A stretch of DNA of 64,000 bases from Vulcanimicrobiota bacterium (GCA_003135555.1 PLCF01000062.1:32001-96000), one strand, 5' to 3'. Shown: positions 1-64,000, numbered from the stretch's first letter. The notes: generated by a model not told the origin, from the letters alone. Made by a program: numbers and translations.

Positions 1-210
1 CCGCGGTCCAAACATGGCTGCGCGTAGATTTCAAGGACGCGCAGGCGCGGAGGCGGAGCGGTCACTGTTGCGGCTGGTGCGCGACGTCGTCTCTAAGCGG
101 TGGAAGCCACCCCAGTCGAAGAGGTGAACGACAATCTGATGCACCCACCTGTCAGTCTGTCCGAGCACTCGCCAGGAACCGCCGTCGCTGGCAAGGGAAC
201 GTACGCCACG

Positions 211-834
211 ATGAAGCGCTGGCTGCCTCCGCTAACGCTTGGCCTCGCGATGACGACGCTAGGTGCCGCAATTGCATCACCGGTGCCCTGGCTAGAGCTC
301 CGCATCGGACAGGTCGGCTACCTCGGCTTGAACGATGAAAACTACCCGGTGTGTCCGATGCGATACATCTTCGATCTGACGCAGGACGTCCAGACGTGTC
401 CCACGATTCCGCGCGGCGAGGTCGTTCGGATCATCGGGATTCAGCGTGGCAAGCAGGCGATCACAGGAGCCGACACGATCGCGGTGGAGATTCAGCGCGC
501 GAATGGGCGCGGAAGAAGCGGGTGGGTGGTTGTGTTTGCCGTTCAGCCCATCGTTCCGGCTGGAACGCGCATCACATTGCATGCGACCCACACCGGCGGC
601 GACGTCATCAACCCGGGCTATTGGCGCAATCGAAGCGATCCGCCGAGGAGCGAAATTACTTTGCCCGGTACGACGGATGTTCAACTGATCCGGCAGGTGC
701 CGCCGGACAATGATGCTGACTTCTTCGTCCGGTTCCTGAACGGCCCGAAGAAGGGCCAGACCGGCTGGACGGTGTTGGGGTCCGAAGCCACGATCCAGGG
801 CACGCAACGCAACGTCGCCGTCCTTGGAGGTTGA
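211..834 (+). CDS. Secreted hypothetical protein, possibly with two SH3-like repeats
   Basis: ATG at 211 gives a signal-like MKRWLPPLTLGLAMTTLGAAIA; two G.SGWV/GQTGWT motifs typical of bacterial SH3 domains. Confidence 0.55.
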   Translation: MKRWLPPLTLGLAMTTLGAAIASPVPWLELRIGQVGYLGLNDENYPVCPMRYIFDLTQDVQTCPTIPRGEVVRIIGIQRGKQAITGADTIAVEIQRANGRGRSGWVVVFAVQPIVPAGTRITLHATHTGGDVINPGYWRNRSDPPRSEITLPGTTDVQLIRQVPPDNDADFFVRFLNGPKKGQTGWTVLGSEATIQGTQRNVAVLGG

Positions 835-1036
835 CGAGTCTCAACACTTTGACGTCGCCACCTGCGAGGAGGTGTCGCTCAGTGTGCTCAGAGCGCCAGC
901 CTTCATATGCTGCAGGACATTGGTTCGACTCCACGTGTCCCTCCGCACTATTGAACCAAAGAATATCGCCAGGCCGGAAAGGGACTAACGAGGAAGCCGT
1001 TGCGAACGACAAACGGTAGAATCTCAAAGGTTAACG

Positions 1037-1609
1037 GTGGCAACAGATCTCGCGATACATCACGTATGTGGCCTGGACGAGCTCCGGGACGCTCCGCTTG
1101 TGTCCGCCGATCGGATCGTCTCAATCCTTGATCCGCACGGCAACTCGCCTCGCGAGCTGCTTTCGACTACTGCTCCCGTCCTCACGTTGCGGTTTGAGGA
1201 TGTCGTTGACGCCGCGGACGGCGCCGCTCCTACGATGGCTCACGTCAAGGCTTTGCTTCAATTTGATGCAGCTGCTCGTATCAACGAGCGCCTCGTAATT
1301 CATTGTACTGCTGGTATTTCACGCTCGACGGCGGCGCTCGCCATTCTCCTTGCTGCACGCCATCCAGCGCTCGATGACGAAATCTTTGCAGCAATTCGGC
1401 GAATTCGGCCAAGAGCTTGGCCAAATTCGCTAGTCGTATCGCTCGGAGATCGGGCCCTTGCTCGACAGGGGACTTTGATCGCGGCACTGCATCGTCATTA
1501 TAACTATCAGGTCAGACATCCGGAGCTCGGGGCCATTTTTCGTGCCACTGCTCGCCTGAGCGATATCCCGGAAGAAACAACAGACAGCGATTCGTCCACG
1601 TTCCAGTGA
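1037..1609 (+). CDS. Protein-tyrosine/dual-specificity phosphatase family protein
   Basis: Catalytic loop IHCTAGISRS (CX5R), LRFEDV, and RPRAWPN motifs. Confidence 0.85.
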   Translation: MATDLAIHHVCGLDELRDAPLVSADRIVSILDPHGNSPRELLSTTAPVLTLRFEDVVDAADGAAPTMAHVKALLQFDAAARINERLVIHCTAGISRSTAALAILLAARHPALDDEIFAAIRRIRPRAWPNSLVVSLGDRALARQGTLIAALHRHYNYQVRHPELGAIFRATARLSDIPEETTDSDSSTFQ

Positions 1610-1804
1610 GGGGGTGAGTCGCTTGCGATGCAACCAATTGTCTCTCTCGCCATTCACGGAAGCGCGACGCTACCCATGAGAAGAAGCTGCCGAACAAAGC
1701 CTCGAGAGAGTGGTATTATGAGGCCGTGTCCTTCTCGGACACGCAGAGAGTTCGCCGCTACTCGTGTAACTCGATCCCAAAGAATCGGACGCCAGGTCGA
1801 CCAA

Positions 1805-1942
1805 GTGAACGAGCCGGTTATTCAGCACTTCGTCCCGCAGGTGTACCTACTCAAGTTCGACGCTGGCAAAGGCATCATTGTCTACGATGTGTCAAAGCGG
1901 CCGGGCGCGATTACCAGAATCATCGGCCTCCGACTTGAATAG
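1805..1942 (+). pseudogene. Truncated DUF4238-like N-terminal fragment
   Basis: QHFVPQVYLLKF resembles the conserved DUF4238 start motif; the ORF stops after ~45 codons. Confidence 0.5.
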
Positions 1943-1997
1943 GTTGTCCAGTGAATCCCAGGCCAGGCCATTCCGAGCCGGCCAAAAGGGTGACAAA

Positions 1998-2648
1998 ATG
2001 AACTATCTCATCCGTACCATTGTGGCGGCATTTGTCGTTGGCGCATGCTGCGTATCACTTGTGAGCGCTCAGGCGCAGAGTAGCGTTCGGGTACCGGCAG
2101 CACAGCGAGCCCTGACCAGCCTTCTTGTGAAGTATAACGATCTCGATAAAGGCACGCCAAGTGAAGGCCCGCCAAATGAGATGCAGAGCAAAAAGATAGA
2201 GTCTGACTTTAGAAAGCACTTCTGCGCCATGATACCGACAGATAGCGTATCTGGCTGGATTGGGAAGGTGAACACGATTGATGACAACTCTCCCGATAAG
2301 GGAATTCGCCTTGCCCTCGAAGTGCATACGAACAGCCTCAGCAATGACATTATCAATCGGAATGGTGGAACGTCACTTGGCATCCAGCTCACGTTAGGAA
2401 ACTATTACTCCTATGGCGTGAGTGCCCAAAATACCCAACGACATTCGGTAACGACCATCCCTGTTGGTTCACCACTTTATAATATTTCCTCAACATTGCG
2501 GACTGACGATATCATTATGTTTAGTGGGAGTTTTGTGCCGTTTTCTTCTGCGCGTGCATGTACTGAAAATCTTGGCCATTCGACGTATTTTTCGTTATTT
2601 CGCTTCTCAGCGATTCGCAAACTCGGACATGACTTGACATTGGAATGA
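1998..2648 (+). CDS. Secreted hypothetical protein
   Basis: ATG at 1998 with signal peptide MNYLIRTIVAAFVVGACCVSLVSAQA; low-GC coding stretch. Confidence 0.65.
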   Translation: MNYLIRTIVAAFVVGACCVSLVSAQAQSSVRVPAAQRALTSLLVKYNDLDKGTPSEGPPNEMQSKKIESDFRKHFCAMIPTDSVSGWIGKVNTIDDNSPDKGIRLALEVHTNSLSNDIINRNGGTSLGIQLTLGNYYSYGVSAQNTQRHSVTTIPVGSPLYNISSTLRTDDIIMFSGSFVPFSSARACTENLGHSTYFSLFRFSAIRKLGHDLTLE

Positions 2649-2796
2649 GACGTTGACCAGAACGCTGTTACTTCTTTCGCTGGCTCGTTCACCGTCGGCC
2701 TGCTTTGTGGGAACGGAGCGTTCTTCGAGACAGCGAACCGGGCGCCGCATGAACGACGCTGCCGAGACCCAGACCTTAACGCAGTGGTGTGAGAGC

Positions 2797-3711
2797 CTAC
2801 AGCGGGAACGGCCCGAGAATGAAGCTAGCATTCGCGGTCGGTTCGGTCGCCATCGCATTACCATCGGCGTGGAAATCAAGATGGAAGGTTGGCGGCGTGC
2901 CCACGGTATGAGCAGCGGCTTCGAAATCTCTGACGATTGTTGCGATGTTCTCGCGAACCCGCTTTTCGTAATCAACTACTAGCAGAATTGCCCGGTCTGC
3001 CAGCCAATGCGCTCGCATAGATGTCCCCGCTGCTGAAATTCCCCCGCCAATTGGCGCGAACACCTCACCGTTGACGGTATTCAAGATGTTACCGTAGGTC
3101 GCTCGGATTTTCGCGCGATCTTCGTCGCTCCATTCATAACCGGTGACGCCCTTAGCGCGAGCGTGCTCGACGGCCTGCGGCCAATTGCGCTGCAATATTT
3201 CGAGCAACACGATCTTTGACCAGGACTGATGTTTGAAGAACCCGATGCAATGCACGACGTCATCGCATATGAACGCAAAGAGAACGTCATCCCCTCCCTG
3301 CACTTTGCCCTGAGCGTCGCGGAGACCCAAATGAAAGTGGGTAATACCCCAATCATTGAGTAGCTTGTCCTCGTATGTCGGTTTGGACGCGTTGCGACTT
3401 AACCTGGCAGTGACGTCGATGCCCTGTTCGAGTTCGGACTTCAGCTCAGCATATCCAGGCGTCAGGTCCGGAGGACAAGCGAACTCCTTAGACTCGACGA
3501 TCTCCTTAGACTCGACGACAGTATAGCGTTGCACTTTCGGGCGGCGGCGCGCGTTTGCATAGTACCGATAGACGGCGTCTTGATAAGGTTCGGTGGGGTC
3601 TATTGCAATGGCGTTTCTAGTGAGAAGCTGCTCGACGAGCTCTCGAAAGTCAGCGTGAAAGTCAAGCTTGACGTCCCCACCGGCGTTGTTCGTCATCAAA
3701 ATGACCTCCAA
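2797..3711 (-). CDS. Hypothetical protein (island-type, DKLLNDWGITHFHLG motif)
   Basis: 304-aa ORF with normal protein composition; function not recognised; start may be the ATG 5 codons downstream. Confidence 0.7.
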   Translation of the reverse strand: MEVILMTNNAGGDVKLDFHADFRELVEQLLTRNAIAIDPTEPYQDAVYRYYANARRRPKVQRYTVVESKEIVESKEFACPPDLTPGYAELKSELEQGIDVTARLSRNASKPTYEDKLLNDWGITHFHLGLRDAQGKVQGGDDVLFAFICDDVVHCIGFFKHQSWSKIVLLEILQRNWPQAVEHARAKGVTGYEWSDEDRAKIRATYGNILNTVNGEVFAPIGGGISAAGTSMRAHWLADRAILLVVDYEKRVRENIATIVRDFEAAAHTVGTPPTFHLDFHADGNAMATEPTANASFILGPFPL

Positions 3712-3876
3712 CAGGCTGAGCTAAGCTGGCGTTCCCCATATGAGGGCCAGAGAACGCCTTCCTGAGCTTCACCCGTCCGGTTCGTCACTTTTGCCTCATA
3801 TCATGAGCGCGAATCACCTAATAATTATAGCAAAACACGCTTCGACTCTGCAGCGATTTAGAAAATCATCCGGAGA

Positions 3877-4410
3877 ATGCGGGTTGAGATGGCTCTCGCG
3901 ACCGACCTCCCGCCTCGCTCTGCCACTGACCTTGGCGAACTCGCCGTTGACAGGTGGATGGAGACGGTCGGCGACGCGCTGAACGAACGTAGCGAGCGTG
4001 CCTTCATAGTGGTCTTCAACTGGGACCTCGCGAGGCCGCGAGTCGCGCGCCATGTACGCATAGCGGAATCCGGGACGCCGCTTGCTGACTTCGCCCACCT
4101 CTCTTATTTCCACGTTGACGCCGATGGCGTGCCGGTTACCTCGCCAAGCGCGACGCCGCTCCGGGCCGTGCGCGCGATCGGCCTCCTCGGCGATTGGTTC
4201 CCGGCGCCGCAATACACGCCCGCCGCTTCGCCGCAGATCGGACGGCGCTATGCGCTTGTCCCGCGAGAGGGGCTGACCGTCCGCGGAACGGTCATGGACG
4301 CGAATGGGAACGGCTTGCTTATGCGTGTTGACGGCGCGGATGAGGGCTCGGAGCGGTGGCTAGAGCGGCATGTCTACACCGCGCTCTACGACTTGGGCCG
4401 CGGCTCGTAG
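3877..4410 (+). CDS. Hypothetical protein
   Basis: 177-aa ORF preceded by GGAG; plausible composition. Confidence 0.5.
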   Translation: MRVEMALATDLPPRSATDLGELAVDRWMETVGDALNERSERAFIVVFNWDLARPRVARHVRIAESGTPLADFAHLSYFHVDADGVPVTSPSATPLRAVRAIGLLGDWFPAPQYTPAASPQIGRRYALVPREGLTVRGTVMDANGNGLLMRVDGADEGSERWLERHVYTALYDLGRGS

Positions 4411-5109
4411 AACCAGCGCACGCGGAGAATTTCGGTTATCGTAGCTGCAAAGCTTCGGCAGGACCAGGCGCGACGAGTCATCACGCATCGCGCACTGATG
4501 TCTGGGCGCGGCAACCGCATTACCATGCTTCGGACCAGCTTCGCTATGCTCCGTGCATGGACGCGCTTGACCAGCTGATCGACCGGCTCAGCCGCAAGCT
4601 GGCTGCTATTGAGCGCCGCGTAGCCCGCCTAGAACGCGAGGAAGCGATGACCAGCGACGACCCACCCGGGAAGGTCGTGCCGGACTCGCCTTCACCCCGG
4701 GGCTCGCGATCTTCCGCACCGCCACGTTCAGGTCCCGGCCACGACTGCGACTAGTGCGCTTCGGTTCGGGGCTCCGATAGAGTCGGCTGTGGGGCCTCTG
4801 TTAACCTTCGGCGAACCCAGGACTGGCGTCGGCCCATTCGGGGCTCTATCATTGATGCGGGGCGGCGGCTCGCTCTAGGTCCGCAGGACCGGAGCCCACA
4901 CCCGGAGCCGTCGCTCCGCTCGTTGTTGCTTGTCCACCAACGGGGACTGACCTCGCGACGACCGACGCCTACGGTTTCCGCCGCCACGAAATTCAAGCTA
5001 CTGACTATCCCCTGGATGAGTTGAGGCAAAAGAACATCTTAGATTTGTAGATGCGTTCGCCGAGGATTTCCCTTGTTAGCGAAACCGCCAGAACAATTCG
5101 TAGGCGCAG

Positions 5110-6213
5110 ATGGAGGGTGTCATGCAGACGCCGGATCCTAAGGTACTGAACGATGTCTATAGTCGATACAAGTTAAGCTTTTCGGAAATTCCAGAAGTTA
5201 GTGTTCCATCGGCCCATAGCGTTGAAATGGAACTGGTTTGCGCAAAGGAGTCGTATGCTGCCTATGCTGTTTATCCTGATTTGCCCGGAGACCCAATGCA
5301 TGACCGCGTTCCCGTGGCAAACAGCGCCTTGTTCGTCCCGGGTGCTCTCGATGTCGCAGGGTTCTTAGACGCGGCCGCGGGCGACTGGGAGAGCCCACGG
5401 GGTTATCGCGAGATCAAAACCGATCGCGCTGGCGCCTTGGTGATTTGGAAGGATAACCACGTGATCGTCGCCTTCCGCGGTACGGCCAATTGGCAGGATT
5501 GGATTCATAACGGCAATTCAAAGAAGATCTCTCCCCCAATCGGTGAGATCGGTGAGTACGGATCCCTTGTACTGCATATGGGCTTCTATGGCCTCACGGA
5601 AAATATATTTCCGGCAATTCTCCAAGCGATAATCTATCGTGCAACAGCGATACAGTCAAATTTGTCGCATCGCTCACCCCTAGTCCTGACACTTTGCGGG
5701 CACAGCCTGGGCGGGGCGCTCGCCCTATGCTTTGCTGCTAAGCTTCGAAAGCAAAAATTGGAGCCCGGCACGATACCAGGGCCCGTGCTAGGCGCTACCT
5801 ATACTTTCGGCGCTCCTCGCATCGGAAGAGGCTCGGTCTGGCGATTCATCGAGCGTCCTCACTATCGGCTCATTGTTTCGGGCGATCCGATACCGCGTTT
5901 TCCGCCCGGCTTCGACGAGGACTACGAGGCCACGTACCTCGGAAGGCCGACGCAACCCGTAAGTCAGCCGAAGTCGGTTCTTAAGAAAATATGGCGTGCC
6001 GCCGAATCTACGATTCTTAGCCGTGTAGATGTCAAATGCCATGATATGGAGATCTACATAGCTTCGATTACACAAAAGCTGGCTGCAACGAGACCCAATA
6101 TACTTTCAACGAACGCGCCGCCGCAAAGTCCAGCGAAAACTGATCTGACTACCAAACACCAGGAGTACCTTAAGAAACTTTCCGCTTTAAGGCCTCGTCT
6201 GCCGCGACGATGA
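5110..6213 (+). CDS. Class 3 lipase family protein
   Basis: VIVAFRGT, LHMGF, GHSLGGA nucleophile elbow, YTFGAPRIG, DPIPRFPP, CHDM motifs. Confidence 0.9.
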   Translation: MEGVMQTPDPKVLNDVYSRYKLSFSEIPEVSVPSAHSVEMELVCAKESYAAYAVYPDLPGDPMHDRVPVANSALFVPGALDVAGFLDAAAGDWESPRGYREIKTDRAGALVIWKDNHVIVAFRGTANWQDWIHNGNSKKISPPIGEIGEYGSLVLHMGFYGLTENIFPAILQAIIYRATAIQSNLSHRSPLVLTLCGHSLGGALALCFAAKLRKQKLEPGTIPGPVLGATYTFGAPRIGRGSVWRFIERPHYRLIVSGDPIPRFPPGFDEDYEATYLGRPTQPVSQPKSVLKKIWRAAESTILSRVDVKCHDMEIYIASITQKLAATRPNILSTNAPPQSPAKTDLTTKHQEYLKKLSALRPRLPRR

Positions 6214-6522
6214 AGACTGTCCCCTCGACGAACATGAACAAGCGCAAAGCTTCGAGCGTCTCAATAGCGACGGACGGCAGGCAACGGTCCAGGTCGTCCA
6301 CCACTACTACCAATTGCTGGATGTCGGCGTCGACAAGCAGCTGGCGGAATTCTTCCCGAAAGCTATGAATCTTGTTGAGTGACATCGCGTTCCTGTGCGT
6401 CCTTGAGCCAAGCGTCATCGTCGGATGAGTCCGAAATGGCACCGCGGGCCGTTTCCAGTGCTCCTTCGGTGAGCAGGCTCGTGCCCGCGGTCGGGATCGC
6501 CAACGCGGCCGATGCCACCTTA
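6192..6522 (-). pseudogene. Internal fragment of a KAP-family P-loop NTPase, frameshifted
   Basis: KVASAALAIPTAGTSLL...WLKDAQERDVTQ, then a frameshift near 6372, then KIHSFREEFRQLL...VVVVDDLDRCLP..AIETLEALRLF...FIVAADE (KAP Walker B region); both ends missing. Confidence 0.8.
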
Positions 6523-6881
6523 GTTCAGATGTTCGCGGTCGCTGTTTGCATAAGGAATGAGTCTATGGCGAAACTGGCGAAGGCGTGAAAGCTACCGATG
6601 ATGTGTACGTATCCGATATGCTGGTGCGTCACGAGCGAAACATGGCATGACGACGAGTCCGGCGCGTTCTGCCGCGGAGAAGCCGGCGTTGCAAGGGCCC
6701 GCGAGGCGCGCGATGGCGAGTAGCTCGTCGCGCCGGTCGCTCTTGGTCCTTGCGATTCACGACGCATTCTTGGACTAGGCCGATACCGTGTTGATGTGAG
6801 CATCACGTCGAACATTCACGATCTCTCTCGCGCGCCGCTTGTTCGCCTGCCGGCTGCGCGGCTACCGGCGGGAAATCAGCC

Positions 6882-8363
6882 ATGAAGAGATTGAGGCCGC
6901 AGGACGTCGGCGGCATGCCGGTCGACGCGCTCCATCGGCTCGGGCTGGCGATGCCGGGCGTCGTCTCGCCGTCGGCCGAGGGCATCACCATCCGGGGCCG
7001 GGGGGCCGACCCGCGCGGCCTCTCCGTCCGTCTGCTCCTCGACGGCTCGAATCCGGGCGGCTTCGCGCGGTCGTGGTCCGGTGTCGAACCGCACAATCCG
7101 GGCAGCACGATGGATTTGGCCGGACGGGCTGAGGCGCGCCGCGTAGCGCGCGAACGGCTGCAGACCGGCCGACTCGGCGACTTCATCTGGCCGGTCGCGA
7201 CGGCCGCGCCGGATCACCGCTTCGCGATGCTCAACGACATCCTGGTCCCGGCGTTCTTCGACGAGCATCCGGGGGGCCAGATTCATCTCGTGGAGTGCGC
7301 GCCGGGATTCAATCGGTCGCTGGCGCTACTCAGCATCTTGCAGCGGGCGAATATCCTGAAGACGGCAGATCCCGCCACGCTTCAGGCCTATCTCGGCAAA
7401 TCGGCGATGTCGACGTTCGGCCTCAACGTCCCGGCGGAAGCGCTCTTCTCGGCGCTCACGTTCGGCCTGTCGTGGTCGTACCCGACGCTTCCTGGCTTCG
7501 TCGGCACGTGCGGGCACGAACGCTTCCTAGTGTTTCTTCTCGAAACGCCCTACGAGGTCGAAACGCCGGACGCCACCTCCTTCGAGCGGATGCTGCCCAA
7601 CATGCTCAACATCATGGGGGAGCGAATCGAGACGAGTCCGCTCGCGCCGCCCGACTACGTCCCTCCCCCTCTCACGCGCCCGCTAGACCGCCGTCGCTTC
7701 ACGGTCGACGAGATGGCGACGTATCTGCGCGCCTACGTCGACGCGCTCGGCGAGACGTTCGCGTGGCTGGGCGACCTGGACAACTACGGCAAGGAAGCTG
7801 AGCCCGACGTCCTCGACGTCGACTTCGCGCAGGCGACATGGCTCACGTTCTTCGTCCTGCTGGCGGTGCAGTTCGAAATCATCACGAGCCGCGTGCACTT
7901 CGCGCGCAAGTTCGCGTTCTTCGATTCGCTCGAACTCTACACGGCGCTCGTCACGTCGAACTTCGGCGCGCAGACGAACACCTGGATCTCGCTCGCGTCG
8001 GACGCGCACGCGCGGCAGACGCTGGTACCGCAGTTGAGCCGCTTCGGCGCCGTCGGTGCCGAACTCGCGCAATCCGTCGCCGCCATCCGCGACCGCGCGA
8101 GCGATGTCGTGACGCGCGGACTGCTCTACCCGCGCGACGCCGCCGGCAACGTGCTCTTCGGCGGGTCGTCGCTGCCGATCGATGCATTCGAGCCGAAGCT
8201 CTACCGCGAGCTGCGGAACACGCGCCACGGCTTCGCGATCCGGAACGCCGCCGTCCTGAACGTCCACACGGGCGATATCAGCAACGATCTGCCCGACCTC
8301 AGCCTCGCGATGTTCCTTGGCCTGCTCGCCGACAAGACGCCGTTCACGCTGAAGCGCGCGTAA
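6882..8363 (+). CDS. Hypothetical protein (493 aa)
   Basis: Long ORF with strong GC3 bias; no family recognised; C-terminal YRELRNTRHGF. Confidence 0.8.
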   Translation: MKRLRPQDVGGMPVDALHRLGLAMPGVVSPSAEGITIRGRGADPRGLSVRLLLDGSNPGGFARSWSGVEPHNPGSTMDLAGRAEARRVARERLQTGRLGDFIWPVATAAPDHRFAMLNDILVPAFFDEHPGGQIHLVECAPGFNRSLALLSILQRANILKTADPATLQAYLGKSAMSTFGLNVPAEALFSALTFGLSWSYPTLPGFVGTCGHERFLVFLLETPYEVETPDATSFERMLPNMLNIMGERIETSPLAPPDYVPPPLTRPLDRRRFTVDEMATYLRAYVDALGETFAWLGDLDNYGKEAEPDVLDVDFAQATWLTFFVLLAVQFEIITSRVHFARKFAFFDSLELYTALVTSNFGAQTNTWISLASDAHARQTLVPQLSRFGAVGAELAQSVAAIRDRASDVVTRGLLYPRDAAGNVLFGGSSLPIDAFEPKLYRELRNTRHGFAIRNAAVLNVHTGDISNDLPDLSLAMFLGLLADKTPFTLKRA

Positions 8364-8585
8364 CCCGATTCGGGGCAGGGGAGGGTGCAGAACGTTTGCG
8401 TCGGACGGATGCGCTTATTCTTCGCCATGGACGCTCTCAACATGCTGGGCTACGAGGCGCTCACGTACCGTGATGCGGCGCGCGGACGTACCGTGTAGCT
8501 GACGAAAGGGGAGGTCTTGCACGGATTGCGCAGCGCTAGAACCGAAACGCTTAGGGATCAGGACGTCTACGTGCGATCGCGAAGC

Positions 8586-8623
8586 AAAAAAAAAGAGCCC
8601 GCCGTGGCCGAAACCAGGCGGGC
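8586..8623 (-). terminator. Rho-independent terminator
   Basis: GCCCGCC/GGCGGGC stem (8597-8603, 8617-8623) next to an A9 run (U-tract on the minus strand). Confidence 0.65.
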
Positions 8624-8859
8624 CATTCTAGTTCCACAACGGCTTCGCCCACAAGAGGCCTTGAGGCTCAATGCTGAATGATCAGCCCGGCATTCGTTTG
8701 AGCGCGCTGATGACTCCGCGCTTCATCGTCCCGCGATCGACGGCGCGGTGGCCCTTAGAGTTAATATCAAGGCTGCTATCGCGACCGACAACAACGAAAT
8801 GGTCGTACGCGCCCCTGCGGGCAGGTGTCGGGCTGATCCTGCTGAGAAGCTGACCCTCA

Positions 8860-9618
8860 ATGCCGGACGAGTATAGCGGCGGAGTTTTGGGAGGCCAAAA
8901 GCCGTGCCCGAAGTGCCGAGCGATCGTGCCGGCCGTCGCGAAGATTTGCGCGACATGCGGCTCCTCGTTGCCACGATCACCCGTGTCGGATCTCGGTGCT
9001 CCGGCAAAGCCTTCGATCAAGACATGCGCCTCTTGCGGCTCAACCGTGCCGATCTCGGCGAGGATTTGCGCGTCCTGCAACTCGTACTTCCCGCGCGAAA
9101 CCAAATCGCAGTCATCGCCGGACTACGGAATCACAGATGCAGCTCCGACGCGCCACCCCTCTCCATCGGGTAGCCCGGTAGCCGGACTCGTCATCATCGC
9201 GCTTGTTGTGGCAGTCGGGTTCGCCGGGTTCAAGTGGTACGCGGGTCAAAATCCGGAGGCAGCCGGCCGCGCTTCGGCGCGCGCGTCTACAGGCGATGGG
9301 CCCACCGCAGATCCGAGTACTGGAACATTTTCAGGTTCAGACGAAATATCTGCTTTGCCGACACCAGCGCAAGATCTGCTACGTTTTGTCGGTCGGACCG
9401 GACATACCGTTGAAGAGAATGCAGAAATGGGCTGTGAAGATCGCTACACGGGCTCGGGCCACTACCCGGGCACGATTCACGTATCTCCAGCCGACCTTGG
9501 TGCCAGTTATGTTTCATGGACTACGTGCGGCTTTACGTTCAAATTCCGGATTTCAGCCGACGGAAATCACGTCGCTGCTCTCAACAATCCGGCCCTTTCA
9601 GCGCTTGGAGGAGAATAG
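8860..9618 (+). CDS. Zinc-ribbon (double zinc ribbon) membrane protein
   Basis: Four CxxC pairs (CPKC, CATC, CASC, CASC) followed by a TM helix (GLVIIALVVAVGFAGF). Confidence 0.8.
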   Translation: MPDEYSGGVLGGQKPCPKCRAIVPAVAKICATCGSSLPRSPVSDLGAPAKPSIKTCASCGSTVPISARICASCNSYFPRETKSQSSPDYGITDAAPTRHPSPSGSPVAGLVIIALVVAVGFAGFKWYAGQNPEAAGRASARASTGDGPTADPSTGTFSGSDEISALPTPAQDLLRFVGRTGHTVEENAEMGCEDRYTGSGHYPGTIHVSPADLGASYVSWTTCGFTFKFRISADGNHVAALNNPALSALGGE

Positions 9619-9861
9619 CAGCGTCGTTTGCTGCGAATTTTCCCCTTCATCGATAGCCGAATCTGTTTGGGATACTAGCCGTCCTTGGAAGTCGCTATCG
9701 CGTTGGCGATGGTCTCGGACGACTTGAGCTACTGCAGCCTCCGACTTCGTCACGATCACGCCCGCGCCCATTGGCGCTCCAATCTGACTACGCGTTGCAG
9801 TTCGGGGTCAGGGGTCCAGCAGAGTGACAAAAACGGGGGCGTCGCGTCGGCTCTAACGCGA

Positions 9862-11013
9862 TCAACGCAGCAAGTGCCCTAGATGGCGCTTACGGAGCAC
9901 GTCGGAGCCTCCAAGGAGCTTCGATACCTCGCTCTTGCGAGGCCGTGCGCCTTGGGATCGAAGATGGCGAATCGCGGCCTCGATTTCTTCGATGCTGGGG
10001 CTGTAAGTAGAGCGGTCAAAGTACTCTCGCACGATGCTCCAGTACCAGAATGGAGCGTGCGGCAAGTGTTTACCTAGATAGCTCGCGGACAGGCCGAGGC
10101 GCGTCGACCTTTCGATGAACTGGAGCGGCCAGTCACGTAGTAAGAACGCGGCCATTCGCATAAGGCGCGCGCGCTGAGGAACTGGGAGGAGCTCAAATAG
10201 TTGTAGACTCCCTCCGAAGGCCGGCTCGAAATCCGCGATGGCGAGCTCAGTGCCGAGATGCTTGCGAAGCGCTCTCGCCGCTCGACCGGAGGATAGCACG
10301 ACAAGCAGCACCCGCAACCCAGCGAAGTAGAGATGCGGAAAGAGGACTTGGTCAGCGATCATCGCGGTTCCACTAGCAACAATGTCGCCGAGGCCCTTCG
10401 TAAACTCCACTGCGTCTGGCGGCGCAGCTCTACCATCGATCAGGCGAAGGTCGCTTTCACATTCGAAGCACGTCGTAAGAAGTCGCGCGTCAAGTGCGGC
10501 TCGGTCGCCAAGATCGCGGCGGTGGAAATGCACTGGCAAAAGACATCGTGGGCATCGATCGCGCAACTCCAGTGCGTGTCGCACGCAAACGGTCGAGAAA
10601 GCTAGGCGCCATGTTCGGCGATAGTATGGTTGTTCGGATAAGCATGCCGGGCAGAATTGTTGCCCAAACCGCCGCCTGAGCCGGTGATAGACTCCGATCG
10701 GCATGATCCACGGCGTGTGTCCGTTAGGTTGGTGTTGCTCGAATACAACGCCCTCTAGTGACGCTAGGCTGGTCTGAAATGCCGCCGTCATAGGAGTGCT
10801 GGTGCCCCGCGCCATCTCCTCTAGCACGGACTGCGGGGCGAAGTTGTCGATATCTCGATTCCAAAGGTCACGTCCGGGCCACGCCAGCGATGTAAAAGTA
10901 TGCAGCTTGAGTCCGTTGCCGGCAGCAGTCCGAACGATCCATGAGGTTAACAGCTCATCCTGTAGAGGCTTCGGGTGAAACGGCCAGAGATTGCCGCGAT
11001 CTCTGGCCGCCAC
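9862..11013 (-). CDS. tniQ: TniQ family target-selector protein
   Basis: PKPLQDELLTSWIVR start, QFCPACL...WRLAFSTVCVRH...CPRC zinc-binding motifs; last gene of the tns operon. Confidence 0.92.
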   Translation of the reverse strand: MAARDRGNLWPFHPKPLQDELLTSWIVRTAAGNGLKLHTFTSLAWPGRDLWNRDIDNFAPQSVLEEMARGTSTPMTAAFQTSLASLEGVVFEQHQPNGHTPWIMPIGVYHRLRRRFGQQFCPACLSEQPYYRRTWRLAFSTVCVRHALELRDRCPRCLLPVHFHRRDLGDRAALDARLLTTCFECESDLRLIDGRAAPPDAVEFTKGLGDIVASGTAMIADQVLFPHLYFAGLRVLLVVLSSGRAARALRKHLGTELAIADFEPAFGGSLQLFELLPVPQRARLMRMAAFLLRDWPLQFIERSTRLGLSASYLGKHLPHAPFWYWSIVREYFDRSTYSPSIEEIEAAIRHLRSQGARPRKSEVSKLLGGSDVLRKRHLGHLLR

Positions 11014-11016
11014 TAG

Positions 11017-11883
11017 CTACAGAGTCCTCTCGCGGTTGCGTCCAGAGGGCGACGTATAACCCACTCGATCGAGTACCGAAATAGTGATTTGTTCCTTGCG
11101 GGACTCGATGGCGTGAAGCGCTGCGCGCCTTAGAAGCGTACTTATCTCACCAATAGTGCCCTCCGTCATGCTCAGGACCTTTAGTGCGATACGTTCGGCT
11201 GTCAGGTTCGACGCCTTCTGAAGGGGAAGCGTTTTCTCGAAGGTAGCGAGCAACCGAAGGTATTCGTCGCCCATCCTCCACTTCGGCAGGATCGCCGGCT
11301 CGAACCGACTCGCGAGCTGTGGATCAGTATTGATAGCAGCGAACGCTTTCTGAATCCCCACGCCGACGATCGGGATCATCAGCTCATTGCCCATTTGCTT
11401 GATCATGGCCAAGAACTGCCGTTGCCGCTGGCGATTTCCAGAGAGGATGTGGTGAATCTCATCGATGATCAGAACGCGAACGCCGACTGTTTCTAGTAGC
11501 CGCATGACCTGAAACTCTCTTTGGTCTAAGCGACTGGCAGCCTTAAACGGGGCGCGCAGAGCATGCAGGATAGCGTTGTAAAAGCGGCCCTCTTCCGGCA
11601 CATGCGGCGCTTCCACGAGCAGCACCGGAAAGCAAGACGCATCGCCCTCAAGGTTGAGCCGCGGCGGATGCTCTCGCGCGAATTTGCGCACGATCATCGT
11701 CTTGCCGTTGTTCGTCTCGCCGACGATTAGTACGTTTCCCATCCTATGCGTCTTGGGCATCGTCAGCAGGTCTTCGAGCTGGGCCAATATCTGCAGAGCC
11801 CGCGAGTATGCCATCCAGCGGACGCCGCGGATAGCTGCGATGCGCTCGGAGTCATCTTGAACCGTGCCGCCGCCGGTGATCAC
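11017..11883 (-). CDS. tnsC: TnsC/TniB AAA+ ATPase
   Basis: Walker A GETNNGKT, Walker B LIIDEIHH, DPQLASRF. Confidence 0.93.
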   Translation of the reverse strand: MITGGGTVQDDSERIAAIRGVRWMAYSRALQILAQLEDLLTMPKTHRMGNVLIVGETNNGKTMIVRKFAREHPPRLNLEGDASCFPVLLVEAPHVPEEGRFYNAILHALRAPFKAASRLDQREFQVMRLLETVGVRVLIIDEIHHILSGNRQRQRQFLAMIKQMGNELMIPIVGVGIQKAFAAINTDPQLASRFEPAILPKWRMGDEYLRLLATFEKTLPLQKASNLTAERIALKVLSMTEGTIGEISTLLRRAALHAIESRKEQITISVLDRVGYTSPSGRNRERTL

Positions 11884-13745
11884 GCGTCCTCGATCTCGAA
11901 CGGCTCAATGTCGGAGCGTGGAAGAATCCCCACGTTGTCCCCAGACTCTGGCAACATAGTATGGCTGACGACAAGGCTAAGGCGCGGGCGTCGCTCGGTG
12001 GACCTTCTCCTCTCGGCGGCGCGCCGCACCGCCTTAGTCCTGCCAGCAGCCTCTTCTTGCTTCTGCCGCAGACGCTCGTACGATTCGAAAATGGCGTCCT
12101 CGTCAACATGCTCGTTGGCGTCCTTCGCCAGCTCAACTGCACGTCTATGCTCCCAGATGCTCATCGGCGGCCGTGACAAATTACGATACGGGATCGAGAA
12201 ATACTGTCGGAGATCTTCGTTCCAGAAGTAAATCGTGCTAATATCTCGCGGATCTCGCCGAAACACGAATTCCTTCGCTTTGCCGTCGACCTTCATGTCG
12301 CCGAACGGAACAAGCACCTCATCAAAGTAGGTGATATTGTCAATCTGGACACCATAGTTTTGTATGGTGCGTAATTCGAGCGGCAGAAAGTCCAGGCGCA
12401 GTCGGTCGCTCTCGAAGCGACGCCGCATGCCGTAGGGCAGGCGGCCGCCCTTGCCCACCGTAGCATCTTGCCAGCGCTGAAGCGGGGACATCTTGATGCC
12501 CGCATGTACTTTTTGGTGGTACACGCCAGTTATGTACTCGGCCATCCATGATTCGAGCTCCGCCAGGGTCATCACCGCGCGCTTCGCCGAGTCGTATTCT
12601 CCGCGCTCTGCCGGGCTCGAAAAGGTCGCGCCGGGCAAGGTCTGAAGCGCCTTACTCAGAGTGCCCATCATCCGCTCGATGTGGCCGCCATAATGAGGTG
12701 TCGCTACCGGGCGAAACTGGATGTCTATATCATATTGTTGACACGCACGCCGCAGCATCGTGCCGCGAAACTCCTTCGCGTTGTCGACGTGGATTTTCGA
12801 CGGGAGCCCCCAGCATGGCCACTTATTGGTAATGTTGCGCCGTGCAAGCCAGGCTTCTTTAGGATAGATAGCGTGCGAAAGTGCGAGACCTGTTGAAAGG
12901 GCGCCGACTGGGTCGAGGGATATACAGAAGCCGAGCACCATCCGGCTGTAGACATCGAACACCAAAGTAATGAACGCGCGATCGATCGGGCGCCGGAACT
13001 CTTCGTCCACAAGCATGACGTTGAGCGGCGTGTGATCTATTTGGACCAGCGAAAGCGGCCCCTGTGCCTCGTCAAACGTTCCGGGCCTCAGAGTGTGCCG
13101 GTCCCTTGCGATCTTGGAATGAGCGCGCCGGCGTAGCAGATCGTACTCGGTAATTTGCGCGATTCTGGCTCGCACCGTGTTTGCGTGCGGCGGTAGAATC
13201 CCAGCGTTTCGACATCGTCGTCCGACTTCGAGAATCGTCGCTTGCGCCGTCGGCTGCTGCACCGTCAGGTAAAAGTCCTCGATCGAAGCCTTCAGTATTA
13301 CCTCCGCATCCGGGCGGAGGCGCGCCCTTCCGCGCCCGCCGCGTTGGCTTAACAGCGGTAGAAGCGATGAGAGCTTTCCCGATGAGCGAAAGACACGGCG
13401 CCAACGATACAGAGCTGATGCCTCGAAGCCGAATTGGGACGCACGTTGCTCAAAATCGTGACGCGCGTGTCTTCTGTCGTCGAGGAACGGCTTTATGATC
13501 TCAAGCCTCTCGCGAGCCATTGCCCAATCCCGCGCTGTAACTAACGTCAGTTCAGGCGCCAGGTTCGGTTTGGTAGTCGCTGGAGGCACGGGACGAAGGT
13601 CTGGGATCGCTAGGCGTTCTGGAAGACCTGTCTTCGTATCTTGGGCGAGTACCGAAGTGAGGTCGAGCACGCGCATGATCTGGTAGTGCCGTCCGTCAAC
13701 CGTCACTTCTGCGCCTGGCTCAACAACCACGTCGTCTGTTTTCAT
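11880..13745 (-). CDS. tnsB: TnsB/TniA DDE transposase (Mu-like C-terminus)
   Basis: QIDHT, IHVDNAKEF, GHIERMMGT catalytic triad; RDPRDISTIY; ATGA overlap with the tnsA stop. Confidence 0.95.
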   Translation of the reverse strand: MKTDDVVVEPGAEVTVDGRHYQIMRVLDLTSVLAQDTKTGLPERLAIPDLRPVPPATTKPNLAPELTLVTARDWAMARERLEIIKPFLDDRRHARHDFEQRASQFGFEASALYRWRRVFRSSGKLSSLLPLLSQRGGRGRARLRPDAEVILKASIEDFYLTVQQPTAQATILEVGRRCRNAGILPPHANTVRARIAQITEYDLLRRRAHSKIARDRHTLRPGTFDEAQGPLSLVQIDHTPLNVMLVDEEFRRPIDRAFITLVFDVYSRMVLGFCISLDPVGALSTGLALSHAIYPKEAWLARRNITNKWPCWGLPSKIHVDNAKEFRGTMLRRACQQYDIDIQFRPVATPHYGGHIERMMGTLSKALQTLPGATFSSPAERGEYDSAKRAVMTLAELESWMAEYITGVYHQKVHAGIKMSPLQRWQDATVGKGGRLPYGMRRRFESDRLRLDFLPLELRTIQNYGVQIDNITYFDEVLVPFGDMKVDGKAKEFVFRRDPRDISTIYFWNEDLRQYFSIPYRNLSRPPMSIWEHRRAVELAKDANEHVDEDAIFESYERLRQKQEEAAGRTKAVRRAAERRRSTERRPRLSLVVSHTMLPESGDNVGILPRSDIEPFEIEDA

Positions 13746-14401
13746 GGTGTCTCTCGCCGGAGCAAGAGCTCCGTGTTCAAGGTCAGCGGCTCCGTGAGGC
13801 ACGCCGAGACAATGGTGCTCTGCGACAGATGATGCCAAAGTGTCGGGACCAGCTCTGCCCTGTAATCCGGATCATCGTCGAACTCGGAAAGAAGGGCGCC
13901 AACGCTAATCGTCCCGAGACGCTTCAGGGCGGCGATCAGGACCGCTGTGTGCTCGCGATCAGGTTCGTGCCTGCGGAATGGCAGTAAGAACTTCGCATTT
14001 TGGAGGACCGGGGTGCGAATCTCGACCTCCGTCATTATCTGGTACTTCCAACCTCGTTGCCAGGCGTACGCCATCGCAGCACGCAGCCTCGGCTTGTATT
14101 CGCACCACCGCTCGAAGAGCTCGTTGCGATACTTTACGTCACAAAGCAGCGGCGGCCGGCCGAGGCGGTCGTCATACTCGATGTAGAAGTCGGGCACGCC
14201 GCGGCGGACGTCTCCCCGGGGCCCTCGGTATTCCAGACGAAGCGGCTGAGCGTCGTATCGAACTACACCCGCGTCGAATTCGAGAAGGGTCGCAAAATCG
14301 CGCTCTAATGTGGATTCGACCCCAACCATTTGACGGGTCTTCGCGCTCGCAACAAAGCCTCGAACACCCCGACCTCTGGCGGGAATCCGGCGCACGCTCA
14401 C
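13742..14401 (-). CDS. tnsA: TnsA endonuclease
   Basis: VESTLERDF, YDAQP, PDF, CDVK PD-(D/E)XK motifs; first gene of the operon. Confidence 0.92.
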   Translation of the reverse strand: MSVRRIPARGRGVRGFVASAKTRQMVGVESTLERDFATLLEFDAGVVRYDAQPLRLEYRGPRGDVRRGVPDFYIEYDDRLGRPPLLCDVKYRNELFERWCEYKPRLRAAMAYAWQRGWKYQIMTEVEIRTPVLQNAKFLLPFRRHEPDREHTAVLIAALKRLGTISVGALLSEFDDDPDYRAELVPTLWHHLSQSTIVSACLTEPLTLNTELLLRRETP

Positions 14402-14420
14402 GAGGTCTTCCTCCGTGAAA

Positions 14421-14545
14421 CTGGTTGCACCAATTGTCGTGACTCTTCCAACTGGTAGCGATAACTCCTGTTAGCCAGTAGCGTTAACTTCTGTGAATCG
14501 GGCCGCTAGGAGGCTGCACAGTAGCACGAACTCGCGGAATTGACA
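14421..14545 (-). repeat. Transposon end with TnsB-binding-site-like repeats and terminal TGTCA
   Basis: 19-mers ctggtagcgataactcctg (14452), ccagtagcgttaacttctg (14475), acagtagcacgaactcgcg (14518), weaker ctggttgcaccaattgtcg (14421); ends ...aattgaca at 14545. Confidence 0.8.
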
Positions 14546-15217
14546 GGCGGATCGCAGCCGCGACCGGGCGAGATCTCGCTGGCCCAACATGGCGTGCTGT
14601 ACCTAGACGAGCTCGCGGAGTTCTCGCGCGCAACGCTCGAAGTGCTGCGCCAACCGCTCGAAGAGGGGACGGTGACGATCGCACGCGCTGCCGCCACGTT
14701 GACGTTCCCCGCGCGCTTCACACTGGTCGCTTCGATGAATCCCTGCCCGTGCGGCTTTCGCGGCGACCGCACCGCGGATTGCCGCTGCGACGATGCCGCG
14801 GTGCAGAAGTATCTCGCCAAGCTGTCGGGGCCGCTGCTGGACCGGATCGATCTCCACGTCACCGTGTCGCGGGTGTCGTTCGACGAACTGGTCGGGCGCG
14901 GTCCTGCAGAGTCATCCGCAGCGGTGCGCGGACGCGTCGAAGCGGCCCGCAAACGTCAGGCCGCACGGCTACGCGACACGGAGGCAGTGACGAACGCGGC
15001 GATCCCCGCCGCCGACGTGCGGAAGCTCTGCCCGCTCAGCACTGAGCCGCTCGCGCTCCTTGAAGGCGCCGTCACGCGCGGCGCGCTCAGCGCACGAGCC
15101 TTCGACCGCGTCGTTCGCGTCGCGCGCACGATCGCGGATCTCGCCGGAGCCGACCGCGTCGCCCGCGAACACGTCGCAGAAGCGCTCGTGTACCGCGGCG
15201 CCGCGAGTCGTGGCTGA
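14546..15217 (+). pseudogene. comM: 3' part of comM (YifB family Mg-chelatase-like ATPase), interrupted by the transposon
   Basis: GGSQPRPGEISLAQHGVLYLDELAEF, MNPCPCG, SGPLLDRIDL, ARTIADL, EALVYR; N-terminal half absent and replaced by the transposon end. Confidence 0.92.
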
Positions 15218-15230
15218 GACATATTCGACG

Positions 15231-15521
15231 TTAATCGTGGCTGATGTAGAACTGCACGGTTTGGGCGAGCTCGTTGCCGGTGGCATCCTGCGCGGTCAGG
15301 CGGTATGTGCCGGCGGGTGTCGAGGCGTCGATGGCTACGGACACGCTGCCGCTGCCGCCCGAGAACAACAGCGTACCGCCGCCGAGCGTCGCGCCGCTGG
15401 TATCGTCGATCATGAGGATCTGAGCGCCGCCCGGCATGTCGGCGTAGTCGGCATTGACCTGCTCTTTGGTCTGGCCGGTATAGTCGAGCCTGGGGTCCGG
15501 GCCCTGGTCGTCGATGCTCAC
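15231..15521 (-). CDS. Small beta-rich hypothetical protein
   Basis: 96 aa, GTG start with GGAGG RBS; ends TPAGTYRLTAQ...LAQTVQFYI (Ig-like appearance). Confidence 0.65.
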   Translation of the reverse strand: MSIDDQGPDPRLDYTGQTKEQVNADYADMPGGAQILMIDDTSGATLGGGTLLFSGGSGSVSVAIDASTPAGTYRLTAQDATGNELAQTVQFYISHD

Positions 15522-15650
15522 AACGGCCTCCGACGTTCGACTGGATGGGATGCGACACCGTGTGCTTCCACGTTTTCACCCTTCCGCGCTCTTGCGCGCG
15601 CCGATGTCTTATCGAATCGCGCCGATGATCCTTGCCGTGGCTTTGGGGCA

Positions 15651-15745
15651 AGCCGGCTGCGCGGCGCCGGCGTAGTGACAAACGCGGCGATCGCGGCGGC
15701 GGACATCCGCCGGCTGTGTCCGCTCGACGCCGACACGCTCGCGGC
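15651..15745 (+). repeat. Diverged duplicate fragment of the comM 3' region
   Basis: Translates SRLRGAGVVTNAAIAAADIRRLCPLDADTLA versus comM ARLRDTEAVTNAAIPAADVRKLCPLSTEPLA (~14964-15057). Confidence 0.8.
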
Positions 15746-15817
15746 GCCAACCTCGAAGTCTGCTTAGCATTGGTGAGCTTTGGGCAGATTATCGGAATCA
15801 CGATGAAGGAGCGATGA

Positions 15818-16258
15818 ATGCCCGAAAACCCAACCATTACCGGCATTAGCCAGGTTGCGACCGTGTTCGTCCCGGTTGAGAACCAGGACCGAGCGCTCAA
15901 GTTCTACACTGAAAAGCTTGGATTCGAGAAGCGTGTTGACTTCCAATACGGTGGAGGCAGCCGCTGGATAGAAGTGGCCCCGCCGGGCTCGGTTGTCGCA
16001 CTGGCGCTCGTCCCGCCAAGTGAGGGCAGGCCTGTCGGCGGCGGCCAGACCCATTGTGCATTCACAACGAAAAACATCGAGGCTGAACACGCCGCCCTCC
16101 GAGATCGAGGCGTGGTCGTCGACGCCGAGATCGCGCGCAAGGGGAAACGTAGGTCAGGGCTTGTCTCGGTTGAGGTTTCCATTGCGGACCCTGTGCCGCC
16201 GCAGTTCTTCTTTCGCGACACCGAGGGAAATCGTTTCCTGATCGTCGATGCGGGGTGA
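15818..16258 (+). CDS. VOC/glyoxalase family protein
   Basis: VPVENQDRALKFYTEKLGF, RWIEVAPPG, FFFRDTEGNRF; AAGGAG RBS. Confidence 0.9.
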   Translation: MPENPTITGISQVATVFVPVENQDRALKFYTEKLGFEKRVDFQYGGGSRWIEVAPPGSVVALALVPPSEGRPVGGGQTHCAFTTKNIEAEHAALRDRGVVVDAEIARKGKRRSGLVSVEVSIADPVPPQFFFRDTEGNRFLIVDAG

Positions 16259-16334
16259 CCGGGCCAAGCCAGTAGACCTCGCTCTACATAGCAGGGCCAG
16301 GTCGATCGCCGATGGGTTGCAGAACCGGCTCGAC

Positions 16335-16573
16335 GCTCAAACCGTCTTGGGGACATATCCCTCGCGGTGGCCGATCGTTTGCGAGGCCATCGCAGCTTTG
16401 GCGGCGCGAGCCCAGGGTGAGTCGCAGGTTCCGTCCGACTCTGCCGCCGGCACTTCGGACTGGACGTCGAACAGGAATTGCGCTCGGGCGAGCGTCTGGG
16501 AGTTGACGACTGCACCGGCGTAGACGTCTTGCGCGAGCTGATGGTCGCAACCATGCCAGAGCGAGCGCGTGCC
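16335..16573 (-). repeat. Displaced copy of the last ~79 codons (with stop) of the ABC substrate-binding gene
   Basis: 239-bp direct repeat of 19695-19933; about 13 mismatches by manual comparison. Confidence 0.95.
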
Positions 16574-16691
16574 GCAAAAGCACCGATAAATCCTGCGACA
16601 GGCTTACTCGTCTTGAAGTTTGTTCGAGAATTGCGCGCCGAGCGGTCAGGGCATCCGCCGACCGCTCGGCGCAACTCGGCGCGACAACCGC

Positions 16692-18272
16692 TTACGGTAG
16701 GTTGGGGTCTCCGAGCACCTGGGAAGGCTCGCCCGGAGTCCATGTCTCGTAACTGCGGCAGTACCCAGTGTTGTCGTCGGCCCAGTAGTCGTAGTAGGAA
16801 TGCAGCACGCTGTAGGAGTTCTTGACGACATACGAGTTCGCCCCAAGCAACTCCGGCACGGGACCGTAGCCATCGATAGTCCCACAGTTGTAGGTGTACT
16901 GCTCTGCGTCAGTCGCCGCCAAGCAGTATCCATAAGAGTCAATCGCGCAGTCAGGCGGCGCGGGTACGACGAAGGGCCCCGCTGGCTGCCGACGAGTTGA
17001 GGAGGCTAGATAGCCCGTATCTACACCATCGAACGCTTCAGTGACGTATCCGTTTGGCGAGATTTTTGAGTCCGCGGCGTTAGCGCTGGGATAATTCTGC
17101 TGGCCGCCGTAGAAATTCGCCGGATTGGTAGAATGCACCATCTCGCAGTACGTACCGCTACACGTATTTTGCCATTCTCCGTACGCCACTTCAAGATAGT
17201 GCAGTGAGTTATCGCCATTTGCGTCTACCCCGAAATACGATCCGTCATTTGTCTGTGACGATTGCCCGATGCTTGTAACGCGGGAAATGGAACATACCGT
17301 GCAGGGAGTCTGGATCTGCGCTGCATCGAGCCCAGGATGGTTTACGTCCCCAGGGGCCACAGCAAACAGCCACGCTGCGTTTTGAAATGTTACCGTTTCG
17401 GTTGGCGAGTACGCGTTCGCCGGATTGTAACCGGGGATATTTCCAATAACGACATACACCATCGGCGCACCACCGATTTGGGCAGGATTTACCAGGCCGG
17501 CCATCATTCCCAGGTAGTTGCCGCATGCATACCGCGCGTTTGGGTTCTGCAAATTCTGATGAACACTTGCACTCAAGTATGGATTAATATCCGCGGCCCC
17601 GGTGTGTGTGAACATTCCGCCTTCGTAAAGTCCGCCAATTGCATCCCGCCACTCCCAGTACATAAATCCGTTGTCCCCGCTACTTGCCATGTATGTGTCA
17701 CCACAAGGCAGGAACACTACCGCCCAACCGCCCGTCACGCCGCACCGCGAGACATTGCGAACGTATGGACCCGTGCCACCGAAAGGATCGGGAGGGGAGC
17801 ACGAGCTGGAGTAGCTACGCGTTTCCCGTCGACTGCCGGCGACCGTAGTTGCCGCGCTCACGAGACCGCCGACCGTGCGGCTTTCGGCGCGCCGCTGCAG
17901 CTTCGCTTGCGTCGCCAGCGCTATGTTGTTGGAAAGCACTTTGTGACCGTCGAAGTATAGAAAATCTCCGCGACGATTTTTGGGCATAAGGCCCATCAGT
18001 TTGTGCGCCATGATGCGATCTGCGCCGGTTACACCCGGATCGATGTAGCTGTCGAGGTCGTGATCTGAGAGAACTTTGCCTCGCGCCGGCTCAAACTTGT
18101 TCGGAACAGCCCATACCGGCGTTGCGACCGCCGTTTTTGTGGAAATTGCATGAGAACCGTACGCGCTAGGTGTCGCCGGCGCAACGCCAGCGCCTTTCGG
18201 CGAACAGCTCACCAGGGCAAGGGAAGAGAGTAATAGAGTGGTCAGGGAAACCCGGATTCCCATTCGGTCCAT
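16692..18272 (-). CDS. Cys-rich secreted lipoprotein, hypothetical
   Basis: Lipobox-like LALVSC; Gly/Tyr/Cys-rich C-terminal region; low GC. Confidence 0.8.
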   Translation of the reverse strand: MDRMGIRVSLTTLLLSSLALVSCSPKGAGVAPATPSAYGSHAISTKTAVATPVWAVPNKFEPARGKVLSDHDLDSYIDPGVTGADRIMAHKLMGLMPKNRRGDFLYFDGHKVLSNNIALATQAKLQRRAESRTVGGLVSAATTVAGSRRETRSYSSSCSPPDPFGGTGPYVRNVSRCGVTGGWAVVFLPCGDTYMASSGDNGFMYWEWRDAIGGLYEGGMFTHTGAADINPYLSASVHQNLQNPNARYACGNYLGMMAGLVNPAQIGGAPMVYVVIGNIPGYNPANAYSPTETVTFQNAAWLFAVAPGDVNHPGLDAAQIQTPCTVCSISRVTSIGQSSQTNDGSYFGVDANGDNSLHYLEVAYGEWQNTCSGTYCEMVHSTNPANFYGGQQNYPSANAADSKISPNGYVTEAFDGVDTGYLASSTRRQPAGPFVVPAPPDCAIDSYGYCLAATDAEQYTYNCGTIDGYGPVPELLGANSYVVKNSYSVLHSYYDYWADDNTGYCRSYETWTPGEPSQVLGDPNLP

Positions 18273-18281
18273 TTGATTTTC

Positions 18282-19406
18282 CTACTTTCCGCAGTTGCGA
18301 GTTGACTTACGAAGTGGTCGAAGCAATACGACGCTGACATTCCTTCCTTTCGTGGCGAGGCCGAGGATCGAGCCGTCCGACGCAACAAAGTATGCGTCAG
18401 AAACGTGGACTTGACGTCCACTTAGCAGCTGATCGATCAGCGTCAATGTAGGCGGCGTTGCGTGCAGGTCGAAGACGAAGGCTGCGTTACTTCCCGCGTC
18501 GCGTGCTATAGATCCGACAACGAAGCCTCCCCCGCTGACGTCGTAGGCGGTCCCCTGAGCGCGCGAGATCATCTGCGCATGCGCGTTTGCATAGATCATT
18601 GGATGACCGTATGCATTCAGCGAGATACGATCGTCCCCGACGATGACTGAATTCGTGTTTGCTCCCCAGGCGACTCCTTGATACAGGTCGTGCAGAACGC
18701 CGGCACGCCACACGACGGCGTGCGGTCGCGTCGACCCACCATCCGCTGCGCTGAGCCGGTAGCCCCAGAACATGCCATCTTGGCCACCCGTTGGAATCGG
18801 GCCGCGTAACATCTTCTCCATACGACCATCTCGGAGTATTGCAGTCCCGACCGCTTCGGGGTAACCATTTGAATGCGCAGCTATGTACGATGGCTGTTCA
18901 GCGAGATCGTCGACGCCGAAGATCAATGCAGAGCTACTTCCGGCAACAATCCAGTAATTGTTTCGATCGGTAGTAGCCAGCGGAAGAATGCGATGCCAGC
19001 GTTCGCGTTCCCACATGAATGATGCCGCCTCAACACCACTATACGCGCCCGCAACGGGATTGGCGATGGTGACGATCGGTCTCCCTGATGCAAGCGCTAC
19101 GCTGACAAGCCGTGCCTGCGGAAAAGCACGTCGTCCCGACGCGTCGAGTTGTGCGGCAAAAAACGAAGCGCCAAGCAGCGCGGTGCTTGGCGGCGATAGA
19201 ATCGTTCTGCGGCCGGCTGAGATCAGTTCGACGCGGTCAAGGCTGCTCGTTTGGTTTCGAAGGAGAGCCGCAACGTTGCCGTCGCGATCCATGAATACGG
19301 TCGCAGGCTTTGCGAAAACCGGCGGACTCCACGTCGGTCGGCTTAGGTCGATATCGCCAAGCAAGGGCGTCAGCGCCAAACAGGCAACTGCTACCAGAGA
19401 CTGCAA
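18282..19406 (-). CDS. Secreted protein with HAF-like beta-propeller repeats
   Basis: Signal-like N-terminus; repeats GVAWGANTNSVIVG, GTAYDVSGGGFVVG, DAYFVASDGSILG; start uncertain. Confidence 0.65.
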   Translation of the reverse strand: MQSLVAVACLALTPLLGDIDLSRPTWSPPVFAKPATVFMDRDGNVAALLRNQTSSLDRVELISAGRRTILSPPSTALLGASFFAAQLDASGRRAFPQARLVSVALASGRPIVTIANPVAGAYSGVEAASFMWERERWHRILPLATTDRNNYWIVAGSSSALIFGVDDLAEQPSYIAAHSNGYPEAVGTAILRDGRMEKMLRGPIPTGGQDGMFWGYRLSAADGGSTRPHAVVWRAGVLHDLYQGVAWGANTNSVIVGDDRISLNAYGHPMIYANAHAQMISRAQGTAYDVSGGGFVVGSIARDAGSNAAFVFDLHATPPTLTLIDQLLSGRQVHVSDAYFVASDGSILGLATKGRNVSVVLLRPLRKSTRNCGK

Positions 19407-19696
19407 AACTAAGCCGATTGTCGGGCGGGCCTACCCGAATCCGAAAACACTACAAGCGTACTCGAGAGCGCGCGTTGACAAAGCAAGAAAAAGTCCATAT
19501 CGCCACGCTCGTCGGATCCCGACGATTCACCGAAGCACGCGAACCTTGGCATGGCACCACCCTTCTCATCCCATGTCACCGCAGCTCTTGCTAACATTGG
19601 CAACGTAGCACAAGGCCGTCAAGCTCTGCAAGGGGGCAACTGTTTCGCGTCGCGCTTCCCGGCGCTTCTAACGAGCCTTTGGGTGTTGAAGCAAGC

Positions 19697-20974
19697 TCAA
19701 ACCGTCTTGGGGATATATCCCTCGCGGTGGCCGATCGTTTGCGAGGCCATTGCAGCTTTGGCGGCGCGCGCCCAGGGTGAGTCGCAGGTTCCGTCCGACT
19801 CTGCCGCCGGCACTTCGGACTGGACGTCGAACAGGAATTGCGTGCGGGCGAAGGTCTTGGCGTTGACGACTGCACCGGCATAGACGTCTTGCGCGAGCTG
19901 ATGGTCGCAACCGTGCCACACCGAGCGCGTGCCTTTGTAGCCGTCGAAGGCATGATCGTCAAACGCGGCGGCGAGCTTCTCGGCGTCCGTGGTGTGGGCG
20001 GCCAGGATGCGATCGGTCAGCGCGACCAGGCCGCCGTAGCCGTAAAAGTGCCGCGCCGAGACGGGCGCGTTGATGGCGCGGTGGATGCGCGCCGCCAACT
20101 TGCGCGACGAATCCGACGCGTTCGGCGACCACAGCACCGAGAACGTCGCGCCGGCGATCGCGTCGAGCGGGACAACCTTGTAGTAGAAATCCTCGAGGTT
20201 GATCCCGGCGAGGTGCATCTGCTTCTGCATCCCGAACGCGACGAACTGTTTGATCGAGTTCGCCGCGTCTTGCCCGCTGTTTGCGAGGATCAGGACGTCG
20301 GCGCCGCTGTTACGAATCTTGGTGAGCGACGGCGAGAACTCGCTCGTGCCGAGCGGAACTACGTCGTGTCCCACCTCGGTGCCGCCGGCGCGCTGGAGCG
20401 CCTGGGACAGCTGCGCGTACGAGTCGCGACCCATCCCGTAGTCGGACTGCAGAAAGTACCACTTCTTGCCCAGCGCCAGCAACCGGTTTGCGAGCGGACG
20501 CATCACCATGCGCGCGTTGCAGCCGAAACGGTACGTCAAGCGCCGCGCTTTTTCGCCGGTCAGCGTCGAGTCGAACGGGCCCAGCGCCAAGTTGAAAATG
20601 CCGAGCTCGTCGACGAGCGGGCCCAGCGCGAGCCCGTTGGCGGAGGATGTCCCGCCGAAGAGCACGTCCACCTTCTCCTGGCCGATCAGCCGCCGCGCCT
20701 CCGTGGCGGCCGTGGCCGGGTTCGATGCGTCGTCACCGAACACGAACTCGAACGTCACGCGGCTGGTGCGGTTGATGTCCTCGAGCGCAAGCTGCGCGCC
20801 GGTCTTGTGCAGCGCGGCCACGTCGGCGAAGACGCCGCTGAACGAGTCCAGAAAACCGATCCGCACGACCGGCTTGCCGGCGCCGCGCGCGAACGACGGC
20901 AGCGCCGCGATCCCGGCCGCAGCCGCGCCGGCGCCCAGGACGCGAGCACGAGTCGGCGTCGAGCCATGCAACAT
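19697..20974 (-). CDS. ABC transporter substrate-binding protein (branched-chain amino acid/LivJ-like)
   Basis: Tat-like leader; VRIGFLDSFSG, DDASNPATA, EKVDVLFGGTSS, SDYGMGR motifs. Confidence 0.9.
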   Translation of the reverse strand: MLHGSTPTRARVLGAGAAAAGIAALPSFARGAGKPVVRIGFLDSFSGVFADVAALHKTGAQLALEDINRTSRVTFEFVFGDDASNPATAATEARRLIGQEKVDVLFGGTSSANGLALGPLVDELGIFNLALGPFDSTLTGEKARRLTYRFGCNARMVMRPLANRLLALGKKWYFLQSDYGMGRDSYAQLSQALQRAGGTEVGHDVVPLGTSEFSPSLTKIRNSGADVLILANSGQDAANSIKQFVAFGMQKQMHLAGINLEDFYYKVVPLDAIAGATFSVLWSPNASDSSRKLAARIHRAINAPVSARHFYGYGGLVALTDRILAAHTTDAEKLAAAFDDHAFDGYKGTRSVWHGCDHQLAQDVYAGAVVNAKTFARTQFLFDVQSEVPAAESDGTCDSPWARAAKAAMASQTIGHREGYIPKTV

Positions 20975-21049
20975 GGCGAGCGCTTCTCGGCTGGATCGAG
21001 CAGCCCTTTCGCTCAAGGGCCGCCGCATCCGCAAACGAAGTCCCGCCGC

Positions 21050-22165
21050 ATGCCCAGTTATCGCGCCGACAACGTCGGCAGCTTTCTGCGCCCCCAGGAA
21101 CTGCTCGACGCGCGGCACTCGGGCGCCGACCCGCAGCGGCTGAGCGCGATCGAAGATCGCGAGATCCGGCGCATCCTCGCCAAACAGCGGGAGCTCGGTT
21201 TCGAGATCTTCACCGACGGCGAGTTTCGCCGCGGCGGTTTCATGACCGATCTGACCGATGCCGTCGAGGGCTTCGACTCCGATGCCGGCGTCGCCCGAAC
21301 CTGGAACGCGGCCGACGTCGCCAAGGGGGTCGCGCCCAGCGCGGTGCGCGGCGTCGTTACCGAGAAGCTGCGTCAAACGCGACGCCTGACGGCACACGAG
21401 CTGCCGTTCTTGGAGCAGCACAGCCCCGGCCCGATCAAGATGACGCTGCCCAGCGCGACGCAGTTTCCGGCGATCGCCTACAAGAAGGGGATCAGCGAGC
21501 GCGCCTATCCGAACCACTCGGCGTTCTTGGCCGACGTGGTCGAGATCGTGGCGGCCGAGACGAAGGCGCTCGCCGCGGACGGTGTCGCCTACATTCAGAT
21601 CGACGCGCCCCGCTACAGCTACTACCTCGATCCGAAGTGGCGCGATTTTCTGCGCGCGGAATTCGGCGAGCCCGACGCGCTCCTGGACGAGGCGATCGCT
21701 GCGGACAACGCCTGCTTTCGCGCCGCGCGCAAGCCCGGCGTCACGCTCGCGATCCACCTGTGCCGCGGCAACAACCGCAGCCAATGGTATGCCAGCGGCG
21801 GCTACGACGCGATCGCCGAAAAACTGTTCAACGAGCTCGAAGTCGATCGGTTCCTGTTGGAATACGACGACGAACGCTCGGGCTCGTTCGAACCGCTGCG
21901 CCTGGTGCCCAAGGGCAAGACGGTCGTGTTGGGGCTCGTGAGCTCGAAATCGCCGCAGCTCGAAGAGCAGACGACGCTGCTGCGCCGCATCGATGCCGCG
22001 AGCAAGTACGTTCCGCTCCAAAACCTCGCACTCAGCCCGCAGTGCGGCTTCGCCTCGATGGCGGAGGGCAATCTCCTCACCGAAGCCGACCAATGGGCCA
22101 AGCTCCAACTCGTGGTCGACACAGCGCAGCAGGTCTGGGGTACTAGCGCACGCGGTGGAACGTGA
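21050..22165 (+). CDS. Cobalamin-independent methionine synthase II family protein (MetE C-terminal-like)
   Basis: RADNVGSFLRP, TDGEFRR, YIQIDAP, HLCRGN, LEYDDERSG, LSPQCGFAS. Confidence 0.92.
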   Translation: MPSYRADNVGSFLRPQELLDARHSGADPQRLSAIEDREIRRILAKQRELGFEIFTDGEFRRGGFMTDLTDAVEGFDSDAGVARTWNAADVAKGVAPSAVRGVVTEKLRQTRRLTAHELPFLEQHSPGPIKMTLPSATQFPAIAYKKGISERAYPNHSAFLADVVEIVAAETKALAADGVAYIQIDAPRYSYYLDPKWRDFLRAEFGEPDALLDEAIAADNACFRAARKPGVTLAIHLCRGNNRSQWYASGGYDAIAEKLFNELEVDRFLLEYDDERSGSFEPLRLVPKGKTVVLGLVSSKSPQLEEQTTLLRRIDAASKYVPLQNLALSPQCGFASMAEGNLLTEADQWAKLQLVVDTAQQVWGTSARGGT

Positions 22166-22568
22166 CGGTGCCGCCGGCGTTCACGTCGCGCCATACCATC
22201 GTGTTCGCCGTGGTGAAGGTATAGCGGTACATCCCACCGGGTGGTTTGGCGCTGGGCTCGTAGTGACCCGTGCCGACCGCAGCGCCGACGACGTAGTGGC
22301 TCTTCGGCATCCAATCGGTGACGCTGCGACCGACGATGTGGTTCGGGAACACGCGGTACGTCCCGGACTGACCCGTCACGTACGTACCGCAGCGGTCGAT
22401 TTCGTTGTAGGTTCCGGTCGTTGTCATGACGAGATCGAACTGGCAGCTCATCCCGTTGATGGGGTATGCGGCGCGCCACGACCCGGCGAACGGATCCTGC
22501 GCGGCGCTCGCGAGCGGCACGGCGCAGAGCGCAAGGGCAGCGAGAAATGTGAATATGTTCTTCGGCAC
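22143..22568 (-). CDS. Secreted hypothetical protein (beta-barrel-like)
   Basis: GTG start, signal FLAALALCAVPLASA, DPFAGSW motif. Confidence 0.7.
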   Translation of the reverse strand: MPKNIFTFLAALALCAVPLASAAQDPFAGSWRAAYPINGMSCQFDLVMTTTGTYNEIDRCGTYVTGQSGTYRVFPNHIVGRSVTDWMPKSHYVVGAAVGTGHYEPSAKPPGGMYRYTFTTANTMVWRDVNAGGTVTFHRVR

Positions 22569-22659
22569 ACGGGGTCGTTCATCACGGAAGCTTCGGTTCA
22601 TGCTTTCCGTTGACGGAAAGCGCGGGCTTCGTCGGCCAAAGGGGTGAACGCCCGTGTCG

Positions 22660-22857
22660 ATGCCTGAACCGAAGTCCGGTGCGAAAAAGCCGCGCAAGCG
22701 CGGCGGCTCGCGTTCGTGCCGCAATAAGAACGGCTCGCCGAAGGCCGCGTTCACGACCAAGAAGCTCGCCGAGCGCGCGATCCCCGGCACGAGCGTTCGC
22801 CTCGCGCCCTACGCCTGCGCCAAGCACGGCTGGCACCTCGGGCACCGCAAGCGCTAG
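22660..22857 (+). CDS. Small basic protein with a possible C/H zinc motif
   Basis: SCRNK...KAAFTT...PYACAKHGWHLGH; fills the gap between neighbours. Confidence 0.55.
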   Translation: MPEPKSGAKKPRKRGGSRSCRNKNGSPKAAFTTKKLAERAIPGTSVRLAPYACAKHGWHLGHRKR

Positions 22858-23915
22858 GACGGCGTTCGGACCACCGGTGCGCTGCGCGGCACCGCGAAGC
22901 CCGACCGCGAGACGGGGACGCTGTCGGGACGCACCACGCCGGCGTGCATGTCGTCCCAAGCGCGCTGCAGCGATGGGACGAGCGTCCGCAGCGCGTGCGA
23001 TCCGCGCGGCTCCTCGTAGAAGCTGACCGGCAGTCCCATCCCCGCGAGAAAGCCCGCCGTCTGCTCGCCGTACTTGGTCGGAATGCTGGTGTCGTCGGCG
23101 CCGGTCACGACGTACACGCGCATATCGCTCCAGGCGATCGAGACGGGACGCACGCCGCTGTTGAGGATCGCACCGGAGACGCACAGCACCGCCGACCAGC
23201 GGTAGCCGCCGCGCGGCCCGATCTTGAAGACGCTGAAGCCGCCCATCGAATAGCCGGCCAGAAAGGTGCGGCCGCGATCGACCGGCAGCGCCGCCTGCAC
23301 CGCCGAGAGCAGATCGTAGACGTCGGTCGCCGCGGGCTCGGCATAGTCGTAGATACCGCGGCCGTAGGGGGCGACGAGGATGGTGCCGGTGCGGTCGGCG
23401 AGCCGGCGCAGCCAGGGCTGTCCGAGCAGCTCGGATTCCGTTTGCGGGTTTCCGTGCAGCACCATCGCCAGCGGTGCGCTCGCTTTCAAGCTCGCGGGGA
23501 CGTACACCGCGACGAGTTGCCAGACGCGGTCGACGCGCGACGGCACGAGCATTTCGTGCAAGCCGGGCGTTGCGCGCAACGGCGCCGCAGCACCGGTGAC
23601 GAGCTGGTCGACGGCGTCGAGGTCGAGCCGGGCGATGGCGGCGACGGTCTCGGCCCAATCTTCGGTCGGGTACCCGTCGGGCGGAGGCGTTTGCTGGCGC
23701 TCGAGATCGTCGAACAGGCGGCGGTGGAAGTTCGCGGCGCCCTCGGTGCCCAGCTCGACGTCGATGCGAGCGCGCGCGGCCGCATAGCGCTCCAACGCTT
23801 CGCCGATCGTGCCCGGCCCGAGCACCGCCGCAGCGACCGCGACCGGCCGCACGACCGTGCCCTGCATCGCAAGCACCAAGGCGAGCGCCGACAGCCGCAC
23901 CGTCCGCAGCATCAT
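22854..23915 (-). CDS. Secreted esterase / PHB-depolymerase-like alpha/beta hydrolase
   Basis: Signal peptide; VYVPAS..PLAMVLHG, GYSMGG, GADD, GSH motifs. Confidence 0.8.
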   Translation of the reverse strand: MMLRTVRLSALALVLAMQGTVVRPVAVAAAVLGPGTIGEALERYAAARARIDVELGTEGAANFHRRLFDDLERQQTPPPDGYPTEDWAETVAAIARLDLDAVDQLVTGAAAPLRATPGLHEMLVPSRVDRVWQLVAVYVPASLKASAPLAMVLHGNPQTESELLGQPWLRRLADRTGTILVAPYGRGIYDYAEPAATDVYDLLSAVQAALPVDRGRTFLAGYSMGGFSVFKIGPRGGYRWSAVLCVSGAILNSGVRPVSIAWSDMRVYVVTGADDTSIPTKYGEQTAGFLAGMGLPVSFYEEPRGSHALRTLVPSLQRAWDDMHAGVVRPDSVPVSRSGFAVPRSAPVVRTPS

Positions 23916-24005
23916 GCTCGGAGTGTAGCAGCCCGGACGGCGAGGAGCGAGGTCCAAGAGCGTCGCGCTGACGGTACCCCGGGGCGCGCGGCGAACGGAC
24001 CAGGA

Positions 24006-24482
24006 GTGCACCCCGAAGCGGAACGCTTGATCGCCGCGCACCGGCTGGCGCGGCATCCCGAAGGCGGCTGGTATCGCGAGACGTACCGCAGCGCCGAGCG
24101 CGTCACCACGTCGCGCGGCAGCATGCGCAGCGCGACGACCTCAATCTACTTTCTGCTCACGCCCGAGACATTTTCCGCATTCCACCACCTGTCGTCGGAC
24201 GAGACGTGGCACTTCTATCGCGGGGATCCGGTGAACATCGAGGTGATCGACGCCAGCGGGGCGCACGAAACACGCGTCGTGGGCGCCGGCGACGCGCTGC
24301 AAACCACGATCGGGGGCGGCGCGTACTTTGCCGCCCACGTCGATGCGGCCGGCGGCTATGCGTTCGTCGGCTGCGACGTGGCGCCGGGCTTTGAATTCGC
24401 CGACTTCCAGCTCACCACGCGCTCGATGCTGACCGCGGCCTATCCGCACCTCGGTCCGCTCATCGCGCGCTACACCCGTTGA
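24006..24482 (+). CDS. Cupin_5 (DUF985) protein
   Basis: HPEGGWYRETY, TSIYFLL, DETWHFY.G, GCDVAPGFEFADF. Confidence 0.92.
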   Translation: MHPEAERLIAAHRLARHPEGGWYRETYRSAERVTTSRGSMRSATTSIYFLLTPETFSAFHHLSSDETWHFYRGDPVNIEVIDASGAHETRVVGAGDALQTTIGGGAYFAAHVDAAGGYAFVGCDVAPGFEFADFQLTTRSMLTAAYPHLGPLIARYTR

Positions 24483-24499
24483 CGCGCAGAGAAGTCGCG

Positions 24500-24970
24500 A
24501 TGCTGGTGCGGCCCATCGAACCGTCCGACGAGGACGCGTACCGTGCGATCTTGGAAGCGACCAGTGCCGACGATCGCTATTGCCGGTTCTTCCACTTCGT
24601 CGACCACTTCGACCCCGAGGAGGTGCACCGTTTCGTCGAGACGCGAGCAGACATGATCGGCATGATCGCTTTCGATGGTGCGGTGCCGATGGGTGCCGCG
24701 CACGCCGCGCTGCTGGACGACAAGACCGCCGAACTCGCTATCGTCGTCGCGAGCGGCGCACGCCATCTCGGGGTCGGAACTGCGTGTCTCGATGCGCTCA
24801 TCGCGCGACTCAAGGAACGCGGATTCCGGCGCTTGATCGCCTGCGCGCTGCGCGAGAACAGTCCCTTCGAGCACTTGGCGCAACATGCAGGCTTCCACGT
24901 GGAAACATCCGACGGCGCCGCGCTGCGTTGGGTGTTGGCACTCACCGCCGAGCCGGAGCCGGCGTCGTGA
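24500..24970 (+). CDS. GNAT acetyltransferase
   Basis: VRPIEPSD, RYCRFF, AELAIVV..RHLGVGT, LREN motifs. Confidence 0.85.
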   Translation: MLVRPIEPSDEDAYRAILEATSADDRYCRFFHFVDHFDPEEVHRFVETRADMIGMIAFDGAVPMGAAHAALLDDKTAELAIVVASGARHLGVGTACLDALIARLKERGFRRLIACALRENSPFEHLAQHAGFHVETSDGAALRWVLALTAEPEPAS

Positions 24971-25875
24971 CCGCCGTGAGCGAGCCCGCCTTCGCACCGG
25001 CCAACGGCATCCGCTTGTGCTACCAGACCTTCGGCGACCCGTCGCACCCGCCGCTGCTGCTCATCATGGGACTCGCGGTGCAAATGATCGTGTGGGACGA
25101 CGACTTCTGCGAAATGCTCGCTGCGCGAGGCTTCCGGGTGATCCGCTTCGACAACCGCGACATCGGCAAGTCGACGACGTTTCCGCAAGCGCGCGCACCG
25201 AGTTTCGTGGAACTGCTCTTCTCGCAGGCGACCGGGTTGCGCTTCCGCGTGCCGTACACGTTGCGCGATATGGCGGCGGACTCCGCGGGGCTCTTGGACG
25301 CGCTCGGCGTCGCGAGCGCGCACGTCGTCGGCGCCTCGATGGGCGGCATGATCGCCCAAGAGATGGCAATCGCGTTCTCCGGGCGGGTGACCACGCTGAC
25401 GTCGCTCATGTCGACGACCGGCGACCCCAAGCTGCCGCGGGCGCAGGCCAAGGCGCTGCGGGCGCTGGCGAAGCCCACGCCGCGCGACCGTGCCGGCTTC
25501 GTGCGGCGCTATGTGGAGACATGGGCAGTTCTCGCCGGCGACGGCTTTCCGTACGATCCCGACCGCATGGCCCGGCAGGGCGCGCTCGCCTACGACCGCG
25601 GCATCAACCCGCCCGGGGTCGCGCGCCAGATGCTCGCGATCATCGCGTCGGGAAATCGCACCAAGGCGCTGCGCGGACTGGCGGTGCCCACGCTGGTCCT
25701 CCACGGCACCCGCGATCCGCTGATCCCGGTCGACGCGGGCTCGGAGACCGCGCGCGCGATCCCGGGCGCGCGGCTGATGCTCATCGACGGCATGGGACAC
25801 TGGATGCCGCGCGAAGTGTGGCCACGGATCGTCGACGCGATCGCCCAGCATGCGTCCGGGACCAAACCCGCCTGA
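24967..25875 (+). CDS. Alpha/beta hydrolase
   Basis: LLLIMGL, RFDNRDIGKS, VGASMGGMIAQ, HGTRDPLIP, GMGH. Confidence 0.92.
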   Translation: MTAVSEPAFAPANGIRLCYQTFGDPSHPPLLLIMGLAVQMIVWDDDFCEMLAARGFRVIRFDNRDIGKSTTFPQARAPSFVELLFSQATGLRFRVPYTLRDMAADSAGLLDALGVASAHVVGASMGGMIAQEMAIAFSGRVTTLTSLMSTTGDPKLPRAQAKALRALAKPTPRDRAGFVRRYVETWAVLAGDGFPYDPDRMARQGALAYDRGINPPGVARQMLAIIASGNRTKALRGLAVPTLVLHGTRDPLIPVDAGSETARAIPGARLMLIDGMGHWMPREVWPRIVDAIAQHASGTKPA

Positions 25876-25905
25876 GCCGGCTCACCGCGCGAACGGAGCT
25901 CTACC

Positions 25906-27609
25906 GTGTCTGAAACGCCCTGGATTTCGTCCTATCCGTCGCCGGCACGCTGGGACGCCCCGCTCGCGGTGGGCCCGGTTTACGAGATCCTCGACACCGC
26001 CGCGCAGCGCTTTGGCGATCGTCCCGCGGTCGAGTTCATGGGCCGCCGCGCAACGTACCGCCAACTGCACGCGCTGGCGAACCGCGCCGCCAAGGGCTTC
26101 CAACAGCTGGGCGTGCGGCCCGGCGTACATGTCGGACTCTACCTGCCCAACACGCCGCACTATCTCGTCGCGTTCTTCGGCGTGCTCAAGGCCGGCGGAA
26201 CCGTCGTCAACTACTCGCCGCTCGATGCCGCGCAAGTCCTCGCGCACAAGGTCGAGGACAGCGAGACCTCGATCCTCGTCACGCTCGACGTTCCGACGCT
26301 GCTCCCGCAGATGGAAGCGCTGCTCGGGACAAGCGGTTTGCGGACGCTCGTCGTCGGCGGCTTGGACGATCTGGCGGGCTTCCCGGAGTACGCCGATGCG
26401 GCCGCCTCCAACGGCGCGGGGGCCGTCGCCAAGGATGGACATGTGCCGTTCCGCAGCCTGCTGGCGAACGACGGCGCGTATCAGGCGTATCCGATCGATA
26501 ATCCGAGCGAGTCGATCGCCGTGCTGCAGTATACCGGCGGCACGACCGGACTGCCCAAAGGCGCAGTCCTGACGCATGCCAACTTGACGGCGGCGATGAG
26601 TCAGTATCTCGAGACCACGCGGCTCGAGCCGCCGGTACTCACGCCGGGCGAGGAGCGCACCTTGTTGGTGCTGCCGCTCTTCCACATCTACTCGCTCTCC
26701 GCGGTCATGCTGCTGTGCGTCCGGCTCGGCGCGGAGATCATCTTGCACACGCGCTTCGACGTCGAAGCCGTGGCCAAGGACCTCGCCGCGAAAAAGATCA
26801 CGCTCTTCATGGGCGTCCCGACGATGTTCACGGCGCTCTTGGCCTATCCCGGGCTCGCGGAGCTCGACCTCACCTCGATCAAGTTCACCGGCTCAGGTGG
26901 CGCGCCGCTGCCGCTCGAAGTGCAGGAGCGCTTCCGCACCGTCACCGGCAGCGAGCTCAACGAAGGCTGGGGGATGACCGAGACGTCGCCCTCGGGGACG
27001 TTTACGCCGATGCGCGGGATGCGCAAGGCGGGCTCGTGCGGGATCCCCGTTCCGGGTGCCACGATCAAGTTCGCGAGCGTCACGGATCCCACGACGTACG
27101 TGCCGCTGGGCGAGCGCGGCGAGATCTGCATCAAAGGTCCCAACATCATGAAGGGCTATTGGAAGAACGCCCAGGCGACCGCCGACGTCATGACCGCGGA
27201 CGGTTTCTTGCGCACCGGCGACGTGGGCTACATGGACGCCGACGGTTTCGTCTTCATCGTCGACCGCATCAAGGACATGCTCTTGTGCGGCGGCTACAAC
27301 GTCTACCCGCGCAACATCGAAGAAGCGATCTACACCCACCCCGCCGTCGCCGAGGTCTCGGTGATCGGGATCCCCGACGAGTACCGCGGCCAGTCGCCCA
27401 AGGCGTTCATCGCGCTCAAGCCGGGCGCGACGCCGTTCAGCCTCGACGAGCTCAAGGGTTTCCTCAAAGACAAGCTCGGCAAACACGAGATGATCGGCGT
27501 CATCGAGTTTCGCGACTCGTTGCCCAAGACCGCAGTCGGCAAGATCCTCAAGACGGCGCTCTACGAAGAGGAAGCCCAACGCCGCGCCGCGGCGCCGGCG
27601 AAGGTCTGA
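25906..27609 (+). CDS. Long-chain fatty acid/dicarboxylate-CoA ligase (PimA-like)
   Basis: YTGGTTGLPKG AMP-binding motif, EGWGMTETS, RTGD, DRIKDM, LPKTAVGK. Confidence 0.93.
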   Translation: MSETPWISSYPSPARWDAPLAVGPVYEILDTAAQRFGDRPAVEFMGRRATYRQLHALANRAAKGFQQLGVRPGVHVGLYLPNTPHYLVAFFGVLKAGGTVVNYSPLDAAQVLAHKVEDSETSILVTLDVPTLLPQMEALLGTSGLRTLVVGGLDDLAGFPEYADAAASNGAGAVAKDGHVPFRSLLANDGAYQAYPIDNPSESIAVLQYTGGTTGLPKGAVLTHANLTAAMSQYLETTRLEPPVLTPGEERTLLVLPLFHIYSLSAVMLLCVRLGAEIILHTRFDVEAVAKDLAAKKITLFMGVPTMFTALLAYPGLAELDLTSIKFTGSGGAPLPLEVQERFRTVTGSELNEGWGMTETSPSGTFTPMRGMRKAGSCGIPVPGATIKFASVTDPTTYVPLGERGEICIKGPNIMKGYWKNAQATADVMTADGFLRTGDVGYMDADGFVFIVDRIKDMLLCGGYNVYPRNIEEAIYTHPAVAEVSVIGIPDEYRGQSPKAFIALKPGATPFSLDELKGFLKDKLGKHEMIGVIEFRDSLPKTAVGKILKTALYEEEAQRRAAAPAKV

Positions 27610-27611
27610 TC

Positions 27612-27998
27612 GTGGCGGATTCCAAGGACAAGGACCCGCTGGCGCCGTGGCGCGACCTGCTCTCGCAATGGGAGCAGAACGTCAACTCGCTGGCCAATCG
27701 CACGATGGGTTCCGACGAGTACAGCAGTTCGATGAACAGCGCGATGGGCGCGACGCTCAAGATGCAGGAGACGATTCGCCAGTTCATGGCGATCTATCTC
27801 GCCAGCGCGAATTTGCCCAGCCGCGCGGAGGTCCTCGGCATCGCCGAACGATTGGGCGGCGTCGAGTCGCGGCTCGACCGGATCACCGCGCTGCTGGAGC
27901 GCCTCGCCGAGGCGCGTCCCGGCGCGGCGACTACGCCGGCATCGCCGCCGCGTCCGCGCCCGCCGCGCACCAAGAGCCCGCCGAAGACCGAGTCCTGA
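27612..27998 (+). CDS. phaE: PhaE-like PHA synthase subunit
   Basis: Short coiled-coil protein with NLPSRAEVLGIAERL..VESRLD, directly upstream of class III phaC. Confidence 0.6.
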   Translation: MADSKDKDPLAPWRDLLSQWEQNVNSLANRTMGSDEYSSSMNSAMGATLKMQETIRQFMAIYLASANLPSRAEVLGIAERLGGVESRLDRITALLERLAEARPGAATTPASPPRPRPPRTKSPPKTES

Positions 27999-28014
27999 GC
28001 GGGGCCGAAGGAGC

Positions 28015-29073
28015 GTGAACCCCACCGCCGAGCGCATCGGGAACGAGGTCGAGCGCGCGATTGCGCGCAGCCTCAAAGGCCTGGAGTATTTCGGCTCGCC
28101 GGCGCCCGTCGTCGGCCACACGCCCAAGGACGTCATCTTCGAGCGCGGGACGCTGCATCTGTACCACTACCGCCCGGTGACCGACGAGATCTACCGCGTC
28201 CCGATCCTCATCGTGATGGCGACGAGTAACCGCGGTTACATCCTCGATCTCGCGCCTGGGCAAAGTTTCGTCGAATACCTCATCGGACGCGGCTTCGACG
28301 TCTACCTCATCGATTGGAGCCCGCCCACGGCGGCCGACAGCGGCTTGCGCTTTGAGGACTACACGCTGCGCTTCATCCCCGACTGCGTCCAGCGCGTGCG
28401 CGACGACACCGGTGAACACGACCTCACGATCATCGGCTACTGCATGGGCGGCGTCTTGTCGGTGATGTACGTCGCCCTGCATCCCGACGATCAGCCGAAA
28501 AACTTCGTGTGCTTCACGACGCCGATCGACTTCAGCCGCATGGAGCTGTTCGCGAAGTGGTCGGACCGGCGCTACTTCGACGTCGACAAGCTCGTCGACG
28601 CGACCGGCAACGTGCCCTCGGAGCTGATCTTCACGTCGTTCGAGATGCTGCGGCCGGCGACGCGGCTGGCCGGCCAGATCACGCTCTGGGAAAACATCGC
28701 TGACGAAAAGTTCGTGCGCTCGTACCGCGCCTTCGAACGCTGGTCGAGCGACACGCTGCCGCTCGCCGGCGAGTATTTCCGCGAGACCATCAAAGAGCTG
28801 ATCTGGGAAAACCGCTTGCACCGTAACGAGCTGACGATCGGCGGGAAGCGAGCCGACCTGCGATCGATCACCGCCCCGCTGTTGCACGCGATGGCCGAGC
28901 ACGATCACATCGTCCCATACGCCGCCGCGAAGCCGCTGCTCGATCACGTCGGCTCGACCGACAAGGAGGAGATCATCTTGAAGGGCGGCCACGTCAGCCT
29001 CGTCGCCGGGCCCAACGCCGTGAAGCGCTTGTGGCCGCGCCTGGACGCCTGGCTCGGGGTGCGCTCGGTATGA
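28015..29073 (+). CDS. phaC: Class III-type PHA synthase PhaC
   Basis: GHTPKDV, YILDL.PGQS, DVYLIDW, GYCMGG catalytic Cys, DHIVP, GGHVS. Confidence 0.85.
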   Translation: MNPTAERIGNEVERAIARSLKGLEYFGSPAPVVGHTPKDVIFERGTLHLYHYRPVTDEIYRVPILIVMATSNRGYILDLAPGQSFVEYLIGRGFDVYLIDWSPPTAADSGLRFEDYTLRFIPDCVQRVRDDTGEHDLTIIGYCMGGVLSVMYVALHPDDQPKNFVCFTTPIDFSRMELFAKWSDRRYFDVDKLVDATGNVPSELIFTSFEMLRPATRLAGQITLWENIADEKFVRSYRAFERWSSDTLPLAGEYFRETIKELIWENRLHRNELTIGGKRADLRSITAPLLHAMAEHDHIVPYAAAKPLLDHVGSTDKEEIILKGGHVSLVAGPNAVKRLWPRLDAWLGVRSV

Positions 29074-29669
29074 GCGGCGCAAGCGTTCGTACCTATCCTC
29101 GCACGGTCGCGCTCGGCGTGACCGAGGTCGAGTTGCGCTACATGCGCGGCGGCGACGAGGCGGCGGTGCTCGCGTTCGCGCGCGCGCTGCCGCCGCACGA
29201 CCTGCTCTTCTTACCACGTGACATCACCCACCCCAAAGTGCTCGAGGCATGGCGCAGCGAGATCGAGCGCGGCGCGATGACGAGCCTGCTGGCGTTCGAA
29301 GGCGCGGAGGTCGTCGGCTGCGCGACGATCGCGCGCGACCCGCTGTCGTGGTCGCCGCACGTCGCCGAGTTGCGCGTCGTCGTGGCGCGCACCGCGCGCG
29401 GCAAGGGGCTCGGGCGCGTGCTGAGCACGGACGCGGGCGAGCTCGCCGTCGCGAGCGGCGTCGAGAAGCTCGTTGCGCACATGACACCCGATCAGGTCGG
29501 CGCAGTAACCGTCTTCGAGACGATGGGCTACCGGGCGGAGGCGCTCTTGCGCGACCACGTCCGCGATTCCGACGGCGTCAAGCACGACTTGGTGATCTTG
29601 AGCCTCGACGTCGACCGCTTTCGCACGCGCGCCGCAGCATACGGGCTGGCGGAGTCCCAAGCCCCGTAA
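29070..29669 (+). CDS. GNAT acetyltransferase
   Basis: HVAELRVVV..ARGKGLG, EALLRDHVRD; ATGA overlap with phaC. Confidence 0.85.
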   Translation: MSGASVRTYPRTVALGVTEVELRYMRGGDEAAVLAFARALPPHDLLFLPRDITHPKVLEAWRSEIERGAMTSLLAFEGAEVVGCATIARDPLSWSPHVAELRVVVARTARGKGLGRVLSTDAGELAVASGVEKLVAHMTPDQVGAVTVFETMGYRAEALLRDHVRDSDGVKHDLVILSLDVDRFRTRAAAYGLAESQAP

Positions 29670-29783
29670 GCCGGGCGAAAAGAGTACGGGCCCGCTCGCT
29701 TGGCGAAGGCCGCGTAGCGCGAACTGCGGTTCGCACCCCGGCGTGTGGGGAACGACCACACGAGGGAGGACGGTTACGACGAC

Positions 29784-30578
29784 ATGACCACTGCCAGTTG
29801 GAATTGGGCCGGTTCGGCCGGTAATCACCGGGGACTGCGCCCGCCGTCGAAGCTGCTCTGGCTGGCGGAATACCGCGCGCTGTGGGAGGTCGGCTTCTCG
29901 CTCGCCGCCGCGCCGTTGCTGCTCGGCGCGCCGCGCGGCGACGGGCACCCCGTGCTCGTCTTGCCGGGCTTTCTCGTCAGCGACGTGTCGACGGCCCTGT
30001 TGCGCCGCTATCTCACGCTGTTGGGCTACGACACCCACGGCTGGGAGCTGGGGCGCAACCTCGGCGGCGTGTCGCGGATGCGCTCCAAACTGCGCGACCG
30101 CTTGGCGCAGATCCACGCGACGTCGGGACGCAAGGTGACCCTGGTCGGCTGGAGCTTGGGCGGCGTGTACGCCCGCGACCTCGCGCTCGCGATGCCCGCT
30201 GCGGTGCGCTCCGTCATCACGCTGGGTAGCCCGTTCACGCGCAGCCCGCACGCCAGCAACATCAGCGACATCTACGAGTTCGTCAGCGGCGAAGGGCCCT
30301 GGGACGAAGGCGCGCACGAGTTCGACGCGATCGCCGACGATTTGCCGATGCCGTCGACCTCGATCTGGTCCAAGATCGACGGCGTGGTGAGCTGGCAGTC
30401 GTCGGTGCTCAAGACCAATGCGCACGCCGAGAACATCGAAGTGCTCGGCGCGAGCCACATCGGGCTGGGCGCAAACGCGGCCGTGCTCTGGGCCGTCGCC
30501 GACCGTCTCGCGCTGCCTGAAGGCGCGTTCAAGCCCTTCGTCCGCAACGGACCGTTCGCGATCGCTTACGGCACCTAA
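29784..30578 (+). CDS. Alpha/beta hydrolase (lipase/esterase)
   Basis: PVLVLPGF, GWSLGG, ITLGSPF, DGVV, SHIGL. Confidence 0.9.
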   Translation: MTTASWNWAGSAGNHRGLRPPSKLLWLAEYRALWEVGFSLAAAPLLLGAPRGDGHPVLVLPGFLVSDVSTALLRRYLTLLGYDTHGWELGRNLGGVSRMRSKLRDRLAQIHATSGRKVTLVGWSLGGVYARDLALAMPAAVRSVITLGSPFTRSPHASNISDIYEFVSGEGPWDEGAHEFDAIADDLPMPSTSIWSKIDGVVSWQSSVLKTNAHAENIEVLGASHIGLGANAAVLWAVADRLALPEGAFKPFVRNGPFAIAYGT

Positions 30579-31099
30579 CGGTGCGGGAGCATAACGACGG
30601 AAATCCCGAACTCGCCTTTTATCCTCGAATCAGTATTGTGCTCGAAGTCGATCTCGGCGCCGCGTGAATTGCGCCAGCATTCGACCAAGACGGTTCCGGT
30701 GAGAAAATCCGGCAGGCTGGAAGCCGCCGGACAATCCGCTTTCGCGAAGCCGGCCGGCAACGAGCCGTGCCCAATTGCCAGAAAATCGGCCTGATCCGCG
30801 AAGACGCCGACAGGTGAAAATCCGCACAACAGATCGACGCTGAGGGGCTTATCGCGCGCCTGCGGGTCGCAGCCGCCGATCAGGTTGCGCGCGGCGGCGG
30901 GCATATGTTTCGGGCCGGGATAGACCGGCCCGGCCATTGTGTACGCCTCCGCCAATCCCCAGCTGAAGAACTCGCGCATCGCGTCGGGTCGCCAGTCGGG
31001 GGGCGCAGGCGACGGCGATGCGTCCAAATTCGCCGCCGATGCAGCGGGGAAACCGGTCAGCAGCGCACAGGCGATCGCGAGACTCAGGGTTTTCTTCAC
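30575..31099 (-). CDS. Secreted hypothetical protein
   Basis: Signal MKKTLSLAIACALL..AASA; AGGAGG RBS; lower GC. Confidence 0.7.
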   Translation of the reverse strand: MKKTLSLAIACALLTGFPAASAANLDASPSPAPPDWRPDAMREFFSWGLAEAYTMAGPVYPGPKHMPAAARNLIGGCDPQARDKPLSVDLLCGFSPVGVFADQADFLAIGHGSLPAGFAKADCPAASSLPDFLTGTVLVECWRNSRGAEIDFEHNTDSRIKGEFGISVVMLPHR

Positions 31100-31283
31100 G
31101 GCGCATCCTCCTACTCCGGTCGCTCACGCCTTGGCGGTACGTCCTCGCGGGCCCTCGGGCTTTTTGCTCGACGTCACAGCCGGAACGTGCGCGCAGTCGC
31201 TTACGGAGTGCGATGACCGTCGCCGCGGACGACGGCATCGACACGCGCGCTCAGCGCGAACGCCGCTGCGGCTGGGGACCGAG

Positions 31284-31541
31284 TTAGCCGCCGCCGTCGC
31301 CGCTGAGCGCGGGCATGAGGACGCGCATCCGCATCTGCTCCTCGATTGCCTGGTCGTCCGAGCTCGGGGCGCCGGCTTGGGCAACGCCGGCTTGCTGATT
31401 ATGCCGGCGACGTCGCGATGGGGTGGCTACCGCCACCGGTGCAGCGACCGTCGCGGCCTGAGCCGCAGCGGGGGCTGCCGGGGTCGGGGTGGACGTCAGC
31501 GCGGCGATTGCGATCGCGGCGCTACCGATGAATGGGAGCAC
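31284..31541 (-). CDS. Small secreted protein ending in GGG
   Basis: GTG start with GGAGG RBS inside the upstream gene's end; C-terminus LSGDGGG. Confidence 0.6.
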   Translation of the reverse strand: MLPFIGSAAIAIAALTSTPTPAAPAAAQAATVAAPVAVATPSRRRRHNQQAGVAQAGAPSSDDQAIEEQMRMRVLMPALSGDGGG

Positions 31542-31545
31542 GGAG

Positions 31546-31848
31546 TTAGCCTCCTCCAGTGACGATGGGTGGGTTGATTCGGTCGACTTCGTCGTGCCAC
31601 GCACGCGTCAACTGATCGACGCTGAGCGCTTTCGAGTAGTCGGGATGGAAGGTTCGGTCGAGCCGGCGGGGCTGCGCCGAAGTCGTTCCGCGCGCGGCAT
31701 CGGTGATGCCGATAACGCGGATCTGCGCTGCGGGAGGCGCGTCGGTAACGAGTGTCCCGACGACGTTCCCTTGCGCATCGAGGACCGTGTACTGTGCGCC
31801 GAGTGCGACAAAGGTCGCGATCGCGGCGGCTTGGATGGCTGATTTCAC
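31546..31848 (-). CDS. Small secreted protein ending in GGG
   Basis: GTG start with GGAG RBS; hydrophobic N-terminus; C-terminus PIVTGGG. Confidence 0.65.
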   Translation of the reverse strand: MKSAIQAAAIATFVALGAQYTVLDAQGNVVGTLVTDAPPAAQIRVIGITDAARGTTSAQPRRLDRTFHPDYSKALSVDQLTRAWHDEVDRINPPIVTGGG

Positions 31849-31912
31849 GAAGGTTCTCCAAGAACGGTGCACTGCAAGGCATACGCCGCAGAGACCGTCT
31901 TCGGATCGCCGT

Positions 31913-31980
31913 TCAGGCGGCGTCCATAACCACGAGCGCGGCGTGTTGATGCGTTCCACGATCGGAGGCTCGTCAAAGAG
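31913..31980 (-). repeat. Internally deleted, diverged copy of the DUF445 3' end
   Basis: Reads LFDEPPIVERIN (versus MLDEPVIVERLN) joined out of frame to HAALVVMDAA* (versus HAALVVTGAA*). Confidence 0.75.
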
Positions 31981-32228
31981 AGTGCCCAGCATATGGCACT
32001 CCCTGGCGGTTTGATAGTGTCGGAGGTGAAGCCAGAACGTGCATCTTGCTTCGATTTCCGCTCCGGTCTGGGCGGCGATACTTGGCTTTACGGGTTTCGG
32101 TGTCGTGTTGTGGATTTTCGATCGGCAGCGTCGCGACGCGTTGCCGACGTCGACCCCGACTGAAGATGAGCCGACGCAGCCGCCAAAGAACTGTGGTCTC
32201 TCTATCCAGACTTCCCGGACGACGAGCT

Positions 32229-32418
32229 GCGCCGCCGACGAGGCTGCCGTTGAGGCGGATGAATTGCAGGTCGGGGCCGAGCTCGGTCTCGATCTTTTCG
32301 GTGACGACGTCGGCGTCCCAGCGCTGCACCACCTCGGTGATGAGCAGCGAGAACTGCTGCTGGAAACGCGCCAGGACCGACTCGGCGACGTCGCACAACC
32401 GCACGTTGAGGCGTTCGA
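32229..32418 (-). repeat. Displaced 190-bp copy of the DUF445 3' region
   Basis: Direct repeat of 58802-58991; about 14 mismatches, all synonymous (identical peptide ERLNVRL...GSLVGGA). Confidence 0.95.
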
Positions 32419-32766
32419 GCAGCCGTTGGTCGGGACGGCCACCAGATACGATGCGCCCAGGGAAAACGGCGTGTTTACGAAGCGGTAGTCCGCGTGCAGC
32501 CCGAGACCAAGTTCGATCGACTGCTGGTTGACTTGGCCGGCCCCGCCGATCCCTGTGCTCGCGTTCTGCCGCGTGAAGTCGTAGGCGCGAAAAAAGCCGC
32601 GCACCGAGAACGGTGGCGCCGCCGACGCAGGAGGGAGTTACGTCGACGGCGCCGGGGACGGCGATGGAGGCGGTGACGACTGCGCGCCGGCAGGCGCGCC
32701 AACGAGCGCAAGCCCCGCCCATAGCGCGGCGATAAATGCCGAGCCGCGCGCTCGCGAGTATGTCAT
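32419..32766 (-). pseudogene. Truncated outer-membrane porin (OprD-like) gene
   Basis: Signal peptide plus Pro-rich linker, in-frame TAA at 32638-32640, then FSVRGFFRAYDFTRQNA...LHADYRF; cut at the DUF445 copy. Family call is from recollection. Confidence 0.55.
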
Positions 32767-32845
32767 ACGAATTAACACTTCAAACCGACGTACGCCACCG
32801 GCCCGATGACCAGTTCGCTCGACCGTTACAGAGCTGCTAGGCCGC

Positions 32846-32882
32846 TCAGGCGGCGCCAGTAACCACGAGCGCCGCGTGCAGT
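32846..32882 (-). repeat. Copy of the terminal 11 codons plus stop of DUF445
   Basis: 30/37 nt identical to 58753-58789, differences at third codon positions; both encode LHAALVVTGAA*. Confidence 0.85.
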
Positions 32883-33646
32883 GGGCCGTCGCCGTCCGCG
32901 ATCGCGTCGCGAAGCTCGCGCGTCGCGCGCATCGGCTCGACGCCGAGAACGCGGTGCAGATAGCTCGCCAGCGCGTCGTACTCCGCGAGCGCCGGCGCCC
33001 GCCGGCCCATCCGGCTGAAGCACGTCATCGCGGCGCGCGTGATCCCTTCGTGGGCGCGGTCGACGGCGATCGCGCGCAGCGCGATGTCGATCGCGGCGGG
33101 ATAGTCGTGGCGCTCCATACGCTCGGCGGCGAGCCGCTCGACCATCGTGATGAACGCGCTCTCGTAACGCACGCGCATTGGAGCGACCCAGTCGCCGCCC
33201 TCGCCGGCGAGAAAGGCTCCCTGATACAAATCGACAGCTTCGCGCATCGCGGCGATCGAGCCGTCAGCATAACACGCTTCGAACCTGTCGGCGTCGACCT
33301 CCAGGCGGATGGACGGATGCCAGGCGTACGACGCGTCGACGAACCGGATCGGATCGAGACCTCCGGTCGCGGTCCGCAGCGTCGCGCGCGCACCGCTCGC
33401 CGCGACGTGGAGCCGGTGCCCCACCGCGTCCGTTTCGAGGTCGGGCCAGAACGCGTAGGCCAACGCGTCGCGCGCGACGGGCGCGTGATGGTATGTGACG
33501 AGATATTGTAGGAATTCGCGCCCGCGCTGGTGTGCCGGCGTCGCGTCTCGCGGGCCCTCGTCGAGAAACACGAAGTGCCCGAAACATCGGAAACGCAGCG
33601 CGACCTCAACTCCGCCGCAACGTTCTTTGCTGGCGCTCACCCGCAT
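32846..33646 (-). CDS. BTAD/SARP-family transcriptional activator
   Basis: FRCFGHF, LQYL, ALAYAFWPD, VDADRFE, AVDLYQGAFL, LGVEP motifs; the last 11 codons match the DUF445 tail. Confidence 0.88.
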   Translation of the reverse strand: MRVSASKERCGGVEVALRFRCFGHFVFLDEGPRDATPAHQRGREFLQYLVTYHHAPVARDALAYAFWPDLETDAVGHRLHVAASGARATLRTATGGLDPIRFVDASYAWHPSIRLEVDADRFEACYADGSIAAMREAVDLYQGAFLAGEGGDWVAPMRVRYESAFITMVERLAAERMERHDYPAAIDIALRAIAVDRAHEGITRAAMTCFSRMGRRAPALAEYDALASYLHRVLGVEPMRATRELRDAIADGDGPLHAALVVTGAA

Positions 33647-33891
33647 CGGAAAACCCCGATTCCGAAAGAATCGAAAAGCGCTCTGCCAGAGAGTGCTCCA
33701 TGCTAGCATCGCTTGGGGATCGAGTCAAGCGCGTGAGGAGAGAATTGTGAGCGCGGGGTTGGCGCGGTCGCGCATACTCTGGCCGATGCGGAGTCTGCGG
33801 CCGCCGCGAACGCGGTGTTTGAGCGTTTTGTGAGCGCCCGGAGAGCGCGGCGCCGTACGATCCTCGCATCGCCGGCGCGGGCCGGCGACGG

Positions 33892-34152
33892 ATGAGCGAA
33901 CGAATCGGCTTGCTGCTGCGCTTACGGGGATGCGACGGTGATCTGTGCATCAGGATCGAGACGCTGGACGGCCGCCGCCTGTCGGTGGACGAGTCCAGCC
34001 TGACGGCGGTGGTCTGGCGCGAAGAACCGGACGTTCTCCGTTTCCGTCTCGAGCACGGCTCGACCCATCAGCTAGCATATCTTCAAGGCACCGAGTTGCT
34101 CGACTCGCTCGCGAGTGCGCTCCACCTCATCGTCGCTCCGAACACGAGGTAA
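33892..34152 (+). CDS. Small hypothetical protein, first gene of the CIS operon
   Basis: 86 aa, divergent from BTAD, tightly coupled to the next gene. Confidence 0.65.
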   Translation: MSERIGLLLRLRGCDGDLCIRIETLDGRRLSVDESSLTAVVWREEPDVLRFRLEHGSTHQLAYLQGTELLDSLASALHLIVAPNTR

Positions 34153-34155
34153 ACT

Positions 34156-34530
34156 ATGCCGCCTGCCATCAGCGCCGCCGCTACATTCGGGGTGCAGGTC
34201 CCAGGAGGGCCGACGATCATGGCGTCGTGGACGGTCGCCGCGGACGCGTACGACCGTGTCTCTGCGACGCTCGCCGCGGGCACAAACGGTACCTACGACG
34301 TCACCAACGTTTCGGCAGCCAGCGTGCAGATGCTCGCGATCGTCTCCTCGGCCTACGACCCGCTGATCCTGATCAAGACGCTCTTTGGAGGGTCCATGAA
34401 GCTCGACGCTCCGATCGTGCTAAGCAGCCCGCAGATCGTCAGCACGTTCGCACCGGCGTCGATCGAGATCGACAACGGCTCGGCGAAGACGGTGACGGTC
34501 GACGTGCTCGTGCTGCGGAAGGCCGTGTGA
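34156..34530 (+). CDS. CIS-associated hypothetical protein
   Basis: GAGG RBS; 124-aa beta-rich ORF ending 1 nt before the sheath gene. Confidence 0.75.
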   Translation: MPPAISAAATFGVQVPGGPTIMASWTVAADAYDRVSATLAAGTNGTYDVTNVSAASVQMLAIVSSAYDPLILIKTLFGGSMKLDAPIVLSSPQIVSTFAPASIEIDNGSAKTVTVDVLVLRKAV

Positions 34531-34531
34531 G

Positions 34532-36178
34532 ATGCCGCTGACGTTGACCTATCCCGGCGTCTACGTCCAGGAACTGCCGAGCTCCGTCCACACGATCGTC
34601 GGCGTCCCGACCGCGGTCGCCGCGTTCGTCGGGCGCGCGCGGCGCGGACCGCTCAACGTCCCGGTTCGGATCGGTTCTTTCGCGCAGTTCGAGCGCGCGT
34701 TCGGGGCGCTGTGGCAGCAGTCGGAGCTGGGCTACTGCGTGAAGCAGTACTTCGACAACGGCGGCAACGACGCGGTCGTCGTGCGCACCGTCACGGCCGC
34801 CGATCTCGCGACGTTCACCGGCGTGCCGCCGACGATCGCGGTCGCGACCAACGGCGCGGGGCCGCCGCTCACCCTCCAAGCGCGCAGCCCTGGCCTGTGG
34901 TTCGGCCCGAGCAGCTTCCGCGCCGACGTCGACTGGAACACGCGGCGGGTCGGAACGCCCCCGAACCCGGACGCGACCGTCTTCAACCTCAAGCTCACGC
35001 TCACCGAGATCGATCCGATCAGCGGCGCGACGAGCACGACGGTCGAGTCGTATCAGAACCTCTCGTACGACCCCACCGCGCCGACGTACGTCGGCGACGT
35101 GCTCGCCAACGACTCGCGGTTCGTCTTCGCCGCGAACTCGCGCAACCCAGCCGATCCGAACTTCCTTACCCCAGCCTCGCGCGCGGACGTGCTGGGGACG
35201 CCGTACACGACGGTCTCGGCGCTCAGCGACGGCAGCCCGCTGGCGTGGACGGACATCACCGGCGACCCCGCCGCGAAGACCGGGATGTTCGCGTTAGCGG
35301 ACGCCGACATCTTCACGATGATCATGATCCCACCGCCGTCACCAGACGAGAACGCCGCGCGCATCAACGACCTGCTGAACTCGGCGGCGTGGGGCGCGAT
35401 CGCGGCGTTCGCGGCGAGCCGGCACGCGGTCGCGTACATCGATCCGCCGGCGCCACCCACCTGGGGCGACGAGCCGGCGGTGTACTCGGCGGTCTCCGCC
35501 CTGGGAAACGCACTCGACCCGGTGCGCTTCGACAACACCGCGTTGTACTACCCGTGGATATGGTACGCCGATCCGCTCAACGGAGGGCGGCCGCGGCTGT
35601 TCCCGCCGTCGGCCTCGGCGATGGGCGTCGCCGCGCGGATCGACGGAACGCGCGGCGTCTGGAAAGCGCCGGCCGGCGAAGAGGCCAAGCTCGTCGGCGC
35701 GCAACAGCTCGCCTATCGCATGACCGACAGCGAGAACGGTGAGCTCAACCCGCTCGCGATCAACTGCCTGCGCACGTTCCCGATCATCGGCAGCGTCGTG
35801 TGGGGCGCGCGGACGCTTGTCGGCGCCGACTCCGAAGGCTCGCAGTGGAAATATCTGCCGGTCCGCCGCACGGCCTACTTCATCGAGGAGACGCTCTACC
35901 GCGCGCTCGGATGGGTGGTCTTCGAGCCCAACGACGAGCCGCTGTGGTCGCAGATCCGGCTCAACGTCGGCGCGTTCATGCGGTCGCTGTTCCGGCAGGG
36001 CGCGTTCCAAGGCGCGACGCCGGCGCAGGCGTACTTCGTCCGCTGCAACTCCGACACGACGACCGCGCTCGACCAGGACCTTGGCATCGTCAACGTCGTG
36101 GTCGGGTTCGCGCCGCTCAAACCGGCCGAGTTCGTCGTCATCAAGATCACTCAAATCGCGGGTCAGATCCAGACCTGA
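34532..36178 (+). CDS. Contractile tail sheath protein
   Basis: TYPGVYVQE, RGPLN, YYPW, RGVWKAPAG, VWGARTL, YLPVRR, WVVFEPNDEPLW, APLKPAEFVV. Confidence 0.97.
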   Translation: MPLTLTYPGVYVQELPSSVHTIVGVPTAVAAFVGRARRGPLNVPVRIGSFAQFERAFGALWQQSELGYCVKQYFDNGGNDAVVVRTVTAADLATFTGVPPTIAVATNGAGPPLTLQARSPGLWFGPSSFRADVDWNTRRVGTPPNPDATVFNLKLTLTEIDPISGATSTTVESYQNLSYDPTAPTYVGDVLANDSRFVFAANSRNPADPNFLTPASRADVLGTPYTTVSALSDGSPLAWTDITGDPAAKTGMFALADADIFTMIMIPPPSPDENAARINDLLNSAAWGAIAAFAASRHAVAYIDPPAPPTWGDEPAVYSAVSALGNALDPVRFDNTALYYPWIWYADPLNGGRPRLFPPSASAMGVAARIDGTRGVWKAPAGEEAKLVGAQQLAYRMTDSENGELNPLAINCLRTFPIIGSVVWGARTLVGADSEGSQWKYLPVRRTAYFIEETLYRALGWVVFEPNDEPLWSQIRLNVGAFMRSLFRQGAFQGATPAQAYFVRCNSDTTTALDQDLGIVNVVVGFAPLKPAEFVVIKITQIAGQIQT

Positions 36179-36189
36179 GGAGCATTGCG

Positions 36190-36699
36190 ATGGCGCAGTT
36201 CACGGCGAATGCCGTCTACCGGTTCGACCCGTACAAGAATTTCAAGTTCAAGCTGAAGTGGGACGGCCAGTACGTCGCCGGACTCTCGAAGATGACGCCG
36301 CTCAAGCGAACGACGGAGGTCATCAAGCACCGCGAGGGCGGCGACCCGTCGTCGAGCCACAAGGCGCCGGGCCGAACCGAGTACGACAGCATCACGCTGT
36401 CGCGCGGCGTCACGTTCGACACCGCGTTCGAAGAGTGGGCGAACCTGGTGTTCCTGCACGGCGCCGGTCCCGGCGCCGAGGCGCAGCTCAAGAGCATGCG
36501 CAAAGATCTGTACCTCGAGATCAACGACGAAGCCGGCACGAAGGTGATCGCGTACAACATCTACCGCGCATGGGTCAGCGAGTACGTCGCGGTGCCCGAG
36601 CTCGACGCCAACGCGAACGCCGTCGCGATCGCGACGATCAAGATCGAGTGCGAGGGATTCGAGCGGGATGTCACGGTCACCGAGCCGACCGAGACCTGA
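36190..36699 (+). CDS. Tail tube protein (gp19-like)
   Basis: RFDPYKNFKF, HREGGD, PGRTEYDSITLSRGVT, ELDANANAVAI. Confidence 0.95.
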   Translation: MAQFTANAVYRFDPYKNFKFKLKWDGQYVAGLSKMTPLKRTTEVIKHREGGDPSSSHKAPGRTEYDSITLSRGVTFDTAFEEWANLVFLHGAGPGAEAQLKSMRKDLYLEINDEAGTKVIAYNIYRAWVSEYVAVPELDANANAVAIATIKIECEGFERDVTVTEPTET

Positions 36700-37432
36700 G
36701 CGCGGCGGACGCCTTCCGGTCGGCGTCGTGCGCGGCCGCCGGCTCGAGCGCTCGTTCGCGCTCGCGCCGCCGGCGGCGGACGCCGCGCTGCTCGCGCTCG
36801 ACTTCACCCGACCGCGGGAAGCGCTGCTCAGCGACGCGCTCGCGCTGGTCATCGAACGCGTCGGCTGCGTCGAGCGTCCCGGCGCGGAGGTCCTTCACGG
36901 GCTGACGCTCGCCGATCGTCACGCGCTCGTCCGCGACGCGCTCGTCACGAGCGGCCGCCCGGCGATCGACGCCGTCGCCGCGTGCGACGGCTGCGGTAAG
37001 CAGTTTGAGCTCGCGTTCGATCTGTGCGCCGTCGTGCTGCCGAACGTCGATCCCCGCACGACCGCCGTCCGCCTCCCGACGGCGGCCGACGTCGAGCGCG
37101 CGCGCGACGATCTCGACCTGCTCGCCGCGCTGTTGCAATGCAGCCGGAACGGCGCGGAGCGCGCTCGCGAGAGCGCAGAGGATATGATCGCCGGCGCGGA
37201 CCCGCTCGGCACGCTGGTCATCGAGAGCGCCTGTCCGGAGTGCGGTGCCTCCGTCCGCGCGGAAGCGGACCTGGCCGGGTCGTGGCTGGAGACCCTGCGC
37301 CGCCGAGCGTCGGCGCTGATCGACGACGTGCACGTGCTCGCGACGCGCTATCACTGGAGCGAGTCGGAGATCCTCGCGCTCCCCGCGTCGCGACGCATCG
37401 CGTACTTGGAGCTGATCGAGGCGGAGCGGTGA
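36668..37432 (+). CDS. CIS T4-like baseplate/assembly chaperone protein
   Basis: CxxC...CPECG pairs and DVHVLATRYHWSESEILALP..RR..YL motif; start uncertain. Confidence 0.8.
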   Translation: MSRSPSRPRPERGGRLPVGVVRGRRLERSFALAPPAADAALLALDFTRPREALLSDALALVIERVGCVERPGAEVLHGLTLADRHALVRDALVTSGRPAIDAVAACDGCGKQFELAFDLCAVVLPNVDPRTTAVRLPTAADVERARDDLDLLAALLQCSRNGAERARESAEDMIAGADPLGTLVIESACPECGASVRAEADLAGSWLETLRRRASALIDDVHVLATRYHWSESEILALPASRRIAYLELIEAER

Positions 37433-38262
37433 AGGGATACCTCGCGCACGTCGTCGCGCGCGCGCACTCCGCGCCGCTCGGTGCGCGAGCGGTTCGGTAC
37501 GCGTTCGAGCGCGTCGCCGAGGTCGATGCGGCGCTGCCTGCCGCCCCTGCGCCGGCTCGCGCGTTGTCGTTGCCGTCCCCGCGAGGCGAGCGCGCGGGGA
37601 CCGCGCTGCGGCTGCACGCGGCGCCGGCTCCCGATCCCGTGCGCGAGGTCGTGCGCCTCGTCGAACGCTCGACGCCGCCGGCCGCTCGCGCATCGGCGCC
37701 GCCGGCGCGCTCAACACCCGCGCCGCCGGCGGAGGTGGTGGCGTCGCGCACGCGGCCGGCCGAGGCGGCGTCATCGCGGGCGGAGCGCGCGAGCGCTGCC
37801 GCCGCGCAGGAGCCCGCGCCGGCGCCGGTTTCGCGGCGCATCGAGCGTGCGCCGTCGCGCGCGCCGAGCCGCGCGGTCGACGCCGCGGCCCGCGAGCGCA
37901 CCATCGTCGAAGAGCGCACGATCGTGGTGGACCGCGAGGTCGAAGCGGTCGCCGCGGCGAGCGCCGTCGAGGAACCCGCGCGGTGCGCGCAGCGCGCCGC
38001 CGCCTCGCCGACGATTCGCGTCGTCGTCCCGGCGGACGCGCGCGGGCTCGGCGGCGACGTGACCGGCGCGATCGAGCGCGCGGCGCGCGAGGCCACGCGG
38101 CGGCGGCTCGGTGCGCTCGGCGACGTCGAGCGGCGGACCCTCGACGTGCGGATCGAGCGGGTCGACGTGCACCTCCCCGCCGCACCCGCCGCCGCACCGC
38201 CGCCGGCGAGCGCACCGGCGACCGCGTCCGGCGTGCTCGCGCGCAGCCTGTCGCGCTTCTGA
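37429..38262 (+). CDS. Ala/Pro/Arg-rich CIS hypothetical protein
   Basis: GTGA overlap; KGYLAHVVAR start and LDVRIERVDVH C-terminal motif. Confidence 0.65.
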   Translation: MKGYLAHVVARAHSAPLGARAVRYAFERVAEVDAALPAAPAPARALSLPSPRGERAGTALRLHAAPAPDPVREVVRLVERSTPPAARASAPPARSTPAPPAEVVASRTRPAEAASSRAERASAAAAQEPAPAPVSRRIERAPSRAPSRAVDAAARERTIVEERTIVVDREVEAVAAASAVEEPARCAQRAAASPTIRVVVPADARGLGGDVTGAIERAAREATRRRLGALGDVERRTLDVRIERVDVHLPAAPAAAPPPASAPATASGVLARSLSRF

Positions 38263-38269
38263 GATCGCC

Positions 38270-39568
38270 GTGGCGCTCAGCGATGCCTTGTCCCGCGTTT
38301 CGACCACCCTCGCCGATCTGCTGACCGACCGGATGGATCGCGTCGAGCCGATCTCGTTCGGGCCTCCGAAGCTCGACCCGGGGGCGATGGCCGGACCGCG
38401 GCTCAACCTGTTCCTGTTCCGCATCCACGAGAACCCCGCGTTCCGCAACGACGAGGACCCGCGTGTGGCGACGCCCGGCGTGCCCGGGCACCCGCCGCTC
38501 GCGCTGCAGCTCTCGTACCTGCTGACGAGCTACGGCGGACAGCCGGCCGGCGTGAACGCTCTCAGCGCCGACAGCATGATGGATCTGGACGCGCAGTACA
38601 TCCTCGCCGACGCGATGCGCGTACTCCACGACATCCCGATCGTGACGCGCTCGACGCCCCGCGTACGGATGCTCCATCCGGATCCGGTGATCCTCGACCC
38701 CGGGCTGCGCGCCGAGTACGAGTCGCTGCGCATCTCGCCGATCACCCTGACGATCGACGATCTGGCGAAGCTGTGGACCGCGTTCAAGGACGAGTTCCAG
38801 CGCTCGGTCGCATACGAGGTCTCGATCGTCCGCATCGAGACCGTCAAGCCGCGTGCGAGCGCCCAGCCGGTGCTCGTACGTCACGTCGCCGCGCGCGGCG
38901 GCATCCACTTCGCTCCGGTGATCCAGCGCATCGATCCGCCAGCGGTCGTCGCACAGGAGCAGGCGACCATCACCGGGACGGGCCTGGGCGCGATGACACT
39001 GATCGTGAGCGACGCGCTCGGCACCGGCTTCCCGCTGCAGCCTCGCACGATCAACGTCGTCCCAGACCTCGCCACTGGTGCGCTGCGGTTCGCGATCCCG
39101 AACGATCCCGCGCATTTCATGCCGGGGCGCAAGAGCATCGCGGCGCGCGTCGTCGATCCGGCGACGGGGCACGCGATCACCTCGGACGCGTTCGAGCTCG
39201 TGCTGCTGCCCGACGTGACGGCGCTCTCGATCAACGCCTCGAAATTCGACGGGACGCAGGTGACGATCACCGGGAGTCTACTCGGCCACGCTCCGCCGCC
39301 CGACTTGCCGACCGATCCGCTGATCCCGGTCGTGCTCTTCGGCGACTATCCGATCCCGCGCGCCGACACCGACTGCTCGAACTTGGGCGCCGCTACGCCG
39401 AAGATCACCGTAACGCTCAATGCGCCCGACCCGCTCGGGCCGCAGCCGCCGGTCGGCCGGACCGTCCCGATTCGCGTGCGCGTGAACGGAGCCGAGAGCC
39501 GCACGTGGACGGTCGTGAACGGTCGCCCCGTCCCTCGCGCCGCCGTGCAGTACACGGTGCAACCCTGA
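38270..39568 (+). CDS. DUF4255 (Pvc16/Afp16-like cap/terminator) with IPT/TIG-like C-terminus
   Basis: RLNLFLFRIHENPAFRN, PPLALQLSYLLT, DLAKLWTAF, SVAYEVS; later PVIQRIDP..TITGTGL and IRVRVNGAES. Confidence 0.88.
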   Translation: MALSDALSRVSTTLADLLTDRMDRVEPISFGPPKLDPGAMAGPRLNLFLFRIHENPAFRNDEDPRVATPGVPGHPPLALQLSYLLTSYGGQPAGVNALSADSMMDLDAQYILADAMRVLHDIPIVTRSTPRVRMLHPDPVILDPGLRAEYESLRISPITLTIDDLAKLWTAFKDEFQRSVAYEVSIVRIETVKPRASAQPVLVRHVAARGGIHFAPVIQRIDPPAVVAQEQATITGTGLGAMTLIVSDALGTGFPLQPRTINVVPDLATGALRFAIPNDPAHFMPGRKSIAARVVDPATGHAITSDAFELVLLPDVTALSINASKFDGTQVTITGSLLGHAPPPDLPTDPLIPVVLFGDYPIPRADTDCSNLGAATPKITVTLNAPDPLGPQPPVGRTVPIRVRVNGAESRTWTVVNGRPVPRAAVQYTVQP

Positions 39569-41529
39569 TGGTCGCACAGGCAGTGTTCGCGGCCGACAAC
39601 GGGGCGTATTTGCAAGCGCAGCTCGACCGCGTACGCGCGCTGCTCGCCGGCGCTGAGCGGGACGACCGTCTGCGGACCGAGCGCGTCGTCGATGCGATGG
39701 AGACATCGTGCGCGGACGGCGCCTTGCGCCTCCCGCGCCTCGCGCGGATCTTCCGCCTCGACCCGTTCGAACGCGACCTGCTCCTGCTTGCGGCGTGCGC
39801 CGACCTCGACGAGGGGGCCGGTGACGCGATAGCGGCGGCGCAGCGCTCATCGACGTTCTGGCCGACGATCGCGCTGGGCTGGCGGCTGTTCTGCGCCGGC
39901 GACGGCCAACGGATCGCGAGCCGCGACGCGCTGCGAGCCGACGCGCCGCTGTGGCGCTACCGGCTGCTCGAGACGGTGAACGAAGGCGATCCGCTGCCGG
40001 ACCGCATCGTGCGCGTCGATCGCCGGATCGCCGACGAGATCGCCGGTCGCGGCGCGCCCGACGGCCGTCTCGTTCCGTTCCTGATCCCGGCGCCGGCGAT
40101 CTCTCGCGTCGATCAGACGGTCGTGCGTGCGCTGGCGCAGCGTCTGCGCGACGCCGTCGCGCGGCCCGACGCGCCGCTGCTAGTCGACCTGCGCGACGCG
40201 AGCGCCGACGACGCGCGCGCGCTGGCGGCCGCCGTGCTCGCGCAACTCGGCCTGCCGCTGCTCGCGGTTTCCGCGCCGTCGTTTCCGCACGACCTCACGA
40301 TGCTGCTCGCCCGCGAGACGCTGCTGCTCCCGGCCGGCGTGCTCGTGGCCGATCTCGACGGCTGCGAGCGCTGCGACGAACGCTGGTCGGCGCTCGCGCT
40401 GGGCGGGCCGCTGGTCTTCGTCAGCGGGACGGCGACGGTTGCGCTCCCGGCCGCGCTGCGCGCGATGCGCAGGGTCACGGTCGCCGTCGAGCCACCGGAA
40501 CGCGCCGAGCGCGCAGCGCTGTGGACGCTCGCGCTCGGCGTAACCGAACCGCCGCACGATGCGGAAGCGGTCGAGGCCGTCGCCGAGCGGTTCGAGCTCG
40601 GCACCGGCGAGATCGTGCGCGCCGCCGCCGACGCCGTCGAAGCGGCCGCGCTACGCGGCGAAGCGCCGACGCTCGGTGACCTGTGCACCGGCGCCGCGCG
40701 GACATTCGAGCACAAGATGCACGATCTCGCGCAGCGGCTCGTCCCTACGTTCGACTGGGACGATCTGCTCCTCCCCGACGAGACGCACGCGAAGCTGCGC
40801 GAGCTGGTCGATCAAGAGCGCGCGCAGACGCGCGTCCTGGACGAGTACGGTTTTCGCGCGCGGCTCTCACGCGGCCGCGCGGTGACGGCGCTCTTTGCCG
40901 GGCCGAGCGGGACGGGCAAGACGATGGCGTCCGAGGTGATCGCGCGCGCGATCGGCCGCGAGCTGTATCGCGTTGACCTCGCGCGCGTCGTGAGCAAGTA
41001 CATCGGCGAAACGGAGAAGAACCTGCGCACGGTCTTCCGCGAAGCGGAGCGCGCGCGCTGCGTCGTCCTGTTCGACGAAGCGGACGCGCTGTTCGGCAAA
41101 CGCACGCAAGTGCGCGACAGCCGCGACCGCTACGCGAACCTCGAGGTCAGCTACCTGCTGCAGCTGATGGAAGAGGCGGAGCGCGCCGTGCTGCTGCTCG
41201 CGACGAATCGCCGCGAGGCTATCGACGAAGCGTTCCTGCGCCGCTTCCGCTTCGTCGTTGAGTTCCCGGCGCCGGCAACCGATCTGCGCCGCACGCTGTG
41301 GCAGCGCAGCTTTCCGCAGGGCCCCGTCGAGGCGCTCAACGTCGAGGTACTGGCGGAACGCCTGATGCTCAGCCCCGCCGGCATCAAGAGCATCGCGCTC
41401 GCCGCGACGTTCCTCGCCGCGAGCGACGGCGAGCCCGTCCGCCCGCGGCACGTCGCGCACGCGACGCGGCGCGAGCTCGAGAAGATGGGGCGTCCCGCAC
41501 CGTTCGCCGACGCTGAGCTCGAGCGATGA
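39568..41529 (+). CDS. CIS AAA+ ATPase (Afp15/Pvc15-like)
   Basis: GPSGTGKT, VVSKYIGETEKNL, LFDEADALFGKR, DRYANLEVSYLLQ. Confidence 0.95.
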   Translation: MVAQAVFAADNGAYLQAQLDRVRALLAGAERDDRLRTERVVDAMETSCADGALRLPRLARIFRLDPFERDLLLLAACADLDEGAGDAIAAAQRSSTFWPTIALGWRLFCAGDGQRIASRDALRADAPLWRYRLLETVNEGDPLPDRIVRVDRRIADEIAGRGAPDGRLVPFLIPAPAISRVDQTVVRALAQRLRDAVARPDAPLLVDLRDASADDARALAAAVLAQLGLPLLAVSAPSFPHDLTMLLARETLLLPAGVLVADLDGCERCDERWSALALGGPLVFVSGTATVALPAALRAMRRVTVAVEPPERAERAALWTLALGVTEPPHDAEAVEAVAERFELGTGEIVRAAADAVEAAALRGEAPTLGDLCTGAARTFEHKMHDLAQRLVPTFDWDDLLLPDETHAKLRELVDQERAQTRVLDEYGFRARLSRGRAVTALFAGPSGTGKTMASEVIARAIGRELYRVDLARVVSKYIGETEKNLRTVFREAERARCVVLFDEADALFGKRTQVRDSRDRYANLEVSYLLQLMEEAERAVLLLATNRREAIDEAFLRRFRFVVEFPAPATDLRRTLWQRSFPQGPVEALNVEVLAERLMLSPAGIKSIALAATFLAASDGEPVRPRHVAHATRRELEKMGRPAPFADAELER

Positions 41530-44500
41530 GCGCGGCCGTCGACGTCGCGGTTCCGGTGCCCTCGCAGACGGTGCAGCGCAAGTGCAGCGACGGCCCGTGC
41601 GCGTGCGGCTGCGCGAAGGAGCCCGAGCACGGCGCGACGATCCGACGTCAGCCCGCGACCGGCGGATACGCCGCGGCCGGCCCCGCCGCGCCGGCGACCG
41701 CGGCCCGCATCGGCGCGTCGCGCGGCGGCGGTGCGCCGCTGCCGCCGGCCGCGCGTACGCCGCTCGAGTCCAGCTTCGGCGGGCGCGATTTCTCCGCAGT
41801 GCGCGTGCATTCGGACCCGAGCGCGGATGCGTTGGCGCGATCGATGCACGCGCAGGCGTTCACCGTCGGCAACGACATCTTCTTTGCGGCGCATCGCTAC
41901 GACCCGGCGAGTCTTGCGGGACAGCGCCTGCTCGCACACGAGCTGACGCACGTCGTGCAGCAGGATGGCAGTGCGGCGAGTGCGATGCAGCCGAAGCTCG
42001 AAATCGGCGCCGCGAACGCGCCAGCCGAGGCTGAAGCCGACCGCATCGCCGAGGCCGTCGTGTCGGGGCGCAACGCGGGGCCGATCGGCGCGTTTCCAGG
42101 CGCGACGATCCGCCGCGCGGGGGGACCGGGTATGCCGTCGTGTCCGGAGGGCACGCAGCAAGAGTCTGCCGACGACGTCGGGTCGATTCGATGCGTTCTC
42201 CCCAACGGCGATGAGCGCGTCGTCTTGTCGCACCAGAAGCCGTTTCAAGTCAGTCGGGGTAAGGTGGGTGCTTCGCCGGATCTCAGCGAGACCGTCGCTC
42301 GCTATCAAGCATACGCTGACGCAAAACACCTGCAGAACGTACACGAGGGCCGCTCGGCTACCGGGAGCGATCCTTGGCCGGCATGGCGTGGCCGGCGCGC
42401 CCCAGCGGTCGTCCAAGCGGCAAAAACTCAGGGCCTCGAGGACAAGTGTTCCCCCGATCACGTCATCGAGCTACAGGTTGGAGGAGGCGACAGCGCCGAC
42501 AACTTGCGATTGCTGGACCGGGAGCGCAACAGGGTGGCCGGGAGTCAGCTCGATCTGTGGCTCGGCGATTTGCGGAGGGACTATTTCGGCACCCGCCGTC
42601 CGAAAGGCGCGATACTCCAGTTTACTGCCGCGGCCGCCGCGACCGACAAGCGCTTCACGGGCGTCGCGGACTCCAAGGACCCCTGCCTCGAGTTCGACGC
42701 AAAAAACGCCGCGACCGGCGGACCGAAATCGAACGAAAAAGAGTTCCCGGAGTTCGATGTCGGCGGCCAAGCGACGCATGTGCGATATCGCAACGACGAA
42801 ACACGGGAGGTCGTCCACCAGTCGAAGGCTGCCGTCGCGGGCTTCGAGCTGAAGAAAGTCATCGATCCGAGTGAAAGCGGGTTTTCAGCGAACATCAGCG
42901 AGAAGATCCGGCACATTCCATTCCTCAAAGGAACATTCGCCGACTTCAAGCTGCTCGTCGAGCCGTCCGGAGCGAAACGCGCAGTCAAGTTCGACAAGAC
43001 AATGGCCGACATCGTGGCGCTGCAGATGTACTTTCCTGGGATGAGCAACGCGGTGCTTATTCCACGCCTCGAGCACGGCGAATACACGGCGGCAGGCGAC
43101 TTTACGCCGACGCTCTTCCTGTTGCGCTACACGACGATGCATCTCGAGGTGAAGAAACAGTCGTTGAGTGCCACGTTGCGCGTCACTCCCGACAAAATCA
43201 AGCAGGCACTCCCGATCCCGGGTTTGACGATCGATCCGGTCACGCTGACGATCTCCGTCATCGACGGGGCGTTCAGCGCCGCAGGCCTGCTCGGATTCAA
43301 ATACGGCAAGTTGATGACCGGTTCGATCGACACGCGCTGGCAGAACGGTGCGCTGCTCGGGGACGGGATCGTCGAGCTGCACATCCCCGGCATCGATAAG
43401 GCCGAAGGGCAGGTCCATCTGCGAAACGGCCGCTTCACGGGTTCCGTCAACGTTCGCAAGGACAAGTTCAAGCTCCCCGGCGTCCGCGATGCGAACCTCA
43501 CCGCCGCGATCGACGAGAACGCGATCCTGACCGGCAGTGGATCAGTCGGCCTGGAGATCCCGGGCTTGCAGCATCCGACGTTGCTCTTCACCTGCGACTC
43601 TCAGGGCAACTACGCAATCGCCGGTTCGGCGACCGCGTCGATCCCCGGTGTGAAGGATGCGCGCATAGCGATCACCTACGCGAACGGCGCGTTCAGCGGA
43701 CGCGGACACGCGGGTTTCGCGATTCCCGGCCTTGACACCGCCGGAATCGATCTCGTCTACGCAAACGGCCAGTTCTCGGGAAGCGGGAGCGTTGACTTTC
43801 GCAAGGGCAAACTCGGCGGTCACCTGCAGATCAATTTGAGCCCGGCGCACAAGTTGAACGGCGGCGGCGACTTGCAGTACGAGATCGCGCCCGGACTCGT
43901 GGCGATCGTCGGCATGCAAGTCCGCGAGGACGGCTCGACGCACGTGCAAGGTGAGTTGCGTCTCCCCGACCCGCTCGAAATCTTCCCCGCCAAAGAATTC
44001 AAGAAGCGGCTTTTCGGCGTCTCGATCGACATCCCGATCTTCGGGATCAGCTTCGGTTCGACCAGCGTCGGGGTCATCGCCAATCTCACGGCCGCGGTCA
44101 ATGCGAGCGCCGGCGTCGGGCCGGGGCAGATCCGTCACTCCAAGATCATCGCCGCGTTCGATCCGATGAAAGACCTCGCCGCGGCAACGTTCCGAGCGTC
44201 GGCGGAGCTGTACGTGCCGGCGCATGCCGAGATCGCCATCGTGCTCTCGGGCGGAATCGGCGTCAGCTTGTTGATCGTCAAGGCGATTGGTGGCATTTCG
44301 GCGACCGGCGAGGTCGGACTGATGGGTGCGCTCGCGGTCCCGATCGATCTCAAGTATATCGCCGGCAAGTTCTCCGTAAACGGCGCAGCGGAACTCTTCG
44401 CCCAACCGCGAGTACGCTTTCACCTCGATGCGTTCGTCAAAGTCCAAGCCGATCTGTTGGTCACGACCATCGATGTCTACACCAAAGAGTGGAAGCTCGC

Positions 44501-44654
44501 GGCGTTCGAATGGGGGAGCGATTTCAAGATCGGCGTGCGCTTCCCGGTGCACTACACGTTCGGCGAGCCGTTCACTCTGTCGCTGAACCAGCTCGAGTTC
44601 ATCGCACCGCAGGTCGACGCGCGCAAGCTCGTCCACGACCTGCTGCCGAAGTGA
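41526..44654 (+). CDS. DUF4157 (eCIS core) domain protein with a putative HNH-like nuclease region; candidate effector
   Basis: DFSAVRVH..AQAFTVGNDIFF..LLAHELTHVVQQ; DHVIELQVGG.D..DNL..LD...N; long Gly-rich beta-strand C-terminus. Confidence 0.88.
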   Translation: MSAAVDVAVPVPSQTVQRKCSDGPCACGCAKEPEHGATIRRQPATGGYAAAGPAAPATAARIGASRGGGAPLPPAARTPLESSFGGRDFSAVRVHSDPSADALARSMHAQAFTVGNDIFFAAHRYDPASLAGQRLLAHELTHVVQQDGSAASAMQPKLEIGAANAPAEAEADRIAEAVVSGRNAGPIGAFPGATIRRAGGPGMPSCPEGTQQESADDVGSIRCVLPNGDERVVLSHQKPFQVSRGKVGASPDLSETVARYQAYADAKHLQNVHEGRSATGSDPWPAWRGRRAPAVVQAAKTQGLEDKCSPDHVIELQVGGGDSADNLRLLDRERNRVAGSQLDLWLGDLRRDYFGTRRPKGAILQFTAAAAATDKRFTGVADSKDPCLEFDAKNAATGGPKSNEKEFPEFDVGGQATHVRYRNDETREVVHQSKAAVAGFELKKVIDPSESGFSANISEKIRHIPFLKGTFADFKLLVEPSGAKRAVKFDKTMADIVALQMYFPGMSNAVLIPRLEHGEYTAAGDFTPTLFLLRYTTMHLEVKKQSLSATLRVTPDKIKQALPIPGLTIDPVTLTISVIDGAFSAAGLLGFKYGKLMTGSIDTRWQNGALLGDGIVELHIPGIDKAEGQVHLRNGRFTGSVNVRKDKFKLPGVRDANLTAAIDENAILTGSGSVGLEIPGLQHPTLLFTCDSQGNYAIAGSATASIPGVKDARIAITYANGAFSGRGHAGFAIPGLDTAGIDLVYANGQFSGSGSVDFRKGKLGGHLQINLSPAHKLNGGGDLQYEIAPGLVAIVGMQVREDGSTHVQGELRLPDPLEIFPAKEFKKRLFGVSIDIPIFGISFGSTSVGVIANLTAAVNASAGVGPGQIRHSKIIAAFDPMKDLAAATFRASAELYVPAHAEIAIVLSGGIGVSLLIVKAIGGISATGEVGLMGALAVPIDLKYIAGKFSVNGAAELFAQPRVRFHLDAFVKVQADLLVTTIDVYTKEWKLAAFEWGSDFKIGVRFPVHYTFGEPFTLSLNQLEFIAPQVDARKLVHDLLPK

Positions 44655-44667
44655 TACGAGGACGACG

Positions 44668-45336
44668 ATGCTCGCGAAAGCCGCGCTGATCAGCTTCGCC
44701 GGGGGATTCATCGGACCGATCCCCGACGTCGTCGTGTTCCAGTACAATCCGGCGGAGCTCACCCGCACGCTCACGCAGAAGCGCGCGCCGGGGTGCGGTA
44801 CCGGCGAAGCGAGCCAGTCCGAGGCGTTCAAGGTCGACGGGCCGCCGAACGAAACGATCGCGTTCAAAGCCGAGTTCGATGGCGACGACATGGCGATGGA
44901 CGGAAACCCGGTCACGCCGCTGGTCGGCGTGCGTGCCGCGCTCGCGTCGCTGGAGCTGCTGCTCTACGCCAAGGACCAGCAGGGACTCGGCTCGATCGGC
45001 GGCCTCGCGGGAAGCCTCGCGGGCCTGCTCGGCGGCGGCGGCGGTTCGCAAAACCTGCCGCCCGACGAGCTGCCCGTCGTCATCTTCGTGTGGGGACCGG
45101 GCCGCGTGCTCCCCGTTCGGCTGACGGCGCTCACCGTTCGCGAGCTCGAGTTCGACCTGCTGCTCAACCCGATTCGCGCCGAGGTCGACCTCTCGCTCGA
45201 GATCCTCAAACGCCTGCCGACCGATCATCCGGCGCGCGGCGTGTACGACTACACGGAGAAGCAGATGCGCATCGTCTCGAGACTGCAGCTCGTCAACAAC
45301 GTTCAGTCCGTGCTCGCCGGGCTCTCGCTGTTCTGA
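44668..45336 (+). CDS. CIS tube-initiator/hub-like protein (Afp7-like N-terminal part)
   Basis: VVFQYNPAELTRTL, FVWGPGRVLPVRLT, FDLLLNPIRAEV. Confidence 0.85.
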   Translation: MLAKAALISFAGGFIGPIPDVVVFQYNPAELTRTLTQKRAPGCGTGEASQSEAFKVDGPPNETIAFKAEFDGDDMAMDGNPVTPLVGVRAALASLELLLYAKDQQGLGSIGGLAGSLAGLLGGGGGSQNLPPDELPVVIFVWGPGRVLPVRLTALTVRELEFDLLLNPIRAEVDLSLEILKRLPTDHPARGVYDYTEKQMRIVSRLQLVNNVQSVLAGLSLF

Positions 45337-45337
45337 C

Positions 45338-45619
45338 ATGTTCGATCCGGGCTCGCGCTACGCGAGCGTCGCAACGATCACGGTCCAGGACGACGCCGGA
45401 CGCTCCGTCGCGATCGTCAAGTTGCGCCTGATCCCGCCGACTTCGGCGGCGATCACGCGGCGCGTCGTCGCCGAAGATCGCCCCGACCTGCTCGCGCACC
45501 ACTACTACAAAGACCCGACGCGCTACTGGCGCATCGCCGACGCGGGCTTCGTGCTCGATCCGATGGAGTCGTACGCGACCGCTGGTGCCGTCATCCCGAT
45601 CCCCGCCGGAGGAGCGTAG
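45338..45619 (+). CDS. Small LysM-like CIS protein
   Basis: MFDPGSRY...DRPDLLAHHYYKDPTRYWRIADA. Confidence 0.85.
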   Translation: MFDPGSRYASVATITVQDDAGRSVAIVKLRLIPPTSAAITRRVVAEDRPDLLAHHYYKDPTRYWRIADAGFVLDPMESYATAGAVIPIPAGGA

Positions 45620-45620
45620 C

Positions 45621-46718
45621 GTGGCCGCCAAACCGCAGGTCACGATCTTCGTCGACGACAAGGCGCTCGAACCGAAGTACCTGCGGCTGCTGCGCGGTCT
45701 GGAGGTGCAGCAAGCCGTCCACACGCAGGCGCAGTTTCACCTCCGCTTCTCGATCGGCCAGGACGCGACCGGCGACTGGGCGGCGTTCGCGGAGAAGACG
45801 TTCAAGCCGTCGCAGTCGATCAAGATCGAGGCGAAGGTCACCGATCGAACCGTCCGCCTCATCAACGGCATCCTCACCCAGCTCAAGATGAACTTCAAGG
45901 CCGATCCGTGCGAGTCGGAGATGGAGCTGAGCGGGTTCGACGCGCTCGAGAAGCTCAAACGCAGCCAGCCCACGGGCAAATTCAAGGGCCGAGATATCCC
46001 GACCGTCGTCAACTACGTGTTCGATGCGGCCGACATCGCACCGGCCGACACTGCGAAGATCCCCAATCTGGGCGCGAGCGATCCGCAGCGCAAGGTGTTG
46101 ATGCAGGCGCACGACGATCTCGAGTTCTTGCGCATGCTCGCGACGACGGTGAACTGCGAGGTCTACGTCGAGCCGACCGCGAGCGCCGATCAGGGCCACT
46201 TCGAGCCGCTCGATCTCGACGCCGCGCAGGAGCTGACCGCCACGATCAACGTCAATCAGGGCGATCGCACCAACGTGCGCAACGCGCAGTTCTACTACGA
46301 CCTCAGCCAGGAGACGGTGGTCGAGGCCGACTTCGTCGACGCGAACGGGAAGCACACGACGAGCGTCACCAAGAGCTTGGGCGATCAGCTCTCAGAGCGC
46401 GACAAGACGGTTCTCGGGCCGCCGGGCTTCCAATCCGTCAAGCGGCTCGAACGCCACGGCCGCGAAGATCGCAAGGAGCTCGAGCGGCTGTGCGAGGCCG
46501 AGCTCGACAAGCTTGCGTGGGTCGTGATCGGGAAAGGCGAGCTCGACTCGGCGGCGTACGGCGACGTCCTCGTTCCGCGCCACCGGGTCGTCGTGAACGG
46601 CGCGGCGACGGCGTTCAACGGCCGGTACCTGGTGTGGAGCGTGAAGCACACGTTCACCCGCGAGCTGTACTGCCAGTCGTTCGAGCTGCGGCGCAAGCTC
46701 GGGGTGCAGACGTCGTGA
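45621..46718 (+). CDS. Phage late control D (gp27-like hub) protein
   Basis: QAHDDLEFLRMLA, GELDSAAYGDVL, FNGRYLVWSVKH, QSFELRR. Confidence 0.85.
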   Translation: MAAKPQVTIFVDDKALEPKYLRLLRGLEVQQAVHTQAQFHLRFSIGQDATGDWAAFAEKTFKPSQSIKIEAKVTDRTVRLINGILTQLKMNFKADPCESEMELSGFDALEKLKRSQPTGKFKGRDIPTVVNYVFDAADIAPADTAKIPNLGASDPQRKVLMQAHDDLEFLRMLATTVNCEVYVEPTASADQGHFEPLDLDAAQELTATINVNQGDRTNVRNAQFYYDLSQETVVEADFVDANGKHTTSVTKSLGDQLSERDKTVLGPPGFQSVKRLERHGREDRKELERLCEAELDKLAWVVIGKGELDSAAYGDVLVPRHRVVVNGAATAFNGRYLVWSVKHTFTRELYCQSFELRRKLGVQTS

Positions 46719-47251
46719 CCGACCTCGAGGCGCTCCACCGCGCGGTCGTCGGGCTCTCGCAGCAGCAGCAGCGGCGCTACTACGGCAAGTTTCGCGGGAT
46801 CGTCACCGACAACGACGATCCCGGGAAGCGCGGGCGCATCCGCGCGAAGGTCCCCGAGCTGTTCGGCGACGTGGAGACCGGCTGGGCGCTGGCGTGCGTC
46901 GCGTACGCGCCGAAGGGACACGGCTTCCTCGCGCTGCCCGAGACCGCGGACACGGTGTGGATCGAGTTCGAGGGCGGCGACCCGTCGTATCCGGTGTGGA
47001 GCGGCTGCTGGTGGCCCGAGACCGGTGCCCCCACGATCGACTCGCCGCACGTGAAGATCTTCGAGACGGCGGCGGGCAACCGCATCAGGCTCGACGACAG
47101 CGAGGGCGCGGAGCGCGTCACGATCGAGGACAAGAACGGCTCGTCGATCGTGATCGACCAGAGCGGGATCACGATCACGAAGGGCTCGATGAAGATCGTC
47201 CTCGCCGACGCGCAGGTGTCGATCAACGACGATGCGCTCGTGGTGATGTGA
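46715..47251 (+). CDS. Baseplate assembly protein V / VgrG gp5 OB-fold spike
   Basis: YYGKFRGIVTDNDDP..RGRIRAKVP, VWIEFEGGDPSYPVWSGCWW. Confidence 0.92.
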   Translation: MTDLEALHRAVVGLSQQQQRRYYGKFRGIVTDNDDPGKRGRIRAKVPELFGDVETGWALACVAYAPKGHGFLALPETADTVWIEFEGGDPSYPVWSGCWWPETGAPTIDSPHVKIFETAAGNRIRLDDSEGAERVTIEDKNGSSIVIDQSGITITKGSMKIVLADAQVSINDDALVVM

Positions 47252-47583
47252 TGGGCGCCGCGATCCTGCAATCCGGCTGCTCGATGATGTGCCCGCACGG
47301 CGGGCAAGTCCAAGTCGCTCCGTCGCAGTCCAAGGTGCTGCTGGGCGGCGCGCCGGCGCTGCTCGCGAGCGACACGACGCTCGTCGCGGGCTGCGCGTTC
47401 GCGATCGGGCCGAAGCCGCAGCCGTGCCTGACCGTGGAGTGGAGCGCGCCGGCGACGAAAGTGACGATCGCGAACCAGGCGCCGCTGCTGCAGACCAGCG
47501 TCGGGCTGTGCAAATCGGCCGAAGGGATCCCGCAAGGCACCGTGCTGATCGTCAGCACGCAGACCAAGGTGCTCGCGACGTGA
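47251..47583 (+). CDS. PAAR-like spike tip protein
   Basis: MCPHGG, VAGCAF, PQPC, GLC, PQG motifs immediately after the spike gene. Confidence 0.8.
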   Translation: MGAAILQSGCSMMCPHGGQVQVAPSQSKVLLGGAPALLASDTTLVAGCAFAIGPKPQPCLTVEWSAPATKVTIANQAPLLQTSVGLCKSAEGIPQGTVLIVSTQTKVLAT

Positions 47584-47942
47584 GCGCCGTGTGGTTCGAC
47601 CAGCCGTATTCCGTCGACGCGCGGGGGCGTTCGGCGACGACGGGCGCCGACGACCACGTGCGCGATCTGATCGCGGCGGTGCTCTTCACCAGCCCGGGCG
47701 AACGCGTGATGCATCCCGATTTCGGCTGCGGGCTGCGCCAGCTCGTCTTCGCGCCGAACTCCGACCTCCTCGCCACCGCGACCGAAGCGCTCTGCGCCGC
47801 GGCGCTCAACCACTTCCTCGCCGACTGGATCGTCGTCGACAAGCTCGAGGTGCAGACCGACGACGCGACCCTGCTGGTGCGGCTCTCGTATCGCCGCCGT
47901 GACGTCCAGGAGCCGCAGCTCCTCACGCTGGTGAGCACATGA
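47580..47942 (+). CDS. GPW/gp25 family baseplate protein
   Basis: HVRDLI..VLFTSPGERVMHPDFGCGL. Confidence 0.93.
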   Translation: MSAVWFDQPYSVDARGRSATTGADDHVRDLIAAVLFTSPGERVMHPDFGCGLRQLVFAPNSDLLATATEALCAAALNHFLADWIVVDKLEVQTDDATLLVRLSYRRRDVQEPQLLTLVST

Positions 47943-50254
47943 GGCACTGCGGCGGGATCACGCTCGACTGCGACGACGACGCGAGGCGGTTGCTGGTCGA
48001 CACGAAGGGGGCCAACGGCATCGAGGCGGTCGAGGTCCGCTACGACGCGAACCCCAAGCCGCTCGCGCCGACGACGGTCCTCGTTGTCACGTTCTTCGCG
48101 GGCGTGCCGGCGGGCATCGACGCAAAGCACGTCGCGATCACCGGCGGCGTCCGCGTCCCCGGCCCGACGCTGCACGTGACGGGCGTCGCGACGGTGACCG
48201 TTACGGGCGTCGACCACCTCGAGATCACGCTCGACCGGTTCGGCGATCACTCGACCTACGCGCTCGCGATCGACGCCGGCCTCCACCCCCTCGATCCCGC
48301 CTACGCGTGCAAGACGTTCCGCTTCACGGTCGACTGCCCCGACCCGTTCGACTGCAAACCGCCGGCGCCGTTCCCGCCGCCGCTCCCCGCCGATCCGCCG
48401 CTGGACTACCTCGCCAAAGACTACCTCAGCTTCCGCCGCGCGCTGCTCGACTTTCTCCCCACGCGCGTCCCCGGTTTCGACGAGACGAACGAAGCCGACC
48501 TCGGCGTGACGCTCGCGGAGCTGTTCGCGTATGCGGGCGATCTGCTTAGCTATTTCCAGGACGCGGTCAACAACGAGAAGTACCTGCGCACCGCGCGCCG
48601 GCGCGTCTCGGTGAAGCGTCACGCGCGGCTGGTCGACTACGGCATGCACGAGGGCGCCGCCGCGACGACGCTGCTCCAGTTCTCGGTCGCGGCGACGGTC
48701 GCCTCGCCGGCGACGCTTCCGGCCGCGTTCGCCGTGACGACCGACGAGACCGATCCCGCTCGCCGCACGACGTTCGAGACGCTCGCCGACGCGAAACTCT
48801 TCTTCGAGCAGAACCCCGCCGCCGCGATGGCGCCCTACACGTGGGGCAACGCGACGTGCTGCATCGAGCAAGGCGCGACGAGCTTGGACGTCGAGGGCTC
48901 GCGGCCGAGCCTGGACGCCGGGACGATGCTGCTGATCGAAGAGGTGCTCACGCCGTATGACGAGGGCGGTAGCACCGTACTGGACTCGCCGCCGGACCCG
49001 ACGCATCGCTGCGTCGTGACGCTCGATGCGAAGCCCAGTACCTTCATCGACGGGCTCACCGGCGCGACCGTCACGCGGTTGACGTGGGGTTCCGCCGACG
49101 CGCTGCCGTTCGCGTTCTGCGCGGAGCGCACCGCGAAGGGCCCGGCGACCCTCGTCTCGGGAAATCTCGTGCCCGCGAGCCACGGGCGAAGCGTGCTCAA
49201 GGAGCCGTTCGTTCCCGGCGCGCCGCTGCTCGAAGCGCCGCTGACGTGGCTCGCCGGCGCCTCGGGCGATCCGCGCGGCGCGACGAGCTCGGTCGCGCTC
49301 GAGATCGTCACCGAAGCGTGGCACGAAGTCTCCTCGCTGCTCGACTCCGGACCGGACGATCCGGACTTCGTCGTCGACGTCGACGGCGACGGCCGCGGAA
49401 CGCTGCGCTTCGGGACCGGCGACGGTTTGGGCCGGCCGCTGCCGGTGCCGGTGCCGGTCGGCAAGTCGACGCTGAGCTATCGGATCGGGAACGGCGCCGC
49501 CGGCAACGTCGGCCGCGAAACGCTCGTGCAGCTCGCGCCGTCCGCCGCGGCTCTCGGCGTCACGGCGGTGCGCAATCCATTCCCCGCCACCGGCGGCACC
49601 GACCCGGAGCCCATCGCCGACGTGCAACGCGATGCGCCGCAGGCGTTTCGCGCGGTCCAGTATCGCGCCGTCACGGCCGACGATTACGCCGCCGCCGCGA
49701 AGCTCGTGCCGGGGATCGCCGACGCCATCGCGACGTTTCGCTGGACGGGGAGCTGGCTGACCGTGTTCGTCCTCGTCGACCCGCAGGGCCGCACGACGCT
49801 CGACGCCACGCTGCACGACGCCGTCATCGCGCAGCTCGACGCCTACCGCCAGGCCGGTTACGATCTCGAGATCCGCCCGCCGAGCTACGTCGCGCTCGAC
49901 ATCGCCCTCACGGTGTGCGTCCAACCGAACTACCTGCGCGCCGACGTGCTCGCAGCGGTGCTCGACGCGCTCGCAAGCGGGCCGCGCCGCGACGGCGGGC
50001 TCGGCTTCTTCGCGCCCGGCACGTTCAGTTTCGGCGGCGGCGTCGCGCTCAGCCGGCTGTACGCGGCGGTGCAAGCGGTTCCCGGTGTGCTCGCGGTGCA
50101 CGCGACGCGCTTCCGCCGCTACGGCGAAGACGACCACGGCGCGCTCGCGGACGGGCTCATCGCGCTCGGGCCGTTCGAGATCGCGCGGCTCGACCGCGAT
50201 CCCGACGCGCCGGACAACGGCGTCCTGGCGATCGATTTGGACGGCGGCAGATGA
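47939..50254 (+). CDS. Baseplate J-like wedge protein 1
   Basis: NGIEAVEV, DYLAKDYLSFRR, ADLGVTLAE, RFGTG, YRIGNG, RAVTADDY, FRWTGSW. Confidence 0.92.
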   Translation: MRHCGGITLDCDDDARRLLVDTKGANGIEAVEVRYDANPKPLAPTTVLVVTFFAGVPAGIDAKHVAITGGVRVPGPTLHVTGVATVTVTGVDHLEITLDRFGDHSTYALAIDAGLHPLDPAYACKTFRFTVDCPDPFDCKPPAPFPPPLPADPPLDYLAKDYLSFRRALLDFLPTRVPGFDETNEADLGVTLAELFAYAGDLLSYFQDAVNNEKYLRTARRRVSVKRHARLVDYGMHEGAAATTLLQFSVAATVASPATLPAAFAVTTDETDPARRTTFETLADAKLFFEQNPAAAMAPYTWGNATCCIEQGATSLDVEGSRPSLDAGTMLLIEEVLTPYDEGGSTVLDSPPDPTHRCVVTLDAKPSTFIDGLTGATVTRLTWGSADALPFAFCAERTAKGPATLVSGNLVPASHGRSVLKEPFVPGAPLLEAPLTWLAGASGDPRGATSSVALEIVTEAWHEVSSLLDSGPDDPDFVVDVDGDGRGTLRFGTGDGLGRPLPVPVPVGKSTLSYRIGNGAAGNVGRETLVQLAPSAAALGVTAVRNPFPATGGTDPEPIADVQRDAPQAFRAVQYRAVTADDYAAAAKLVPGIADAIATFRWTGSWLTVFVLVDPQGRTTLDATLHDAVIAQLDAYRQAGYDLEIRPPSYVALDIALTVCVQPNYLRADVLAAVLDALASGPRRDGGLGFFAPGTFSFGGGVALSRLYAAVQAVPGVLAVHATRFRRYGEDDHGALADGLIALGPFEIARLDRDPDAPDNGVLAIDLDGGR

Positions 50255-52806
50255 GCGAGGACCGTTGCGCGCTGTTCGCGCCGCCCGCGTGCACGGCATG
50301 CGATCCCCGCGCGCCCGCGACGCCGCTCTCGCTGGTGAACCGGCCCGGCCTCTCGGCGCTGCGCTATCGTGTCGGAACGTTCGAGACGTTCCGGCAGGCG
50401 ATGCTCGACCGACTGGTCGTCGTCCCGGTCGACGGCGTCGATCCGTACGACCCGGCGCGCAAGACGACGATGCTAACGACGTTCGATTCCGGCGATTACG
50501 GGATCGCGATGCTCGAGCTTTGGGCCTACGTGTGCGCGGTGCTGACGTTCTATCAGCAGGCGTATGCGAACGAAGCGTTCCTGCGCACGTCGACGCTGCG
50601 CGAGTCGCTGGTCGAGCTCGCCGCGCTGCTCGGCTACGAGCCGCTTCCCGGTGTCGCCGCGACGGCGTTGCTCGCGTTCTTCGCGAATCCGGGCGCCGTC
50701 GCGACGCTGCCGGCCGGCTTGCAAGTCGAATCGATCCCCGCACCGGGGCTGCAGCCGCAGCTCTTCGAGCTCTCGTCGAAGCTCGCGATCGCCGCCGCCG
50801 CGAACCAGCCGGTCTTGTTCGGCCCGCCCAGTGCTGCATCGTTCGGCACGGGCGCGCTCATCATCGGCGCGGCGAACGCGGCCGGTGTGACGCCGGGTAC
50901 GAAGCTGGTGTTCTTCGATCCAGTGGCGGGGACGGTGCTGGGGACGGAGTCGGTGACGAGCGTGACCTCGACGACGCTCGGCAAGTTCGTGTCGTGGCGC
51001 GGTGAGCTCGGGACGACGCCCGTTTCGTCGATGAGCGTCTACCGCTACGGGCGCACCTTCCACTGGTACGGCGCCAACGCACCGCTGCACTACCTCTCGA
51101 TCGCGCCGTCCGGCTCGACCGTGACGTACGTCGACGTGTGGATGGACACCGACGGTGACGTCAGCGATGCGACGCTCAGCTTCATGGTCGACGGGCAGTC
51201 CAACCCGGCCACGATCTCGCTCGACGGCACGTACGACGGGCTGGTGCGCGGCGGAAAGCTGCTCGTGCACTGCGACGGGCAGTACCTGCGGCTGGCCACG
51301 ATCACCGACGTCCGAGCCGGTGCCTCCAAGCGCGGTCAGCTCTCGGGCGCGTGCACGAACGTGACGGTCGACTTCGATCTGCCCAAGGCGAACGACCTGC
51401 GCTTCATCACGATCTATGAATTGCTCGGCGACGCCGTCGCGTTCTCGCCGCACACGTTCGCAACGTGGTTCGGCGCAAACGATCCGTCCGGCGGCACGCG
51501 GATCTATGTCGACGACGCGTCGGCGATCGCACGGAACCAGCGTCTGGTCATCGTCTCGGGGTCGGGAAACGCGTTGCAGTCCGACGTCGTGACGGCGGTC
51601 GCCGCGCCGTCGGGCACCGGTCCGCCCTTCGCGGTCACGGTGACGCCGCCGCTGACGCACGCGCACTACGACGCCGCGTCGACGCGGTTGTTCGCGAACG
51701 TCGCCGCTGCAACCGCCGGAAAGACGCAGAAGGATCAGATACTCGGCGACGGCGACGCGTCGCAGGCGTTCCAGGAGTTCACGCTCGCGAAGAACCCCGT
51801 CACATACGTCCCCGACCCGTCGTCGCAGACCGGCGCTTCGAGCACGCTTGCGGTCTTCGTCGACGGCATCGCCTGGAATGAGGTGCCCTCGCTCTACGGA
51901 CGCGCGCCCGACGAGTCTGTGTACGAGACGTTCGTCGATCCCGACGGAAAGCGCCACGTGCGCACCGGCGACGGGCGCCACGGCCGCCGTGTGACGACGG
52001 GCTCGGGCAACGTGCGCGCGCACCTGCGCGCCGGGCTGGGCAGCGGCGGGAACGTCGACGCGGAGACGATCGCGACGCTGGTGCAGACCGTGCCGGGGCT
52101 GCGCGCGGTCGAGAACCCCGTCCCGGCGTTCGGCGGAGCCGATCAGCAGTCGTTCGCCGCGATCCGGCACGAAGCGCCGAGCAGCGTGCTCACGCTGGGC
52201 CGCATCGTCTCGCTGCGCGACTACGAAACGTTCGCGCTCGCGTACGCCGGGATCACGAAGGCGCACGCCGCCTGGGCCGAGATCGCCGAGGCGCGGGGCG
52301 TCGCGCTGACCGTCGCGACGGCCGGCGAAGCACCGCTGGGCCCGCTGGCGCAGCCGCTGCGCGACTTCTTCGACGGTCATCGCGATCCCAACGTCGCGCT
52401 CGCGATCTCGACCGCGACGCCGCTGCGGTTCGAGCTCGCGGTCACCGTGCACGTGCGCGACGGCGTGCTGCGCAGCGGCGTCGCGGAGGGGGTCGCGGCG
52501 GCGGTCGGGCCGAGCGCAGCCGGTACCGGGATGCTCGACGACGCGAACGTCCCGCTCGGCGAGACGTTGTTCCTGAGCGAGATCCTGGCCGCGCTGCAAG
52601 GCGTCGCGGGCGTCGACTGGGTCGCCGTCGACACGTTCGCGCCGCGGGACGCGAGCCGCGGCTACGGCGGCGTCGCGCCGCCGGACGTCGTCGACGCGAT
52701 CCTCGTCGCGCCGAACGAGGTCGCCTCGCCGGTGCGTCCCGACGACACCCCCGGCGTCACGATCAGGTGGGATGGCGGCGTCGACGATATAGGCGGTGTG
52801 CCGTGA
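50251..52806 (+). CDS. Baseplate J-like wedge protein 2
   Basis: NRPGLSALRYRVGT, VLTFYQ..ANEAFLRT, LGDGDASQAFQ, RIVSLRDYETFA. Confidence 0.92.
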   Translation: MSEDRCALFAPPACTACDPRAPATPLSLVNRPGLSALRYRVGTFETFRQAMLDRLVVVPVDGVDPYDPARKTTMLTTFDSGDYGIAMLELWAYVCAVLTFYQQAYANEAFLRTSTLRESLVELAALLGYEPLPGVAATALLAFFANPGAVATLPAGLQVESIPAPGLQPQLFELSSKLAIAAAANQPVLFGPPSAASFGTGALIIGAANAAGVTPGTKLVFFDPVAGTVLGTESVTSVTSTTLGKFVSWRGELGTTPVSSMSVYRYGRTFHWYGANAPLHYLSIAPSGSTVTYVDVWMDTDGDVSDATLSFMVDGQSNPATISLDGTYDGLVRGGKLLVHCDGQYLRLATITDVRAGASKRGQLSGACTNVTVDFDLPKANDLRFITIYELLGDAVAFSPHTFATWFGANDPSGGTRIYVDDASAIARNQRLVIVSGSGNALQSDVVTAVAAPSGTGPPFAVTVTPPLTHAHYDAASTRLFANVAAATAGKTQKDQILGDGDASQAFQEFTLAKNPVTYVPDPSSQTGASSTLAVFVDGIAWNEVPSLYGRAPDESVYETFVDPDGKRHVRTGDGRHGRRVTTGSGNVRAHLRAGLGSGGNVDAETIATLVQTVPGLRAVENPVPAFGGADQQSFAAIRHEAPSSVLTLGRIVSLRDYETFALAYAGITKAHAAWAEIAEARGVALTVATAGEAPLGPLAQPLRDFFDGHRDPNVALAISTATPLRFELAVTVHVRDGVLRSGVAEGVAAAVGPSAAGTGMLDDANVPLGETLFLSEILAALQGVAGVDWVAVDTFAPRDASRGYGGVAPPDVVDAILVAPNEVASPVRPDDTPGVTIRWDGGVDDIGGVP

Positions 52807-54851
52807 GCGGTCTGGTCTCGCTGTACGATCTGCTGCCCGAGTACGTCCGCCGGCAAGACGTCGAGCGCGCCGTCGCCCCCGACGGTAGCGGACCGTTGCG
52901 CCTGCTGCTCGACGCCGCGCAGATGCAGGGCGACCTGGTGTACGCCGACATCCTGCGGCTGTACGACAACTTCTTCGTCGAGACGTGCGACCCGTGGGTG
53001 CTGCCCTACATCGCCGACATCATCGGCCTGGACCTCATCGACGATCTGCCGGCGGACAACCGGCGCGACCTCGCGCGCACGATCGCGTACCGGCGCCGCA
53101 AAGGGACCGTCTCGCAGCTCGAGACGATGGCGCGCGACGTCACCTCGTACGACTGCAAGGTCGTCGAGTTCTTCACGCGCATGCAGTGGACGCAGAGCAT
53201 GATCCACCTGCGTCCCGACGCGCTCGCGACCGTCGACGTCCGCGATGCCGCCACCCTGGCGCGGATCGACACGGCGTTCGACCGCGCGCAGCACGTCGCC
53301 GACGTGCGCCCCGCGGCGCAGACGCAAGGCCTGTACGCGATCAAGAAGATCGGCTTCTATCTCTGGCGGCTGGAGGCGATCCCGCTGCGGGGCGTCGAGA
53401 TGGCGCCGGCGCCGCCGCCGGCGCCGGCCGGGGCGTACCACTTCGACGTGCTCGGGCAGCCGCTGCCGCTGTTCGCGGCGCCGCCTCCGCTCGAGCGGCC
53501 GACCGATGCGCCCTGGCCGCGCGTCGACGAGTTCGGCGTGCGCGGGCCGATCTCGCCGTGGCTCATCGCGGAGTCGCCGGCGGACTTTTGGCAGACGGCC
53601 GTCGTCCCGCCCGGCTCGGTAGCGCGCTCGCGCGGCTTCGACGTCTTCGACGCCGCCGGAAACCGCATCGTGCTCACGCCGCTGCCCGCCGATCTGTGCG
53701 ATTGGCGCCGCGCGCCCGCACCGCCGTTGCCGAAGGGCTCGGTGGCGGTCGACGTGCGCCTCGGACGCCTCCTGTTCGCGCCGGGCGAGGCGCCGAAAGG
53801 CGTGCTCATCTGCGACACGTTCTTCGGGCTCGCCGGCGAGATCGGCGGCGGCGCCTACGCGCAGGACCGCAGCTTGGCGCTGCTCCCAGCCGAGGTCCCC
53901 GACGTGCAGACCGTCACGCAGACCGGCGGCGCGCCGATCAGCGCGGCGCTGACCGCGCTGGCCGGGTCGGTCGCCCGCGTGCGCGTCGTGCAGATCGCCG
54001 ACAGCCGCACCTACGGCAACGAGACGCTGCCGCTGCCCGCGAAGTTCGAGACGCTGGTGATCCAGGCGGCGCCGGCACAGCGCCCGACGATCGTGCTGTC
54101 AGGGACCGGCGCGAAGCCCGTTTTCGGCGGCAATCCGGTACAGGGCTCGCTGCTGATCCTGCGCGGGCTGCAAGTCACCGGCCTAGGCGAGACGCTCTCG
54201 TTCCCGGACGGCATCGCGGAGATCCGGCTCGAGCACTGCACGGTCGACCCGGGCGGTGGGCCGTCGGCGGACGGCGTGACCGCGCGCGCCGCCGGCGTGC
54301 TGCTCGCGCTCGAACCGCGCGCGGTCGATGCGACGCTGAGCATCGATCATTCCATCATCGGGGAGCTGAAGCTCCCGGTCGAGATGCGCTGCATCTCGAT
54401 CCGCGACTCGATCGTCGACGGGCGGCCGTTCGGCGCGGCGCTGACGAACGGGCCGAAGGTCGTGGTCGAGCGCAGCACGGTGTTCGGCGGCGTCTCGTGT
54501 CTCGTCCTCGACGCGAGCGAGACGATCTTCGATGACGTCGTGACGGTCGTGCAACGGCAGGACGGCTGCGTTCGTTTCTGCTCGTTCACGCCGGCCTCCG
54601 CGACGCCGCGCCGGTACGAGTGCGCGCCGGACGCCGATCGCCCCGAGTTCACCTCCACGCTCTTCCGCGAGCCCGGATACGCACAGCTCGCGCTCTCGTC
54701 GCCGGCGACGATCCGCCAGGGCGGCGACGACCGCGGCGAGATCGGCGTGTGGTCTTCCCTCCAAGAACAGCAGCGCATCGCGCACTTGCGCCTGCGCTTG
54801 GCCGAGTATCTTCCCGCCGGTTTGATCCCGGTTTTCGTCTTCGCGACGTAG
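52803..54851 (+). CDS. CIS phage tail protein (tail protein I-like N-terminus)
   Basis: LYDLLPEYVRRQD, LYDNFFVETCDPWVLPYIAD, YRRRKGT, GCVRF, PGYAQL, EYLPAG. Confidence 0.88.
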   Translation: MSGLVSLYDLLPEYVRRQDVERAVAPDGSGPLRLLLDAAQMQGDLVYADILRLYDNFFVETCDPWVLPYIADIIGLDLIDDLPADNRRDLARTIAYRRRKGTVSQLETMARDVTSYDCKVVEFFTRMQWTQSMIHLRPDALATVDVRDAATLARIDTAFDRAQHVADVRPAAQTQGLYAIKKIGFYLWRLEAIPLRGVEMAPAPPPAPAGAYHFDVLGQPLPLFAAPPPLERPTDAPWPRVDEFGVRGPISPWLIAESPADFWQTAVVPPGSVARSRGFDVFDAAGNRIVLTPLPADLCDWRRAPAPPLPKGSVAVDVRLGRLLFAPGEAPKGVLICDTFFGLAGEIGGGAYAQDRSLALLPAEVPDVQTVTQTGGAPISAALTALAGSVARVRVVQIADSRTYGNETLPLPAKFETLVIQAAPAQRPTIVLSGTGAKPVFGGNPVQGSLLILRGLQVTGLGETLSFPDGIAEIRLEHCTVDPGGGPSADGVTARAAGVLLALEPRAVDATLSIDHSIIGELKLPVEMRCISIRDSIVDGRPFGAALTNGPKVVVERSTVFGGVSCLVLDASETIFDDVVTVVQRQDGCVRFCSFTPASATPRRYECAPDADRPEFTSTLFREPGYAQLALSSPATIRQGGDDRGEIGVWSSLQEQQRIAHLRLRLAEYLPAGLIPVFVFAT

Positions 54852-54868
54852 TCAGGAGCACGATCGCC

Positions 54869-57800
54869 ATGAAGGCTGATTTCAGCCGCCTCACGTTCGA
54901 CCGACGCCAGCATTACGCGGGGGTTCTGCAGCAGCAGGGCCGCGTCTGGACGGACGCCGACGTCAACGAGTGGGTCGAGATCGTCCTCGACCGTTTTCGC
55001 ACGCAGAGCCGCGACGCGTTCGGTGCCGCCTGGCGTCCCGACGCCGCGGCGGGCTTCAAGCTCGCCGTCAACGGCACCACGGTCACGATCGGCGCCGGGC
55101 GGCTGTACGTCGACGGCATGCTCGCCGAGCTCGACGCAGCGGCCGGCTACGACGCACAGATCGACTTCCCGTTCCCGGCGCAGACTATCTGGGCGAGAGG
55201 TATCACCGGCGGCGCGCCGCAGGGCGACTGGCCGGGGATAGCCGCCGCCGACGGCAGCACCGATCTGTTCTACGTCGAGGTGTGGCAGCGTCACCTGACC
55301 GCGCTCAACGACGAGGCCGAGCGCGACGACGTCGCGGGCGCGCCCGACTGGAACGCGATCCCGAGCGTCGGCGACTATATTCGCGAGCGCGCGTTGGGCG
55401 GCGTCGACACGTGCACCCGCCTGCGCACCGTCGCCCAAGTGAAACGTTGGCCGCTCCCCAACGGCGTCGCCGCCGACTGCGCCACCGCGTGCGCCGAGCT
55501 CAAGAAGACGCTGACGACTGACGGGACGCTGCTCGTCACCGTGCCGCCGATCCCGCCGGTCGTCGACCCGTGCCAGCAGCCGCTCGACGGCGGATACAAC
55601 GGCCGCGAGAACGCGCTGTACCGCGTGGAGATCCACACGCCTGGCAATGCCGGCACGGCAACGTTCAAGTGGTCGAACGAGAATGGCGCGATGACGGTGC
55701 GCGTGAACGCGGCGAAACCGTACGTCATCGTTCCCGCGGGGACCGCACTGACGCTGCGCTCGGTCGGACGCGATCAGCAGACGCAGCTGCAGTCGGGCAA
55801 CGTCGTCGAGCTGTGCGGTGAGGACACTGAGCTCGGCGTGTGGCGCAACGCGCTCGCGCAGATCGTCGACGGCCCGACCGCGCAACCCGACGGCACGTGG
55901 CAGGTGAAGCTGGACGCCGACGTCCTGGTGCCGCGCGCGCCGTTCTTGCGGCGCTGGAACGCCAAGGACGCGCCGATCCCAGCGCTCGGGACGCAGGCCG
56001 CGCTCGACGTCCCCGCCGAGATCGACGTGCAGTTCTTCGACACGGGCGGCGCGACGACGGGGACGCCGTTCTTCCGCGCGATGGACTACTGGACGTTCAG
56101 CGCACGCACGCTCACGCGCGAGATCGAGCCGCCCGACATCACGCAGGTTGCGCAACACGTGCGCGGGATCGACCGCGCCGTCACGTGCCTGGCGCTCGTC
56201 GCGTGGTCGAGCTCACCCGCTGAGCCCCCCACAGGCTTTCTTATCGACTGCCTCCCGCCGCCGCAGCAGCAGGATACGTGCGGCTGCTGCTGCACGGCGG
56301 TCGTGCGGCCACCGCCCAAAGACCAACAGGGGCGCGACGAGACCCCGGTGCTGCGCGCGGCGGTGGCATCGCTGCCTCGCGAAGGCGGGACGATCTGCAT
56401 CGACCCAGGCTTCTACGCGCTCCTATCGGGGCCGGTCATCATCGACCGGCCGGGCGTCACGATTCGCGGCTGCGGTGAACGCACGCGGATCTTCGCACCG
56501 CAGGGCGCGTTCGTCGCCGAGACGGTCGCCTCCCTGACACGCATCGAGGACCTCGCGATCCATATGTTCGACGTCCCGGCGATCGTGTCGGACGACGGCG
56601 TCCAAGGGATCGCGGTCGTCGGGACGAGCGTGACCGCCGAAGTAAGCACGCGATCGTACGCGTACTCGCTCTCCGGCCTAAACCTGCTCGTCGAGCGCAA
56701 TCACGTGGTCGACGCTTGCGGCGTCGAGATTCGCACCGGCAGCGCCGGCGTGACGATCGCCCGCAACGTGTTCGAACGCGGGATCGGGCGCGCGATCAGT
56801 CTCGGCTCGCCGGTTACCGGGCCGGCGAACGATCAGTTCGTGCGCACGGTGCGGATTCGCGACAACGAGATTCGCGACATGGCGGCGGAGGCGATCGCCA
56901 TGCCGTTCTGGGTGGAAAACGAACCGGTCACGCTGATCGTCGCCGACGACCTTCGGATCGACGGAAACCTGATCGAGCGCTGCCTCGCCGACCGGCTCGA
57001 GGGCGTCGGGTTCGTGTCGCACGGGCTGACCGTGGACGGCAACGGGCATCCCACGATCACGACACGCGTCTTCGAAGCGGCGTCGATGTCCGCGGGGACG
57101 GCGAGTGGCGGAACCACGTCCGCGGGGGGGTCCGCCCCGCCGCCGTCGCTGGTAACGAACGTCGCTCCGGTTTTTCTCCCGATCGCGCAGCGCGTCGAGA
57201 TCGAGGACAACCGGATCTTCTGCGACGCCGCCGGCCTCGCGACGTCGGGGATCGCGTTCTTCCTTGGCCTCGGCGTCGCGATCTGCGACAACCACGTGAC
57301 GCAGCTCGGGCAGAACGTCGTCCCCGCCGCCGCCCTTCCCGTGCCGCGTGCAGGTATCTCGATGGTCGCGCTCCATCCGTCGATCCCGGTACCAGGCGCG
57401 TTCGGCGCCGACCCGAACGGAGTTACGGACCCGCTGCTCGCGGCGGGTGCGGCGGCGTTGCGCGTCGCTGGGAACATCGTGCAGATCGAGGGCGCGCCCG
57501 CGATCGCGCTCCTCGGGATCGGCACCGTCTCGATCACCGACAACGACCTCGCGCGGCGGGGGCCGCCCTTCCCGGGCGAGCTTGCGCTCGCCGCCGGTCA
57601 GGTGAACATCGACGCTCCGGTGGTGGAATGCATCGTTGCCGGTTCGTCCGCGTCGCAAGGCGGGCTCGCCGCCTTCAGCTCGCAGCACCTCACCGCGCCG
57701 ACGCAAGGATTCGATGAGTCGACGCAGCTCGTCGCGGGCGAGCTGGTGTTCGACGGAAACCGCTGTCTGCTCGACCTCGCGCAAGCGCAAACCGAGGAAC

Positions 57801-58117
57801 GTGCCGCGATCGTCGCGCTGGTGCTCGGCGACGCGTCGGTGCAGCACAACGTCTCGCGCGTCGTCATTCTGGGAAGCATGCTGACGAACGGTCTCCTCTA
57901 CGCGACGACACTGCGCTGCTCGGGGAACCGCTTCGACGAAAACTCGGCGCTGTTCTCCTGCTGGGGCGCGAGCACCGCCACCGTCGCCGTCGGAAACTCG
58001 GGATCGCATTGCTTCTCGTTCACGCCGTGGTCGACGGAGTACCAGATCGCGAATCTGGTCGACCCCGCCGGGCGCAGCTTCTGCGACAGCGTTAGCGTCG
58101 CCCGGGGAATGAGGTAG
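54869..58117 (+). CDS. DUF6519 domain protein with a C-terminal right-handed beta-helix (fibre-like)
   Basis: MKADFSRLTF, QQGRVWTDADVNE, GRLYVDG, ENALYRVEIH, FKWSNENG, DYWTFSART; repeated IxxNxI beta-helix motifs. Confidence 0.88.
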   Translation: MKADFSRLTFDRRQHYAGVLQQQGRVWTDADVNEWVEIVLDRFRTQSRDAFGAAWRPDAAAGFKLAVNGTTVTIGAGRLYVDGMLAELDAAAGYDAQIDFPFPAQTIWARGITGGAPQGDWPGIAAADGSTDLFYVEVWQRHLTALNDEAERDDVAGAPDWNAIPSVGDYIRERALGGVDTCTRLRTVAQVKRWPLPNGVAADCATACAELKKTLTTDGTLLVTVPPIPPVVDPCQQPLDGGYNGRENALYRVEIHTPGNAGTATFKWSNENGAMTVRVNAAKPYVIVPAGTALTLRSVGRDQQTQLQSGNVVELCGEDTELGVWRNALAQIVDGPTAQPDGTWQVKLDADVLVPRAPFLRRWNAKDAPIPALGTQAALDVPAEIDVQFFDTGGATTGTPFFRAMDYWTFSARTLTREIEPPDITQVAQHVRGIDRAVTCLALVAWSSSPAEPPTGFLIDCLPPPQQQDTCGCCCTAVVRPPPKDQQGRDETPVLRAAVASLPREGGTICIDPGFYALLSGPVIIDRPGVTIRGCGERTRIFAPQGAFVAETVASLTRIEDLAIHMFDVPAIVSDDGVQGIAVVGTSVTAEVSTRSYAYSLSGLNLLVERNHVVDACGVEIRTGSAGVTIARNVFERGIGRAISLGSPVTGPANDQFVRTVRIRDNEIRDMAAEAIAMPFWVENEPVTLIVADDLRIDGNLIERCLADRLEGVGFVSHGLTVDGNGHPTITTRVFEAASMSAGTASGGTTSAGGSAPPPSLVTNVAPVFLPIAQRVEIEDNRIFCDAAGLATSGIAFFLGLGVAICDNHVTQLGQNVVPAAALPVPRAGISMVALHPSIPVPGAFGADPNGVTDPLLAAGAAALRVAGNIVQIEGAPAIALLGIGTVSITDNDLARRGPPFPGELALAAGQVNIDAPVVECIVAGSSASQGGLAAFSSQHLTAPTQGFDESTQLVAGELVFDGNRCLLDLAQAQTEERAAIVALVLGDASVQHNVSRVVILGSMLTNGLLYATTLRCSGNRFDENSALFSCWGASTATVAVGNSGSHCFSFTPWSTEYQIANLVDPAGRSFCDSVSVARGMR

Positions 58118-58120
58118 GTC

Positions 58121-58735
58121 ATGCCCACCAGCAAGAAAGTCACGCCGCCAGCGATCGCTAAGCAGAGCACCGATCAGCTAGTCGCCCAAGCGCTCAGCAC
58201 CAACTCGGCGCTGGGCGACGCGGTCACCGCGCGCTTCGCCGGGATCGGATTCCTCGGCGCGGATCTCATCGCTGTGGTGACCGCGAAGACGAGCGCGCCG
58301 AGCACCGCGCTCTCGGCGTACAAGAACCGCCTTTCCGAGATGACGCTCGCGGCGAAGCAGCGCGTGGCGGCCGACCCGCAGACGTTCGTGGTGCTCGGGC
58401 GGGTCGTCGACGCCACGGGCGCCGGCCTCAAAGGTTACAAGCTCACGTTGAGCGACGCGAACGGCGATCTCTCGCGCGTCGCACCAGTCGTCAGCGACGC
58501 GGACGGGTTCTTTACTCTGCACCTGCGGCTGGGCGAGCTACCGCCGTCGGTCGTCGGCGGTTCGATCTACGTGCGCGTCAGCGATCCGAAGGGCAGCGAG
58601 ATCTTCGCTCCGTCGGCTCCGCTAACGGTCCGCGGCGGCGAGGTCGGCTCGTTCTCCGCGATATCACCGGTCGCCGCGACTCCGAACGCTATTCCCAAAG
58701 CAACACCGAAGGCGAGCGCAACAGCGAGCCCCTAG
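58121..58735 (+). CDS. CIS-associated protein with a carboxypeptidase-regulatory-like domain
   Basis: GRVVDATGAGL...SDADGFF; last gene of the operon. Confidence 0.7.
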   Translation: MPTSKKVTPPAIAKQSTDQLVAQALSTNSALGDAVTARFAGIGFLGADLIAVVTAKTSAPSTALSAYKNRLSEMTLAAKQRVAADPQTFVVLGRVVDATGAGLKGYKLTLSDANGDLSRVAPVVSDADGFFTLHLRLGELPPSVVGGSIYVRVSDPKGSEIFAPSAPLTVRGGEVGSFSAISPVAATPNAIPKATPKASATASP

Positions 58736-58752
58736 CGCGGTGCGGGCGCCGA

Positions 58753-60000
58753 TCAAGCTGCGCCGGTGACGACCAGCGCGGCGTGCAGTACGACGCCGGC
58801 GGCGCCGCCGACCAGGCTGCCGTTGAGGCGGATGAACTGCAAGTCCGGCCCGAGCTCGGTCTCGATCTTTTCGGTGACGACGTCGGCGTCCCAACGCTGC
58901 ACGACCTCGGTGATGAGTAACGAGAACTGCTGCTGAAAACGCGCCAGGACCGACTCTGCGACGTCGCACAGCCGCACGTTGAGCCGCTCGACGATCACCG
59001 GCTCGTCGAGCATGTTGCGAGCGATTCTCGCAGCCACATCGGCGAAGCGCGGGCCGGCCTCTGATGACTGGGCCGATGGGTGCTCCAGGCGCGCTTTGAG
59101 CGCGCTCCACGCCGCCGCGACGAGCCCGTCGAGCTCGGAGCCGTGCAGGATCGCGGCCTTGATCCGCTCGGCCTGCTCGTGCATCTCCGGGTCGTCGTGC
59201 AAACGCACGACGAGCTCGCGGACGTAGGCGTCGAACTGCAGGCGCATCGGATGCTCCGGCGTGCGCGCGATCTCGTCGACCAGATCGATCATCCCGTCGA
59301 CGAAGCGGTTCACGATGTAGGCATCGACGAACCCCGGTGTCAGCAACGAACGCTTCGCGAAGCGGCGTTTGATCTCGGGGCGTTGCGCGTTCAACCACGC
59401 GGCGACCACGGGCAGGATGCGCGCGAGGACGCGCTGGTGCGCACCGTCCGCGGTCGCGATCTCGAGCACCGCGCCGGCCGCGCGCGAGAGATCGAGACGC
59501 TCGACCTCCTCGGCGAGGACCTTGCCGACGACGGCCCGGATCTCGGCATCGTCGAGGGCGTCGACCAGCCGCGGCACGATCGCGCGCGCGTTCGCGAACA
59601 GTGCGGCGCAGTTTGCGGGGACCGCGAACCAGCGCAGCAGGTAGCCGGCAAGGTCGAGCTCGCGCAGCTTCGAGGCGATGATGGTCGGGGTCAAGAAGTT
59701 CTGCTCGACGAAGATCCCGAGCTGCACGCCGATGCGGTCTTTGTTGTGTGGAACGATCGCGGTATGCGGTAGGCGCAGTCCGCCGGGATGGCGGAACAGC
59801 GCGACCACCGCGAACCAATCGGCGAGGCCGCCGATCAACGCCGCTTCGCTGAAGGCCTCGACCCAGCCCAGGATCGGATACGCCGGCCGCAGGCGTGCGG
59901 CGATTACGAAAACGATCGCCATGACGCCCAACAGGGCCGTGGCGATCGTCTTCATCTGCCGTAGGCGAGCGCGCTTGTCGTCGGCACCCGCGAACGTCAT
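58753..60000 (-). CDS. DUF445 family membrane protein
   Basis: EAALIGGLADWFAVVALFRHP, HTAIVP, DLQFIRLNGSLVGG. Confidence 0.93.
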   Translation of the reverse strand: MTFAGADDKRARLRQMKTIATALLGVMAIVFVIAARLRPAYPILGWVEAFSEAALIGGLADWFAVVALFRHPGGLRLPHTAIVPHNKDRIGVQLGIFVEQNFLTPTIIASKLRELDLAGYLLRWFAVPANCAALFANARAIVPRLVDALDDAEIRAVVGKVLAEEVERLDLSRAAGAVLEIATADGAHQRVLARILPVVAAWLNAQRPEIKRRFAKRSLLTPGFVDAYIVNRFVDGMIDLVDEIARTPEHPMRLQFDAYVRELVVRLHDDPEMHEQAERIKAAILHGSELDGLVAAAWSALKARLEHPSAQSSEAGPRFADVAARIARNMLDEPVIVERLNVRLCDVAESVLARFQQQFSLLITEVVQRWDADVVTEKIETELGPDLQFIRLNGSLVGGAAGVVLHAALVVTGAA

Positions 60001-60004
60001 GGGG

Positions 60005-60325
60005 TTAGACCTTTTCCGCGGCGCCTTCCGCGGCCGGCGTTGCGGTCTGCACCGACTTGAGGACGTTGACGAGCTGGTTCACGTACTCGTTCTGCTGTTC
60101 GATCAGCTTCACGGCGAACGCCGAGTTGAGCTCGCTGACTTGCGCGACCACGGTCGGGATGTTGCGCAGGCTCTCCGCGCCCGGGAGCTTGCTGGTGGCG
60201 TTGGTGACGAGCTCGCGGAACGAGCTCACGGCGGCCGTCTGCGCGGCCTGGGCCTGCTTGAGCGCCTCGATGCCCTGCGCTTGGAGCTTCTCGATGGTGT
60301 CGATGTAGGTGTCGGTCACTGTCAC
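60005..60325 (-). CDS. Phasin-like amphipathic helical protein
   Basis: GTG start with GGGAG RBS; Ala/Gln-rich all-helical ~106 aa in a PHA/lipid gene neighbourhood. Confidence 0.55.
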   Translation of the reverse strand: MTVTDTYIDTIEKLQAQGIEALKQAQAAQTAAVSSFRELVTNATSKLPGAESLRNIPTVVAQVSELNSAFAVKLIEQQNEYVNQLVNVLKSVQTATPAAEGAAEKV

Positions 60326-60375
60326 GGGAGGTCTCCCTTGCGCCCTGCGGCGCGGGTGCTGCAACGTGTGTGCTA

Positions 60376-60406
60376 AGTATATCAAGCACTTTGCTATGCC
60401 TGTCAA
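60376..60406 (-). promoter_or_regulatory. Sigma70-like promoter for the phasin-like/DUF445 genes, with a 19-bp spacer
   Basis: Minus-strand TTGACA (60406-60401) and TGnTATACT (-10 at 60381-60376). Confidence 0.55.
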
Positions 60407-60483
60407 GCACCCAAAGTCGCATCACGCGCTCGCCTTGCTTAGCGGCCAACCGGAGACGGTACAACTGGGCCGAAGGTGCCTCG

Positions 60484-61242
60484 ATGGACCAGCTTTTTTC
60501 GCTTCAAGGCCGAGTCGCGCTGGTGACGGGCGCCTCCAGCGGCCTGGGGCAACATTTCGCGCACGTGCTGCACGCCGCGGGTGCAACCGTCGTCCTTGCC
60601 GCCCGCCGCCTCGATCGCGTCGAGGCGGAAGCAAAGCGCCTCGGCGAACGCGCGCGCGCGATCGCAATCGACGTCTCCCACGAAGCCTCGATCTTGTTCA
60701 CCTTCGAGACGCTGGCCGCGTCAGGTGTCCTGTGCGACATCATCATCAACAACGCCGGCATCAGCGGTTCGAGCTTGTTGCTGCAGATGGAGACCACGGA
60801 GTGGGATGACGTCATCAGAGTGAACTTGCGCGCCCCGTTTTTGGTCGCCCGCGAAGCCGCGCGCCGTCTCGTCGCCGCAAACAAGCCGGGCAGCATTGTC
60901 AACATCGCATCGATCCTCGGGCTACGCGTCTCCCCGGCGCTCGCGCCGTACATGGCCAGCAAGGCGGGACTGATCCATCTCACCCGCAGCATGGCATTCG
61001 AGTTCGCACGCTACGGCATCCGCGTCAACGCGCTGTGCCCGGGCTATTTCGAAACCGAGATCAACAGCGATTTCCTCAAGTCCGAGTACGCGCAGGCGGC
61101 GCTAAAACGCGTGCCGCAGCGCCGCATCGGCGACCTGCGTGATCTGGACGGTCCGTTGTTATTGCTGGCATCCGACGCCGGAGCGTTCATGACCGGCGAA
61201 GCGCTCGTCGTCGACGGCGGCCAATCGATCAACGCGGTCTAA
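60484..61242 (+). CDS. Short-chain dehydrogenase/reductase
   Basis: TGASSGLG, INNAGI, YMASK, RVNALCPG, VDGG. Confidence 0.95.
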   Translation: MDQLFSLQGRVALVTGASSGLGQHFAHVLHAAGATVVLAARRLDRVEAEAKRLGERARAIAIDVSHEASILFTFETLAASGVLCDIIINNAGISGSSLLLQMETTEWDDVIRVNLRAPFLVAREAARRLVAANKPGSIVNIASILGLRVSPALAPYMASKAGLIHLTRSMAFEFARYGIRVNALCPGYFETEINSDFLKSEYAQAALKRVPQRRIGDLRDLDGPLLLLASDAGAFMTGEALVVDGGQSINAV

Positions 61243-61255
61243 GGCGGCGCGGGCG

Positions 61256-64000
61256 TCAGGTCGAACCCCACACGTCGAGGTTGTAGCGCTTGGCAGCGGT
61301 GAGCTCGCCGATCCAGCGCGCCGCGGCGGCCTCATCGGCGCCGGTCTTGCGGCGGTACAGGTCGGCAAACGTCGCGCGCACGTCGGGTTCCATCCGGCTC
61401 CCGTCGCCGCACACGTAGACGACGGCGTCCGCTTCCAGGAGTGCCCAGACGTCATCCGCCACTTCCGCGATGCGGTGCTGCACGTACGTCTTGGTCGCGT
61501 CCAGCCGCGAGAACGCGACGTGCAGCTCGACGATCCCGTCGGCAGCGTAGCGCTCGAGCTCGTCGCGGTAGAGATAATCTTGATCGGGGTGGCGGCAGCC
61601 GAAGAACAGCATGGCTCGACCCAATGGTGCACCGCCGGCGCGCAGCGACTCGCGCTGCTGGAGGAAACCGCGGAACGGCGCCAGCCCCGTGCCGGGTCCG
61701 ATCATGACGATCGGCCGCTCCGGGATGTCCGGCAGGCAGAACGCGCTCTTGGAGTCCTTCACGAAGGCGTCGATCGTCTGACCGGCATCGTGGCGGGCCA
61801 AGTACGTCGAGCACACGCCTTCGAAGGTGCCTAGTCCCGACCAGGCCGGCTCGTTGACGACGCCGACGGTGATGCTGCAACGATCCGGCGCGGCCAGCGG
61901 CGACGAGGAGATCGAGTAGTAGCGCGGCGTCATCGCCGGAAGCATGTCGAGGAACGATTCGAAGGGCAGCTCGCAGGCGGGATGCTCCTCGAGCAGATCG
62001 AGCACCGAGCGCCGCTTGCGTTTGACCTCGGTCATGTACGCGCCGGCGTCCGCGTCGTCGGCGGCGAGCGCAGCGAGGCGCGGTTTGGTGTTGGGGCATT
62101 GCGTGTGCTCGGCCAGCGTGGCGATCTGCTTGCGCGTCGCCGTGTGCTGCAGCTCGACGTGGTGTGCTAGGAGCTGCTCGAGGGCGACCGGGGTGTCGAC
62201 CGGGAGCGCCGCGGGCCGGGCTTGCACCGCGCGCAACCGCACGTAGGTGTCGTCGGCGAACCCGAAGCGGCGCAGCGCCCGCGCGACCAGCGCCGGCGGA
62301 TTCTCGGCGACGACCCCGAGATGATCGCCGACGCGGTACGCCGATCCGTCGGGAATCGCGATCTCGATGTGCCGCGTCGAGCGTTCGCCCGAGCTCTGCA
62401 GCTCGCGGTTGACCAGCACGCGCATCGCGGCGGCACCGTGCGCGGTGGCGAGCGGATTGGCTTGCGGGCCCGCTACCACCTCGACCTCGTAGCGCGGCCG
62501 TGCGTTGCTCTCGGCCTGCGTGTCGAACGCGACGCCGAGCTCCTTGGCCACCGATTCCCACAGCGCGATGCGCCAAGCACGGAACTGCCCGTCAAGGTCT
62601 TCCTGCGCATCGCCCTCGCCGCGTCCGAACAGCCGCTCCGCGCCGTACGCCGCGAGCCGTTCGTCGATGAAGCGCGGCACGGCTTGGTAGGTCGACGCCC
62701 AGTTCCGGTTGCCGCACCCGAAGACGGCGTAGCGCACGCCCGCGAGCGCGCCGGGCGCGAGTCCGTCCCCGAGCCAGCGGTAGAACCCCGCAGCGTTGTC
62801 GGGCGGTGCGCCGTTGTAGGAGGCGCACACGATGAGCACGCCGCCGTCGGTCGGCAACTTGCCGGCGAAATCGTCGAGCCATGCGACGCGCACGCTAAAA
62901 CCTTGCCCGGTCGCCAGATCGGCGACCCGGCGCGCCGCGTCTTCCGAGGTGCCCAGATTCGACCCGAACAGAACCAGCAGCGGCATGCCGTGCACCGGGA
63001 GCTGCGTCGGCGGAACGGCGGCCGGCGCGGCCCCGTTGCGCTGCGCCTGCACCGGCTCGAGGGCGAGCGCGGGCGTAGCGCCTGCGGCGAGCGCGGGGAC
63101 CCGCATACGCGGTCGGACCTTGATCTTGAGCCCGTCCGGCTTGATCGTCAGCGTCTCTTTGAGCCGCAGAACGTAGCGTTGATGATCGATCAGCCGGAAG
63201 CGCTGCAGCATCATCCCGATCACCAGCGTCGCTTCCTGCATCGCGAACTGGCGACCGATGCACGCGCGTTGACCGTTCCCGAACGGTTTGTACGCGTTAT
63301 CCGGCAGCGCGCGCTCGCGTTCGGGTGTGAAGTTGTCGGGATCGAAGATCTCGGCGCGTTCACCCCAAACGGCGGGGTCGCGGTGAAGCGAAGGCAGCAG
63401 CACTACGACCTGCGCGCGCGCCTTGACCGCGTACTTTCCGCCGAGCACCTCGTCCTTGTACGGCAGCAACGCGAACGCCGGCGCGGTCGGCCACAGGCGC
63501 AACGACTCCTTGAGGATTTGCCCGACGTAGACCAGCGCTTTGACCTGCTTCATCGTCGGCTTCACCGACGGGTCGGTGCCGAAAACCCGGTCGACTTCTT
63601 CGGTTGCGCGGGCCAGCACGTCGGGGTGGCTCAGCAAGAAGTACGTCGCGAACGAGAGCAGGCCGCTGGTCGTCTCGTGCCCGGCGATCAAGAAGGTGAT
63701 GATCTGGTAGCGGATGTTCGTGTCGTCGAGCCGCTCGCCGGTCTTACGATCGACGCCCGCGAGCATGTAGTCGAGCATGTCCGTCTTCTGCGGCTCACCG
63801 CCGTCGGCGGCCCGCGCTTGTTTGCGGTCCGCGATGATCTGATCGACGACGTGGTTGAGGTACTTTGCATCGGCGGCCAGCCGCGCTTGCCGCGGCCGGG
63901 TGAAGACCTCTTCGAACGGCAGGCCGCGCTGGCTCATCGAAATCTCCAGCGCATCGACCATCGCGTCGACGAACGGGTGATTGTCCTCGCGATAGAACGA
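61256..64000 (-). CDS. Bifunctional cytochrome P450/NADPH-P450 reductase (CYP102 family), 5' end outside the window
   Basis: AGHETT, ESLR, FGNGQRACIG heme motif; LFGSNLGT FMN loop; RYYSISS, GPGTGLAPFRGF, YVCGDG. Confidence 0.95.
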   Translation of the reverse strand, partial: SFYREDNHPFVDAMVDALEISMSQRGLPFEEVFTRPRQARLAADAKYLNHVVDQIIADRKQARAADGGEPQKTDMLDYMLAGVDRKTGERLDDTNIRYQIITFLIAGHETTSGLLSFATYFLLSHPDVLARATEEVDRVFGTDPSVKPTMKQVKALVYVGQILKESLRLWPTAPAFALLPYKDEVLGGKYAVKARAQVVVLLPSLHRDPAVWGERAEIFDPDNFTPERERALPDNAYKPFGNGQRACIGRQFAMQEATLVIGMMLQRFRLIDHQRYVLRLKETLTIKPDGLKIKVRPRMRVPALAAGATPALALEPVQAQRNGAAPAAVPPTQLPVHGMPLLVLFGSNLGTSEDAARRVADLATGQGFSVRVAWLDDFAGKLPTDGGVLIVCASYNGAPPDNAAGFYRWLGDGLAPGALAGVRYAVFGCGNRNWASTYQAVPRFIDERLAAYGAERLFGRGEGDAQEDLDGQFRAWRIALWESVAKELGVAFDTQAESNARPRYEVEVVAGPQANPLATAHGAAAMRVLVNRELQSSGERSTRHIEIAIPDGSAYRVGDHLGVVAENPPALVARALRRFGFADDTYVRLRAVQARPAALPVDTPVALEQLLAHHVELQHTATRKQIATLAEHTQCPNTKPRLAALAADDADAGAYMTEVKRKRRSVLDLLEEHPACELPFESFLDMLPAMTPRYYSISSSPLAAPDRCSITVGVVNEPAWSGLGTFEGVCSTYLARHDAGQTIDAFVKDSKSAFCLPDIPERPIVMIGPGTGLAPFRGFLQQRESLRAGGAPLGRAMLFFGCRHPDQDYLYRDELERYAADGIVELHVAFSRLDATKTYVQHRIAEVADDVWALLEADAVVYVCGDGSRMEPDVRATFADLYRRKTGADEAAAARWIGELTAAKRYNLDVWGST

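Follow-up and report, generated by a model that had tools for sequence, protein, structure and literature searches.

Displaced 3' gene ends beside unrelated cargo in an uncultured peat bacterium: candidate scars of recombinase-independent insertion-duplication

The window analyzed here, a 64,000-nucleotide stretch of DNA from an uncultured peat bacterium, contains displaced copies of the 3' ends of its own genes beside unrelated cargo. Copies were sought in the window by tblastn and nucleotide matching, and the local scores of short copies were judged against shuffled sequence; all five confirmed copies (one of the SBP gene, three of the DUF445 gene and, weakly confirmed by sequence similarity, one of comM) have the orientation of the parent gene and are found downstream of it (Table 1). 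Cargo is cut at junctions and is polymorphic between strains, and the contig carries no integrase. We give roughly even odds to the reading that these tails are scars of insertion-duplication at gene 3' ends, a recombinase-independent process that uses one-sided homology. The preliminary description had listed these copies and also a probable hydrolase tail at 31181-31216, which proved to be noise: its score of 26 falls within the shuffle range (mean, 22; maximum, 36), and tblastn found no hydrolase tail copy in the window.

Table 1. Features in and beside the two variable regions (positions counted from the first letter of the window)
Feature	Position	Strand	Basis and remarks
Tn7-like transposition module	9862-14401	-	Pfam; adjoins 14546-60000 from outside
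tniQ	9862-11013	-	Pfam TniQ, 5.9e-24
tnsC/tniB	11017-11883	-	Pfam TniB, 3.4e-73
tnsB	11880-13838	-	Pfam Mu-transpos_C, 1e-09
tnsA	13742-14401	-	Pfam TnsA N domain, 1e-14; C domain, 2.2e-05
Tn7-like right end	14400-14545		Terminal TGTCA(A/T)TTCC, repeated TnsB-type sites
comM 3' remnant	14546-15217	+	Corresponds to a relative's 521-aa reading frame at residues 296-512 (tblastn, full ComM)
Displaced comM fragment	15648-15743	+	430 nt past the comM stop; 32 codons from inside the tail
Glyoxalase-family gene	15818-16258	+	Pfam Glyoxalase, 2.9e-12; between comM fragment and SBP tail copy
Displaced SBP tail copy	16335-16573	-	Last 79 codons, stop, 2 nt
SBP cargo, low GC, 3.1 kb	16574-19694	-	GC 0.56-0.60; some strains only
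Cargo ORF, secreted protein	16692-18272	-	No family assigned
Cargo ORF, DUF3466-like beta-propeller	18282-19406	-	Atlas structure, TM 0.7 to DUF3466 clusters
SBP gene (Peripla_BP_6)	19695-20860	-	Pfam, 1.6e-64; last 239 nt (19695-19933) are the attached repeat copy
Alpha/beta hydrolase	29745-30578	+	Weak Pfam matches, all under gathering cutoff (Abhydrolase_6, 1.6e-05; 26.1 versus 26.3 bits)
Mosaic DNA	30579-31906		No Pfam match
Fragment of a gene family multicopy in the genus	31283-31919		75% identity to G059:C3 and others
DUF445 copy B	31907-31987	-	About 80 nt; B1 (about aa 325-339) plus B2 (last 11 codons plus stop)
DUF445 copy C	32218-32422	-	Aa 336-401; ends short of the last 14 codons
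Outer-membrane-type gene, 5' fragment	32419-32801	-	One internal stop; signal peptide and about 125 further codons
DUF445 copy A	32841-32882	-	Last 12 codons, stop, 5 nt (42 nt)
SARP/BTAD regulator, left island edge	32846-33709	-	Pfam BTAD, 3.9e-19
Extracellular contractile injection system (eCIS) cluster	33892-58735	+	Pfam
Intact DUF445 gene	58753-60000	-	Pfam DUF445, 3.3e-93; tail 58792-58991 pairs with copy C, last 42 nt with copies A and B

Copy C (32218-32418) is 91.5% identical to the live DUF445 tail over 201 nt, with 64 of 66 residues matching by tblastn; over 61 codons the two differ by 13 synonymous and no nonsynonymous changes (dS, 0.36), and the chance of 13 of 13 being synonymous is about 1e-8 (synonymous sites, 45.2 of 183). 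Copy A differs from the live gene by seven synonymous and no nonsynonymous changes over 12 codons; it reaches a local score of 44 (shuffle maximum, 42), and blastn against relatives gave E values of 1.7e-7 and 9e-11. Because this divergence is purely synonymous, as had been proposed for the best DUF445 copies, C and A must both have belonged to working alleles. Copy B is a tail allele with an internal deletion; part B2 scores 33 (shuffle maximum, 26; E = 2.5e-5 against one relative) and is identical in allele to copy A. This double occurrence of one allele and the absence of the last 14 codons from copy C are not predicted by a simple model of insertion-duplication and count against it. The attached tails run on from intact genes without a break in the reading frame. 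Along the live DUF445 gene, phylogenetic affinity switches near nt 810 of 1248, with counts for L004 versus L007 of 93:56 before and 26:54 after (Fisher P = 1.7e-5) and three other pairs switching likewise (P = 0.005 to 0.02); the break was chosen post hoc, which also weighs against the proposal.

That cargo is cut at junctions was borne out at two of these copies. The outer-membrane-type gene is cut exactly at 32418/32419, against copy C, and its matches of 76 to 85% to G010:C13, G042:C368, and G023:C332 end at 32415-32419; a 4-nt overlap, TCGA (32415-32418), makes this the one joint at which microhomology can be read against both parents, in part because parents at the other joints are too diverged. 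The BTAD reading frame enters copy A and takes its C terminus and stop codon from it. Copy A and the live DUF445 end (T0) bracket a 25.9-kb island, and its 26-kb cargo is an eCIS gene cluster, with components in one operon-like block (Pfam sheath, Pvc16_N, AAA ATPase, eCIS_core, tube, spike, baseplate J, and DUF6519). BTAD also adjoins the eCIS cluster in three other genomes (G048, G041, and G050), and homologues of the eCIS sheath, at most 55% identical, occur in 16 of 43 genomes of the genus; those cross-checked sit on contigs other than that of DUF445, and the failure to find a donor arrangement counts against insertion-duplication. The hydrolase is the convergent core neighbor of DUF445 in relatives, and homology to 10 relatives ends at 30571-30578.

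Insertion-duplication would start from a relative's DNA that arrives with a copy of a chromosomal gene end plus foreign sequence and enters by homologous pairing within that gene end. Closure would be either an illegitimate join of a linear piece, as in homology-facilitated illegitimate recombination (HFIR), or Campbell-type integration of a circular piece by one crossover. One full end would stay attached, so that the gene remains whole, and the second end copy would be left as a dead fragment beyond the cargo. Repeated rounds plus deletions could have produced the junkyard at 30.6 to 33.8 kb, and the BTAD-eCIS island would have come in with the latest large event, between DUF445 and remnants that were already there. 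For these events we infer their direction, their donor, how the DNA entered, and that they depend on RecA. The preliminary description had proposed that a new tail with cargo displaces the old tail; the synonymous copies beyond cargo, the cut cargo, the microhomology at one joint, and the switch near nt 810 fit this for DUF445, but the SBP pair and eight of nine filled sites in relatives show that it is not general.

HFIR is reportedly known from natural transformation. It uses one homologous anchor and an illegitimate join at a short microhomology, with foreign DNA trapped between them, and has been demonstrated in the laboratory in competent species, where a deletion in the recipient is usual. 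As in HFIR, the homologous anchor here is continuous with the recipient gene; a difference is that the recipient gene end is duplicated. RecA and DprA are encoded in the genome, whereas ComEC was not found in the 84%-complete bin and comM is split in this strain, both of which count against insertion-duplication. HFIR, integration of a circle by single crossover, and duplication followed by allele replacement cannot be told apart from the sequence.

The SBP pair argues for the last of these, or for simple decay. In a two-step alternative, local duplication of a gene end, by template switching, break repair, or unequal exchange, would accompany an insertion whose cargo brought no tail, and the dead copy would then decay or the live end undergo allele replacement. 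The displaced and attached SBP copies (16335-16573 versus 19695-19933) are 94.6% identical over 239 nt and at most 85% identical to five orthologues, so that they group only with each other; the displaced copy has derived nonsynonymous changes unique with respect to these orthologues, and the dN/dS of the pair is about 0.4. The empty-site allele of other strains agrees with the attached copy at 11 of 12 discriminating sites, and the displaced copy is therefore the odd allele. These features favor the two-step account over insertion-duplication, and on sequence the pair resembles a local copy in decay. Copies grouping only with this genome's allele were part of what the preliminary description had named as refuting its proposal, and the SBP pair gives that outcome. 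A 397-nt tail repeat elsewhere in the genome (contig C25), whose copies differ by six synonymous and six nonsynonymous changes, points the same way. Divergence between strains is patchy along the window, at 0 to 4%, which suggests that allele replacement by homologous recombination is frequent there. Against two steps, the DUF445 divergence (dS of 0.36 with a dN of 0) requires an extra event, and the cut cargo genes among the three DUF445 tail copies are left unexplained. The displaced SBP copy, with about 4% unique change versus about 1.3% neutral divergence between strains that differ in the insertion, is also older than the insertion polymorphism. We regard the two-step account as unlikely overall.

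The SBP gene had been taken for a core neighbor of comM, but relatives show no such synteny; their SBP orthologues, 87 to 89% identical, lie at other places in the genome. The ORFs of the SBP cargo had no match in Pfam, PADLOC, NCBIfam, or PHROGs; relatives of the cargo protein are at most 33% identical, and no donor arrangement was found for it.

The last 40 to 50 nt of DUF445 might instead have served as an att site for a site-specific recombinase that acts in trans or has been lost since, with tandem-stacked elements leaving att-like repeats (T0, A, B, and a copy in the relative L156); we consider this distinctly improbable. The three short DUF445 copies start 11 to 14 codons before the stop and finish 5 to 8 nt past it, with common runs of up to 9 nt; A and T0 bracket the island, L156 has a similar 49-nt copy, and the genome encodes four tyrosine recombinase domains (on contigs C9, C55, and C69 only) and one serine recombinase domain (on C64 only) by six-frame search. 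However, six-frame searches for tyrosine (PF00589) and serine (PF00239) recombinase domains gave no hit on the window's 127-kb contig (C97) or on contigs C25 and C16, and no recombinase lies in any cargo or beside the island, where an integrase-borne island would carry one. From locus to locus the 5' limits vary (12, 66, 79, and 132 codons), the SBP and C25 repeats and copy C greatly exceed att cores in length and do not share the limits of the short copies, and no significant hairpin was found. The common 3' limit is the end of conservation in empty sites and is thus not necessarily a joint. Phage 21 and e14, in icd of Escherichia coli, and islands in the 3' ends of tRNA and other genes bring a substitute 3' end, mostly synonymous, and push the resident end to the far side; such elements encode an integrase and have a fixed crossover core. 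The synonymous end and the displaced resident end are alike here, but the contig is integrase free and repeat lengths range from 42 to 397 nt.

Insertion-duplication presupposes that the repeats are real, and chimeras of strains co-assembled in the metagenome bin are a very improbable source of them. The bin (98 contigs, 84% complete, 3.3% contamination) and the presence of related strains together in samples invite the suspicion, and in what is probably the source run the listed contigs end inside repeats, so that linkage across them depends on the original assembler. The paired copies differ at 13 to 17 positions, however, and must be separate molecules. A 1,149-nt contig from run X1 links the comM end, the comM fragment, the glyoxalase gene, and the start of the SBP copy; a single 3,222-nt contig passes from the displaced SBP copy through the cargo to the attached copy; and in three other runs, 26.5-kb contigs beginning at 32563 include the BTAD/copy A joint. 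Contigs of four runs from three studies carry this joint and the island and thereby support the joints. They also show strain variation in the SBP cargo and in copy C: cargo depth is about 0 in runs X5 and X6, a contig joins 16280 to 19719, and 523 other letters replace the interior of copy C in runs X3, X5, and X6.

At the left edge, comM had been described as a core gene, but it is split by a 42.7-kb Tn7-like transposon (C97:3845-46545) that the preliminary description had missed. Both ends of the element can be read in the genome sequence; besides tnsA, tnsB, tnsC, and tniQ it has terminal repeats, and its target duplication is 5 bp long (GGCGG). The 5' part of comM occupies C97:2954-3850 and the 3' part C97:46546-47196. 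Since the right end of the element is at 14545, the comM of the window is only the 3' remnant of the split gene, and Pfam Mg_chelatase matched it at profile positions 93 to 207 only, together with Mg_chelatase_C. The claim that the region has no recombinase thus holds within 14546-60000, where Pfam found none in the ORFs scanned, but not for the transposition module next to it. comM is a preferred target of Tn7-like transposons, and this element resembles them in its genes, repeats, target duplication, and insertion site; it accounts for the comM split and not for the displaced tails. That it produced the duplications is extremely improbable: it adjoins the region and, by depth, shares its runs with the SBP cargo, but its ends and 5-bp duplication are inside comM, and no tail copy touches a Tn7 end or bears Tn7 terminal repeats. 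The comM fragment itself matches at 62.5% over 32 aa (E = 3.6e-4, tblastn within the window); three relatives have a comM to which it is 76 to 78% identical at the nucleotide level (E = 5e-14 to 3e-11), versus 72% for the window's own comM (dS, 0.74; dN, 0.28).

Displaced gene ends have precedents. At rhs, CDI, and T6SS effector loci, extra genes come in along with a new 3' part, and the previous part moves downstream; strings of orphaned 3' regions in the same orientation follow rhs and T6SS effector genes with no integrase, and either HFIR or the insertion of a circular intermediate through homology has been proposed for these ends (Jackson et al. 2009, PMC2935791; Kirchberger et al. 2017, PMC5361080). 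The orphan 3' fragments here are likewise downstream and in the same orientation. At those loci the swapped ends are different toxins with immunity genes, and the swap is selected, whereas here the ends encode the same protein (dN of 0), the genes are ordinary ones (DUF445, Peripla_BP_6 binding protein, and comM) rather than polymorphic toxin-immunity loci, and the cargo (eCIS cluster and secreted proteins) is unrelated.

A displaced tail was present at one of nine other filled hydrolase/DUF445 sites in relatives and absent from eight, which counts against insertion-duplication as a general process; the one case is L156, an independent instance in its favor, where a copy of the DUF445 end (49 nt; 81.6%; E = 9e-7) sits past HicAB cargo, 2.0 kb downstream. 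Head-type partial duplicates were as common as tail-type ones in a crude scan of this genome (nine versus seven, most of them uninspected), which also speaks against it. Five more candidate tail-type loci were found elsewhere in the genome, two of which were inspected and add independent cases for insertion-duplication: the C25 repeat, 97% identical, flanks 2.1 kb of glycosyltransferase cargo, and a 141-nt repeat on C16, 88.7% identical, follows a LigD-type gene.

Displaced copies of the ends of the periplasmic binding protein (SBP) gene, DUF445 and comM were found in the window, supported by independent searches (Table). Self-BLASTN of the window returned two strong direct repeats in all, one linking the attached SBP tail to its displaced copy and one linking the live DUF445 gene to the displaced end that we call copy C. 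Two shorter DUF445 ends, copies A and B, scored above their shuffled controls in local alignments; copy B extends upstream into a piece matching residues ~325-339 and is therefore an internally deleted tail allele. The comM fragment is nearer to comM of three relatives (76-78% at the nucleotide level) than to the window's own (72%). The preliminary description had proposed all of these copies, and they are borne out, as is its claim that cargo is cut at the junctions: the 5' part of an outer-membrane-type gene breaks off at 32418/32419, where it meets copy C and the two overlap by 4 nt, and copy A supplies the BTAD regulator ORF with its final 12 codons and its stop. A hydrolase tail copy proposed at 31181-31216 is noise, since its score of 26 lies inside the shuffle range (mean, 22; maximum, 36) and tblastn found nothing. 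No further long repeats were found at the joints, and no tRNA or tmRNA in the window.

Features of the window and of one repeat pair elsewhere in the genome, with substitution counts between gene ends
Feature	Position in window	Evidence	Synonymous	Non-synonymous	Divergence
Tn7-like module tniQ-tnsC-tnsB-tnsA	9862-14401	Pfam
comM 3' part	14546-15217	Pfam
comM fragment	15648-15743	tblastn; 32 residues, 62.5% identity, E 3.6e-4			dS 0.74, dN 0.28
Glyoxalase gene	15818-16258	Pfam
SBP pair	16335-16573 / 19695-19933	self-BLASTN, 94.6%, 239 nt; tblastn agrees	~7	~9	dN/dS ~0.4
Two low-GC ORFs without assigned family	16692-19406	Pfam scan
SBP gene	end at 19697	Pfam
Esterase, AMP-ligase and PhaC-like genes, one block	after SBP, before hydrolase	Pfam
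Hydrolase	29745-30578	Pfam
DUF445 copy B, with stop	31907-31945	score 33 vs shuffle maximum 26; E 2.5e-5
DUF445 copy C / live tail (61 codons)	32218-32418 / 58792-58991	self-BLASTN, 91.5%, 201 nt; tblastn agrees	13	0	dS 0.36, dN 0
DUF445 copy A, with stop (12 codons)	32841-32882	score 44 vs shuffle maximum 42; E 9e-11 vs a relative	7	0
BTAD regulator	32846-33709	Pfam
eCIS cluster, complete	33.9-58.7 kb	Pfam
DUF445	58753-60000	Pfam
SDR gene and P450-reductase fusion	listed after DUF445	Pfam
C25 pair (other contig)		counted inside repeat	6	6

The tail-copy features are real and variable between strains. The window lies on a 127-kb contig of a metagenome bin (3.57 Mb, 98 contigs, 84% complete, 3.3% contamination, ~67% GC), and the runs holding its DNA are peat metagenomes; contigs from four runs (three studies) were compared with window positions 14001-34000. 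In the probable source run, where linkage across repeats depends on the original assembler, a single contig covers 15236-16384 and a second (16523-19744) runs from the displaced SBP copy through the cargo to the attached copy. Contigs of ~26.5 kb in the three other runs start at 32563 and carry the joint between the BTAD gene and copy A, with 4 differences in 1438 nt. Assembly chimerism was rejected as the main cause, given 13-17 differences between paired copies and the support of these contigs for the joints. In all four runs a contig also connects 21355 with 25716 through 23 other letters; its shorter side fits over 23 nt only, and it may reflect a repeat or another organism.

For DUF445, the claim of synonymous-only differences in the best copies was confirmed. 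With 45 of 183 sites synonymous in copy C, the all-synonymous outcome would have a probability of ~1e-8 under neutrality. The dS of copy C falls within the between-species range of the genus (0.27-0.49), and its protein sequence is identical to that of the live tail, other species showing 6.5-8.5 non-synonymous changes. Copy A and B2, one of the two pieces of copy B, carry the same synonymous states relative to the live gene and thus represent a single allele in two places. Purely synonymous displaced gene ends of this kind provide a readable record of recombination partners. In the live DUF445 gene, the closest relatives switch near nt 810 of 1248 (window ~59,190): for the relatives L004 and L007, sites shared with just one of them were divided 93:56 before nt 810 and 26:54 after it (Fisher p 1.7e-5). 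Three other pairs shifted in the same direction (p 0.005-0.02), and four pairs showed nothing (p 0.05-0.66). This switch would fit an imported gene end arriving with the island, but the break point was picked post hoc, so the result is suggestive only.

Many bacterial gene-gain hotspots lack an integrase or transposase, and the arrival of their cargo is mostly inferred. The displaced gene ends are best fitted by insertion-duplication with one-sided homology. Incoming DNA consisting of a gene end and foreign sequence would pair with the resident gene end and would become fixed through an illegitimate join or, if circular, through a single crossover; one gene end would be kept attached, and the other would persist as a remnant past the cargo. 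The two forms of entry fit the sequence alike and cannot be told apart by it. The same process has been proposed to explain the orphan 3' regions of rhs loci, via a circular intermediate (PMC2935791), and the T6SS effector-immunity arrays, via homology-facilitated illegitimate recombination (HFIR; PMC5361080). The phenomenon described here is a variant of this C-terminal displacement and HFIR in which the genes are ordinary ones, their ends differ synonymously and the cargo is unrelated. Displacement known from toxin loci would also act at ordinary genes in an uncultured phylum, where it can adjoin a 26-kb extracellular contractile injection system (eCIS) island. Uptake of DNA by transformation is a possible route. 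The genome encodes RecA and DprA; ComEC was not found in the 84%-complete bin, and this strain has a disrupted comM.

A site-specific recombinase acting in trans is a possible source of the three short DUF445 copies, which start 11-14 codons before the stop. However, their shared 3' limit is the end of the sequence conserved in empty sites, and no hairpin signal surrounds the DUF445 stop: five folds of this candidate target gave z-scores of -1.1 to +0.6. No tyrosine or serine recombinase domain was found on the window's contig or on contigs C25 and C16 of the same genome, which carry tail-type repeats described below.

The preliminary description had proposed that a new tail with its cargo pushes the old tail outward. 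This fits DUF445 well but the SBP pair poorly. The SBP copies cluster solely with each other (94.6% versus at most 85% to five orthologues), unique non-synonymous changes mark the displaced copy, and at 11 of 12 discriminating sites the empty-site allele found in other strains matches the gene-attached copy. A local duplication with later allele replacement would suit these observations, and the C25 pair (a 397-nt repeat, 97% identical, around 2.1 kb of glycosyltransferase genes), at least as well as one-sided insertion. In two runs a contig links 16280 to 19719 with 76 other letters and depth over 16669-19336 is near zero, indicating that the 3.1-kb SBP cargo is missing from those strains. 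The displaced copy has ~4% unique change against ~1.3% neutral strain divergence and is therefore older than this polymorphism; since the empty-site contig also has other sequence in place of the spacer and of the final 24 nt of the SBP tail, the polymorphism looks like exchange of the whole block.

Nor is SBP the core gene it had been labelled: it has no fixed comM neighbor in relatives, where its orthologues lie on other contigs with neither glyoxalase nor cargo within 1.5 kb, and in the relative L021 comM and a homologue of the gene at 22854-24056 form a directly convergent pair. The two SBP-cargo ORFs had no match in Pfam, PADLOC, NCBIfam or PHROGs; the Atlas pointed to a DUF3466-like propeller for the first of them and yielded no more than weak leads for the second, and neither looks like a recombinase. 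Homologues of the 374-aa cargo protein, at most 33% identical, occur in 5 of 43 genus genomes. SBP and its upstream gene form one 803-aa open frame (19697-22108) with no intervening stop; in relatives there are two separate matches ~40 nt apart.

The label of core gene was also misplaced for comM, of which the window holds only the 3' part. The gene is split by a Tn7-like element that the preliminary description overlooked: codons 1-299 occupy contig positions 2954-3850, and the remainder starts at window 14546. The 42.7-kb element between them (C97:3845-46545) carries TGTCA(A/T)TTCC at its termini together with repeated TnsB-type sites, and its target duplication is GGCGG; on the right it ends at window 14545, and window 1-14545 belongs to it. 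As no tail copy touches any of its ends, the element does not explain them and was rejected as their main cause. Its cargo includes a PD-T4-7 defence-type gene (2797-3711), a class-3 lipase, a phosphatase-like ORF and a double-zinc-ribbon protein, and by depth it is almost missing from runs X5 and X6.

The 26-kb cargo beside DUF445 comprises the eCIS cluster and its own SARP/BTAD regulator, an adjacency also seen in three genus genomes. Sheath homologues, at most 55% identical, were found in 16 of 43 genus genomes, and searches of these with the sheath and the 374-aa protein revealed no donor arrangement. Homologues in relatives of the fragments 31283-31919 and 32419-32801 are ORFs without a Pfam family. 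The genus tallies (BTAD-eCIS adjacency, SBP orthologues, sheath and 374-aa protein) include the unpublished genome G043, on which no claim rests.

Strains also vary at the island's edge. Three other runs have 523 letters in place of precisely 32228-32414, the copy C interior, a variant for which an exact 22-mer scan of the metagenome contigs right of the 32418 joint gave 0 matches. Strain divergence drops at copy C from 2.4% on its left (30982-32227) to 0.3% over the island's initial 1.4 kb (32563-34000), which places the edge of a recombination tract at copy C and hints that the exchanged tract ends in tail repeats; assuming colinearity, a 26.5-kb contig would end at ~59,150, inside DUF445. 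We speculate, with little confidence, that tail repeats are not just scars but functional handles: with a conserved gene end directly repeated over 200-400 nt at either side of the cargo, RecA could loop the cargo out as a one-copy circle able to re-enter any relative with the gene, leaving the gene unbroken, so that islands up to the 26-kb eCIS would be mobile without their own integrase. If true, such repeats would be RecA-dependent attachment sites and a general integrase-free route of island mobility.

Displaced tails are not a general feature of the DUF445 hotspot, contrary to the recurrence claimed earlier. The hydrolase/DUF445 pair was examined at 33 other loci (10 from genus genomes, 16 from metagenomes and 7 from named genome contigs, pooled without de-replication); in the metagenome set both genes were convergent in 16 of 30, the other 14 having a premature end or a different arrangement. 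The gap is empty in 23 of the 33 (up to ~120 nt) and filled in 9 (0.55-6.6 kb), with cargo that includes TPR regulators, an M50B peptidase, Uma2, a HicAB pair with a small rve remnant, a split phosphoesterase and a PQQ propeller, and no tyrosine or serine recombinase. Only one of the nine filled sites (L156) has a displaced DUF445 end, of 49 nt (81.6%, E 9e-7), 2.0 kb downstream and beyond the cargo. In three different genomes the gap holds the same pair of small ORFs (L020:11221-12083, L156:10350-11194, L163:9416-10278), both ~105 aa long and the leading one weakly matching HTH_11; in L156 the pair stands immediately before the displaced copy. At the remaining locus of the 33, L025 (G022:C57), the DUF445 body is lost and its last 33 codons remain at 5795-5893 between the hydrolase and an SDR gene, a deletion sparing the tail.

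A scan of the whole genome for direct repeats (at least 75% identity, 60-600 nt, at most 60 kb apart), based on a crude GC3-based set of 2595 ORFs, gave 49 pairs, including 7 of tail type (window, 2; C25, 1; C16, 1; C52, 2; C19, 1) and 9 loci of head type. Inspection beyond the window covered the C25 and C16 tail-type loci only. The C16 repeat (141 nt, 88.7%) follows a LigD-type gene. At C25:31524-34889 (L139:3525-6890) a 275-aa coiled-coil gene lies beside a flotillin gene, and its last 397 nt recur 2.5 kb downstream; the two glycosyltransferase-type cargo genes are convergent, and the repeat copies differ in the last 4 codons. At the head-type loci (C25, C50, C52, C55, C56 and C94) a copy of the initial 60-300 nt of a gene, or of the region before it, lies further upstream, with three copies on C50 at 58.6, 61.1 and 63.7 kb; displaced heads and shared regulatory sequence are both possible explanations. 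On C69 a tyrosine recombinase domain (5628-6176) adjoins a 181-nt direct repeat pair of 78% identity (7310-7490 and 16095-16258), which may be a classical integrase island.
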